Source: Moniliella sp. 'wahieum' (lineage: Eukaryota). From it: a stretch of DNA of 64,000 nucleotides. Shown piece after piece: positions 1-64,000 of this stretch. The translations under genes were made by a program, and so were the position numbers. The stretch spans positions 372,001-436,000 of the forward strand of contig RSEE01000013.1 in NCBI GenBank assembly GCA_003971905.1, given 5' to 3'. The stretch's first letter is position 1, and each line of letters starts with the position of its first letter. Under the pieces are notes generated by a model, which worked only from the letters and a program-made list of their open reading frames with translations, made no database searches and had not been told where the DNA came from.

Positions 1-1663
1 ACCTCGCCCACCTGGACACCACGTGGCACACCCGGAGTATGCGCGTTTCGTGCGCTACCCCTACGCTCTTGTTCCTCTCTGCGCTCCAGAACGCAGAGTT
101 CCGCGCCGCCGCTGAGCGCGAGGGCTGGGCCGCCATGGCCCGCAGCCAGATGCTGGGCCACTGGGCCGTATGGTTCGTTCCTGTCTCCCGCCTTGCGCCC
201 ACCGCCCCTGCTTGCTGACCCTAGCCGCCCCTCCCTGTTGCCCCTGCACAGGCGCATGCCGGCGGAAGAAGACCAGCCCGAGGGGTCGTCGGCGCCGCCG
301 CCTGCCCTCGTCCCACCGGCGCCTAGTGAACACTGAGCTGAGTCTCACGTGCTGGGCGCGAATGCTGATGCATGATGAGCCTCATCGCTGCGCGCAGCCC
401 CAAGGGCCTGGCGTCGGGCGCTATCGGGCCCGAGCGTTGTGGTAGATGGGATGCCGGTGTAATAGGATGGTCACCAACAATCGATAACCGGTAACCCGAA
501 CGGCGCTCCGAGCCCAAACCCGGTCTTCCCCCGCCTTCCGCGCTCTTGCACATGTGACATGTGATGCCAGCACGTGGGGGGCGCGCCAAGCAGCTGCGAC
601 TCAGTCGTCGTGCTCACTAACACGCCGTCCGTCGCAACAGCGTCCGGCGTGCGCCAGCACGGGTGACGCTCACCCATGTCGGCCGAGTAGGGAATATCGG
701 CCGGGGCTCAACTCACTAATCAATCACGTCGAAGCCAAGACCGAAGCTGGGCGCGGGAAGGTTAGCCCAGCATTGGCCTGTCTTCGACTCTGCGTCTCGG
801 CCGCTCAGGCCAGCAGCCGTCGCATGCTTGCTGACTCGCGTGTTCCTTGCCTCCGTCGGGCCCCCGGCCGCACTAGTCACTTACCCTAAGGCCTCCCTCT
901 CTGGCCCCTCCCGCCCCCTCCCCCTGCCCCTCCCCCGCCTCTCCACCCTTCAGCCTCGCCACTGCCACGCTGCCGGTGGCTCTCCCCGCGGTGGCCGAGA
1001 CATGGAAGCCGCCTGTCCATGCTGTCAGAAGCTCAGCGCTGAGTCGGAGCAGCATGCTGCGGGTGCCTCGGACCTGAGGTGCCTCTCTTGCCCAATTCTT
1101 TGCCCTGTCGTACATGTCGCCGTCACTGGCGCCACGCCGCAGAGCATCTACCAGCTAGCAGGATGAATTCATATTGGCCTTGAATATTGCATAGCTGGAA
1201 ACTTGATCGACTTGATCTTGGGCCCACTCTCGTGGGTCCTCGTCACCGGCCACTCTCGCTTCTCACAATCTTCGGCTATTTCTCTCTGGGCGCCTAGCGG
1301 AGGGGCTGGAGTGCAACTGCCCCTCTCCCTCCCCCACCCTTGTTCCTGTCCATGGCTCGGGGAAAAAGCATGATGCATGAGGCGTGGCCACTTGGTACTA
1401 TCACACTGCGCCCTCGGCGCCGGTCACATACACACTTTGCGCCCAGGCAGAGCAAAGGTCCTGCAACTGTCACCGTTGTCACCAATCCTCGTTGAGGACA
1501 GTCTCCCGCGGCTCAGTCTCGGTCTGTGCCATAGTCATGGTTCCTTGAAGGGTAATGCAGGTTTTGAACTACCTTTTCGTGCGCCAGGTCTTTCCTCCCG
1601 CAAAAGTCTCGCTCCTCTTGGCACAACCACACCACCATTGCCATTTCCACTCCTCTGCAGGTC

Positions 1664-3619
1664 ATGGAGAATCTTTGGCCTTTGGCAGGTACGCCTCTCC
1701 TCCCTCCAGGGAGCACGACGGGTGCAGAGGGTGAGGCGAGCTGTGTCCTCTCTCCTTGCGAGAGTAACGCTGCTTTCGCCACACCCTCCTTTCATCTTGG
1801 GCTCAACGGTGAAGACCCTCTTGGCTCGCTGCACACTCCCGTCGCACCCAGACCCCTTTCTTTCATGGCCTTAGCGTCACCTGTTCCATCGACAGAGCTC
1901 TGGGACCCCAACAATGCCTTGGCCACGGGCGGGTTTCCGTCTCTTTCTCCTCTCTTTCAGCAGGACGAGCCACTTCAGGAGGTCGGAGGCATCATGCCCT
2001 TCTCATCTGTCGAGAAGGAACAATTTCCTTATCTCAGTGTCGGCTTAAGCCCTCCGAACTCGGCGACTTTGGAACTGTTTCCCCCGACATCACCGTTGGT
2101 CTCCCCTGCCCCCTATGCCGTGCAAGCTCCGCGCTCCCACCGATCGCACTTTACTCTCCCCACATTCCATCCCTATGATCACAAGGGCGCTCGGCGCCCA
2201 AGTCTGCCTCGCCCTTTTCTCGGGTGATTGAATTGGCAGAGGGAAACCAACCGCTACAACCCCGAAATGCAGCCCCTCTTGGCGAAGCAAGTTCAAGTTC
2301 CTCGCCCGCCACCTTCGTCGGCGGACACTGCAGAGTCCACATCGTTATCCGTCGATATGCCGTTTCCCCTCTCGGCCGCTGATTCAAGAACCGCATTTGG
2401 GCCGCCTCCGTACCTGTTGCGCTTGCCCCTACACTTGATATCACAACCCTGCCGCTACCCCTGGCTGCCAAGTTGCCTTCGGTCCTCTCCCAGGTCCCGC
2501 TGAAGGTACGAAGGACCCAAACACGTACAAACCTGGCACCAGTACTCGCGGCAATGGCTCAGTGCGTCCTCCTCCCCTTCCATCCAGGTAACTAGAAAGA
2601 TGCAGAATATACTAACGTTTGTGTGGGCAATTCAAAAGGCGCTTATCAGTGACGCTGTCCCTCTGCTGCAAAACGGGGTACACTATAACCTAGGGATCAC
2701 AGAATTGAGTGATACATTCGTCAAGGTGTATTACACGGACGATGGGTGTGAGCCGCGTCTGGAGAACGAATCAGTGACGACCCGTCAATGGGTAAGGTCT
2801 ACCTTGCCCCTGTGCCGTCGCGACGGGTACACTTTGCCCAGCAGCAACTCGACAATCTGTTGAAGCATACTGCTCTTCTGTCGGGGGGCAAACAAGGATT
2901 TGTGCTGGAGGACGTGCCGGATTGGGAAGAGCTAAAGGAAGAGTTGACGGCTTCTGGACCGTTCAAAACGGACCGTATTTGGGAAAAAGTAGTGGTCGCT
3001 AAGAAACGATGGGATGAGCATGAAGAATACTCATCGTGTCTGACCGTTGCCGCTCGCGCGACTCGGCACCATTGGTGGCGCACTCTTCCTCCTCTCCGAC
3101 CGCATCTGCACCGCTCACGTCTGTCGGCTCGGATCCTTCCCGATCTACGTCCACTTCCCTCGTGCCTGGGAGCACCATGGGCAACACACTTGCCTTCAAC
3201 TCTGCATCCTCCTGCCCGTCACGTACTGGTGCTCGGTACGAGGAAGCAGAGGGCCTACAGGCCTCCCAACTTGCCTCTTCCTCTCGGGCGTTGGCTGAGC
3301 GGTGTACTGCCGTACCCGTGTCACGGCCAAGGTGCGTACAGACCGTCGTGGGGTCTTGGTTTCCATCACAGACAGACGTAGGATGTGCACCGCGCCCACG
3401 GATCGCAAACAGCGAGCCATGGTAAGCAAGTTTGTGCATCAGTTGGCCGCCGATCAACTCGATCTCGCCGAAGTCCAAGCCGTCATCAAGGTCATCCTTT
3501 CTTCCCCGCTGCTCTCGGGCCATGACCGGCACTACTACTCGGAGTGGCTCTCGTCTTCCCGCTATGCGCAAGTCCTACGTGCAGCGCAGGTACGCAAACA
3601 ACACACTGCTAGCGCCTGA
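1664..3619 (+). CDS. Hypothetical spliced protein (S/P-rich N-terminus, unrecognised C-terminal region); boundaries approximate
   Basis: Chain of + ORFs 1664-2227, 2228-2503, 2600-2863, 2788-3381, 3302-3619. A clean intron at 2588-2638 (GTAACT...TACTAAC...AAG) joins ...SSSPSIQ to ALISDAVPLL in frame. Possible 5'UTR intron 1552-1660. No family recognised. Confidence 0.45.
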
Positions 3620-4174
3620 TCTCATACCGACATTAGACCATCGAATCGTGCACTTACAAACGGGCAACATGGTACCCCCAAATTCTCATTCTCCAAGTCG
3701 CATCTTCATCATCATCGATAGCTGTTGGGACGGCGAGGGGCGATGCTCTTCTTTCCGCTTTTATAGGTCCCTTCGTGTGTAGTGCTCGTCCTTCATTAGC
3801 TCTCTCTTTCTCGCATATAATACTTTCTCATGGCATCGAAATGCTTTGGATGTTTGCCCGCGGCAACGGCCCTCTCTCTCTCCTTCCGTTGGTCCCACCG
3901 TACTGTGCGCGCATACACGTATACACGCAGGACAGCGTGAAAGACAACATCTACTACTGTCTCTCAGACACGTTGGACTTGATTCAAATTGCCGTGGGCG
4001 TATTACTCGAAGTGGCGTGTGTGCAAATTATGGGGGGGATAAATAGTTCTACAAATAGTATTAGTCTTTGCTGAGTGTTATTGCTCTAGGCCCGTATGTC
4101 TTTCTGCCCCACGGTCGCTTCGGAAGCGACAACGTATCGTAACTGAAAATGCCTCTGCGAGGAAGTGTGTACAT

Positions 4175-7100
4175 TCAATTTCCTGGCTGGTGCAACACCG
4201 TGGACTCCGCTGCATAAGCGGCAAGCCCATCGACCCTCATCCCTCCTTCCTGCGCCTGAGAAGGCTCTGTGCTCTCCATCGCGCCAAATGCCTTTAGACG
4301 GAGACGGGCCTGGGTCTTATCCTCCTCCGGCGCCGATACGTCAGCAAGGATCCTTTGGGCCCGTTCAATCTCTTGGTCACGTTGGCGCTGCTGAGCGGTC
4401 TGCCGCTTGCGCATATCCTCTTCGAGTAACCGCTGGGAATGCTGCTGATATGCCAGCGCCGACGCGGTCTGGCGTGCCGTCTCCCCTTTCCCTTTTACCT
4501 GGGCCTGGAGAGCTTGGATCTGCTGAGAAAGTTCGGCAGCCGCCCTTGTTTCTGACGCCATCACCGTCGCGTGGTTCCGGTTCAACTCTGCCAGCTTGGC
4601 GAAATGGGTAGAACGAAGACTAGGCCCCTCGTTACGGATGGCCTCCAGCTCATTCTTGGCCCGGACCAAGCGCTTCTCCGTTCGAGCCACTTTGGCCTCG
4701 ACTTGTTCAATTTCACGCAAGCCAGAAGCGTGGCGGTCGTAATGTTGACGGAGTGTCTCTTCCTGGCCTCGCAGGGACGCTTGCATCTTAGGCACCTTTC
4801 CCTCTGCTGTTGTAGCTGCCTTGCTTTCCTTCTCGTACACAGACCACATTTGCGCCAACTGGGAGGGGGAACAGTCGAACTCGGATGGCTCGGACAGGTT
4901 ACCACGGTTATCCACCTGATGGCCGTCGCAATCGAACCATGGCGAGAGACGAATATCGTTGAGAAGCAAGTGGCTCACGAGTGGGTCTGCCCGTACGACC
5001 AAAATCTCCCTCTCCGAGTCATTCACATGCACCGAGAGCAACACCTATCTCTTGAACCATCGAGCGCAACGTTAGCATTGCCTTTGGGGCGATTGAACCA
5101 TCCCAAATCGCAGACCCAGTCGCTCTTGGTACGTAAAAGTGCATCCGGAGGGGCGAGGTACCCAAGATGAGACTTGACAGTTGGCTCTTCAGAAAAGAAG
5201 GCACTTGCGCCGCCTTGTCCACCCGGTCGGCAATGAAGTGTCGTGCAACTTGGGAAGATTGGCTATATAGGCGTTTCGAAGAATTGAGACGGTAGGGAAG
5301 AAGGGCCGTCGGCATTGGGAAGACGGGGGGGAGGGATGCCGCTGCAAATCAACGTCAGTATAGCAAGGGCGGGCCAGAATGGGAAGAAGCAAAACTCACG
5401 TGGCCGAAGAAGTGCAGCCTGCTCTTGTTGTCCTTTTAGTACCAAATCCAGCTCGTCTCCACTCTCCAACCCCTCAGCGAGTGCCTGGGAATCAAAGCCA
5501 TCAGGTACCCTGAGGAGGGAGATCTTAGTCTCGGGCGAAGGCGTAGGTAAGATCCAGGTACCCACACGGGGAGCACATTCACTGGTTCCCCGCATATGGC
5601 GCACCAATGTGAGCAACCGGTGGGTCGGCAACACCAGGAAAGGCAGGATCGAATGTAAATTTGCCCGCAGAGGGTATAAATATATCCGACCAAGTAAGCT
5701 TCCGAACTAGCGGGCCACATCCAAAGAGTCCGCGTCCTTGCGGAACTTTAGGTGTTGTTCTAGCGGCGTGGTCTTGTAGGTCTCATTCCAACTCACCAGT
5801 TTCGAAGAACGAGAAAGTTTGGGGGCATTGGGGGGATCAACAGGCGTAGATGAGCCTGTACATGGGTGGGGTTAGGGAAATGAGATGGCCCATTCTGAGT
5901 TGCCGCATTTGGCACCTTCGGTGGCGCTGTGGCAGAGGGCAAATTCGTCCCCGGATGGGAGACAGTGCTGTTCTGGGCTTTGGTTGGTGGGGCTGAGACT
6001 GAACCGGCAGAGCTGGAGGAAGCTGCTCCTTCAGACCTTGAGGCACCAGTCTTGGGCGGTGGGATTGCCGATGAAATCTGAGGTTTAATATCCAAATGTG
6101 TAGAGGATGGCCTCGTTTTTTCAGACCGCGAGTCGCTAGTTCTTGCTGCTGAGACCGTTGGCAAGATAGGTTTGACATCCCGTGATGCAGTATCTTGATT
6201 CGCGTTCTGAAGCGGGGCGAGCTTGGGCACGGGAGGCTGCCAGTGAAGCCTTGTCTGTGGTAGGTGTGGGCTTGATATCCGAGGGCTGAGCTGAAGGCCC
6301 TGCAAGTACAAGCTTTGAGCTCAATCCTCCGGTTGAGTGGCGGGCTGCTGGCTTAGCAGATGTGGCAGGTGGTGGGCCAGAAACACGTGCCGCCTCCGAC
6401 GTACTCACGGAGGCACGCTGATGCGTAGGATTAGAGCTAGAAGCTGGTGCGAGGGTGAGGGTAGAACTTTTCTTCTGGAGGTCGGGTGGACGGAGGGGAA
6501 GGGTCATTCCTTTCGTAGAATGGGGGAGTGAAGGGCCGGACCGTTGTAGTGTACCTGATCCCAAAGACCGACGAGCGACGGGAACCTCGACATGAGGGCG
6601 GTTGACAGGGGCCGTCCGATTGATTTGCCGTTTAGGGATAAACGCAGCAGCCCGAGCGGGGTTCGTATAGGCCTTACGGGGCGGAGGATCCTGGTTTGAA
6701 TTGGACGAGGACTGCTCCGTTGCCACGGGTGGACGTGATGAGGGAGGGACTGTTGTTGTCTTTACCAGCGGTCGGATTGGACGAGGGCTGCCCCGCCGCC
6801 ACGAGAGGGTGGGGGGGGAGGGGCGGGCCCTTTATCTTTCGCAGGGGTTGGATTGGACGAGGGCTGCTCCGCCGTCACGGGAGGGGTGTGGTGAGGGGGG
6901 TGCGGCTGCTTTGTCTTTTTCCGTATGGGTGGCTCTAGGCTGGAGCCACCATTCGAGGAGCTGGGCTCAGATGAGCGAGGAGGGACAGCCGGAGCCAAAG
7001 GCGTGGCACTTGGCCGTGGGTGGTCCGGAGCTGTACTGCTTCGAGTTGTTTGGGTTGGCGGCTCGGTGTTGGGCGTCGATGATGGCCTGCCTTTCGATGG

Positions 7101-7987
7101 GGGGCTGAGACGATAGGGCAAGGCTGACGGATGCCGTAAGAGCGCGAGATGGAGGCATCGAATGCTGAGTAGCCGAACCAGTTGATATGCTCCCTTCTGT
7201 GGGGCGACCAGTTTTTCCTGGTGGCTCCGGAGCGGAAGGGGCTGCTCGGTCGAATTTGAAGGCGAACGGTAGCCTGTGAGGTGGCGGCCGAAGTGGTACC
7301 CTCGAGGCGATTGGAGGCGGCGCGACAGACCCAGTACTCATCCGCGAGGAAAGGTGGCGCGAGCTCGAAAGTTTAGAAGAGCGTGGCCTGGGGGGTTGTG
7401 GTTCAGTGACGGAATGGGTTCGAGGCGGGGAGCGGTGCCTCTTTTCCCTAGAAGAAGGCATAGGCGCCCTGGAGGAACTAGAAGGTCGTGATCGGTCGTC
7501 CGAATATGGTAGGGTGGGTGTAGCAGAAGTATCGCTTTTCTGGGTGGCTGAGGGAGGACGGTCAAATTGGGACGAATTCTGAGTAAATCGCGATACATAC
7601 CTTTTCGCGTCCCCAGCGAGTAGAGACGACGCGAGGCGCTGTGGCAGAGCTCCGATCAGATGGTGTTGCCGCGGTAATGCCTGAATTGGCATTTGCGGTT
7701 AATGGCGCGGCAGGCGCCGCTGCCGAGTCCAGGTAGCGGATGCAGGTCTTTTGGCTTGAGAGAGCGGCTGGGCGAACCCGTGGCTTCGGTGGTGTCCGCG
7801 GTGGCTGAGATTGCTGGCTGTAGGACACAAATACGACGCTGTCGTCCGATTCGGAACCGTAATCGAGCTCTCCAGTATCACCCTGGGAAAGGCCAAGGCG
7901 CGCTGAGATGTCGTCAGCTGCGCGATTGATAGACGCTGCGCCACGACGTGATTTTATTCTCGCCTGCCACCGCATAGGGATATTCAT
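4175..7987 (-). CDS. Large hypothetical multi-exon protein: long S/P-rich disordered region and a C-terminal coiled coil
   Basis: Collinear minus-strand ORFs 7562-7987, 6967-7692, 6762-7121, 6136-6726, 5793-6311, 5263-5634, 4175-5044. Intron 7548-7600 (GTATGT...CAG). ORF 4175-5044 is E/Q/K/R-rich and heptad-like. May be more than one gene. Confidence 0.5.
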
Positions 7988-9468
7988 GGGGTACTCCGGG
8001 GGTTGTCAGGATGGGCGGGGCGAGTGTGGGTCGCGAACGTAGGCTCGCGTCGCTTCTTGGCCGGCGGGCGAGGGGGTCGCTGACGCGTCAGTGGAGGTGG
8101 GGGCGGGATCGCTGTCATAGCGAGGGCGCTTCGTGCGGGGGGGCGCTGGGAAGAGGCGATGTCGCAGGGGGCATGGTGACTACAGCGTCGCCGACGCCGA
8201 TCCCGAGGCGAAGGGCAGCGACGCGATGGTGGTGGCTGTGCTCCGGCCAAGTCCCAAGCCAGCCAAGCAGCCGACGCGTGACGGCGCGGCGTGCACCCCG
8301 CTGGACCATCCCGCAGCCCCCGCCAATTCCGCCTTCCGCTGCTTACGTCAGCCATCCCATCGCCCCCCCCCCCCCCCGCTCATGTCGTGTCGCCCCAATT
8401 TCGGCAGCCACTGTCTACTTGCCTCGTCGTGTCATGCGAATACGCTAATCATGGGTGCTGCACTCATTGCTTGGGGCAAGATGAAGCTGAAGCTTGAAGC
8501 TTGGAGTAGAGCTTGAAGCTAAGTCCAATGTGCTCGCTCCGCGAAACAGCAAAAAGATTGCCAGGGTGCTGTAAAAGGAGAATGAGATCGATGAGAGGGA
8601 ACAGTGATCGTGGTGAGGGTGTATATATAGGTTGAACTAATACACTCGCTTCATTGGGAATTTTCGCTACCTCTCGCGCGCGTCGCCCTTCCCCCTCCGC
8701 CTGTCTGCCTTCTGCTCCATGTGCCCTCGGTATTCTTTTACATCTTTCCCCAACGGTGACGACTATATTTCCGCCCTTGTCTATCAATAACGAGCTGAAT
8801 GGGCCTGCATGGATTGTGCGTCTGTAAGTCTCTGTATAGCAACCGCTATTAGTGAATGTCTCTTCGAGTTCAGTTGAACATTGAAGCTAATACTACTATT
8901 TGAGGAAAAGGGAATTACACCCATCTTCCGAGAGTGTGGCATGGCTGAGGCCTGGAGGGACTGAGTAGGAGTAATCCTAAGAGTAACCGCGAGTACGGAG
9001 TGTTGAGCTCCTTATAGTAGGCCTGTATACGAGTGCATATATATCCTGCTGGCTGTGCATGGGACAAGTGTTCCACACAACGTGCCTTTCTTCCGCCGCT
9101 CGTAACACGTAAACACTGGCCTGGTGCATATATAGGCGGTCCCCGCTGCGCCGACAACAACCGTGGCGCAAAGCCCCTTGCGCCCTTTAGTTCTTGCGCC
9201 CTTTCGCAATATACCGCCGCCGGACGGCTGGGCTTCCTGGTTCTCGGCGGACTCGATATTCTCCTGCTTTCCCCACCACCCGCCACCCCCTCTTCTTTGT
9301 CTCCCGCGTCTGGCACGCTGTCCCTGCCCCCCTTCGCCCATATTGTATCCACAACCTCATCCATATCCTCCTGTACCCCTTCTATATCGTCCGTGCCCCC
9401 ATCCCCTCTAATCGCAGCCTGGTTACATCCATACCAAGCATAAAAGATGCGCATCAGCCTGCTCCTCC

Positions 9469-10439
9469 TATGCCTTTCTCCCCTGCTGTGTGGGCACACA
9501 ACAGCCCCTTCCCGTCCTCGGTCACCTTCCCTCATGGTCCCGCCGCTGCTTCGTCCATCGCGCTGAGCCTCGCTTCACTCGCGAGTGAAGCATCGGCATG
9601 GCGTGTTCACGCTGCATATCTACAAGGCCTCCCACTATCCCGCCAGTGCTTCAGGTGCGGTGCCCTCTGATGATCCCGTCAAGTCGTGGTGGGCCCACGC
9701 TTCTTCCTACAGGCTGAACATTATCCTTCCAGCGCCCCAGCTGCCGCTTCCCTCGCTCGACCCGTCAAGTCTTGGTGGGACCCGCCAAGTCTCACTCGAG
9801 GAGTCTGGCACACAAGTCAGCGGCCTCGGCGCTGCGTGCATCGAAATCGCAGCAACTTGCCTCCCTCTCGTCAAAAAAGGCAATGGAAACCGTCCCTCAC
9901 ATTGAGGAACATTCGGATGCTGCCACAACGGTTTCTGTGCCCAACCGCAAGAAGCCTTCCTCCTCATTTGTTGATGACCCCCCTACGACAGTTGTCCTTG
10001 CATAGCCGGAAGAGGCCTTCATCTTCTTTGGTCGTTGACCCTGCCACCACTGTTGGCCCTCTGCACTCGCGCAAAAAGCCTTCCTCATCCACTGTCGATG
10101 ACCACCCAACCACAGTTGGCCCTGTTCCCTCCCGGGAAGAAACCCAATTCATATTGGTCCCGCGCTCCCACCACGGTTGGCCCTTTGCCCTCCGCAGCCT
10201 ACACAACGACTTCGTTAACGACCCCGACCCAAGGTTGGCCCGCGTCCTATGAGCCCGCCAAGTGTCGCACCAAGCGTGACGGACCCATCCAAGATCTCTT
10301 GGCTTTCCCATGCCGCCTCGTCTCCTTCTCCCAGGCCCTCAAGTCGGCTGACGCAGCCGCTTCTGCCTGGCGTGCGCATGCGTCCAAAGTCCGTCTATCG
10401 GCAAGCGAAGCTGCCAAGTCGCTCGCACCTTCGGTGTAG
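9469..10439 (+). CDS. Hypothetical protein with internal peptide repeats (KKPSSSxVDDPPTTVGP; ASAWRxHA)
   Basis: Overlapping + ORFs broken by frameshifts. Repeated motifs ASAWRVHAA, KSWWAHASS and ASAWRAHAS, plus four ~60-nt coding repeats. Confidence 0.35.
9948..10195 (+). repeat. Four degenerate ~60-63 bp tandem repeats encoding KKPSSS(F/L/T)VDD(P/H)PTTVGP-like units
   Basis: aagaagccttcctcctcatttgttgatgacccccctacgacagttg / aagaggccttcatcttctttggtcgttgaccctgccaccactgttgg / aaaaagccttcctcatccactgtcgatgaccacccaaccacagttgg / aagaaacccaattca...cccaccacggttgg. Confidence 0.7.
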
Positions 10440-11412
10440 AGCGTACTGCCTCATGGGGCACGTGGATGTCCCCCCGTCTCTCTCGGTTACATTACATTTC
10501 TGTCATGCGTTTTTCTTCTTCTTCCGGTCATGTCAGAAGCGGAGCGGAGGTTCCGCCCGACGACACTTCTCGCTCAATTGCTCCTTTTCTATCGCTGTGT
10601 GGAGGAGAGCCAGACACATCGTCCCCCTCACGTCTCACACCTCACATGCACGCAACTTGCCGTCATCACCCCGTATACGCTTTCATCCCAATCCCACCAA
10701 CAGAGGTTCATTTTGGCTCCGATCACTTTTTTCATTTTATCGTCACTTGAGTTGGTTCTTTGGTCGACAGGTCTTCTGCTCTGGCAGCAAAAGTCTCACC
10801 ATTCTGCGCGTGGTTCCCTGCTCAAAGTCAGGTTCACAAATCATCGAGATGTCCATTTGTTGTGCGTGGGTCTGGGAGCGTCAGTTGAGCGCCAGACGCG
10901 GTGTTGGTTGAGGTTGAACGTTGAGTGTAGAGGGTGCTGCGCGCGGCCCGTTTGAAACGATTGGGCGGGCAGGCACTAGGCACGGCAGGCACAGGCAGGC
11001 GCCTTGCCAGCAGCGGCAGCCCGATAGCTGGAAACAATTCAGGCGCTGAAGCGCGCAAGTGGGATGACGTGAATGGCGGGTGGCGCGTGACGGCTGGCGC
11101 GATGGGTGACGGGTGCTAGTGTTGGCCAGATGGGGTCGAGGAACAGGGCGAGTGTGCGGTGCAGCAGGCCGGGGCCAGTATGGGCGATGCGTCATGGGCG
11201 TTGGCTCAGCGCTCCGCCTGAGCGCGACCAGGCAGCTGCGCGTGTGCTGAGCTCAGCCGCCAGACACGCTCGTGCCGCGCCCAGGCGCTTGCACCGCGTC
11301 CCAGGCCCAAGGGCGCCGGAGCAGGCTGCTGTCCTCCCCCTGGGTCCTTCTCCCTCGGCCCTCCTTTCCGCTTCCTCCTCCATCCGCGCACCTTCCTCCC
11401 CCCTCCCTCCCC

Positions 11413-13415
11413 ATGCCGTCTCCTCCCGCTGCCGACACCAGTCTTGACCTCGCCGACGAGTGGCACGAAGCGGATGAGATGGAGCGTTCGCCGGCGCCTG
11501 CGACTGCGACTGCGACTGCGTCTGCCCCCGCCCCCGCCTCCGCCACCACAACTCCCCCTCCTGCTTATGCCCCAGCTTCTGCGTCCCCTACCGCATCCCC
11601 TACCCAGGAGGCCCCGGAACCCTCTGTCAACTATATTGACGCCACCATCCAGGGGCACAAGGCCGACCCGCGGTACTACGCCTTGTGGGGCGCTCCCCGT
11701 GGGCACGAGACGAGCGGGCCCCCTCACGCCGCCGGCCCGGCTCCATCTACCCGCACAGCTCGCACCATAGTGTCTCCAGTGCATTCCTACCGCAAGCGTC
11801 GCACATGGACCTCTCCGGATCTGCTCCTGCGCACGGCGAGGCCGATGGCACACCGACGGGATCGGAGCCGATCCGGCCCTATGTCCACCGCCCCGACGCG
11901 GCAGTGGATCTGCCAGCATCGCACCCCTCCAACCCGCCCAGTTTGTTCAGGAAGAACCAGTTCACAGACTTGCCCGGCAACGTGACCATTGGTCCGCAGG
12001 CGCAAGTGATCACCCACAACCTGCGCCGCCGTCTGTTTGTGCCCTACCCACAGATGGAGGTGGTGCTAGGGAAGGAAGGTGAATTGCTGAATGCCGACGA
12101 GGAGGCTGAGGAGCCCCCCGCGTTGCCTTTGAAGAAGATACGATGCGGGCCCGGCCGGGTCGGAACTGGTCGTACGATTTTGTCCGGGCCATTGTCCTGG
12201 CTCGCCGGCGCAGGGTGGAGGCCGATGTGGCTGGCGCCGCGGACGCTGCGCGGGCCCGCGCCGACGGGGCCGCACGGCGGGAAGCGGGACAGGCTGGCGA
12301 TGCCGACCCGGCCCTTGCCCAGCCCAGTGTCGGGCTGTACAATGCCTCGGACATGGCGGGCGCCGAGGCGAGTGGGGTGTTGTTTGACGATGCGGCGCTG
12401 GACTCGCCCGACGTGAGCCCCGCTGCGTCGGAGGATGAAGACGAACCGGTTCCTGACCCAACCAATGTAGCTGCGCAGGCACGGGCCAGCGAGGCGGACA
12501 AGGCGCTGGAACAGTCGTTGCGGTCTGTTGGTCTGGTGGCGCCCGTGCAGGGGCAGGACACAAACTGGCCTCCGAATTGCACCCGGACGATTTGTTCCTC
12601 CCGGACCCACGGCCTTGGAAACCGTTGCGTTGGGTGCGCCGGATCAATCCTCGTCAGCTGCTGGTCTATGTGGCGGGCACGGTCCTGCCCCCACACGAGC
12701 CCGTGCCCGGGAGCGCAGGCAAGGGATACCTGCCCAAAGGCGGGGCCCGAGGTGGCATTGGCGTTGTCTTTTCGCCTTCGGCCGAGGTGGACCCCTGGGC
12801 CAACTATGTCAGGGAGCGACAAGCGGCGAGCTCGTCGGATTCCGCCACGCCCCTGGTTCAGGTCACCGCGCCCAATGGGGACGAGGCGGATCTGCTGGAC
12901 GTTGTGCCTGCGATCCATGACCGGCGCGAGGGCGACTTGGCTCGGCGCCTGGAAGCCGTACCGTCAGGGGCGAGGGTCACGCCGCAAAGGCTGTCCTGCG
13001 TGCCGCGTTGGCTGCACTGGAATGGATGGATTGGTGGCGTCCCGCGCCCGGTGGGGCCGGGGCAAAGGCGGTGGTGCTGGCGGTGGCGGAAGCCTGGGTG
13101 GCCAGTGGCATCAGCGATTGGATCCATGGGTGGCGCCGGGACGGATGGATTTTGTCGGGCACCGAAGGCCAGCGCGAGCTAGGTCCGGCCGGATCGCGTG
13201 TGCCGGACCGGGACCTGTGGGAGCTGTTGGAGGCCGTGGTGGCGCAGTACGAAGAGGCGGGATGTGGAGTCTTGTTCTGGGCCTTGCCCGAGTCGACGCC
13301 GGGCCTGGTCACGGCGCGCTTGGCCGCGGCCGAGGGGGCAGCTCGGACCAAGCAGCAGCCGGCGCTGGTGCGGTGGCGCAAAAGGAAGCCCAAAACACGG
13401 GGAGCCAGCCGCTGA
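11413..13415 (+). CDS. RNase H1-like fold protein with long acidic/Pro-rich N-terminus, predicted catalytically inactive
   Basis: Across frameshifts reads LLVYVAG...GARGGIGVVF...TPQRAVLRAALAALEW...VVLAVAEAWVASGISDWIHGWRRDGW...VPDRDLWELLEAVV...VLFWALP...TARLAAAEGA. This matches the RNase HI pattern (YTDG..AGxGV; NQRAEL.A; TDS.YV..GI..W...W...GW; V.N.DLW; FWHV; AD.LA). Confidence 0.7.
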
Positions 13416-13811
13416 AGAAGCTGGCTTCGAGCAAGCCCAAGCCCAAGAAGGCCAGTGGCGTTCCGCCCCCACTCAATGCTCGGGTTCTGTCCCAAGGCAT
13501 TGGCTTGGCACTGAGCGCGTCAATTGTCAAAACAACCCGCGCGCTGCCAAGTACATGTTCAGCTGAATGGGCCTCCTATCCCTGCCTCCCCCACATTTTT
13601 GCCGCATTGCCCCTGTACCTCGCACTCCTGCCTGTCTCTCAAGTATTGCATACAGACCCCCCCCCCACACCTGTTAGATCTGGATCGGATTAGAACAGGT
13701 CTTCTACTCGCCTGGGCATCTCAGATCTCATCGCTGAAAACGAGCGCAACAAGTCAGTTTCAGCTGATAGGAGCAAGGAACAGAGAAAGCCGTAGTTATA
13801 CCCTTCCACCC

Positions 13812-15103
13812 CCTAACATCTGCTTCGAGTAGTACTGTTCAATATCAATGCCGCATAAGATCTTTTTGACATCACAAGTCGATCGCCATAACTTGATCGC
13901 CATACCTTTTCGATACAGATGGTTCTCCCGGTTGCTGGGCAGGTTGGAATTGATTGCCACACCCATACGTTTGGGGTATCAAACCCACGTGCTCATACCC
14001 ATACGCCGGTGCATGGTGATCAGTACCCGGGCTCGCGTTGGATGAAATTGAGATACTAGTATCGCGTCGCGCTCATTTTGCGCACATGTCGCCGTGCGTA
14101 CATATGGTGGAGACTTGCAAGTTGTTTTCGCGCATCTTGTCGGTGAGCCATCGACGTTGTGGCGCATGATGCCAAAGATGAGACGGCTTGAGTGACGGCC
14201 AACGTATCGAACAGACCGTCCAAGGCCACCCCCCCTCCTTTTCGCGACCGGGACAAAAAGCGCAACCCGCGCCTCCAGTGCCAACTCATCGCACTTCCGA
14301 CCAAAATGCGGATTGGGTCGCTCATCTAACTTTCTCGTCTCATCTCCAGAACGTGGTGTGTATGGCAACGGGACCGACAGCAGCGCTCTACGTCCCCAGA
14401 GGTAACCAATTAGTCATGTGCGCGGGCGCACCAACCACAGAGCAGTACCTACACTTGGGTAGCCGGGGGGGGGAAAGTAGCGGTAAATACTACATATTGG
14501 AATGTTAGACCTGGTCTTTAAACCCTAGAATCGAGCAGCATGTCTCGCTTTCGTCCTACTAACGTTCTTGGTCTTGAGAAAGCGGCAGCGAGAATCATGT
14601 CGAAGACACGACCGGGAGTTCTGGTAACGACTTGCACGCCCGCATCAAGCTTACGAATGTCCTCTCCAACGGAAGCGCCGCCAATGCCAGCATGGCACAA
14701 TATTCATCTATAATCGCCGAGAGGGTGAGATGTCCGACTGGATTTTTTGTTGCCAACTGGCGAGTGGGGGCTAATAGGATCAGGACCTGGGGATCGCGAA
14801 GGAGAGTACTGATGGAGACTGGTGCATGGCCACTGAAAACCGTCGGGGGTTTATCCGTCCCGCTCGGAGCCCGGGCAATCACGCACGCGCCGCGCCACGA
14901 GATGGATAGAATGGCGCGTGGTTCATTGGATGTGGCCGAGGGCGTTGCCCGACAAGGTGTATAGTGGCAACACATCATAATAGATGCCGCGTCCCAGGCC
15001 GCCCCTTTCAGACCAAGCGAATTGAAGGCGCGGGGACGATTTGATTTCGCAAGACTCAAAAACGAGCGTGCCATCGTATACATGGCACGTTGGGGCCGCT
15101 CAT
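13812..15103 (-). pseudogene. FAL1: Degenerate eIF4A-III / FAL1 DEAD-box helicase pseudogene
   Basis: ATG at 15103 (ctccaccATG). Collinear fragments: [157 protein letters not shown]. Many stops, indels and substitutions. Confidence 0.85.
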
Positions 15104-15106
15104 GGT

Positions 15107-15181
15107 GGAGAAGGAGGAGAAGGAGAAGGCGAAGGCGAAGGAAAGGAGAAGGAGAAGGCGAAGGCGAAGGAAAGGAGAAGA
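15107..15181 (+). repeat. GAAGG(A/C) hexamer-based purine-rich repeat just upstream of the FAL1 pseudogene ATG, in the divergent FAL1/DBP2 interval
   Basis: ggagaaggaggagaaggagaaggcgaaggcgaaggaaaggagaaggagaaggcgaaggcgaaggaaaggagaaga. Confidence 0.8.
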
Positions 15182-15592
15182 GACGATGGCGGTGCGGCCG
15201 GGCGAAAGGACGGTTGGCGGGATAGATGGGTGCTGTGGGGCAAACCAACCCAGTGGCTTGGGATCTTTCAGCATGTCATATGTCCCCGGAATTTGAAACT
15301 TGTGTTTCAAATGGCGCCAAGGACGAAGCGGGCGGAACCGAGCGGAACGGGGAAGGCGCATTGGTGCGGCCTCGTGGCAGGGCGGCGGAATGAGATCACA
15401 CTGGCGCTGTGCGCTGCGATCGTTGGCTGGCGTCGTGGCGGCACACGCCGACGTGGTAGCAGCTTGGCATGGCAGCTGGCTGGCAGTAGGCATCGCATCT
15501 CGTCTTGCGCGCCTCGGCCCCACCTGTCCCTTTGTCCTGTCCCATCATCCACATTGTCCCATCTGGACTTGCTTGCAACTGCCAGATTGAAC

Positions 15593-18162
15593 ATGTCATA
15601 CGGATACGGAGGCAGCCGCAACGGCGGTGATTACCCGGACTACTCGTCCGCAGCTACGGAGGTGGTGGTGGTGGCGGCGGCTACTAACGGCGGTGACCGT
15701 TACGGTGGCGGTGGCGGCGGCTACTCTAACGGCGGTGACCGTTACGGTGGCGGTGGCGATCGGTACGGCGGTGGTGCTGCTGGTGACCGGTACGGTGGAG
15801 GCGGAGGTGATCGGTACGGTGCCAGTGGTGGCGACCGATACGGCGGCAGCGGTGGTGACCGGTACGGCGGCGGGGGAGGCGACCGTTATGGAGGCGGTGA
15901 CCGCTACGGCGGCGGTGGCGGCTATGGCGGAGGTGGCTACGGAGGTGGCTACGGAGGGTACGACAGCTATGGTGGCGGGGACCGCATGGGCAACCTGGGT
16001 GCCAATTTGCGGTCGGTTGACTGGGCCACCCAAGCGCTTCCGCCGGTCAAGAAAGACTTCTACAAGGAAGCGCCCTCTGTTACCGCGCGTACGCCCGAGC
16101 AGATTGAAGCGTTCCGGAAGGAGAAGCAAATGACAGTCCGGGGATCCAATGTCCCGCGTCCGATCGAGACGTTTGAAGAGGCCGGATTCCCCGACGTGCT
16201 CACTCAAGAGCTTCTTTCGATGGGCTTTTCAAGCCCCACGCCAATCCAGTCGCAGGCTTGGCCTATGGCCTTGTCAGGCCACGATATGGTCGCTATCGCC
16301 GAGACGGGGTCGGGGAAGACCATTGGATTTGCGCTGCCCGCCATTGTGCATGTCCATGCCCAGCCCCCGCTCAAGCCCGGTGATGGGCCCATTGCTCTCT
16401 TCCTTGCGCCGACGCGTGAACTGGCGAACCAGATCCAAGGCGAGTGCGACAAGTTCCGTCGCGCGTCCCACATCAACACCGTCGCGGTATATGGCGGTGT
16501 GCCCAAGGGCCAACAAATCCGAGAGCTGTCGCGCGGTGCCGACATTGTGGTTGCCACGCCAGGCCGGCTGATTGACATGCTGGAGGGCGGCAAGACCAAC
16601 CTGCGCCGGGTGACGTATGTGGTGATGGACGAAGCGGACCGTATGCTGGATATGGGCTTTGAACCTCAAATCCGCAAAGTGCTCGACCAAATCCGTCCGG
16701 ACCGGCAAACGCTCATGTTCTCGGCCACCTGGCCTCGGGACGTGCAAAATTTGGCCCGCGATTTCCTGCACGACGGCTACCAGGTCAACATTGGTAGTCA
16801 AGATTTGGCCGCGAACCACAATGTGACCCAGGTGGTAGGTCATGACTGACTTTGACAAGCGTTCCAAGCTTGTTTCCCACCTTGAACACATTAGCCAAGA
16901 GAACGCCAAGGTCATCATTTTTGTCAACACCAAGCGCACCGCGGACGAGTTGACCAAATTCCTGCGCCAGGATGGCTGGCCCGCTCTCAGCATTCACGGA
17001 GACAAGCAGCAACAAGAACGTGACTGGGTCCTGGCCCAGTTCAAGTCGGGCGAATCGCCCATCCTCGTTGCCACCGCGGTGGCATCGCGTGGTCTTGGTA
17101 AGTCCGTTTTCCCATTTTTAATTCATTCTCTTACCTTGTGTATTTCTCTTGTTTCTTCCCAGGCGGCCGCTCTTTTGGCATCCTGCCGTGCCTCGAACAC
17201 GGTGGACGATCCTCCTTGCCTGCTGCTCCCCTCCGCCCGCACGGCGAGGTAGGTGGGTTTGGGCAGACTAGTCAGTGCCTACTGTGGCTGTGCTTGAAGA
17301 CCTTTGGGGACTTGTCGGGATCTGTTTCCTCGTCTAGGGGGCGGAGAGCGAGACTGAGACACATTGGCCAACATGTGTTTCGCCCCGCTTGGGCCTGGTA
17401 CGCTGGCTGGGCAAGGGGACGCGCCTCGTGCGGATCGACTTTGTGGGCGTCAGGGCGTGCTGGACTTGCGCCTTTTGTCGGCCCCACACAAGGAGAGATG
17501 GCCGCGGGTAGCACGAGATTTCTTCTTTGGGGAGAGAAATGGCGCATGTGGACTGGACTGCTTCTTTTTTTTCCTTCTCCCTTCTCCCTTCTCCCCCCTC
17601 CCCCCCTCCCCCCCTCTCCCTCCTCGCCTCTCCCCTCGCCCATGTCCACATCGTCCCTTTCCTCTCTGGGGTTTCCCTCTGTTTCCGGTCCTGCTGCGCA
17701 GCCACCGGCGCAGGACTGGTTCCCATCGGTGCATACTGACGGTTCCCCTCTCTCGTTTGCAGACGTCAAGGACATTTCGTATGTGCTCAACTACGACATG
17801 GTGGGCAACATTGAAGACTATGTTCATCAGATTGGCCGTACCGGCCGTGCCGGTGCCAAGGGCACAGCCATCACCTTCTTCACCTCGGCCAATGCCAAGT
17901 CGGCGCGGGATCTGATCAAGATCCTTCGTGAGGCTAAGCAGGCTATCCCCCCGGAGCTGGAAGAGATGGCGGCCTACTCGGGCGGTGGCGGCGGCGGCGC
18001 TACCGCGGTGTGGATCCCGTGCGGGGGATACCGGGGCGGTGGAGCGCGCAGGTACGTCTGTCTCCCTCGCAATGCTTTGCTATTGGGCGCGCATGTACTG
18101 ACTGACGATTTGGGGTTGGCAGTGGTCCGAATGCCTACTCGATGGGCAGCAGCCGGTGGTAA
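15593..18162 (+). CDS. DBP2: DEAD-box RNA helicase Dbp2 (DDX5/p68 orthologue); exons 15593-17097, 17763-18051, 18123-18162
   Basis: GGDRY/YGG-rich N-terminus; Q motif ([10 protein letters not shown]), [77 protein letters not shown]-terminal SSRW*. Long intron 17098-17762 (GTAAGT...TACTGAC...GCAG) at the RGL-D position; short intron 18052-18122; frameshift near 16840. Confidence 0.97.
17098..17762 (+). other. 665-nt conserved-position DBP2 intron with internal splice signals
   Basis: 5'SS GTAAGT at 17098; branch TACTGAC ~17734-17740; 3'SS CAG at 17762. Internal polypyrimidine tract plus AG at 17161-17162 and internal GTAGGT at 17249. Confidence 0.9.
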
Positions 18163-19498
18163 GGCGGATCTTCCCCTCTCTGTAGTAGCTGCTTGCTTGC
18201 TTCCTGGCCACCATGTGCCAGGGTGACGCGGCGTAGTGGAGGGTGCTGCATGCGATCTGTGTGATCCTCTGTGGCCGTTGCTCCACTGATGAAGTTTTTC
18301 TCTTTCTTGTTTGCTTAGGCTGGGATGGGATGGGGTGTGAGACGCAAGGCAGAGACTAAGGGTGGCAGAGAGCGAGGGGGGGCGATCGGGCGACAGGATG
18401 ATGGATGGGATGTTGGGACCCGTGGTCCCGTACTTAGGCCAAGGCGCCTCATCACCTTCACCCCTGATTTGTCCTCCGAAGCCTCCACGTGTATACTCAG
18501 GCTTGTCTGAACCCCTGTCTCTAGGTGTGGCACAAGGCTTAGACCTTAACCACCACCATCGCGATTGCATTGCTCTACATTTCCAGAGGTTCTTCACCCA
18601 TCCCTTGGGTTCCTCCGGTCTTACATGGGATGTGCACTACATGCACGTGGCTCCACACGGCGCGTGCCGCTGGACGTGTGCTGCAGCTGCATTTGCGCTC
18701 GCTCGGCAGCCTGCACTGGCGCGGTGGCTGGGCGGCGGAGGCGGCCCAAGTAGGACAGGTCGCTAGCGTGCGTGCTCCGCATGCCCCCGGCATGCGACAG
18801 CTGTCGGGCCAGTGGCCGCGCGGGGGCGCATGCGCATGCGCAGCCGCCCGCTGCCTGCCGCCGCCCGCGCGAGGGGAGCGCCGGTAGCACTGCGGTCGCC
18901 GGTAGGGCCACCTGCTCGCGGCTGGGGCCCTGCGCTAGGCCTCCTTCGCCCTCTGCGCAGCTCGGCGGCAGTGCTTGTCCGTCGGCGCACACAGGCGCAG
19001 ACACACGCCGCCCGCCAGGCCCCCCCGCAGCACCCACTGCGGGCACTCGGGCGCACGTGCCACACCAACACCAGCCGCGAGCACGCCAGGGCGCGCCACA
19101 ATGCCCCCCTCCATGGCCCAATGCAGGCGGCGCCCTGCCTGCGGCTGCGCCCCCCCCCCATTTCTCACCCCCCACCACCCCATCCTGCATCCACGCCGGC
19201 CGCTGCCACGTCACACGGCCCACATCACCCCTCGCGCGCGCCCTCCCCGTCGCCTGTCGCCCCCACTCCGTCACGCGCCGTGCGTGGATGCTTCCCCAGG
19301 CATCACACAGCAAACAGCATCCTCACCGCTCACTCACGTCACCCCACCCCGCCCCCCTCCGCCGCCGCTCGGTGACGTCAGCCTTCAGCACGGCGTCTCG
19401 CGCGCCCCTGCGCCGCCAACCGCCCTTTTCAGCCCGCCTCTGGCCATCGCCTGCGTCTCTGCTCCACCGCCCCTCCCCCCTCCCCCCTCCACACCACC

Positions 19499-21168
<1,670 letters not shown>

Positions 21169-22045
21169 GCTACCTGTCACGGATGCCACCGGCCGCTCCG
21201 GATCGGATCTGGGTCGTGGTGGTGCTGTGTGGTTTGCACCAGGTTGGTGGGATAGCTTGGGATTGGCGCTTGGCGCGCGCGCTCGTTTTGCATTGATGGG
21301 TCGTCTGGATTCTGGGCACGTGTAGGATTGTTCCACGTCGGGCGCGATGCGCATGGTTGGTTCTACGATCTCCGCCCCCAACTGGATGTTTCCACGTTCG
21401 TTGACGTGCCTCTTATTTATCGCCAGGGAACTGGGTGGGGTGTATGGATAGTCTAGTTTGGCGTGGTTGGTTTCAAGAGGGCGGACACAGGTCGGTTCGG
21501 CTTGTCTGTCGAGAGCCCACGCAGTGGGTGGGGCACGAGCGCTCGCCGGCGGGCAGGCTGGTATCTGAGCTCTGATCCCAAAAGCCTGCTGCGTCCGTCG
21601 TCGAGAATAAGGGGATTTGGAGTGCATGTATGACAGTGGTGCTGTGAGAGCTTCGAACATAGGCCTCGGCAGACAAGTCTCCCCGGCTATTCTATAACAC
21701 TCTTCCATCCCCCGTGCATTCTATTTTCGGCGAGTGCGGTTTGTACTTTGGTTCAGTGTACGAAGGGGGACTGGCAGATGGTCGCTATCAATCTTAACCT
21801 GGACCGGCCTTAGGCCATCAAGGAAATACAGAGAGCGTATACAGCCGCGATACCCAATGATCTTAATGATCGTTAAGGCATCAAATGCGTCTTCAAGGAG
21901 CATCGAAACAGAGGGGACCGTGCACCTCTTCGCGCATTTCCATTATTCCGCCCTGCCGGCTGGACGGGCGTAGAGTAGAACATTTCATCTCATTTTGTCC
22001 GTCGCAGCGCTTCTTTCCCGTTCCACCCCACCTCGCTCTTCTCCC

Positions 22046-22111
22046 TTGCCACCGCCTTGCCACCGCTTTGCCACCGCCTTGCCACCGCTTTGCCACCGCC
22101 TTGCCACCATG
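22046..22111 (+). repeat. Six tandem 11-mers TTGCCACCGC(C/T), the last ending in the ADE2 ATG
   Basis: ttgccaccgcc ttgccaccgct ttgccaccgcc ttgccaccgct ttgccaccgcc ttgccaccATG. Confidence 0.95.
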
Positions 22112-23967
22112 GATTCACGCACTGTTGGCCTTCTGGGGGGCGGCCAGCTGGGGCGCATGTTCGCTGCTGCCGCACAGCGCCTCAATGTGCGGGTACTTTT
22201 CCTCGATGTGGGAGACCAGGCGCCTGCCAAGCAGGTTGCCTATGAGCCCGGCCCTCCCGGCCAGCTCTTGGCGCATGTCGATGGCTCCTTTGCTGACCCA
22301 GCCAAGATCGAAGAGCTGGCAAGCAAGGTGGACGTGCTGACGGTTGAGATTGAACATGTCGATTCGGATCATCTGCAACGTGTCCTGGATCAGGGCCTGG
22401 TGCAGGCTGTGCATCCTTCCCCCCAGACGCTCAAGACGATTCAAGACAGTACCAGCAAAAGATCCACCTTTCCTCTCAGGGCATCCCGGTCGCTGACTAC
22501 CTTCCCATTGATCCGGATGTCCCCAAGGGTCAAACGCCCGACCCGATTCGGCTCGAGGAGAGCACCCGCGATGCCGCCGACGCATTTGGCTTGCCTCTTC
22601 TGCTCAAGTCCCGTCGTCAAGCTTACGATGGCAAGGGCAACTTTGTTCTGCGCACGATTGAGGAAATTCCTCAGGCGATTGCCGCCTGATGCGGGAAGGG
22701 CGGGGCTGTATGCGGAAGAAGATGGTGGACTTTGTTGCTGAAGTGGCTGTGATGGTCGTGCGTGGTGAACAGGGCGAGGTGGTGAGCTACCTGCTGTTGA
22801 AACGGTGCACCGGGACAACATTTGCCACACCGTCTTTGCGCCCTTGCGAAGCGAGGACCCGGATGTGGAGCCCCGTGCCAGGGCGATCGCGGAGCGGGCG
22901 GTGGCCACCTTTGCAGGTGCCGGCGTGTTTGGCGTCGAGATGTTCTTACTGGCTGATGGCGAGCTGCTGGTCAACGAAATTGCGCCCCGCCCTCATAACT
23001 CGGGCCACTACACGATCGAAGCGTGCGAAACGTCGCAGTACGAGAACCATCTGCGTGCTGTGCTGGGTCTCCCGCTTGGCTCCACTGCCCTCGCCGTCCC
23101 CGCGGCCGGGATGATCAACATTCTGGGGCTGGCGGATCTGGACAAGGATCCAGCGGCGCTTCAACGCACCTACCTTTCCGCTCGCGCGAGCTTGCATGTG
23201 CCTGGGGCCAGCTTGCACCTGTATGGAAAGACAGGCTGCCGCAAGGGACGGAAAATGGGCCACATCACCGTCGTGGGTCCAACGGATGGCGGTACATGCG
23301 CGCATCAGTGCGCTGGACACGATGCAAGAGGCAGGCCGGACGGTTCCCAGTCACGAACTGGAAAACCGGCTGCTGGTATCGCGTACGGCGTTGGAAGAGG
23401 CTGGCGATGCGGCGCCCGAATCGATTTACCAACCCAAGTCGGCAGCGGACTTCCAGCACCCGAGCCACTGGTGGGCATCGTCATGGGCTCCGACTCGGAC
23501 TTGCCAGTGATGCTGGCTGCGGCCGAGGCGATGAAGGATTTTGGTGTGCCGTTTGAACTTACCATTACCTCGGCGCATCGGACGCCGGACCGGATGCGCG
23601 ACTATGCGCGGGTGCTGCGCCGCGCGGGCTGCGGGTGATCATTGCCGGTGCTGGTGGCGCGGCGCATTTGCCTGGCATGGTGGCTGCGCAGACGGCGTTG
23701 CCGGTGATTGGTGTGCCGGTCAAGGGATCGACGTTGGGCGGGGGGACTCGCTGCATAGTATTGTGCAGATGCCCCGGCATCCCGGTCGCCACGGTGGCAA
23801 TCAACAATGCGATGAACGCTGGCTTGCTCGCCGTGCGCATCTTGGCCGCCTCCAACCCCGTCTTTCTCACCCGCATGCAAAAGTACATGGATGATATGTG
23901 CCAGGGCGTGTACGACAAGGTGTCCCGGCTCGAGGACCTGGGCTGGAACTACACGGCTAAGAAGTGA
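22109..23967 (+). CDS. ADE2: Phosphoribosylaminoimidazole carboxylase (PurK-PurE fusion)
   Basis: [121 protein letters not shown]. Multiple frameshifts. Confidence 0.97.
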
Positions 23968-23968
23968 A

Positions 23969-24052
23969 GCCAACCAAATCACTCCAAACCAAACCAAACC
24001 AACCCAAAGCCAAGCCAAACCAAACCAAACCAAAGCAACGCAACGCAAACCA
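23969..24052 (+). repeat. Imperfect (CCAAA)n pentamer microsatellite in the ADE2 3' region
   Basis: gccaaccaaatcactccaaaccaaaccaaaccaacccaaagccaagccaaaccaaaccaaaccaaagcaacgcaacgcaaacca. Confidence 0.85.
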
Positions 24053-24816
24053 AGTACATACAGGACAGATGCGGCTTTTCGGGACACGATGTTGTGCTTG
24101 TCTTCGTGATCAATATTTACTTGTCCTACTAGTGGGTGAAGAACGGTGAACTAATATGATCCACCAGTCAAATCGCATTTCTTGCATCGCACGTACTATG
24201 CTCGCCGTCCGAGTCCGCTTGCAGCGCTGGGATCTGTATCTGAACAAGAGAGGCAGGGTACCTGGTCAGCTGACGCCTGATTTAACGTAGTAGTGTAGCA
24301 CGTATTCCACAATCTGCTCGTGACCCCCCTCCGTGGGTCCTCGAGGGCACATCGCACTCGCACCTCCACCTTCTTGAGTCGGTCGAAACGGTGCGGAATC
24401 CGCATCCTGTGGCTACACTCCGCCTGGGGCGCAGGCGCGTCGCGAACAGTCGAACGTACGAATGGATAGGATGCACGAAAGAGACCGAGGAGAAAAGGAA
24501 CACTGTTGAATGGAATGTCGACTATAGTACCTGTAGTCCTCCCATCAATCAACCAATCAAAGTCCTCCACACCCATACCCCAATCGAATCGGAGCACCGT
24601 CGGCTCGAGACGCCCAGTCCCAGCCGCAGCGCACGCCGGCCCGTCGAGGACCATAAGTGCCAAGTGGCTAGTGACTGCGATGCCCGTGACGGTTTGTTCT
24701 GCTGGCTACGCCTGGGCTATCCTCTTGTCGCCCGCCAGGAGGGCGAGTGGTTAAGGAATGGCCTGTCGCTGGGGTGCACGGCTGGCAGTCAGCGTGTACT
24801 GGAGGGAGTAATGTGG

Positions 24817-24928
24817 ACTCAGACTGAGTACTCAGACTGAGTACTCAGACTGAGTACCGATGCACCGATGCAGATGCATAGGGTTGAACGTTGGTTGAAC
24901 GTTAAACGTTAAACGTTAACCGGTAACC
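24817..24928. repeat. Palindromic micro-arrays: (ACTCAGACTGAGT)x3 and a 7-bp-phased GTTGAAC-GTTAAAC-GTTAAAC-GTTAACC-GGTAACC array
   Basis: Read directly at 24817-24855 and 24894-24928. Confidence 0.9.
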
Positions 24929-25358
24929 CTAGCCGGCCGCCAGGGTTTTGCCACTGTGGCACTGAGCGTCTGCGGCGTGGGGCGGGGCAGGGGGCGAGTG
25001 CAGCAGCCCAGTTGAGCTCAGCGCTCGGCTGCTCAGTCGCTCACTGAGCGTTTTTGTGTGACGGGTGACGCATGATGCATGAGGGTGGGCAACGCCACCC
25101 GCTTAGCGGAGCGCTTACTCGCTTACGCAGCAGCGGGCAGGCGGGCGCATGCGTGGCCGCGCGCCCCACTCGTCTACACTGGCTCCCCGCCGCCTGCTGG
25201 TGCGTCGGCTGGCCGACGTGTCGCCCGCCGCCTCGCCCGCCGCCTCGCCTCCGCCCCACCACTCGTGCTGCCTCTGCCCGCTGCCCGTCTCCCCTTCTGG
25301 TGCGTCCCCGCCCCCGCTCCCGTGTCCGCTGCCCCGCTGACCCCTCCGTCTGCCAGCC

Positions 25359-26159
25359 ATGTCCGCCCCCGCGAAGACTCTGTCTACCTCGCCAAGCTCG
25401 CCGAGCAGGCGGAGCGCTACGATGAGATGGTCGAGCAGATGAAGGCCGTTGCCTCCACCGACCAGGAACTCACCGTCGAGGAGCGCAACCTCCTCTCGGT
25501 TGCCTACAAAACGTTATTGGTGCCCGCCGTGCCTCGTGGCGCATTGCCTCCTCCATCGAGCAGAAGGAGGAGAGCAAGGGCAACGAGCACCATGTCGCCA
25601 TGATCAAGACCTACCGCGAGAAGATCGAGGCTGAGCTGGCCAAGATCTGCGAGGACATTCTTGCTGTGCTCGACAAGCACCTCATCCCCTCGGCCCAGTC
25701 GGGCGAGAGCAAAGTCTTCTATCACAAGATGAAGGGCGACTACTACCGCTACCTTGCCGAGTTTGCCACGGCGAGCGGAGGAAGGAAGCGGCCGACAAGT
25801 CGCTGGAGGCCTACCAAGCTGCCTCGGACGTTGCCGTGACCGACTTGCCGCCCACCCACCCCATCCGCCTCGGCCTGGCTCTCAACTTCTCGGTGTTCTA
25901 CTACGAGATTCTCAACTCGCCCGATCGCGCCTGCCACCTTGCCAAGCAGGCGTTTGATGATGCCATTGCCGAGCTCGACACGCTGTCGGAGGAGTCCTAC
26001 AAGGACTCGACGCTCATCATGCAGCTCTTGCGCGACAACCTTACCCTCTGGACTTCGGACATGCAGGAGAACGAGCAGCGGGCGCCCGAAGCTGAAGCCG
26101 CTCCTGCTCCAGAGGCCTCTGCCCCTGAAGAGGCACCCAAGCCCGAGGAGACGGCCTAA
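25359..26159 (+). CDS. BMH1: 14-3-3 protein
   Basis: [115 protein letters not shown]. Probable 5'UTR intron 25300-25356 (GTGCGT...GCTGAC...CAG). Frameshifts. Confidence 0.97.
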
Positions 26160-27959
26160 GCCTCCGTTCATTCATCCCTTTTTTCTGCTTGATAACGGAT
26201 CTGGCCGGCATGCACCTTTCTTCACCTTCTCTTTTCCCTCTTGGCCGCAGTAGGGGGCGGGTGCACAGCCGCCCGTTCCTGGCCCCCTTGAGCCTCACTC
26301 TCCATGATCCTGTTGCTACAAAGCCACTTGTTTGTGTGTGCGTGTCCGTGTGTTTTTTTTCTAGTCCTCCTTGGGTTTTTGCCAGCCTGTTCCTCAGGTG
26401 TCTCTCTGGATGAATCGGTGAGCATGAGAACCACTCGAGCCATCCAGACCAGCCCCCAGGATTGATGCGCTGCTTCCCTAGCACGGACCCCCCCTCATCC
26501 TTACCCAGCCCTTCTCAGTCTTCATAGTTATCAGCTCCCATTCGCCATCCCGTTGTGAACTCCGATGGCTCAGATCTACCACTTCGCCGCCCGGTGCGGC
26601 CGTGCGGCCTAGCGCGACGCGCCGTTCGATAAAGCCATCAGCTGGACTCCAAAAACCCCAGGTCGAGGCTGCCGTCTTGGAGGGGAAGTAGAGTCAGGCA
26701 GTCGCAAAAGGGGGTGGGGGGAGCGAGGTTGGATGCGGACCAGAGTATCCAAGCACCTAACGACAGAGGGCCAGCAGCATGACCACCAGTACAAACCAGC
26801 CCGAACCCGCACGAACAGCGTGAACAATCACAGTACGAACACTGGTCGTACCCCGGCGTTCTGGCCCACACACTGCGGAGGGATGCTACAGCCCTTCGCT
26901 GCCCTGGTGAGCAGCAAGGTTGCGTCGATGGGCGGTTGGCGCACTTGTCTGCTGGGTGTTGCTGTTCTGCCCGGACGGGAGGCGAGGATTGGTGCCCGTG
27001 CTCGGCCGTGCTTGCCGTGCCATCGGTAGCTGCACCCCAACGCCAGGGGGTCGTACTACCGCGCCATGGCTATGGCTCCTTCTTGTGCCCGAGGGTGCAC
27101 TGTATGTGCACTGCACAGTCAAGGTGGGGTATAGGCGCGGAGAAGGGGGCAGGAGCGAACGAGAAGATGAGGGTGTTGCACCCGCAGCAAACGTCTGCAT
27201 CAGGGTAAAACAAAGGGCCGACATCAGGTACTGTATACGCACCCCTGCCAACTGGCAGAGCAAAGAGCTCCAGCTCCATCAAGGGGGAGAACCCCCCTCC
27301 TCCTCCCTAACGCTGTGCATGGGATGCCCGAGGGATCAAAGGGTGACCACCAAGGAAGTACTATATACCACCCCGCACGACAAGCATCTCTTTGCATCTC
27401 CCGTGCCGGTTCCACGCGCTCGCATCTACCTTCCTCGTGCGTCGGGATCGCTATGGCCAAACGTCCCACGCTCAACATCACTCTAACACACGTTTTGGCG
27501 CTCAACGAGTTGCCGCAAAACGAGCACCTACCTTAACGCCATAGCCAGCGTGGTTGTCGCAGGCCCATATGCATTACAAGGAGACGGTGAGGTGTGGGCG
27601 GAGGACAGGGTAGGGTAGCGGTAGATCTTAGATCTACATCATACTAGAAGAAGGAAAGAGCTCGTGTAAAAAGCGGCGGGGGTCAAGACTACGGGCCGGG
27701 CAGGGACAGGGACAAGCAAAAAGAAAAGGCGGGACCAAAGGGAGACAACATAGGGCCCAACCGAGTCCCAAAGGGAAATCGGTTCCGCAAGCTCGGCACT
27801 CAACGGTCCAACGTGCTCAGCACGCAGGCCAGCCAGCAAGAAGCGAAACAAAACCGGAATAAGAACTGTCTGCGATCGCGGGTAAAAAAATGGTGGGATC
27901 AAGATTGAGAACAGGAACAGGAAAAGAAAACAGGAACAAAAACAAGAGCAGGAGGAGCG

Positions 27960-29685
27960 TCATCGTGGGTCGTTGGCAGGGTGGGCATCATGGGGGGTAT
28001 GGGACGAAACGGGCAAGGTGGGCGGGCCAGGAGATCGGCGCGGGGACGGTACATGCCCAAGGACAGGTCTCCCATGGGCAACGCGATGGGATTGATCATA
28101 CTGCGGCGGATGATGATGACTTGCGCTGCTCCGCCCCAACACATTGTAGGAGCGCATCGAGGCCAATCGGCTTGCGTGCTGAGCATCTCGGGCACCTGGG
28201 GCAGCGGATCGGGGGTTGTGCGGACCCGCGGGGACAGCTCGTCCGAGTCCCTTGACTGTTCAAAGCAAATGGCAGGCCGGACCTATACAAAACGATCGCT
28301 GGGTCAGTCCTACAGCACCAAGATAGCAAGTGCGATCAAGACAACGTACCAAAGCCAAAGGCTCTATCTTGCTCACTACCGCACACCGTTCTTCGCCCTG
28401 CCCGATCGAGTAGTGATACAGACCAAGACGCTGAGCGACGAGGTACACTTGGCGCCGTTCGGCCGGCGTGAGTGACTTGGAGAATGTCAATTCGTCCCGC
28501 AGCCGGTCATCCCGAAAAGGAGGACACGGGGTAAATGTCGAGCGTGATGGGGTTGTTGAGATTGAGTTCGTCCCGGGGTACCTTATCGCACGCGCTGGGG
28601 AACTGCTCCGTTCCGATCAAAGGCGGGAAAAAGGTGCCGCTCATAGGAGTGGTGGGGGAGGCGACGCTAGCCGAAGAGGGTGTCGGAGGTGCCGAACCGT
28701 CCTGGACCGACGAGACGACCGACTGCAAACGACGATGCCGCTCGCGTTGCTTCTCGATCTGGAGCGATTGCATTCGCTTGAGTGCTTTGGCCTTCTCGAT
28801 CCGCTCCCTTTCTCCCTGCTGCAGCACGCGTTTGTGCTCGCGCGCAGCTTGCGACCGGAAACGTCAAACCCATTCAGAGCGGCCACCGCTTGGTCCGCGT
28901 CCTCGGCAGCATGGAAATTGGCAAAGGCCAGCCCACGGAACTGACCTTGGTCGTAGTGGTAGTTGAACGCATAGGGCAATGGCAGATCCAGCTCGGCCAT
29001 CAACGAAGTGAGAGCTCCTGGGGCAAGCTAAAGGGGATGTTCTTAATCACGATCGCGTTGGGAATCACGTCGGTCGGCTCCGGAGCCGGTGGAAGGGGAG
29101 CAGAATAGGAAGGCGATGCCAGCTGCCCCGGTATTGGCGGAGACCCTTGGAAGCGGCTGGGGCAGGCCCGTTCGAGAGGGGTGCGGGGCGAGGGGGGCGA
29201 CGTAGTTCGTGCGTATCGGGGCCGGCGCCCACATCGAACCGCGGGAAGCGGGGGCGGTGGAAGGAGGAGAGGGGAACGCCGTCGCTGAAGATGGGGATGG
29301 AGCGGGGACGGGAGATGTACGAGACGGAGGCGAACCCGTCCGTGTGCTGCTGCTGCAGCGGGGGCCGAGGGAGGGAGAAAGACTGGGGTGGACATGAGGG
29401 GTCGGTAGAAGAGGGGAGGTCGTCGGCGTGGCCGTTGTCGTAGCTCGTGGAAGTCGTCGTGGTCGTAAGGGGGGGGGGGGGGAAGGGCAGGGCAGACGGC
29501 CACAGCAGCAGCACAGCAGCAGGATGTGGTGGGCGAAAGCGAAAGGCAGGGTTGGCAGACAGCTGGTGAGTGTGGGAGTTGGAGCAGGATGGAACCGATG
29601 CGCGGTGCACCGAATAAGCTTTCACAGGCCCTCAGGCTCCGTGCCTCAGTCCTCAGTACAGTGCCGCAGTGAATCAGCGCACCAT
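27960..29685 (-). CDS. PIN4: RRM + R3H RNA-binding protein of the Pin4/Cip1-Cip2 family; both ends uncertain
   Basis: IPNAIVIKNIPFSL, LPYAFNYHYDQGQFRGLAFANF..DADQAVAALNGFDVSGRKLR, ERERIEKAKALKRMQSLQ, ELNLNNPITLDIY, R3H-like TFSKSLTPAERRQVYLVAQRLGLYHYSIGQGEERCAVVSK. A C-terminal extension toward ~26600 is possible. Confidence 0.8.
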
Positions 29686-30867
29686 GTCGACAGCTCGACG
29701 CAGCAGGAGCCGCACCGTGCGGACGCTCCCCCCGTGCGGGGGCAGGGGCTTCCTTGGCGGCGGCAGGGGGCCGGTGTGGAAGCCCCTGGCGATTGCGTTC
29801 TGCCCTGTGACTGCCTGCTGCTGCCCTGATGCCGAATTCGCTGCTGCTGCTGCTCGGCTGCCCCACCCGCGGCGCTGCAGCGGGGCAGTCCCCCCGAGCG
29901 CCCCCAGCCCCTGGCATGGTCACTGAGTACTGACTACGCTGAGCGGTGACCGGTGAGTACCTGAGTACTCCGACTCAATCCGAAGCTTGAAGTATAGCTT
30001 GTCTCAGCGCCTCCCGCCCTCGACCATCTCCGCCCCAAAGGGGCGGCCAAGGCGAATACTGCAATGGTCGTGCCCTCAGGACTTGTATACACTCACCAGG
30101 CCTCAGTACCAATACGGGTACGCTCAGTCTGGCCACCTGATGGGTACGGGGCTGCGGCTTCCGTCTACAGCTTGAGATGGCATTGACGGCAAACGTCCAC
30201 GTTCTCCGCGGCCGTGGCACTGTTTTGTACCTTAAAAGGCTTGAAGCTAGAGTACTGAATACACGGAGTCCTGAGCTCGGGCTCACGTCTCGGACTGAGC
30301 ACCAGGTGCTGGGTAATACTTGGGCCATGCAACGCCATGGTGCATGGACCGAGCGCCGAGGACCTGTTTGCAGGTCACCTGATCACCTGCATTGTCGATC
30401 CTGGATATACTACGGGCAGATGGGCCGACAGAGAATGGCAGAGCTGAGTCCCATATCCCAGCTGGCACAGAGGAAAAATGAGGGGAAAGGGCGGAGTGGG
30501 GCCTGAGCTCCAGTCCAGGGGGGCACCAGGGCCTACCCTACCTGGGCCTATACTCAGATCTCAGAGCTCAACAGACGGAGAGTGCTAGTGTCGGTCCTGC
30601 TGCGCTTGCCGGTGCTCCTGGCGATGGTCAGGTTGAGCCGGAGGCTTGGGGGGGATGACCGATCGATGGTCAAGTTGAGACTGGATACTGATGGATGAAG
30701 CCATGAAGTGGAGCAAAGCTTGAAGAAAGAGGAGCTGTCGAGAAAGAGTCGGCAGAGAGAAACGCAGTGGCGTGACCTGGTGCGAGAATGTGGCATGCTG
30801 CCAAGTGGCGCGCGCGTGACAGCGTGTGATGTTGCATGTGATACGTGATGTGCGATACAGGTGATGT

Positions 30868-30998
30868 TGAACGTTGAGGCCTTGAGGCACGCAGGCGGCG
30901 GTGGTGGCGTGGTTGATACGTTGATACGGAGAGCGGGGAACATGAACATTAAAAAAACGTTGAACGTTGAACGTTCGTTGAACGTTGAACTTGAACTT
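30868..30998. repeat. (TGAACGT)n 7-bp palindromic arrays
   Basis: TGA ACGT TGA GGCC at 30868-30881; AACGT TGA ACGT TGA ACGT TCGT TGA ACGT TGA ACT TGA ACT at 30956-30998. Confidence 0.9.
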
Positions 30999-31802
30999 GG
31001 ATGCGGTGGATGACGTTGGTGGTGGATGATGCTGATGGTGATGCATGTGTGGCATGTGGCCAGGGAGATGGGTGGGGGCTGATCGAACTGATCGATGAGC
31101 GCAGGGCTGAGCAGGGGTGTGATGGGTGTGATGTGCGCCGATGGATGGCTCGGGGCGGTGGATACACGACCACAGGCAGGGGCTGGCCCAGGTGGCCCAG
31201 GCACCGCAGATAGCAGCGCCCGCCAGCAGCCAGCCAGGCCACCCACGCGGCCGCAAGCACGGCATGTCCGGCATGGCACTGGCCCTCGGGCTTTCTGATC
31301 TCAGCCATCGGCCACCGGCCACCTGCATGCTGCCCCCCTGCTGCGGCCGACTGCGGCCTGCTGCCCCTCTTCCTGCCAGCCAAATGCAAGGGCACATGGC
31401 CACCCAGCCCAGCGCCCGCACCGCGCCAGTGCACCGTCCGTGCTCGCACCCCAGCACAGGCGCGCTGGCGAGCGCCGCGCCGAAGCGAGCGACCCGGCGC
31501 AGCGCAGAGCTGCGGCCACGCGGCTGCGGCCGACTAGCACTGGGCCCACGCTGAGGCTGAGCGCTGAGCGCTAGCTGACCAGCTGAGACTGGACCAGCGC
31601 ACACGCTGGCTCGCGCCCCGCCTGCTCGTGCCTCGCTGGGCACCAGGCGCATCACTCTCCTCGTCACGCGTCACACCACCCTGCCCTCGCCCGCCACCAT
31701 CTTCCCCATCCGCTTGCCTCCCCTCCTTCCTGCTGCTGCTGCTGCTGCTGCTGCCTCCCCCGCCCCCCCGCCCCCCCCGCCGCGCCCACCCCATCCGGCA
31801 CC

Positions 31803-33420
31803 ATGCCGCTGCCTGCGCTCGCGGATGTCTTCCACCGCAGCCGCCCTGCCCGCCATGCCACGCCGACCCAACAAACACCGATGTCGAGAACCATGCTGCC
31901 GCCTCTCCCGCCATCCCCGTCCCGCGCTCGGCAGCAACAACCCGTACCACCCCATCGCCTCTCCACCTCTGTGCCTGCCGGTGCTTCTGACCTCCCCCGC
32001 CCCCCCGCCACCCCACCGGCGACAGCATCTTGGCCAGCCACCGCTTGGGTCGCACTGTCACCGAGCTCCTCACCCCCGATCGCCCCATCGCCCCTCCCCC
32101 TGGCCATTGGGACAGCATCAAGCACGTCATCTTCTGTAGCTGGCTCAACCTCCTCCTCCTTTGCATCCCCATCTCCTGGGCCCTCCACTTTGTCTTTGAC
32201 TCCCAGGACAAGGGCCTGCCGGATACCGACTCGACAAAGAAGAACCATGGCATCGCTGTCTTTGTCGTTTCTTTCTTGGCCATCATACCCCTGGCACAGC
32301 TCTTGTCGTTTGGAACCGAGGAGATTGCGCTCCGCGTTGGTGACACACTTGGTGGTTTGATCAACGCCACCTTGGCAACGCTGTTGAACTCATCACGGCC
32401 ATCATTGCCCTATTTCAGTGCCAGCTGGGCATTGTCCAAACATCGCTCGTGGGAAGTGTGTTGTCCAACCTGCTGCTTGTACTGGGTATGTGCTTCTTTG
32501 CCGGTGGCATCAAGTACAAAGAGCAACGCTTCCACTCCACCGCCGCCCAGCTCAACTCGAGTCTGCTTGTCATGGCTACCCTGTCTGTCCTAACTCCAGC
32601 TGGATACCATGCCATCCTAGGCCCCAACATCCCCGATCCCTCTGAACGCCCCAAGGTACTGCAGTTTTCTCGTGGTCAGCGTAATTCTCCTTACCGTCTA
32701 CATTGCCTACCTCTTTTTCACCCTCTCTTCGCACAAGTACATGTTCGAAGCGGGCTTCTCCCCTGAAACCGATTCGACGCTCGTCGGTTCCGAGTACCGT
32801 CCAAAAAAATCGTCGAGGGAGAAGGTGAGTCGCACGCTCACAACGCCCCGCTCGCTTCTGTCATGCATGACCCAGGCGAGGACGAGGACGAGGAGACGCC
32901 CCAAATATCCGCTTGGGTTGCATTCGGCACACTCTGCGTTTCAACAGCCTTGGTGGGAGTAACTTGCGAGTGGCTCGTCGACTCGATCGATGCGGTGGCT
33001 GCGTCAGGCGCCTCCCGCACCTGGATTGGGCTCATTATTCTGCCCATCGTTTCGAACGCGACGGAACATGTGACCGCCGTGACTGTGGCAGTCAAAAACA
33101 AAATGGACCTCTCCATGGGCGTGGCTGTTGGTTCCTCGATCCAGATCTCCATTTTCGTCATCCCTCTGTGTGTGGTGATTGCATGGTGCGGGGACAAACC
33201 TCTGAGCCTTCTCTTTGATCCCTTTGTTTCCATCTTCCTCTTCCTCTCGGTTCTGATTGTCAACTCGGCCATTTCGGACGGAAGGGCGAATTGGTTATCG
33301 GGGTACATCCTCATGTGCTGCTGGGTCATTGCCGCGGTCGTCTTTTGGTATGTACCCGACAACACGGATAATTATGGACTCTTTCCCGACTCGGGCCCTT
33401 TGTCGGTGTGCCACCACTAG
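31803..33420 (+). CDS. VCX1: Vacuolar Ca2+/H+ exchanger (CAX family); start approximate
   Basis: SWLNLLLLCIPISWALHF, FVVSFLAIIPLA.LLSFGTEEIALRVGDTLGGLINATLGNAVE, GSVLSNLLLVLGMCFFAGG, IGLIILPIVSNATEHVTAV, NKMDLSMGVAVGSSIQI, DGRANWLSG. Confidence 0.93.
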
Positions 33421-34802
33421 CGCCCTCGGAACAACTCCAGCGCTGGTGTGGCTATTCTTCAAGGACAATTTATTCAATGGACACTGGTGGTGGGTGGATT
33501 CGCCTCCTTTGGGGGCCCACCTCCCTCCCTCTCTTTCGTCTGGTGGAAACTTCGCTTGCATTTGTTCTTACCCTTGCGTTTCCATACGCCCCCTTCTGCG
33601 GACCTTTTCTTATCTGTAATTGTACATTTCCCTCTCCCTCGTTTTCTGCATCTGCCCTCGGTGCACAAACAGAAGACGATCTATACCTACTGCTGCATTG
33701 CTCCTTTCCTGGCAAATTCAACGAACAAGGTGAGGGGCACATATGCCGTTTCTTCACCTTCCTTGGGTCATACGGTCATTCTGCATGCATTATGCGTTTT
33801 CACATCAAAGCGTGCACATATCCCCTTTCAGCGCCCCAGACCTCTTACACCGTAAGCCTCAGGACGATTGCGCGCCGGGACAAGGATCCCTGCCCCGTTG
33901 ATCCGAATGCATAATCCATGGCCCACAGATGAAAATGGGAGGCGCGTTCCCGCATATATACGGTTGTATATGTCGCCGGCAGGGGGAGTGATGTAGCGTG
34001 GCAGTTGGCACAAGATAACGGAAACCCACTGGGTGCACAGGCGCACGGACCAAAAGCCAAGAAGTAGGAGGGCGGTTGAACGTTGAACAGGCCAGGCCTG
34101 GGCTGGAGGAGGCTGGAGGGCGTACATACATATCAGCTGCAGGCCTGCAATCATGGATCAGATCTCAGATCTAGGGCCGGCCTGCTGCTTCGGTCTGCTT
34201 GGTTCTGTGAAAGAAAGGAGACGGTGTAGTGCGCCCTCTTCGGACGAGGCCGATGAGGCCATGAGAGTGGGGCAAAAAGCACGCCGGCAAAGCTTAACAA
34301 CGCGGTGGGGGGGGGGCGGTGAGAGGTACTGAGAGACACTGGGGCCCGAGGCCTGAGGGAGGCCTCTGCGAATTGGAATGGGCACGCCTCGCCTCCCCTG
34401 GTTGGTATTACTTACAACTGGGGTAGCCGAGTGTGTGCCCCCAAACAGAAGAGAAGAGTCAGCTGACTTGGTCTCTTTCACTCACGCCAAGTCGCAAGTG
34501 TGAGCCAATTATTGATTACCCCGCCCGCGTTCAGAAAAAAAGTGGCGCTTTTGGGACCGCACTAGTGGGGTGTCCTTATGTCCTTTGGCGTTAGGCCTGT
34601 GCGGCGGGTGACCAGCCCGTCGGTTACCCCGCCTTGGAGATTGAGCTCGGTGTGGCGTTTAATGTTTTTAATCCCACACCCCGCTCATCACGTCCTCCTT
34701 CACCACTACCACACCACCACACCACCATCACCATCACCAGCAATACCCCTTTCCCACACGCATGGCAACCCCACCAGCCAGTTGGAGCGCATCATCCCAA
34801 GG

Positions 34803-36406
34803 ATGGGTGCGCCCGTTAACACATGGCGAGCACCTGCTTTCCCTTCAGAGCGACGCCGAGCAGGGCGCCCTCGACTTTGTCCTTTCTCTCGCTGTCGCCC
34901 TACCCGCCGCGCAGCGAAGAAGAGGTGCGCAACGCCTGGATTGACACCCGTTTCCGTCTGCCCATCTTGGGCGTCAAGCTGACGGTACGCTTCTTCCCCT
35001 CCGCTTCCATGAAACGACGACGGTGAACCGAGCTCATGGCCTAATATACTAATGGTGTGTTTGCAGACCTCGGAGCATAACACTCTCCAGTGGCTCTACC
35101 CACCTACCACTCCGGCCCAGATCGATGCCTGGGCCGCGGACACCCTCACTTTCGCTGTGTCTCCTACCCCTGAGGAAGCTACTCTCAGCAGGCTCGACAG
35201 GCTACTAACCAAGCTCTGGACCACAAGTCCACTACCCCCTTTGGCGTTCTCTCACTTTCATTTCCATTGGCGACGGCAGCCGGGCCCACCTCGTGTTCCA
35301 TGCCCGCCACGCTTGGTACGACGTTCAAGGAGTATGGTACGTTGTCCCTCAATCCGCCTTATTATGAGCTGGCACGATGGCTGACGCGCTGACGCGGGCG
35401 TGGGTCATGCTATGGATTTTCATAACAGCTCCTTGGCAGGTGCCTTCCTTACATCTCTTACGCCCACATCTCCTGCTCTCCCCCATCTTTGGGGGGAGGA
35501 ACTTACGCGGCTGCCCATTTCGGCCCAGCAAGCCCTGGACGAAGACATTGGTCCGGCCTCGCCCAAGCAGCGGGAGGAAGGTCGAATGTCGATGGGTTCC
35601 CTTCTGACCATGGCCAACAGTCGCATTACGGCTTACCGCTGCGCTTCTCGAGCGACTGGAGTACGGTAGGGAACAACCGCTCGGTGCGACGTGTGGATCT
35701 GACTGCGGCCCAGACGCAAGAGGTGATACAGGCGGGAAAAGCTCGGGATGAGCGTCACGCTCGTGGTGGCCTGTGCCATGCATGCCTTGCAAGGACTCAA
35801 CGAGCACGGAGAAGGGCACGTGATGTTGTCGCTGTTAAATGCGCGGCGCTGGTTGCCCCAGCGTGCTGTGGGGACAACAGGATGGCCCTTCATGGCCTCC
35901 ATGGGCCACGTCTTTCTTGGCTCTACCGACCTGGCGGATCAACCGGAGGAGACGAGCAAGAAGGCCGAGCTAGTAGCCCCATGGGCCAGATCTGCATACC
36001 GCACGCGAGTTGTCAGACAACCAAACGGAATTGCTTAATGGACCGAGGCCTGCGCCGCTATGGGGCGCCGAGGAAGTGGTAACACGTCTCGAGGAAAGCA
36101 GCACGCCCCTCAATGTCGCTGCCCCCCCCCCGATCCGCAACGGATCGTGTGTGTGTCGAGCCTAGGCGTGATGGACAAGGGAGTCCAAGCGGCCTGCCCA
36201 CATTGGCGGATGTCACCGTGACTGGGTTCAGCGTCGATGTACGTCTCACGGCCGGGGTGTCGATGTTGCATATTTGGACTTGGGACGGGCGGATGACGGT
36301 GCAGGTAACGGCACCCAAGTGGTTTGATCCGCTCGCGACAGAGCGTGAAGCGGAAGAGACCGTTCGCCTCCTGCTTGCACTGTGTCATGATGTGCTGGGC
36401 CAGTAA
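34803..36406 (+). CDS. Putative CoA-dependent acyltransferase (HxxxD, Tri3/alcohol acetyltransferase-like)
   Basis: Intron ~34985-35066 (GTACGC...TACTAAT...GCAG); VRNAWIDTRFRLPILG; LVFHARHAWYD (HxxxD) at ~35290-35322; SVTLVVACA; C-terminal LHIWTWDGRMTVQV. Frameshifted; family from motif recall only. Confidence 0.55.
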
Positions 36407-36651
36407 GGGCGGCTGCAATGCCTTTTTTGCTACAACCGAGGGAGTGTGTTGCGTTATTGGGCCACTGCTGGTCCGTTGAGAACACACTGTAATAAGTGGA
36501 AACCTATTTGTTCTAGAACAAGCAAGTGGAGGTTGGGGACGGCGGCGGTGACGGGAAGTCTAGAGGGAATGCCAAGGGAATGAAAGCACGGCCATCCATT
36601 AGGCATTTCCACAGCACAACACATACAGAGGGCCTAGATACAGAGTGGGTC

Positions 36652-39100
36652 TCAAGAGTCCGAAACATACCCCAGTGACACGTCCTGCTCCTCTGCTGGG
36701 GGAACCTCCAGCGGACCGATATCAGCCTCGCCCGAGGCGAGGAGGCGGGCCCGCTCCATCTCCCATATATTAGCCAAGGAACGAGTAAGGTTGAGCAGGC
36801 CCCAGAGGTAGCCCGAATCGGGTCCGTCCGGATGGGAGGGTGGGAAACAAACGACGGGGCGAGCGAGCCAAGCTGCTCGGGCCGCCACGTCCGTAGGTCC
36901 AGGATCGTCAGGGTATCGCACATCCTGGCCAGTGGAGGAATGGGCAAAATCAATGATGCGGATCCTAATCTGCCCCCGGCCTGGATTCCGACGGTGGGAC
37001 CTCAAACGTCCAGCTGTGCTCATTGAGACACGGTGGTCAAAGCGCCTCTGAATCCGGTCCTGTACAGTGGAGTGACCATCGTAGAGAAACAGAAGCGACG
37101 AGGCGTAAAAGCGGTAGCCATGGAGGGAACGCACGACCCTGGTTAGATCTCGAAGCTGCGACACCAGAGAAGGGATGTGATAAAGAAGAAGGCGTTGGCC
37201 GTTGTGCAAAAACTTGGACAAGGCGTTGTCAAATTCGTTGGGGCGCACCTTTCGGCCATAGTATTTGTCTTGAAAGGTGTAGACCTCAGTCGCTGGGTGA
37301 TAGACTTGCATGCCACAGATCCTCACCCCATGCGAACGCGATGTGGTAGCCTCCACCTTGGCCGATTGCGAGGCCCGCTTGGCCTGAGTGGCATTCAGTC
37401 CGTACTGCCTCGTTCCCATCTTGAGGTCCAGAACGCACGGCGCGCGCAGCCGCCCCGTCAGGTCCTCCAATAACAAAAAACAGTCCGATCGCTTCATCCG
37501 GGGCCATGCCCCAGGTACCGTAGATTCTTCCATGGGAAACATTTCACCGGAACCGAGTGGGGTAGAGAGGGGCTCGCACTTGGTCACGGGGCTTCCTCCA
37601 ACAGGGGTAACAGGCGCAGACGTTTGGATGGTCTCGTCGTGACGGGTAGGGTGTTGGGCTCGGTCAGAGGAGTGAGCACGTAAGGGAGAAGGGCTGCGAT
37701 GGGTACGGGCATGACGACGACTATGTTTGTATGGGCGGGAAAACACCTCTCGAAGGACTTGCTCTTGTAATCGCAAGTTGACCGCCGTTTGCCCACGACC
37801 AAAACCAGAAGACTTCTCGGAGAAACTGGAAGGTCCTGCTGGCCCTAAGGATGCTGCAAGATCCGAACGGTTACTTTTGATCCCAGGGGGCAATGGGGGC
37901 AATAAACAGGGAGTGGTGTGCTGATTGGGCCCAACACGCGCATTGTCCGACGGCTCTAGTGGAGGACTTTCACTGTTAATCAGAGGGAGAGAAAACATCG
38001 AAGGCGGCAAAAGGTGACGATTATTCTCGACAGCAACCAGGGGAATCTCCTCATCGTCCTTCTGCCCTTTGAATACCTTCCGTCGAGGTAGAGACGTGTG
38101 AGTTTGATGGGGGCGAGACGAAGTGATGTTCGTCATCGGTACGGGGGTGGTAAGGTCATTTTGGAACACAGGACGGTAGGAGACGTTGAGAACGCCCAAG
38201 TAGCGTGGGACAAACTTGAGAAGCTGGCGACTTTCTTGTTCGAGAGCTTCATAAAAATGGTTTTCCTGGGAGACCAAAGGCTTGCAGACTGCGTACTGAG
38301 AAAACTGGAAGATGGAGCTATGCCCCCCAACTTGGTTGTGAAACGGCTGAAGTTCAATCACCGTGGGAGTAGACTCGGTCATCTCCCTCTCAGAATCCGA
38401 AAGGAGGGAAGAGGTGGTCGCCTCTGAAGGAGCCTTGTGGCCGTGGGATTCATCGCACCGCTTCCTCATCGGCCACGCGGTGACGAAGAGCCAGAGTCAT
38501 GACTTTCAGAGTTTTCATCCCATTTGGGAAGGGAGAAACTCCAATTTGAATCCGAAAATGGGTCCTCTCTGTTCGGCGAGATGGGCCCAGGGTCGACTTC
38601 TGTTGCACTCCAAGAACTTGGACGATGAAGGGTTAGACCGCAGTCAGAGTTTGGGGATAGGCTGGAGGTTGCAATGCTAGAGGAAGGGGGGTATAAAGGT
38701 GATACAAGGATTTCTGAGTCCCGATTTTTCGTCCCCCAAAATGTGGAAGCCGCTAGTGACGCCTGGAGATTTGGGGAAGACAGACCCTGGGCTCCGGAGG
38801 ATTCCGAAAAGAGTTGAAGGCTGACCGAGGCTTTGCGACCCGAGGCTTGGGGAATTGGTTGCGTCGGTTGTTCTCAGTACCGTCATAACTGTTAATGTCG
38901 CCACGTACACTGGAAACGGTCGATCCTCTCCTATGAACCTCCGATCTGGGATGGAGCTGCGGAGGCTCAGCCTGCAGCCGTAGACACAGGTCAGAAGGAG
39001 TTATAGCCAAGGGATGACACCATACCTTCTTCGGTGGATCAGTTGCAAGTGGCGCGAAAGGGTCGCTGGGTAAAGAAACGTCAAACATTGTGCTCGGCAT
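36652..39100 (-). CDS. KCS1: Inositol polyphosphate kinase, IP6K/Kcs1-like; 5' end uncertain
   Basis: ORF 36652-38469: [61 protein letters not shown] (PxxxDxKxG), [26 protein letters not shown]. Upstream ORF pieces extend to ~39100 or beyond. Confidence 0.9.
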
Positions 39101-40160
39101 GCAGGCCTGCAGAGACTTGGAGGGTGGAGGTGGCAGGCAGTGCGTCGCACAGGCTAGCGACGAGCCAGAGTCAGCACTGGAGTGAGCACCGGTGCTCGGC
39201 TCGGTGCCGGTGCTGAGTCTGGCGGTGTCGAAAATGTACTGGCGTGGAAATGGGGCACAATAGTAGGGTCAGTCGGCTTAAGGGGATTGTCCTTCTGGCC
39301 GAAGTGTACAAGGGCGCCATGACGCTGCGCGTGCATCCCGTGTTGGGAGACAGTTGGAATGAGGAGGAGTGGGTGGTTCGGATTTCAGTGGTACTCTTCG
39401 TGGTGACGGCGATGGAGGGCCGTTTTGAGAAGAGAACAGTGAGCGGAGATGATGATGCTGAGGGGGTGGAAGAAGAAAAGCTTATTGTACAGATGCTGAT
39501 ATATACACAGCAATGCCCATACAGGGCGAAGGCAATTTTGATGGTTTGTTGACGGCTATTATGTGACGTTTTCATTCTCTTGGGCTAGTAGTATCAAGCT
39601 TCCAAGCAAAATCCAGCCGCTGAGTGTTAGCCCATCGCGTGTACGACTCGTACTGGCGCGTACTGATATTGCTCGTTTTGAACGAACGTTCGCACCTGAG
39701 ATGCGCAAACGAAAGTGATTATAATGATAAGCACCCCCCCTTCTCGTTCCACCCAGTACGAAGTTGTACAGACCTGTCTTGAGAAATGGTTGCTTAAGGG
39801 GGAGATGGGGGGCTGAGCGTTGAGAAGGGATTGTGCCCAGCACTGCCTCTCCACACATCCCCTTTTTTCCTCAACATGTTTGGCTGGACCCTCGGGGGTG
39901 CGCCACAGCTACCGCTGTTACGCGTTGCGGTGCCCGGCGCAGCCTAACCCAGCACAACCCACTGTACAATCAGCACGTGGCCTATATGTACGGTGACGAG
40001 GTGACCGATGTTCATTCAGTCCATCGAGTAAGTTCAGCACGTTCATCGAGTGTTTTTATCACCCTTCCCCCCCCGCAGCTCTCAATTCTCAATTCTTATA
40101 GTGCGGGATGCCCACACTGCCGAACGTGCCCTCCGCAGAGGCAGCGATCATCCAAGCAGG

Positions 40161-40320
40161 ATGCATGACTAGTGTGACCTAGTGCTAGTGAAGCTAGTGA
40201 CCGGTGACCGGTGACCGGTGACCCCGCACGTTTAATAAACTCGTGCTTCTTATCACGTACCACGCCGCGCGATGATCGGTGACGCGGATGATGCATGGTG
40301 ACCGGTGAGATCGATGACGG
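40161..40320. repeat. TGA-CCGG / CTAG / TGCA / GATC palindromic arrays
   Basis: TGA CCGG TGA CCGG TGA CCGG TGA at 40198-40221; TGA CCGG TGA GATC at 40299-40312. Confidence 0.9.
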
Positions 40321-41034
40321 ATGGCCGATGTCATTCATCCCTGCGAGCTGTTGCATAGCTGAGATACCTGTGCGACATCAATGGGAGCGTTCGTAGGCTG
40401 TCCCCCTGCTGCCCTAGCGCTTCGTCACTGCCCTGCCCTGCCTCCTCCTGGCTGCGCAACTTTCTTTGGCTCCGCTCTCTTCGCTTCCTGTTGGCTTCTC
40501 CCAACCACCTCAGCTGCTACTGTATGTTTCATAGCTTCATCCCACTGTATAGTCGAGCGGACCGCTCCGTCTCTCCCTACTCATTGGTACTGAGTACTCA
40601 CTGAGTCCCGCTCATCGGCCAGCCAGTTAATTAACAGCCCGAGGAACTGACCCTCACAGCTGCGGATGTGATGCACATCATTCTTTTTTCGTTTTCATTT
40701 CCTCTCTTCCAACAATCTCTCTTAGTCATCGTGGAAAAAGGCGCAACTGCCAAGATCGTATGTCTCTGTTTGGCGCGCCTAGGCATGTCTTGGCCAGCAA
40801 TAAAACCTGGTGAGGCTGCAATTAGCGCCCAGGCTGAGCGAATAAACAAGTGCCCGGAGTGATCAGCTAGTGATACTCGAAGCAGCCCTTGAATCAAGTT
40901 CGGCCTGCTTGACCATCTAAAAAGCAATGCGCCAAAGAGAGTCTTCATTCGATCTAGCTATGCTCGATAGAACGGATGAGACCATTGCCCCTACAGAGTG
41001 CCGTGTGCATTTTTATTACTAGGATATAAAATGA

Positions 41035-41226
41035 CTAGAAGACCACCGGGCCTACGGCCCGGTCAGCTGGGGCTTCGCCCCAGCTGTGCTGCGTCGCCAC
41101 CTTAGCCACCGGTCCGCCTTCGCCACCGTAGCCACCGTTCCCCCCCATCGTCACCTTAGCCACCGGTCCACCGTCGCCATCGTAGCCTCCATTCCACGCT
41201 GGAGGAATTTTATCACCCATGTGCAT
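41035..41226 (-). CDS. Candidate small protein with a duplicated NGGYxGxGGPVAKV motif
   Basis: ORF 41035-41268 with ATG near 41226. The two repeat copies differ mostly at third codon positions in this frame. Confidence 0.35.
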   Translation of the reverse strand: MHMGDKIPPAWNGGYDGDGGPVAKVTMGGNGGYGGEGGPVAKVATQHSWGEAPADRAVGPVVF

Positions 41227-41378
41227 GGCTGAGCACGCGGGGGTGGGGTGCGCATTCCGCCCGCGCAAACAAATAGGTAAGCATGACGTAAAGAAAAAAG
41301 GGGGTCTGCGATATAATATAAAAAATGATGAGAATACAGCGAAGCATCGTAGGAACTTTGGGGGTCCGTAAACGCGGA

Positions 41379-43241
41379 TTATGGGAGCGAAATCAGTTCA
41401 AAACCGAGCGTAGAGCAGGCAGCTGCGTTGGGCTCTGCCGCGGGGGCGACGGCCGTACAATAGGCGTCATTCCCACCAAAGGTGCAAGAGGAGGAAGTTT
41501 GGCCTTGTTGGACGTTGTGGGCGAGGTGGACGCCGAGGTAGACGCCGATATGGGCAACGAGGTTGGCAAGGAAGCGGGAAAGAAGCAAGTTCGGCACGAG
41601 GTGACGAAGCAGCACTGTTGACTGGGAAGAAAGAATGGGAGCTGGCAGTCGAAGGGTTGTAGCTCAATCTAGGCGTCGAGGGAACGGTACTGGGGTGTTC
41701 GGACCTGGGCGATGAGGATGCCGACAACGGCGTAAACGAAAAAGAAAGGGGATTGAGCTTAGGAGATCCGGGTGCCGATCCAGGGGCCGAACGAGCCCCA
41801 CCGGTGGGCAAACGATTGCGCATCCGCCCGACGCTTGGGCCCGAAGGGCCAGGGGCGCCAGAAAGAATGTCAGAGATACGGGCACCCCCTCTCGGGCGAG
41901 GAGCCTCGTCAGCCTTGGAGGTACCGTACGAATAAGATCGAACAAGAGGCGGGCGAATGTCATCGACTGGCGTGATTGCCAAGGCACGGACCGCACGTCC
42001 ACGGGATGTGTCTCCCCTGGAAGCATAAGGATGAGAGCGGTAGCGGCCTCCGTCAAGATGCCCAGCGGATGAATCGCACCAGAATCCCACCTTGTGGACC
42101 CGGCAGGGGGAGATACAGAGCGACGCCCAGCCAGGTTGGGTGACCCCGGTCGAGAACCAAAGGGCGTATTGGGCGCTGTATGGGCCATACGGAGCGACAT
42201 ATTGCGCAGCGATCCCAGCACGGGCGAGCCCGAGGGCGTGCAGACTTGAGATCTCGGCAGTTGACGGCAACTAGCCATGGAGGCAAGTCCTTCCTCATCC
42301 GACGGCACATCGCCGAAATCAGAACGATCAAACGGAGTAAGGCGAGGCGATCCCGCGACGCTTGAAACTGCCGATTCAGCCGGACGGAGAGGGCGGTAGG
42401 CATCCGCTTGATAGTTAGAAAAGCGCGATTTTGCGCCGAAATTGCTGCGCACAACACTAGCAATTTGTTCGTGGTACGAGTTGAGACAGTCCGGATGGTT
42501 GCACTGAGGTGGCGTGGGAACTGGGCCATGGGAGTGGGCTTGGGCATGAGCGTAAGCATGAGCTGGGGCATAATTATTGCGGCAGCCGGGTCGGGGCTCC
42601 AAATCCTGCAGCTCGTTCGACGCCAGCTGAGCAAGCGTGCTCATGTTGCTAGATGGCCGGTAGTCGTCGGAGGGATCGAGGTACTGGGAAGGACGGCCAT
42701 CATCATACTCATGGACGTAACGAGGTTGGGGGACAATAGTGGTAGCGGCCTCACGAACAATGCCTACCGGAACAGCAGGCTGGTGATCGTCCCAAGGGTA
42801 GGGTGTCGAATAGGTCGTTGGCACCATAGTCATGCCCATGGGCGGAGGCTGGCCAACCGCAGGAGGCAGCTGGGCGAAGCGATTACGCTTAGGGTTGGAG
42901 TGGATGCGCACATGACGGGTAAGCTCGTCAGAGCGTGAGAAGCGCTTGCCACAGCCGGGGTGAGTGCACGCATGAGGCTTCTCGCCTGTGTGGGTGCGGA
43001 TGTGGCGCGTCTAGCAGAAGACGTGAGCGTCAGCACACTGCTCAGCCAACACCGCTTGCTGAGGCGCCCAGAGCACACAGGGGAAAAGATATGGGAGGCG
43101 TACCTGATGCTCAAGACGGTAGAAGGCGCGTGGACACAGAGGGCACTTGTAGGGACGAGGAATCTTGCTGCGATCGGAAGCTTCGGCAGCGAGTGCGGCT
43201 GTGGTGGTCGCCACAGCGTCCGTACCGTCAACGGCAGACAT
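41379..43241 (-). CDS. creA: CreA/Mig1-type C2H2 carbon catabolite repressor; 3' end approximate
   Basis: [21 protein letters not shown] | intron 43011-43103 | [37 protein letters not shown]; downstream [12 protein letters not shown] and [15 protein letters not shown] motifs. Confidence 0.9.
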
Positions 43242-43472
43242 ACTTGGGTGCAGGGCTTCAGTGAGAGAGGAGTCCTGATTCGCGTGGAAAGGCGGGGGGT
43301 GGTACTGTAACTCTGGTGAAGATGGGGTGGCGAGGTGGTGGAGGGAAGCGGAGAGAAAAACAAGGAAACGAGGAGGAGGGGAGGGGGGCTGAAGGGTTGC
43401 TGAGGATGGACGGGCTGTCCTGGCTTGCTTATGGGGCCCATATCGGCAGCTTACACGCTTACGCATCTGGAG

Positions 43473-46400
43473 TGACTAGTCACAGTAACTAGAGTGAGCG
43501 AGCGCTGAGCGAGCACCGCTCCAACCCGAAACAGAAATCGGCATTGGGGACCTGAATCGTTTGAGGCCATCTGGGCGAAGACGGGCACGGGGGAGGTGGG
43601 CCGCATCTGGCGGGACCAGCAAGGCCGCGGGCACTGCTCTGCGCGGGACCTGTCTTCCCCGGCCACCCCAGCTTCTGGATATCAATGTCCGGTGACCGTG
43701 ACCGGGTGACCTCTTAGAAGACAGTGCTGCCGCTACTTGTCATCATGCATCATACATCATGTTTCCCGCGGGGGGGAACACCCTGCGGAGCGGGCAACAG
43801 CAGGCATGCCGCCTGTGTTCGGCCATGCCAGTCCAGACCCTTGGGGCCACGGTGCATGGTGTGACACATCCGCTTCTGCACCCGGCACTGCCCCCCTGCG
43901 TATTGAAGCACTGGCCGCGGACGGATTGGGAATTGTGACTCCGGAGGATTTGAGACACGTCATCGAGGCAGCTGCAGACTGCGGGGGTGGCGCTGTGCGC
44001 ATCGCGCAAGATCAATTCACTCAAACTGCCTCATCGTCACCGATCATCGTCATCGACCACCCATCATCGGTCTCATCTCGCACCAGGCCAGTTCTAGTTC
44101 AGTGTCAGCTGTTCAGCTCTCCCCTTAGGCCTTAGGCTTAGGCCGCCTTATCGATGATCGATGACTGTCTTTGTCTGAGATCTGACGATGTTGTGACGAT
44201 GCCGCCGGTAGCTTCAAGTGCATCATGCATCGAGGGCATCAGCTCTCAGCGAGTGTGCTCAGCATGGCCCACCAGGCCCCAGGGCCCACCCACCCACCCC
44301 AGTCCCCTGCTGGTCTGCTCACATGTCACATGTCACAAATGTCCTACACCGGTCCGACTCGTGCGCCCGGGTCTCCACATGGACACGTCTCCATTTTCTG
44401 TCGTCGGAAGGTCTGAGATCTGGTGCGTTAACCTACCAGCAACTAGTAACCGGCAACTGGTCAGCCCGTGACATCATTGATCATTGATCATCGATCATTA
44501 ATCATTCAGAGAAAGAATGCCTCCACGGTGTTACTTGTTAAACAGGTTAACCTGGTATACCTTCCTTTTTCTTTTCTTCAGTACTAAACAATACCCCTCT
44601 CCCTAGCACACTATTATGATCATTGTCGGTAAGCCAGTGACCAATGAGCCCTCTGTGAACGTTGAACGAACGTTGTTTTGAACGTTTTTTGAGAACCACC
44701 TCAGGCCTCACGATTCATTCAGCATGGTCCCTGTTGTTGCACGATAGATGATGTCGATGATGCATGATGCATGATGCCCATACTCGGTTCAGAGTCGGTA
44801 CTCCCGGAGCTCAGGCCCTTCAAGCATGAATCTTTTGAAGTTTAAGTTAAACTCAATGTAAGCTTGCCACGTAAAGCCACCTGGGACCATTTTCGCCACA
44901 GAAGAGGTTTAGCCCCCCCCCACACCCCGCCCACAACAGTGGTTCAAATTGACGGCGACCTCACCGATCACCGTCGGCCTCCTGAAATAAGGCCTCTCAT
45001 CAGTACTCAGTGCATCAGATCTCGCTTCTCACCGATTTCCCCTCACTGGCTTCACCACATCCCCGATCCCGACGGCCCGTGTGGAGGTTAAACTTCAACG
45101 TTGAACGTCGTTGAGACGTTGAAAAGGCTTGTAAAATGTAAAAGGCCACTTGAGTTTTCGCGGACATTTTCTAAGGCCTAAACGTACTAAGTTTTTAAGC
45201 CACAGAAGGCTGAGATCTGAGACTGATTAAGTGGACCGGGGAGGGTACCTAGAAAGGTCGTTGCTGACGCAAATGTGCGTGCGAGCTTTTGCTTCGGACT
45301 TCGTCAGTGTGTGTGGGTCCTCTTCCGTTAATATTCATCCGCACACTATCGTTGGACGTTGGACGTTTGCCTGCCACCACCGTCGGGGCCACAGAGCCCA
45401 TGCAGGGCCTCGTTCCTCCCCAGCAATTCAAATCCTGGGGGTGGAAGTATTATGTCCATCTTCTGTGAGCCGTTGGGACTGTCAAAACTATAGTAACTGG
45501 TGCCCCACCATTGGAAGACGTCCTGATGGGGCTATTGTTGTATCCGAGCTCAGGTCTCTAAAGCGCGTGAGCCTGACAGGCTAATGGCTCTCCAATACGT
45601 GGGCGCAATCATACTGTGTATAACATATTGTGTATAATATTCAGTGTTGTCGTGGTGGTCTGTAACCATGCAACCGGTAACCCACAAGCAGGAACCCCCT
45701 AGAGGGATATCGGCCATGGGTCGTGGGCCGTCTGGCTGATGCGGAATAGATGGCTAAACAAAATGAGAAAATTGGATCTCTGTCCTAAGTATGTAGATCG
45801 GGGAGATGAGAGTGAAGCTGTGATGTGCGCGACTGCATATATGAAGCTTGAAGAAGGAGGGGGAAATAACGTTACGTTTTTTTACGAAGAAGCTTTAGGA
45901 GAGAGGGTGCGAAAAGAGAGATAAAAACTTTGGTTTTTTGGGGCTTTGGGTTTTCAAACTCTCCTAGGAGAGGGCTAGGTCGCACAGCACTAATGAGCCG
46001 CTCAAGTGTTCAAGCTATATGGGAGCCCGTCTTGGACCTGAGCGACTGAGAGCCTCTGTCGGCTGAGCGCTTTATTAGCAGCTGATCCGATGGATATGTT
46101 GTTGGTCGAACTAAGGAGCCTAAAATATAGTAGGTAGTACGGTGCACATACAACGTGTAGGCATGTAGCAGTGTTCCTAACCAGACGTCAAACCAGGCGT
46201 CAAAAAGTGTTAATCATCTCAATGCAGTAGCAGTGTGGTGGGGCATGTTCCGTTTGCGGATGCGGTGATACTGAGACATGTCTCAGCGAACGCGAGGAAC
46301 AGTAATAAAAAGCGAAGTGCGTTATAATACTCCCGAGAATACGTACCAAATTCTCTGCAGCACCTACCAATGCTCATCGATATCAGCATCTTAGCGTGTG

Positions 46401-46679
46401 CGCTTATAGGGGTATAGCTGGGGGTAGCACTTGCTGGCACCGCTGTGGCTTCGATTAGCTTGTTCAAAGAGACTGTGGGGCAGTGGAGTGAGTAGGTGAC
46501 TGTGGCGGGAACACGTGGTACTGCGGTCACCGGAGCAATCACCGGTCACCGGTCACTAGGTCACTGTGGAAGTTGTCGTTGCAGGTTGTTCCTAGTGTTC
46601 CTTTCTTCCAGAGAGAGAGTAAATACCCCCCATGGTTCGTACACGGCGCCAGAGTTCAAGCTTCAAGCTTCAAGCTTCA
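43473..46679. repeat. Dense field of TNA-[4-bp palindrome]-TNA micro-arrays in the long intergenic region upstream of creA
   Basis: Examples at 43473, 44125, 44148, 44176, 44319, 44656, 44701, 44758, 45000, 45095, 45211, 46539, 46656. Confidence 0.85.
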
Positions 46680-47375
46680 AGAGACAGTGTCCGTGTATTG
46701 CAATAAGGACACTATTCAGTACAGGGACACGGGAAAAAACGTCAGCAGAAGCGACTCAAGAGCCTCAATGGAGGTGGATGGCCGCAATGAGGTCGAGCAC
46801 TGCGCTCTTGAGTGCCCTTGACCTTGATTGCTTGGCTCTCGTTGCGTTGTCCATTCTTGATAGCTCCTGCATGTGTGTGGCCCTTGTGACCCCTGTTCTT
46901 TCTCCCTAGTACCACAGGATGCCGTCTTTTTCTGTTCATCTTCATCTTCGTATCAACATCCCCTTTAAGTGCTGCAAAGAACTTCCATCTGCTACGCGTG
47001 CTCTGCTCGACTTTCGAGCCATATACAAGGGCGTGGAGGTGTTCTTGCATATTAATGGGCGGTGCAATCGGATTGGTGCTTTTCATCTATCCGGTTTCCA
47101 TATACATGTTTGCGGGCGCTGCTCTCCCCTTCAACTCCGACCTCTGTTCAACAAGTTGGCATACGCCACACGGCCTCATCTTCAGCTTGAGTCCCACTAA
47201 CGCGATTGATTGATCTCCTCTACGTGATTTGCTCATTGAGCTGCGCCAAGATTACTGGCAATGTTGGCCTCACCACACAGCCGCCTTGAGCCAAGGCCCG
47301 GAAGCGTACAAGAAAGAGAGTAGGCATAGATGATTCCGGCATGCGAAGACAGCAATAGTAAAATCCGCCTCGCGC

Positions 47376-49124
47376 TTACGGCTCCAGACGCTTGGGGTCA
47401 CGGGGGAACATGGAGGCAAGACGGATGTTGCCAAGGCCGAGGTAGAACTCAACGACACGCTCCAGTCCAATACCACCGCCGGCATGGGGCGGAGCGCCAA
47501 GCTTGAAGGCATCCACGTAAGGCTGGAGCGACTCGGGGGAACGCCCAGTTCCTTCATGCGACTGACGAGTAGATCCGCGTCGTGGATACGTTGGGCACCC
47601 GACAAACCTCCTGTCCGCGCATAAACATGTCGAAGGAGTTGGAGTAGCGAGGGTCGGCTGCGTTGGGCATCGTGTGAAGGAAAGAACGGCGGAAGGGAAC
47701 TGGTCCAAAACGTAGAAGTCGGTCTGGTATTTTTCCCGGACCAACGCCCGAGCTTCTTTTCGGTAGGCGTGTCCAAGTCCTCAAAGTCCGGCCAATCAAT
47801 ACCATTCTCCCGCAGCAGCTTAATGCCGTCAGCCCAGTGGAGGATGACAGGCTTCTCCGGGACGAGGAACTCTTCCACGGGGTACTGCCGCTTGACAATG
47901 TCAATCTGCTTGGCGTAGCGCTTAGGCAGCTCGTGGAAGATGTGGTGGAAAAGACCAGCAATGAGCTCGAGCGCCTCATGGTAATGTTCCTTGAAAGCCA
48001 TCTCGAGATCCAGACCGATAAACTCAGTCAGATGGCGTGCTGTGTTCGAGTTCTCGGCACGGAAAACAGGGCCAATCTCGTAGACACGGTCAAAGTCAGC
48101 AGCAATAGCCATCTGCTTGCCCAGCTGCGGGGACTGGGCTAGGAAAGCTTTGCCGTTGAAGTACTTGACCTCAAACACGGTCGCTCCTGACTCTGTCGCA
48201 CCGCCTTGGAGCTTGGCTGTGTGAATTTCAACAAAGTTCTCGTTGGTCAAGTACTCGCGGAAGAGGTTGCCAACAGCCGCCTGCACCTGGAAGATGGCCT
48301 GGTTGGTGGGGGTACGCAGGTCCAACACACGGTTGTCAAGGCGCGTGTCCAGACCAATGATGGGCATGGGCTGAGCCGTCGACTGCGACGCCTGCACCTC
48401 GGCGTCAGAACGAGTCGCATCCTGCACCGAGAATTTTTGTTCCAGCGTAGGGATGACCTTGGTCATCGAATGGATCTGCTCGATCTTGATTTCGGCATCC
48501 TTGACCGTAATAGCGGCCGAGCTGATAGGCGTGTTGACCTTGTTCACCACACCCTGAACAATGACAAGCGTCTCGTTGGGCAGACTGCAGGCCCACTTGA
48601 TCATCTTGCGCGAAACCTTCTCGGGCGTCTCCGCGAGGACAGCCTGGGCAACATCCAGACGGTCACGAAGGACCAGGAACCCGAGCTTGGCACTGGTCAG
48701 ACGCGCTGACTGGACACGCACCTGGAGGTGTACGCGCTGGCCATCCTTGCTGGCGTCGATCTCGTGCAGATTGGCCCACTGGAGACGAGGGCGCTCTTGG
48801 GATTGGTTTAGCGGGGCTTGGCCGTAGTACTGCGACGCAAAGTCGGCCTCGTTCTCACGGGCAGCCTTCTCAGCAGCCAGTTTGGCGGCGCGCTCTTCCT
48901 TCTGGCGCTGCTTCTCAGCCTTCTCGGCACGCTTGCGCTTCTGCTTGTCAGAGAGGGGGGTGCCATCGGGGCTGGATTGCAAGTGGTAGGGGGGTTAGCA
49001 TGAGCGAGGCATGGCGATGGAAGGGGACACACTTGACCTCCTCGCCGGCGGCGGGAGCAGCAGCGGGAGCAGCAGCGGCAGGCTGCTCGGCGGCAGGGAC
49101 GGTGGGCTTAATTTCATCGGCCAT
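47376..49124 (-). CDS. DPS1: Cytosolic aspartyl-tRNA synthetase
   Basis: ATG 49124; intron 48972-49032; [119 protein letters not shown]. Confidence 0.97.
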
Positions 49125-49855
49125 GGTTGTGTGTTGCAGAGAGAAAGGAAGCGCAAGTGCCTCTAATGCGCGTCAGGCCAGGCAAAAAGATACAGGGCGG
49201 AACTGGCGATGACTCGATCCAATTTGAACCTTCGCAGCGCACGGACTCACACCCACGCACTGGCGCCGTGCCTGCGGGGCCCAATGGAGGCGGAACCATC
49301 GGCAGGGGCAAGCTCCAGGATCTAAGAAAGCTGATACGCCGCGAGAGCCACACGAATCAGCAGGCAAGCATCAGCACAGTGACCAGATCAGCAATTTGGT
49401 TCTTCTGAGCAAGCACCGACGCAGTTGCGTTGAGCGCTCGCTGAAGGGGAGGCGTATCATCAGGCTGGCCTTCCCCCCAAATGGAGCCGCAAGGACTAAG
49501 AGCGAGCCCTTGATGGCGTCCCGCATCGGGTCTGGAATAGCTGGAAAGTCCCCCTGGGCAAACGCTTCTCGCTGCTCGCCATGCCCGCTGCGTCCATCCG
49601 CACTCCCTCGGGCCATGCATCCGATTGGACACGGCGACGGGTGCGGTGCTGGCGATGCCACCAGCCATTCAATGGGTCTGCCCAGCGATCATCCAACGCA
49701 GGAGGACGTGGCAGGGAGACGGCGATGCCCATTACGTAACCCCGTGCTCCCCCGTGCCAGTGCCTCCCCAATTCAAGGGGTTGCGGGCTTCTGGCGAGAA
49801 GCAGCGGTCGCAGCCAGCCGAGGTGCGCAGACGCCACCACCACAGGATCGCCGCC

Positions 49856-51415
49856 ATGTCTGCTGCTGCCGCTGCTGCTGCGCCTGGCCCCGGCCAGTTC
49901 ATTGGCCAGTGGATCTCGCTCACCAGCAAGTCTGAGCACCGCTACAAGGGCCTCCTCGCCGCCATCAACCCCACCGATGCCACCATCTCTCTCGAGAAAG
50001 TCCGCAGCTACGGCACCGAGGGCCGCCTCGCTGCCAAGGGCCGTCCCGCCGAGGAGTTGCCGCCCAACGACAGGGCCTTTGACCTTGTCGTATTCCGTGC
50101 TTCCGACGTACAGGACCTTAAGATCGAAGATCCCTCTCCGGCACCCCAGCCCGCCATGCCTTTGACTGACCCGCCATCCTCAACGTGCGTGTTCGCCTCC
50201 TCACGCCGTCTCCTCTCCTCGGAGGGGTACATGCAAAGTGCTAACCCTGGTTTTCATATGACCTTACAGCAGAGCGGTGGCCCACTCCCGCCCGCCCCGG
50301 GATCATGGGGGGTTCCGCCACCGGCTGGCGCTCCCGGGCCGTTCCCCGGGTACGAAGCACCTTATGGCTTTCCCCCTCCGCCTGGGTTTGGAGCGCCAGG
50401 TGGGTTCAATGCATTTGTGCCTTGGGGTCCACCCCCGGGGCCATATGGAATGCCCCCTCCCGGCCAATCGTTCATGTCGCCCCAAGCGCCGGCCCAGCCT
50501 CCCGCTGCAGCCCCGCCAACGGACCCGCAGCCGGTGTCTGGCGCTCCCAAGTCAACTGCAGCTCCGGTGCCGGCACCAGCACCAGCACCAGCACTAGCTC
50601 CAGTGCCAGTTCCAGTACCAGCTGCAGCTGCAGCTCCAGAGACTGCTTCCACGCCCGTACCGCCGAAGCCTACTGGACCTCAGGCTCCCGCCAAGGCTGG
50701 GCTTCCTAGCAAGCCTGCGACCCAGAGACCTGTCCCGGTCGCTACTCCTGCTTTCAAGTCGCCTGAGAGCACGACAAGTACCCAGGACGCCAAAGCACGC
50801 AATGCCGGCGCGGCGGCAGCGGACGAGTTGGTGAACGATTTGATGGGCCTGTCGGTGGCTCCTGCTCCGACTGCTGTGCCGACCAAACCGACGGCGCTAG
50901 CCCCCGCGGCCCCGAGTGCCCCGCATGGCCTGCCGCCCGTTCCTCATGCAGCTACCGCGGCGGCTAGTTTGGCACGGCACGTTCCTGCCCCGCGGCGTGC
51001 GGCTGCGGCTCCCAAGCCCGACACGGACTTGACGACCGACTTCGACTTTGAGAAGGCCAATGCCAAGTTCAGTAAGGACAAACTGGACGGGGAGGTGCCT
51101 GCGGCTCCCTCGGCTGTGCTCACCTCCATCCCAGTGGCGGAGGAGAAGCATTCGTTCTATGATAAAAAGAGCGGCTTTTTTGATGACATTTCGTCCGAGA
51201 TCAAGGAGCGCCATGCGGCGCCTGAAGACCGTCGCGGATTCCGCCAGCAGGAGGCAGCCCGGAACATGGCCACCTTTGGTGATGCGGGGCATGCGCATGG
51301 CTATGGCCGGGGGCGGGGGCGTGGAAGGGGCCGTGGTCGTGGCCGTGGGAGGGGGCGCGGGCCTCGCGGGGCTGATGACGCATTTGGTGCTTACCCTGCT
51401 CAGCCCGGTGCGTGA
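49856..51415 (+). CDS. SCD6: Scd6/LSM14 (RAP55) P-body protein
   Basis: LSm14 N-domain (FIGQWISLTSKSEHRYKG..ISLEKVRSYGTEGR..VVFRASDVQDL), DFDFEKANAKF, FYDKKSGFFDDIS (FFD box), RNMATFG (TFG box), RG repeats. Intron 50185-50269. Confidence 0.93.
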   Translation: MSAAAAAAAPGPGQFIGQWISLTSKSEHRYKGLLAAINPTDATISLEKVRSYGTEGRLAAKGRPAEELPPNDRAFDLVVFRASDVQDLKIEDPSPAPQPAMPLTDPPSSTCVFASSRRLLSSEGYMQSANPGFHMTLQQSGGPLPPAPGSWGVPPPAGAPGPFPGYEAPYGFPPPPGFGAPGGFNAFVPWGPPPGPYGMPPPGQSFMSPQAPAQPPAAAPPTDPQPVSGAPKSTAAPVPAPAPAPALAPVPVPVPAAAAAPETASTPVPPKPTGPQAPAKAGLPSKPATQRPVPVATPAFKSPESTTSTQDAKARNAGAAAADELVNDLMGLSVAPAPTAVPTKPTALAPAAPSAPHGLPPVPHAATAAASLARHVPAPRRAAAAPKPDTDLTTDFDFEKANAKFSKDKLDGEVPAAPSAVLTSIPVAEEKHSFYDKKSGFFDDISSEIKERHAAPEDRRGFRQQEAARNMATFGDAGHAHGYGRGRGRGRGRGRGRGRGRGPRGADDAFGAYPAQPGA

Positions 51416-51924
51416 AGTGAGGGGATTCCCAAATCCTCTCTCCGTTGCGTTGCGTCCTTGAAACTGGATTTCAGGTTCGCCCCCCTCTCCATTCCACCTT
51501 TCGCTGTGCCTCCTTTACAATGTTCTGTCCCGACCCCCCCCCCCCCCCCCACCTCTCACCCCTCCTCTCAGCTTCGTATGAATGCACGCTCCGTCCCATT
51601 TCTGCTCTATGGATTCGCTTTTTTTGGTTCGCTCGCCTATGTGCTCGCCAAGAAGGGGTTAAGCCAGTCGGAACGAATGGATTCTACCTCTTGGCTTGGC
51701 ACGTGAATGAACCCTTCAACCGCCTCATCCAAAACAATGGACAAGCAGTGTAGGCCCTATCAACGCACGCGCCGATGGAGGCATGCATAGATGATCCAAG
51801 GAAATGATGTAAAACGATAATGCGGCCAGTGGAAGTGTGCGAGAAGAGAGGGAGCGGGAGGGAAAAAACATTGCCTCTCTCCGCCCCACCAAAAGAAGGG
51901 AACCCCCACGGCAGGGGAGCGGAC

Positions 51925-54676
51925 TTAGGACCGCTTGAAGAATTTCTTGATCTTTTGCCTTTCCTTTTCTCGTCGTGATATGCTGGACGACCCCGAGTAG
52001 TCCGACTGGACCGAACCCGGCGTGCTGGGATGCGCCCCGAAGGGCCCCCTGGCAACATTTGCGGGTGAAGACCTGCGCCGTGGGCATAGTGATGCGAAGC
52101 AGGGGCCATGTAGCCTTGGTGAGACATCGAAACAGTCGAAGGGGATGGACTGGGCAGAGGGGACAGGCGAGGGCTCCTACCACCGGTGGGTTGAACATGA
52201 GGGGACGAAGCGGGCGCAGGGCGCAGGTGGGGTTGACGGGCAGAAGGAGAGGCCGAGGCAACAGGTTGCAGAGGTGCTTGAGTCAAACGGCCCACCGTCC
52301 TGCCCCTCCACGCGGACCATCAAGGGGCTTCGCCAACGTCCGCAGCTGGTCGACAAAGGCAGAGGGTGTCCAGATCGAATCAGAGGCAATGTACATGTCC
52401 CGATGATTTTCCTCTCCAATTTGGTAGATTGCCCGCATCTCTGAATAGGTCATGCCCCCTACCACGTAGCACAAGATACGCTGCTGCGTACTTTCCCCCC
52501 CGCCATGGCTGTTAGCTCCTGACGCCTGTCTCGCGCCCGACTGACCGGGCCGTGGGCGCGACGAGTTGGTTCGCCCATTTGCCCACGTGGGTCGCTGGCT
52601 GCGGAGCGACGTGGCTTGTCCCCCAGCGGAGGCCTTTGTGGGGCCCTGGAGGAGGACCCTGAGTTCATCCCCAGGTTGGCCAGCATGGTATGTGGCGGAT
52701 GCGTTGACAGAGTTGTCACCATGCCCCTCGACATAAGGGAAGGAGATCGTGTCGAGCTTGTTGGCCAAAAAGTCCTTGAGCATATACTGCAGCAAGGGCT
52801 TGAAGCGAGATGTGTCGTACTCCCGGGCACATACTCTTGATCTCGCTTCCACCCTCCGGCGCCCGACTTGGACAAAAAGGTGGTAAACGCCGCCAAAGCC
52901 CGCTCAGCCGAGGAGTGGGAGTTGGTCTGACGCACGACCTTGCTCCCCAAGAATGTCATGTTGTTGATCGCTTCCATCTCCGAGAGACCCAATCGAGCAT
53001 GCTGAAAGAGACGTTTCCGGTCCTCATCGACAACGCCATCGGAAAATTGGAGAATATAGAGAGCAATGATGCGGACCTTGTCATCGTTGGAGATTTTAGG
53101 ATCATCCAGTAAGCCCACCATGTCCACAATAATGTCCTTGGGCTTAGATCCGTCAGGAGCCAGGCCTGTGGCGCAACACTGCTCCACCTGAGACTGCTGG
53201 GCAGCTTGGAGTTTTGGAAATGTCCATGCACTGCTGGGCCAGGGTAAGGTGAAGACTAAGTCGTTCCTTGGTCTCCTGCATTTGTGGCAGATTGGCCAAC
53301 ATGTCACGCATGTCGTTCAAGCTCTTGCCCGTCTGATACTTGCCCGCCTTGCCCATATGCTCCTCAAACTCTGAACTAAGCTTTTGCGAAGCCACGGCAA
53401 TGTGCAAATGACGGATGTCCGTCCAGACCGAATCGGAATCATTAAGAACCGCATCTTTCTCCTCAGTCTGGCTGGCCGGCACCGTTCTTGAATCGGTAGT
53501 GGTAGTTCACCCCGTCACGGATGGGGAGGAGGTCATTGAGCATGGCTTAAGTAAACTCGTGCACCAGAGGCGCCCGCACGTCCATGGTCCGGTCCGTAAT
53601 GAAAAGCACACCGCGAGGGCGGTGAGGATCCATCTTGGGTTGATTTTCTTGGACGTAGGCATCGAGCGCCTGCGCTGCCCGGTCGGCCAGCAACTTGGTA
53701 AAGTGCACGCCGCCTGTACTGATACCCCTCCCCGTGCCCCGTTGCTCGAACCAACAGGTGGAATGGTGGGCTGGTCATTCAGCCGGTTACGCCCATTGGA
53801 ACGGAGTGACATGGCTGAGGAGAAGCTCCACGGTGCGTGGGTTCCGGCGTCGAGCCAGGAGCAGGTTGCAATGGACCCAGGGGAGGGTGAGAGGGGTTGT
53901 AGTACCGCACAATGGGGAATTCGTTGAGCATGACACACGTGTTAACGATTGAGTTGGTGGCGCGTTCCAGCTCGGTTTCGAGCACCTTTCGCGCATGCTC
54001 GGTTTCCAGCTCATCCTGGGTGGGCTGGAACAGGGTGTGAAACACTTGTGGACGCCGAGCCGTCGTGACTTGGCCCTCGGTGGCTGGAAGTGACGGCGGG
54101 TCAGTATTGATCTGGCCACCAGCACAAAGAACACATACCCCATACATCCAAGAAGAGCTCCACCAGGCCACGCAAGCGCGGGCCAGCAGCTGACGACGCC
54201 AGCTGGTTGACCGTAGTTTGAGGTACCCCTAGGGCGATGCAAAAGTTAGTGACCGAGGAGCGCAAGAACGGGGGGAAAGGTACGCACCATCAACGAAGAA
54301 GACGTGGCCACCGGGATAAACCTGGGGTCCTCCACCAAGCTGGGAAAGGTCCTCGATGATGCGGCGCACATTATGCTCCGAAGGAGTGAGGATGTAGCAG
54401 GCCTCAAACTCATTGGGGTCGCGACGGCGTTCGATGAGTTCGATGTTGGTTGCGTTGAGGTGAAGAAGGTCGTCCAGTTTCATGCAGTTCTCGATGAGCT
54501 TGAGGGTGTTTTCATCGAGGACGATGACTTTCCACTTGTTTGGAGGGCGCACCGATTCGACCGCCTGGATGATGCCTGGGGCAGAGGGCAAGCACACCGT
54601 CAGTGGGCCGCGGGCAGGCAGCGTGGGCGAGTGTGCACGTACGGTCGCGCTGGATGTCGAGCAGGCTCTTGGTCAT
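51925..54676 (-). CDS. SEC1: Sec1/Munc18 family SM protein
   Basis: MTKSLLDIQRD, KWKVIVLD, EACYILTP, VNTCVMLNEFPIVRYY, LFITDRTMD..APLVHEFT, LNDSDSVWTDIRHLHIA, LHLTLAQQC, EQCCATG, DKVRIIALYI, SRFKPLLQ, YVVGGMTYSEMR; ends KIKKFFKRS*. Several introns and frameshifts. Confidence 0.93.
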
Positions 54677-55786
54677 GGTGGAGGCAGCGCCGGGGATGGC
54701 GGGAGCAGACGCAGACGCAGACGCAGAACAGCCAGCAACCGCAGCGGCGATGGTGGCTGTGGAGCAAGGCAGGCGCCCCAGCCGGTGGATCGCTGGGCGG
54801 CGTGAATACCCCGGGCGCCCGCCTGCAGTCGCCCCACCCGAGGCCCACGCGCACCGCCCAGCACAGCCCCCCTGCTGGGCGCCACTTGGCGCCTCGCCAC
54901 GTCGACAGTCCAAATGCCCAGCCACCGCTGATTCGATCACATGACCTCGATTATCTCTCCTGCCTCTGGCGATCTGCCGAGCTAATCATGCTGGATCGAC
55001 CCATCCAATTTCATGTCCAGTCGGTGCGCGGCCTCATCGCCTCATCCGCCGCATCGCCCCCCCTCCACCGTCGCACGTCGTCCTCAGCACTGGCATCGCC
55101 ACTCACAACAGCAGCACCACATTCTACCGCATTCGTTGCTGCTTAACGGCCCAAGGCCTCAAAGGGACCCCATTGTCGTCTCCCATGCTAGCTGGCGGCT
55201 TTACAAGAGGGGCGCAATCAACACACAGCCCATGGAGGCGCTCATCCCTACACTCTCGGTGGCCCACCGTCTCAAGAGAAAAAAATACTGGTGAAGAAGT
55301 GAGCGCCGTAGTGGCCGCCGGTGAGGGTCTTATAAAATGGCTAGAAAATGGCACAAAGCAACGATTTGGCCTCCATCTTCGTTTGGCAGGGGCAGTCACT
55401 AATGAAGCTAGTAACCGATGAGCCAAGAACGCGCTCCACATCCCTCCAGGTCATCCCGACTCAGCCCAGGGCAGTCCCATTGGAGCACTAGGCCATTGTT
55501 CAAGTGGGGCAGGCGGCGGAATAATAGCTGGGGCAAGGCGTGGCAGTGTAACCCTACTTCCAACCCTAGTTTTATGCCGTAAAACTGCTGCGGATTTGCT
55601 CTTGCGTGGGGTTGGCTGGAGAAGCACAGGTCGAAGCTAGTTGAGAGCAGCAACTCTTGGTTGACCCCATATCGAACCTGTAAGAACATCCCCTGGTTCC
55701 CTGCTGTGCTTGCGCTTGGCGATGGCCAACGCAGTACTTGTGGCGATCGATGCGGATGCTGACTTTTACGCCTCAGATTACCCAAC

Positions 55787-56717
55787 ATGAGTGAATCTCT
55801 GCAATTCAAGGGCAGCCTTGTCGGCCACAAGGGCTGGGTCACGGCCATCGCGACTTCGAGCGAGAACCCTGACCTGCTCGTCTCCGCCTCGCGCGACAAG
55901 CACGTCATTGTGTGGAACCTCAAGCGGGGTGAGGACGACATTGGCTACCCCAAGAAGATCCTTCACGGCCACAACCACTTCGTTTCGGATGTTGTCCTTT
56001 CGTCGGACGGCCAGTTTGCGCTGTCGTCGTCGTGGGACAAGACGCTGCGTCTGTGGGACCTCAACTCGGGCAACACTGTCCACCGCTTCGTCGGCCACAC
56101 GTCGGACGTTCTGTCAGTCTCCTTCTCGGCTGACAACCGCCAGATCGTGTCGGCTTCGCGCGACAAGACGATCAAGCTGTGGAACACGCTTGGCGAGTGC
56201 AAGTTCAACCTGACCGACAAGGGCCACACCGAGTGGGTCAGCACGGTCAAGTTCTCCCCAACCCGCAGACGCCCATCATTGTGTCGGGCGGCTGGGACAA
56301 GGCCGTCAAGGTGTGGGACCTGTCGCAGATGCGTCTCAAGGCCAACAACTATGGCCACACGGGCTACGTCAACACGGTCACCATCTCACCCGACGGTTCG
56401 CTCTGCGCCTCGGGCGGCAAGGAGGGTTCGGTGATGCTTTGGGAGCTGTCGGTTGACAGGCACCTGTACTCGCTCGAGGCTGGTGACAATGTCAACGCGC
56501 TCGTCTTCTCGCCCAACCGCTACTGGCTGTGTGCGGCGACGTCGTCCTGCATCAAGGTCTTTGACCTCGAGTCGCAGTCGGTTGTCGACACGCTTGTGCC
56601 CGAGATGGAGGGCAACGGCAAGGCCCCCGAGGCTCTCTCTCTGCCTGGTCGGCGGACGGCCAGACGCTCTTTGCTGGCTACTCTGACGACGTGATTCGCG
56701 TCTACTCGGTTCTCTAA
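55787..56717 (+). CDS. ASC1: RACK1 / Asc1 / Cpc2 WD40 ribosomal scaffold
   Basis: [111 protein letters not shown] is intronless; probable 5'UTR intron 55680-55776. Confidence 0.97.
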
Positions 56718-57774
56718 AGCAAGGACGGGTGAGAAGCTCTCCATGTCTCGCTGTCGACGCTGTGCTCCGAGCGGAGCAACGCCAACTTGTTTTGATCCGC
56801 CCCGCCCCGGTCTGCATCCTCAGGATGTGTTGCTTTCAAGTCGAGCCGTCCCGGTGTGCGTCCCGGTGGGCGTGTGACTCAAAAGGCGCAGGCACTCTGT
56901 GAGCCTGCGGTGGGTCGACCGTGACCGGTGACCCCTCTCAATTGCATCGATTGATCACTCTCACTCTGCTTTGGGCGGTTGGATGCACGACGCGTGCTAG
57001 GGCATGCTAGGCTAGGTGCGGTGGGCGGGATGGGTAACGGAAGTGGCACGACAGCGACAGGGTATAGCATGGCAGGTATGACGTCGTCGCGGCGCGTCAT
57101 GTGAGGCATAACGTGCATAACACGAACGAGGGAGCTGTGGCGTTGCGGCGGGGAATTGGCCCCGGAGGTGCGACGACACGCCAAAAAAGACGACAAGACG
57201 CAGCCAAGTCCGCCCCCAGTGCTCGCTCCCCGCAAGGGCTGGGCACTGTCGTGCCGGAACGGGTTGCGGTTGTACGTAGGAACAGCAAACCCCGCCTGCC
57301 GAGAGCAGCTGATCGACAAGCCTGGGAGCGAGTGCAGGCACTGGGGGAACTGGGGGTTCAGCGCTTCGGATGACCGGGACCCCGCATAAGCTTTGCCAAC
57401 GTTATGATGCGTTGGGGGAAGGAACTATGCACACTATGTGGCTCAGGGGGCTGTGTCGCCTCGTGCTTGTCGCTCTGCCGTGCCCTCTCGGGGTATAGGC
57501 CTGCTAGGGCATATTCTGTTTCGCCTTCTGTATGGCGCCCATCTGAAGTGGTAGATCCCCCTATGTACTACTGTGCGCGTTAGAACCCCAACGCCACAGC
57601 AGCAAAAGGCCCTAACACAGCCGTGCTTTCGCACACCCTTGCGAGTGATATAAGAGAGGCCAAAGTGAGCAACATTTCTGCGGCCCTACCACCCTACCAT
57701 CACTGCATGCCCAGCACCATCCCACCAACCTATTCCTACTTCTGATTGCGTCTTTCACTCTCACCGCACCGTCA

Positions 57775-59066
57775 TTGCCACCGGCAGCGTCAACATGTAC
57801 TACTATCCCACCAGTGGCATTATCGCCTGGCTTGTGCTCTACAGTATGTAACCCCCATCCCCACCTCTCTGATCCTCTCGTCCGCACCCCAGGAAGCTCT
57901 CCCACTCACCTCTTGATGTCATCCACAGGTCTCGCCATGGCTGCCATCATTTTCCTCCTGGTTGCTCGGGTCTCGCACATGGCCTGGCGATGGTGGTACC
58001 TGCTACTCGCCCTAGGCCTCAACTTGGCCAACGTCGTGCTGGCTGAAGAGCCAGTTGTTACTTCGTACATTCCGTCCTACGCCACTGATTCTCTCGCTCT
58101 TCCCTTTCGCACCATGGCCCTCGTCCTCTTTCTCGTTCACTTTGACCGCGATTTCTTCGGGTGGTCTCGTTGGGACCCCATTCCCCTGGACGAAGAACGC
58201 TTTGCCCCTGCCCAGGTGGGGGCACGAGCAACGTACGCGCATCTGCTCTATTACTGGCAGATGGGCTCGCCGTTCCTTGATTCTTAGGCGCAGCGATGGT
58301 ACTCGCCTCTTTCGATGGAAGGCATTTGCAGGAATGCTTTGCCTCCCCGCCGCTGGCCTGCTGGTCTCTGGAAGCATCATGATGGGTTTGGGCAGTGAGA
58401 AGGTTGGCACTCCCTACTCCGAATTTTCTGATTCTGATTCCGATGGTGTGTGGCGCCAGTCGGGCATGTATTTTGGATGGTGGGTACATGTTTGTCTGCT
58501 TTCGCTACGCTCATGGCGTCATTTGGTGTTTATTGGTCTTGCTTCCAAGCCAATCGTCAGCGCCAACGCCAACATCCCCAAGGAAAACAACCGGTTGTCA
58601 TTTTGTCTGGTGGCGGCTACCCCCTGTTTCTTGATCGACGCGGCATGGCTTATTACGTGCAGCTTTCTGCAACTCAGTCCCACAGGTGTGGTAGCATTGA
58701 CATTTGGCAACATTCCGGCTTTCTTTGCGGCTGTGCTGCTCATCGCCACGTCGGTTGTGGAGCGCTGCCAAGGAAGCTACGGCTTCGGTTTGAATGTTAA
58801 GCCCGAGAGCATGGAAGCTTGGCATCTTGACGAAGAAGTGGGAACTGTATCCAGTCACCACCACCACACTGAGTCGGACTCTCTCCCCCCTCCCTTGCTC
58901 AAGAACCTCTTCTCCATCAAGACTCTGTCGGCGATCTGCCGCAGTGGCGCAACTTGTGAACGACGCATCAGTACATGACATGCTGGTATGGGTACCTGAC
59001 GAACTGATGTTTCCTGTGCTGTTTCATCGCCCCATCACGGCACCCTCTGAACAACAACACCGCTGA
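57775..59066 (+). CDS. Hypothetical multi-pass membrane protein; structure uncertain
   Basis: Hydrophobic segments in ORFs 57775-58287 and 58055-58978; intron-like GTATGT...CTTGAT..CACAG near 57844-57928. No family recognised. Confidence 0.45.
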
Positions 59067-60690
59067 TGATTGGTCTTGATAACTCAGCGATGGACTCTTC
59101 TCTTACGCACATATTTGATGGTGGGCAAATGCAGCCCAACACACGGACTTTTTTCAAGGGTATATGATATGCCCACATGATGCAAAGGAGCACGTACACC
59201 CTCTGCCGCCTTGAATATACCCTCTTTCCCATATCCCATTGATGTTCTTCATGACCGCTCCGCCCGAAATTAGTATACTATTGCAAAATAAGTGTGAACA
59301 GAACCCCATGTATAGTATTTTTGTGGTACGCGCCACATTGGGCGTCGGTACGTCAATACATAGTATATGTGAGTCTGTTTGCCACGGGTGAAGACCGGCC
59401 GAGGAACCGAGGAACCCTGCTGAGTCCATGCGCTTCATTTTTCTTCCTTTCGCCCCGAACGGGTCCATCCTGGTCCCCCTCAGGACCCCCCCTCCCGATT
59501 CTGTGATCCTAGTCGGGCTGAGGAGCTCATGCCAAATGGCGTGTGGCCACGACGGCCGCGATCGAGGCTTGCCCACATTTTTGTATCATAATCGCCCCTG
59601 CACAGCAGCAATATTCCCCCCCTTTTGTTGGCCGCCGGTTCCCCAATCATCCCTGTTGTTTCCCTTTTCAGTTCAGGAGTTGAGCTTTAAGCTGCAAGAA
59701 AGATCTGGAACAGGGTCATATGATAGACACAGCCGGTGGACATAATGATATGTATCTATTAACCCGTCAAAGAGTGATGCCGAAGACGAGTGTTTGCTCT
59801 CAGCGCCACAGGGGCGGGATGATGCGATGACACGTTCACTGCACTATGCGGCATTCTTATCATCTACAGAACTTAAGGCTAGGACAGACGAAGACCTATT
59901 CACATATACCAACCTTACCATGTCTATCGGGCTCGCTCATCGGGCTCTCATCGAGCCGGCGTGTGCTGCTTTTTTTGCTCTCCAACGACACTGGTTCAAA
60001 GAAGTGACTATACACACTTCTCTTTCCTTTCAAAATCCAACTTCCTCCTCCGCTTTCAGCCACAGGTTTCTTTTCCACCAGCTGTCCACTGGCCGAAATG
60101 TGCCATGGGCGCAAGAAGACGCCACGCATTACCTATCGATTGTATCCATGGCCCCCGCCGACGCGTGCTCCTAGGATCCTCAAGTGATGGGGGCGTATCA
60201 GGTTGGCGTTTTCAATCTTCCAAGCTCCAGGTCTAAGGTTCAAGTGGGTGAGGTAAGACAGAGGTGCCCCGGTGGGTCACGTGGTGGGGCGTGCCGCCAG
60301 TGTCGGCGGGGGGCAGTGTGACGCGTGCGTATGAAATTACGGAACACTGCGAGTGACAGCTCAGGCTGAGATCTGCGAGGCATGGACAGACACTCGGTCA
60401 GTGCAGGAAGCTTAGGCCAAAGCGTTAAGCATCGATGATTGCTGGCTGAACCAGTGATCAAAGCTGAGGCGCAGCGCCGCCGGCATAATGGACTAATTGC
60501 TGTTGTCCTCAGTTCGCGTGCACGCTCCCCCTCTCGACTTGGGCTCAAGAAGAGGTCCGTCGAGCTCACTCCTCTACTCATCGTCCCACCCACCAACCCT
60601 CCGGATCAGCTCTACTTTCACCCGCATCTCTCTTACCATGGCTGCATCCCCCCCCTCCCCCCTGCTCCCATCCTGGTGCGCACCTCGGCC

Positions 60691-63600
60691 ATGTACTGGG
60701 ACTGTGGGTCCGACCCAGCCACATTCGCCGCCATCGACACGCTCCTGGGCCAGCCCAATGTGACCGTTGAGCAACTGCTGGATGAACCGGATGTGCTTCT
60801 CGCGACCAAGAACCAGCACCCACAGCTCGTCGCCTTCTGGTCCCTACCTGCCATCGCCGCTCGCCTCCTCGAGCACGTTCTTGGACGTGCCCCTCTTCCT
60901 GCACCCCCGGATCCCTCCCGAGAGTGGCAGGAAAAAGTCTTCTTCCGCTATCCTTACCTCGCCACCGAGATCCTTACGCCGACGTGCCCCCAATTTCCGC
61001 TACACTCCTCGCCCACTCCGCCACCACCCTGCAGCCATTCTTTTCCGCAGCCTTGCCCTTCCGCCCACCCCCTGTAACCTCCCCGCTGCCGTACCACAGC
61101 CACCCTCTTTTTCCCAGCAGGTCCTGCCGCCGCAACGGCCTTCATCTCGTCCTCCTCTTTTCCCTCACGTTTCCCCATTCCTCACTCCCACTCTCCAAAA
61201 TTCCAGGAGCTGGGCCCGGGATGGAACGTCCTACTCTCCTATGGAGCCCGCGTCATTGCCCACCTCTTGGACACCAATCGCACAGAAGTTCGTATGGCGT
61301 GTGTGCCCTACAGTCCTCGGTCGCTAACGTTATTTCGGTGTGAAGATTACTGAATTCCTCCAAGCTCAGCCATACCTTGTGCAGCGCCTGGCAGCCAACG
61401 CCGAATCGCCCGTCGTGGCCGACTTGATTTTTCGCATCATCGAGGTCGACTCGGACCTTACTGTCGAAGGGGCGCAGCGGAGACATGATTCGGTGGTTCT
61501 CGCAGCACCGTCTGGTGCCCACTTTGGTTGCGCTCCTATCCTCTGCTCACAGTTGTACAGTGCACAACAATGTTACTGGGTTACTCAGGAACATTATCGA
61601 TTGCTGTGGGCCCGGCTTGGCGGCCATGCAACAAGAGGGGTTGTCTCCCGACAGCGAATCGGACCTGCGCCCGGTTCCGTCCGGCGAAATCAATGCGTTG
61701 GTGCGCGATCTGGCCTCGCCCGAGGTAGCCGACATGCTCGTACTGGTTATGCTTGACGAGTTTTCGGATGAGGATGCTCCCCATACGTTGTCCCCAACGC
61801 CCCAAGTCCCAGAGAAAAGTACTACCAAGCCAGCCCTGCAATCGGAGGAATCCTCCCTTCAAACAACAACTCCTCAGGAGCCTATTGACTCGCCCTCTGA
61901 ACAGGAGGAGGCGCCTCCACCGAGGGCTCCCCGAGTGTCCAAGACCCCACAGACGATATCCAGCGCGCTTGTATCTTCGGTGGAGATCATGATTGAGCTC
62001 ATTCGCAAGAACAACTCGGACTACTTTGAACAGAACTTGTTCCAATTTCTCCGCCAGACGATTATCGCTCACCAGCAAACCCTGGCCACCCGTCGATCAG
62101 AACGTCCGGTACAGACGCCTTCTTGTGATTCATCTCCAGCGTTTCCTCCATACGCGGCTCCCTCGTCCAATCGGCCGATTCGGACGACTTATCGCCCGAG
62201 GAGGTAATAGAAATGGACCAGGTGATGCGGCAGGCAGCTCAAGAGATGGGGATCGTGCACTTTGGACCTTTTGCGCTCCGTCTCATTGCGCCTCCATGAT
62301 TTGCAGAGAATTGTGCTCCTTCCTCATCAGAGGGTGGGCCTGGAGGAAACCTCGTCTATGGAGGGCATGGGTGACCAAGCCGAGTCTACCTCTCCCACCG
62401 GGGGGTGCTGACGATACCCTGCTCTTGAAGGCGAGTGCCACTAGCCTTTGACGATGGAGCGATACCGGGTGTGCGAACTTTACGCCGAGCTTCTGCACTG
62501 CTCCAACATGGCTCTCCTCAACCGTCCCCCGGTTCCGGACCGCAGTATGATCCCATCACGGGTCTCTGCAGGGCGGCCTTGATGGGTTCCAGTCCTTGAC
62601 CGATGCCCTCAACATGGCCCACTCTGACTCGGACGTTCAAATTGAGGAAGCGCCTTCAATGCTTCAAGAAGATAGTTTGACTTTCGTCGAGGCGACCACA
62701 CCTCTGTGCGCACTACCAACCTAGCATCTCCCTCGTCTTCGGTTGCCCGAGGCACCTCCTTCTCGACAGATGGCCCATCATCTCCGAGAGTGGGAAGAAT
62801 CGACGGTTTGGAACGACTGCCCCGCCGGGTACTGAAGAGACCAAACCAGTTTCGTATGAGGGGCTTATCTGGGACCACCGCCTAGCTCTCCGAGCACGGC
62901 TCAAATCCATTTCGGTCCCTGTGCCCGACGGGTTGGTTGTTGGGGATTTGCTCAAGGAGCGCTTCATCTCCTGGGCGTGCCCAATACGCTTCTTGATCTC
63001 TTCTTCATTTACCCGTGGAACAATCTGCTACAACGTGGTATATGACGTCGTGCAGCAGTGCTTCAATACGCGTCTGACTGCCAGCCCGGTGGACCAGGAG
63101 GAGGGGGACCCCCCAAGCCCCTTGAGAACGAGCAGCCAGCATCCTCGAATGGGTTTGGCCATTTTGGCCCGGACCTGAGGCCTATTCCGCACGGACAGTA
63201 CAACCGTGCCCTGGCCTTGGAACTTTTAGGCAAAGCAGACCTTTGTGGGCTAATAGTCCACGGTCACAAGGTCAATGACATTTCTGAAGCGGGGCCCGCA
63301 GGATGCGGTTAGGCTTTATGGGGCATCTCAACCTGATCGCCGATGAAGTGGTCAAGGCGTTGCAAAAGTATCCACGTTCGCTGGGTGTGCCATTGAGGGA
63401 GGAATATGGCATCACCCGTCATTCTTCCGAGTGGCATTCTCTGGTGCAGAAGCTTCGTATGGCCCAAGGACCCGCAGAATTAGCCGGCCCATGTCCCACG
63501 GTCCCGGCTCAATGTCGAGTGACTTTGAGGAAGAGGAGCTGGAGCACTCATCCCAGGTCATTGGCTCCTTTGATGATTACGACGAAGCTGACGATGGCGT

Positions 63601-64000
63601 CGCATGGGCCGCTAATGTTCGTCGACAACATTCTGCCGCGACTGCTTGGCGTACCCGTCGCACGGAGGGTGAGGCCGATGGGGCAGAGGGGTACCGAGAC
63701 CCCTTCTCCGACCCCATGACCGCGGCAGACTGGGACGCCGAATTTCAACAAAAACGCAAGAACAAGATGAACGTAACGCTGCCTTCCAAAACCGTATTTC
63801 TTCCGATGGATCGACGAGCGAAAGCGAGGAGAGTCTGTCGGATGACACCTCGTCCGATTCGGATGAGGATGGCTATGCCCCGTTTGTCGACCTCCTAAAC
63901 CCTCGTGCCCGGGCCAGTGTCTTGCTCCGCCAACAGCGTCAATCGCACATGGCCCCTGAACCGGCTCCTCGTCCCCTCTCGCCCGTGGGCACCTCCCCAT
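60691..64000 (+). CDS. SIT4-associated protein (SAPS / PP6 regulatory subunit family); runs off the window
   Basis: MYW..AIDTLL..VTVEQLLDEPDVL...LVAF, FRYPYLATEIL, ESPVVADLIFRII, IELIRKNNSDYFE, LT.ERYRVCELYAELLHCSNM.LLNR, YPWN..NVVYDVVQQ, RLGFMGHLNLIADEVVK. Many frameshifts. Confidence 0.88.

Follow-up and report, generated by a model that had tools for sequence, protein, structure and literature searches.

A 64-kb window of fungal DNA (the whole stretch analyzed) carries numerous short sites in which two T-N-A triplets enclose a self-complementary tetramer, and these sites are probably the excision footprints of a cut-and-paste DNA transposon that no longer resides at these positions. The pattern is best read as the mark of a hAT-, Mutator- or Transib-type transposase, which caps the flanks with hairpins at excision, and of the end joining that ensues. 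The individual sites are collected in Table 1.

Enrichment and specificity of the motif

The arrangement T-N-A, 4-nt palindrome, T-N-A occurs 61 times in an exhaustive scan of the window, versus 6.4 ± 2.5 (maximum 17) in 200 dinucleotide shuffles. Non-palindromic spacers are found at the level of expectation (102 versus 107 in the shuffles), and palindromes make up 37% of the spacers versus the expected 6.25%. In the control set of 27 unrelated metagenome contigs (170 kb) the corresponding fraction is 4.8% (24 of 504). The pattern had been noted in a preliminary description of this DNA. All 33 start positions listed there carry the motif and are among the 61 matches, but about 18 more sites had been missed (for example, those at 1033, 8081, 24825, 24838, 30979, 31089, 31664, 40299, 43743, 44488, 45172 and 45842). 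The spacer sequence is indeed free, taking 14 of the 16 possible palindromic tetramers (all except AATT and TATA) and not 11 as initially reported. The original observation is confirmed and is stronger than first stated.

When all 64 triplets were scanned as direct flanks, only TGA (26 palindromic spacers, 19 not), TCA (16 and 21) and TAA (5 and 3) stood out. Direct TSA..TSA pairs are enriched solely at the spacer length of 4 (42 of 82 palindromic), spacers of 2, 3 and 5–10 nt being at chance level. Similarly, among 48 combinations of flank type (T/A, A/T, C/G or G/C), number of inner bases (0–3) and spacer length (2, 4 or 6), T-N1-A with a spacer of 4 is the only enriched one (48 of 98 palindromic), so that within the window the comparison with other flanks and spacer lengths singles out the combination originally noted. 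The middle base is the same in both copies in 42 matches and differs in 8, as expected for a target duplication.

Structure of the repeat unit

The real unit is a 12-mer, TNAxy-y'x'-TNAxy, in which a 5-nt direct repeat encloses a dinucleotide reverse-complementary to the adjacent flank. There are 58 such 12-mers, whereas 200 shuffles contain 0.33 on average and at most 3. The pattern given in the preliminary description therefore stands, but its length does not, as the repeat runs 2 nt further on one side than the 10-mer proposed. Identity with period 7 extends by at least 2 nt on one side in 35 of 38 direct-flank arrays (14 on the left only, 14 on the right only and 7 on both), compared with 15 of 47 and 6 of 51 in controls. 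In the mixed array at 24901–24928, each palindrome, left or right, matches the flank on its own side. The 12-mers are divided equally between strands (29 versus 29; C 23 versus G 20), as would suit an enzyme of two-fold symmetry working on double-stranded DNA. These sequence rules, the specificity and the left/right symmetry can be read directly from the window. Since 2 nt of the unit complement its flank, the palindrome is copied from the flank and not contributed by a transposon end.

The last point bears directly on one of the origins put forward initially, namely PIF/Harbinger-type footprints in which a 3-bp TNA duplication encloses, in Tc1/mariner style, the terminal 2 nt of each inverted repeat. 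According to PMC4561436, elements of the IS5 and PIF/Harbinger group classically duplicate TNA, the middle base being free; the duplicated triplets are direct (the 42 versus 8 above), and the order duplication + 2 + 2 + duplication does resemble mariner-type footprints. However, palindromes that match the adjacent flank in 35 of 38 arrays are unlike an element end, and the use of 14 palindromes would require as many element families. The variants described below display 7 duplicated bp, not 3, and the same paper reports precise excision for PIF/Pong/mPing. Moreover, abutting TNA-TNA, expected from simple fill-in, is equally common, in raw counts, among TGA/TCA pairs with the same (29) or the opposite (27) middle base. 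We consider this proposal unsupported and highly improbable.

Variant forms and length of the duplication

Every form seen is produced by a single formula, TSD7 + rc(last h) + TSD7[k:], where TSD7 is the 7-bp target duplication nnTNAnn, h is the number of inverted nucleotides copied from it, and k is the trimming of the second copy. The formula includes the canonical +7 form, its mirror image (14 left : 14 right), the class with a flipped middle base (N-flipped) and the rarer +8, +9, +11 and +13 forms. Two complete nnTNAnn copies are present around 2 inverted nt (+9) at 1202, 21856 and 44747, around 4 (+11) at 40589 and 30966, and around 6 in the 13-bp-period array at 24817–24857. Because these rarer variants keep two complete 7-bp copies, the duplication is taken to be 7 bp and not 3 bp. 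In 24 single-sided loci, we see no clear base preference at the four outer positions of the inferred 7-mer; the evidence for its length is thus the net gain of 7 together with about 8 variant loci. As for the N-flipped class, 8 of 22 flank pairs with opposite S (TGA/TCA) have a palindromic spacer versus about 1.4 expected, and six of the eight share the same 2-nt extension. Variant scans with A-N-T, C-N-G and G-N-C centres returned 0–1 cases each.

Template switching during replication or repair, with no transposase involved, is an unlikely source of these forms. The nascent strand would copy TNAxy, jump to the complementary strand for 2–5 nt and return at the quasi-palindromic TNA, leaving a micro 'direct-inverted-direct' insertion later enlarged by slippage. 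The product is formally a tiny inverted triplication, and switching back after 2–3 nt would give the direct class, after 4–5 nt the N-flipped class. Arrays also fold as weak hairpins with a TNA loop (−3 to −9 kcal/mol), and short direct repeats of all periods are 1.4–2.5-fold over-represented in the window. Replication errors are known to produce small inverted triplications, although the documented ones measure ~150 bp (PMC13334657). With such a process any p-N-p' triplet should work, whereas the three alternative centres are unenriched. Repair also tends to leave heterogeneous products, unlike the exact geometry seen here. The five arrays folded have modest hairpin z-scores (−0.8 to −3.2), two of them lying beyond −2. 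Finally, template switching gives no 7-bp staggered duplication, which is needed for variants having two complete 7-bp copies together with inverted nucleotides.

Table 1. Sites and arrays in the window
Positions	Strand	Feature	Class or source
366..377	.	Canonical +7, 12-mer, TGCA core	Merged-locus list
485..496	.	Canonical +7, TAA flanks, CCGG core	
553..564	.	Canonical +7, CATG core	
1033..1042	.	N-flipped, TCA..TGA, GCGC core	
1202..1217	+	+9 variant: full 7-bp copy + 2 inverted nt + full 7-bp copy	(2,0,0)
1369..1380	.	Canonical +7, TGCA core	
8081..8090	.	N-flipped 10-bp palindrome, CGCG core, without 2-nt extension	
8488..8499	.	Canonical +7, partly expanded, AGCT core	
10913..10924	.	Canonical +7, ACGT core	
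13719..13730	.	Canonical +7, GATC core	
21856..21871	-	+9 variant, two full 7-bp copies	(2,0,0)
24817..24857	.	13-bp-period array: 7-bp copy + 6 inverted nt, iterated	(6,0,0)
24901..24928	.	Mixed array: ACGT units match left flank, CCGG unit right flank	
25071..25082	.	Canonical +7, TGCA core	
29922..29933	.	Canonical +7, GTAC core	
29945..29956	.	Canonical +7, CCGG core	
30554..30565	.	Canonical +7, GATC core	
30866..30887	.	Canonical +7 (ACGT core), then +8 variant (GGCC core)	(2,0,1)
30959..30990	.	Two +7 linked by +11 variant (7-bp copy + 3 + 1 inverted nt + 7-bp copy)	(3,1,0)/(4,0,0)
31556..31569	.	Canonical +7, both sides extended, GCGC core	
31662..31673	.	Canonical +7, CGCG core	
32861..32870	.	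N-flipped 10-bp palindrome in stop-to-stop ORF with Na/Ca-exchanger match; doubtful member	
34075..34088	.	Canonical +7, both sides extended, ACGT core	
34158..34169	.	Canonical +7, GATC core	
40198..40223	.	Array, 3 units + 5 nt, CCGG core	
40297..40308	.	Canonical +7, CCGG core	
40589..40606	+	+11 variant: full 7-bp copy + 4 inverted nt + full 7-bp copy	(4,0,0)
43473..43482	.	N-flipped, CTAG core, with 2-nt extension	
43697..43711	+	+8 variant, CCGG-type	(2,0,1)
43741..43752	.	Canonical +7, TGCA core	
44123..44136	.	Canonical +7, TTA flanks, GGCC core	
44153..44164	.	Canonical +7, TCGA core	
44174..44185	.	Canonical +7, GATC core	
44319..44337	.	Array, 2 units + 5 nt, CATG core	
44486..44506	.	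Mixed array: TCGA then TTAA core; TTAA unit matches right flank	
44656..44667	.	Canonical +7, ACGT core; decayed copies downstream	
44699..44710	.	Canonical +7, GGCC core	
44747..44776	.	+9 variant (two full 7-bp copies), then 2 canonical units, TGCA core	(2,0,0)
45000..45011	.	Canonical +7, GTAC core	
45095..45104	.	N-flipped, ACGT core, with extension	
45211..45222	.	Canonical +7, GATC core	
45842..45853	.	Canonical +7, AGCT core	
46539..46565	.	Array, 2 units (CCGG core), then +8 variant	
46656..46681	.	Array, 3 units + 5 nt, AGCT core	
56922..56933	.	Canonical +7, CCGG core	

Genomic placement

None of the 36 merged loci lies within the Pfam-supported ORFs (19,505 bases), where about 11 would be expected under uniform placement; the absence from coding DNA noted earlier is upheld. 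The loci cluster strongly in a few intergenic regions, 13 of them within 4 kb, and are located both 5' and 3' of genes with no positional rule relative to them. Perfect copies stand beside decayed ones, the decay being graded. Arrays of the same type (family D5) have unrelated flanks, which indicates a local, independent origin. Thirty-six loci in 64 kb make a very high density for footprints, which counts against reading them as such.

Selected cis-regulatory or structural elements (homotypic binding-site clusters, three-frame stop codons, or promoter/terminator hairpin signals) might be expected in such intergenic positions on either side of genes. In addition, the 7-bp register places TGA in all three frames, and some cores resemble known fungal motifs, such as ACGCGT. 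Nevertheless, this explanation is very unlikely: the free spacer must be palindromic and match the flank, and we know of no binding protein with such a requirement. Furthermore, both strands are used equally, a positional rule is lacking, and the mixture of perfect and decayed copies is as under neutral birth and decay. An assembly or sequencing artefact is extremely improbable given the complete avoidance of coding DNA, the graded decay and the strict biochemical logic of the sites; to our knowledge, no sequencing or polishing error mode writes TNA-centred 7-bp gains. The initial idea of a generative DNA process, as opposed to a satellite or a binding-site consensus, is supported.

Proposed excision footprints and the putative element

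We infer the element, the hairpin, the joining steps and the superfamily from the scars alone. Upon insertion, the transposon would duplicate a 7-bp target, nnTNAnn, the central T-N-A being its only fixed feature. Upon excision, each flank, ending in one copy of the 7-mer, would be left as a covalently closed hairpin. Host enzymes would then open the hairpins by a nick about 2 nt short of the tip, so that the flank's terminal 2 nt give a 4-nt self-complementary overhang (P nucleotides), and end joining of overlapping overhangs would leave the left copy, 2 inverted nt and the right copy minus its first 2 nt. The expected canonical product, abTNAxy-y'x'-TNAxy, would have a net gain of exactly 7 bp and a 4-nt palindrome of free sequence between identical TNAs, the mirror form being derived from the other strand. 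The N-flipped class and the +8, +9, +11 and +13 variants could come from hairpins opened at a greater distance from the tip, or from ends joined without overlapping. That hairpins open almost uniformly at 2 nt, and that strand-wise joining yields mirror forms at 1:1, is our own proposal, and we are aware of no documented precedent.

In the 64-kb window, pairs of terminal inverted repeats with TNA, or a matching nnTNAnn heptamer, on either side did not exceed chance. No transposase domain was detected in its 258 ORFs of at least 110 aa, nor in 120 of the 142 ORFs of at least 45 aa from motif-rich regions. This result and the strong clustering of sites would suit a nuclease acting without any element, for example a domesticated hairpin-forming transposase, that cuts nnTNAnn in open intergenic chromatin and thereby lets repair write 7-bp insertions. 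Such a nuclease predicts the same TNA specificity and hairpin-type palindromes as the transposon does. It is nonetheless quite unlikely, as a direct 7-bp duplication normally requires strand transfer of element ends into a staggered target; cutting alone would duplicate the site only if both 7-nt overhangs were filled in, and hairpins would then not be formed. That a single 64-kb window lacks an element carries little weight, and we know of no element-free hairpin-nuclease system of this kind. The preliminary description had also considered a hairpin-forming nuclease acting 2 nt from a TNA. The hairpin opened about 2 nt from its tip is retained here, but the probable setting is a transposon with a 7-bp TNA-centred target duplication.

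Among hAT elements, excision footprints that are palindromic and derived from the flank are classical, and in this respect the pattern is not undescribed, as had been claimed; for the TNA target, the density and the array building the claim stands, with no match in the literature searched. The usual hAT target spans 8 bp, its second base being T and its seventh A. It differs from the 7-bp nnTNAnn inferred here, which counts against hAT. In PMC5499845, hairpin formation on flanking DNA is described for hAT, Transib, MULE and RAG, with footprints left by end joining. Basidiomycete rusts have hAT families with 7-bp duplications (hAT7), and Kyakuja elements likewise make 7-bp duplications (both PMC12730594). 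A hAT-like family with 7-bp duplications is our first guess for the agent.

Under excision by such a transposon, the 7-bp arrays would arise by re-insertion into footprint TNAs and/or by slippage on the 5-nt repeats, and slippage alone could be sufficient once a 12-mer exists. Insertions into coding DNA would be removed by selection, so that the scars would build up between genes.

Genomic setting

The analysed DNA is nuclear and eukaryotic, with a G+C content of 58.8% across the window. Pfam matches on long ORFs revealed ordinary housekeeping genes, among them those for a DEAD-box helicase, UDP-glucose pyrophosphorylase, a fused PurK/PurE, 14-3-3, an inositol polyphosphate kinase, LSM14, Sec1, Asp-tRNA synthetase, a SAPS protein and a WD40 protein; neither Rfam families nor tRNAs were detected in the window. 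The Asp-tRNA synthetase ORF is nearest to Ustilaginomycotina proteins, the best match with a name being that of Tilletiaria anomala (62% identity), while one nameless protein reached 83%. A metagenome scan with the same ORF produced 27 loci (best identity 49%). Since none of them represents a close relative, they were used solely as a composition control. The whole analysis is based on these 64 kb and the literature.

Several repeats of other kinds accompany the genes (see the table). The + strand has recurrent poly-C and C/T-rich tracts; several lie a short distance upstream of genes on that strand, and they may be pyrimidine tracts of promoters or 5' UTRs. Periodic repeats within the N-terminal part of the DEAD-box helicase ORF probably form a glycine-rich coding region of low complexity and include GGTGACCGGTAC-like units that are superficially scar-like but in frame. 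At each period between 4 and 16, and not just at 7 and multiples of 3, short direct repeats (runs of at least five matches) are 1.4–2.5 times as frequent as in shuffles, an indication that this DNA is generally rich in small duplications.

Reality and specificity of the motif

The preliminary description reported two T-N-A triplets separated by a palindromic tetramer, and this 10-mer is indeed present at all 33 positions listed there. An exhaustive scan of the window found 61 such 10-mers and 102 with a non-palindromic spacer. The corresponding means in 200 dinucleotide-preserving shuffles were 6.4 (sd 2.5, maximum 17) and 107; the excess lies wholly in the palindromic class. In unrelated metagenome contigs, the composition control, the palindromic share was 4.8%. 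When all 64 triplets were considered, the excess was limited to the flanks TGA (26 palindromic, 19 not), TCA (16 and 21) and TAA (5 and 3), and to a spacer length of 4. Likewise, only T-N1-A with a 4-nt spacer stood out (48/98) among 48 combinations of quasi-palindromic flanks and spacer lengths. The pattern is thus real and highly specific. The early observation that many kinds of palindrome are used stands, but the count of 11 out of 16 does not, as 14 of the 16 palindromic tetramers occur. Spacer dinucleotide usage follows the background TSAxy frequency only suggestively (Spearman 0.48, p = 0.06).

The unit is a 12-mer templated by its flank

Identity at period 7 nearly always runs exactly 2 nt past the 10-mer on one side. 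For the 38 arrays with identical flanks and a palindromic spacer, this extension occurs only on the left in 14, only on the right in 14, on both sides in 7 and on neither in 3. The control values were 15 of 47 for non-palindromic spacers and 6 of 51 for mixed flanks with non-palindromic spacers. Because the identity reaches beyond the 10-mer in this mostly one-sided manner, the unit is the 12-mer TNAxy-y'x'-TNAxy or its reverse complement, in other words, a 5-nt direct repeat around 2 nt that are reverse-complementary to the neighbouring 2 nt. There are 58 such 12-mers, 29 per strand, in 36 merged loci; the shuffles averaged 0.33 and never exceeded 3. The length of the longer arrays is n x 7 + 5 nt in every case.

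The palindrome is the reverse complement of the adjoining flank in 35 of the 38 arrays. The mixed array at 24901-24928 is especially informative: its left units agree with the 2 nt that precede the array, and its right unit agrees with the 2 nt that follow it. Since each unit matches its own side, the palindrome is copied from the local flank. The puzzle of a spacer that is free and yet always palindromic, raised in the preliminary description, thereby disappears. Copying from the flank is also evidence against nucleotides contributed by transposon ends. A Tc1/mariner-type footprint was rejected on these grounds: its inserted nucleotides should be constant element ends, whereas 14 of the 16 palindromes are used, each matching its own flank. 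A regulatory reading of the motif, in turn, has no means to demand a palindrome that matches its own flank.

Heptanucleotide microsatellites resemble the arrays in being head-to-tail 7-bp units (here up to 3.9 copies), and growth of 7-bp arrays by slippage on the 5-nt repeats is plausible. However, 28 of the 38 arrays extend on one side only, most being a bare 12-mer of ~1.7 copies; the phase is fixed, from the T of TNA to the palindrome centre, and neighbouring units can have different palindromes. Slippage is the source neither of the fixed phase and the one-sided 12-mers nor of the mixed palindromes, so a slippage-only reading is insufficient. A simple microsatellite was accordingly rejected by the fixed phase, the n x 7 + 5 lengths and the occurrence of mixed palindromes in a single array.

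One generating rule and a 7-bp block

The canonical form and its variants are generated by one rule: the block abTNAxy is written once, followed by the reverse complement of its last h nucleotides and by the block again minus its first k nucleotides, TSD7 + rc(last h) + TSD7[k:]. The canonical form, in which exactly 7 bp are gained, results from k = 2 and h = 2; h = 3 spells an identical sequence. On the opposite strand this product reads as the mirror form, in agreement with the 14:14 split. Raising h to 4-6 while keeping the overlap complements the middle base of the second TNA, and this N-flipped class does exist. Palindromic spacers occur in 8 of the 22 opposite-S (TGA/TCA) flank pairs, compared with ~1.4 expected, and six of these eight cases show the one-sided 2-nt extension. 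Finally, k = 0 retains two complete 7-mers and k = 1 gives the +8 variant (see the table). Identical scans with A-N-T, C-N-G and G-N-C centres returned 0-3 canonical forms, 0-2 variants and none of the +11 and +13 types.

Variants of the canonical unit and other repeats in the window
Feature	Position(s)	k	Description
+8 variant (examples)	30873, 46551	1	
+9 variant	1202, 21856, 44747	0	2 inverted nt
+11 variant	40589, 30966	0	4 inverted nt
13-bp-period array	24817-24857	0	7 + 6 inverted nt
Inverted pair	40194-40214 / 46539-46559		21-nt perfect inverted repeat, 6.3 kb apart
Heptamer-array pair	43741 / 44757		
Gene-free stretch	43400-46700		3.3 kb, G+C ~50% vs 59%
Poly-C and C/T-rich tracts	8363-8377, 17593-17614, 19606-19632, 31757-31778, 51534-51550		15-27 nt, nearly pure C
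Repeats in DEAD-box helicase ORF	15664-15957		24- to 72-bp periodic repeats
GCGCAT hexamer array	18807-18866		self-complementary overall, in G+C-rich palindromic stretch; not TNA class
11-bp unit, x5.9	22044-22108		92% identity; near 5' end of stop-to-stop ORF with first PurK/PurE (ADE2-like) match, upstream of Pfam-matched stretch
AACCA pentanucleotide array	23972-24053		~16 copies; just downstream of ADE2-like gene end

The rarer variants show directly that the duplicated block is 7 bp centred on T-N-A and not 3 or 5 bp. The 3-bp PIF/Harbinger duplication put forward in the preliminary description is therefore not supported, full 7-bp copies being present at every k = 0 locus. Of the seven bases, the third (T) and the fifth (A) are fixed. 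The outer positions have no clear preference, and an apparent G...C symmetry there vanished once loci counted on both strands were removed.

Several other ways of producing such sites were tried and rejected. Hairpins with a TNA loop at a 3-nt staggered cut predict period 5, for which there is no enrichment. A 7-bp staggered cut with plain fill-in would leave pure tandem 7-mers, but only ~4 of these are centred on TNA, no more than at control centres. A type I or II topoisomerase stagger was dismissed by reasoning only; the flank composition table, judged by eye, showed no symmetric preference. The main rival to a transposon origin is a template switch that requires no transposase. It covers both the inverted-then-direct copy and the N-flipped class; however, it leaves the strict T-N-A specificity and the variants with two full 7-mers without explanation. 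The arrays fold only weakly.

Distribution and decay

In line with the first reading of the sequence, the arrays are absent from coding DNA: Pfam-supported ORFs, which make up 19,505 bases, contain 0 of the 36 loci, whereas uniform placement would put ~11 there. Loci occur both upstream and downstream of genes and cluster at 24.8-25.1, 29.9-31.7, 40.2-40.6 and above all 43.4-46.7 kb, the 44-48 kb bin alone holding 13. Perfect copies are interspersed with decayed ones, and a single change would make 23 of the 40 non-palindromic direct spacers palindromic (~16 expected). Flanks are unrelated between arrays of the same type. The overall picture is one of repeated local births followed by neutral decay.

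The gene-free stretch contains about one-third of the sites (of the 36 merged loci, 13 belong to the 44-48 kb bin) and has no Pfam domain, Rfam family or tRNA; it may be a decayed element, a large promoter or a place where transposons landed long ago. Each side of the 21-nt inverted pair consists of four extra bases and a CCGG-type heptamer array, and the pair encloses a zinc-finger gene and the site-rich region. No matching duplication was found in its outer flanks. Most probably two arrays of the same type coincide here, although the pair could represent what is left of the two ends of an old element. Foldback elements whose TIRs are heptamer arrays were rejected, because this pair and the second heptamer-array pair lack matching duplications; we regard both as coincidences of same-type arrays.

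Search for the element

The search for TIR elements with TNA duplications suggested in the preliminary description was unrewarding: for TIRs of at least 9 bp with 3-bp duplications, the window yielded one TNA case among 56 chance-level pairs. Duplications of the 7-bp nnTNAnn type with TIR-like ends were found in 4 of 16,275 pairs in the window, no better than controls. No transposase domain was detected among 258 ORFs of 110 aa or longer; of the 142 ORFs in motif-rich regions that reach 45 aa, 120 were covered, with the same negative result. According to one explanation no mobile element exists: a hairpin-forming transposase domesticated in this fungal lineage repeatedly breaks nnTNAnn in open intergenic chromatin, and repair writes the 7-bp flank-templated palindromic insertions. 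We consider this improbable, but, if true, it would mean a built-in mutator that remodels promoters and terminators and seeds 7-bp arrays.

Proposed mechanism

Hairpin-forming transposases classically leave a scar in which two direct copies of a short target enclose inverted copies of its inner ends, and for this reason we infer an element that duplicates nnTNAnn. We think it rather probable that the sites are scars left by the excision of a cut-and-paste transposon that is of the hairpin type and duplicates a 7-bp target centred on TNA. Excision via flank hairpins that leaves flank-derived palindromes, a hAT trait, would fit the pattern, from which the chemistry itself is deduced. The absence of an element or transposase from the window, a putative target unlike that usual for hAT, the lack of preference at its outer positions and the high density of the sites speak against the scar reading.

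In the proposed scheme, insertion of an unseen element would duplicate the nnTNAnn target. Opening of the hairpins ~2 nt from the tip would then give two 4-nt self-complementary 3' overhangs. If these were overlaid and each ligated to the recessed 5' end opposite, the two strands would be the two mirror forms, and replication would separate them ~1:1, a step of our own construction. One-sided 2-nt trimming instead of overlaid joining would lead to identical sequences. Arrays might grow when fresh insertions hit the TNAs of an existing scar or when slippage occurs on the 5-nt repeats; either route would fit the data.

Comparison with known systems

Footprints left by hairpin-capped flanks have been described for hAT, Transib, Mutator-like elements and RAG, with host factors opening the hairpins and end joining leaving the footprints (passages in PMC5499845). 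As this principle is already textbook knowledge, the finding is a new case and not a new principle. Literature searches brought up no account of this target, of scars so uniform and dense, or of scars growing into 7-bp arrays; according to the 20 titles and abstracts listed, the matches for the 10-mers themselves were cloning or oligonucleotide sequences.

PIF/Harbinger and IS5-type elements share T-N-A with a free middle base as the recognised target core, but duplicate only 3 bp (TWA or TNA) and are reported, in passages of PMC4561436, to excise mostly precisely, whereas the window has a 7-bp block and stereotyped +7 scars with flank-templated palindromes. Imperfect excision products of that group retain copies of the duplication rather than palindromes from the flank.

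Elements of the hAT type (Ac/Ds, Hermes) are closer in that the target duplication is retained with a flank-copied palindrome between the copies, explained by hairpin-capped flanks opened off-centre and then end-joined (passages in PMC4561436 and PMC5499845). Their duplication is typically 8 bp, with 5, 6 and 7 bp in the subgroups hAT5, hAT6 and hAT7, respectively (passages in PMC12730594). Here a 7-bp duplication is deduced because the canonical sites gain 7 bp and some variants keep two complete 7-mers; within hAT it would fit hAT7 only. The usual hAT target consensus fixes the second base of the duplication as T and the seventh as A; it is not matched by the window sites, in which only the central T-N-A is specified. 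A hAT element consists of short TIRs and a BED/DDE transposase with a hAT dimerisation domain, and neither such an element nor its transposase is present in the window. The footprints in the window also differ in being unusually uniform and dense and in building tandem arrays. The reported preference of hAT elements for nucleosome-free DNA would fit the intergenic clustering of the scars.

Among basidiomycetes, cut-and-paste elements with 7-bp duplications include the hAT7 families of rust fungi, which cluster with the fungal and plant hAT elements Ac and Tam3, and Kyakuja (KDZ) of Agaricomycotina, which has 5'-CA..TG-3' termini and no TIRs (passages in PMC12730594). The length of the Kyakuja duplication agrees with that deduced here, and no such element occurs in the window. 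The same passages describe the two groups from Pucciniomycotina and Agaricomycotina, not from Ustilaginomycotina, and do not discuss their footprints. The supplement of PMC12730594 gives element consensus sequences, but in its matching text insertion termini are printed for the Harbinger and Plavaka families only, and hAT7 duplications were not found there. A 7-bp duplication is unusual, yet not without a basidiomycete precedent, and the responsible element is possibly a hAT7-like or Kyakuja-like family new to this subphylum.

RAG hairpins are preferentially opened ~2 nt from the tip, which gives P nucleotides. Both V(D)J coding joints and Transib have in common with the scheme proposed for the window sites 4-nt self-complementary overhangs and 2-nt palindromic additions beside the flank (mechanism in passages of PMC5499845). 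In contrast to the stereotyped window junctions with their 7-bp duplication, RAG coding joints are heterogeneous, trimmed and carry added nucleotides. The 5-bp duplication of RAG and Transib is not matched either: the canonical direct repeat is 5 nt, but the non-overlapped variants carry 7-bp copies. A 5-bp duplication with two P nucleotides (Transib or LTR-integrase numbers) was rejected because of these copies and because the mirror it predicts is nearly absent (two unambiguous cases).

Significance

If the scar reading holds, the window preserves an unusually dense and legible fossil record of transposon excision in a Ustilaginomycotina-like fungus, with ~36 clean scars per 64 kb, all intergenic. 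It would be possible to deduce from the scars which target rule the unseen transposase follows (7 bp duplicated around a central T-N-A), where the host opens hairpins (mostly 2 nt from the tip, sometimes 4-6) and how it joins the ends. The sequence formula can be used to seek the same process in other genomes, and the responsible element. A cut-and-paste element would then be writing short palindromes and 7-bp tandem arrays into promoters and terminators, and would be a source of regulatory variation and of 'microsatellites' beyond slippage alone.
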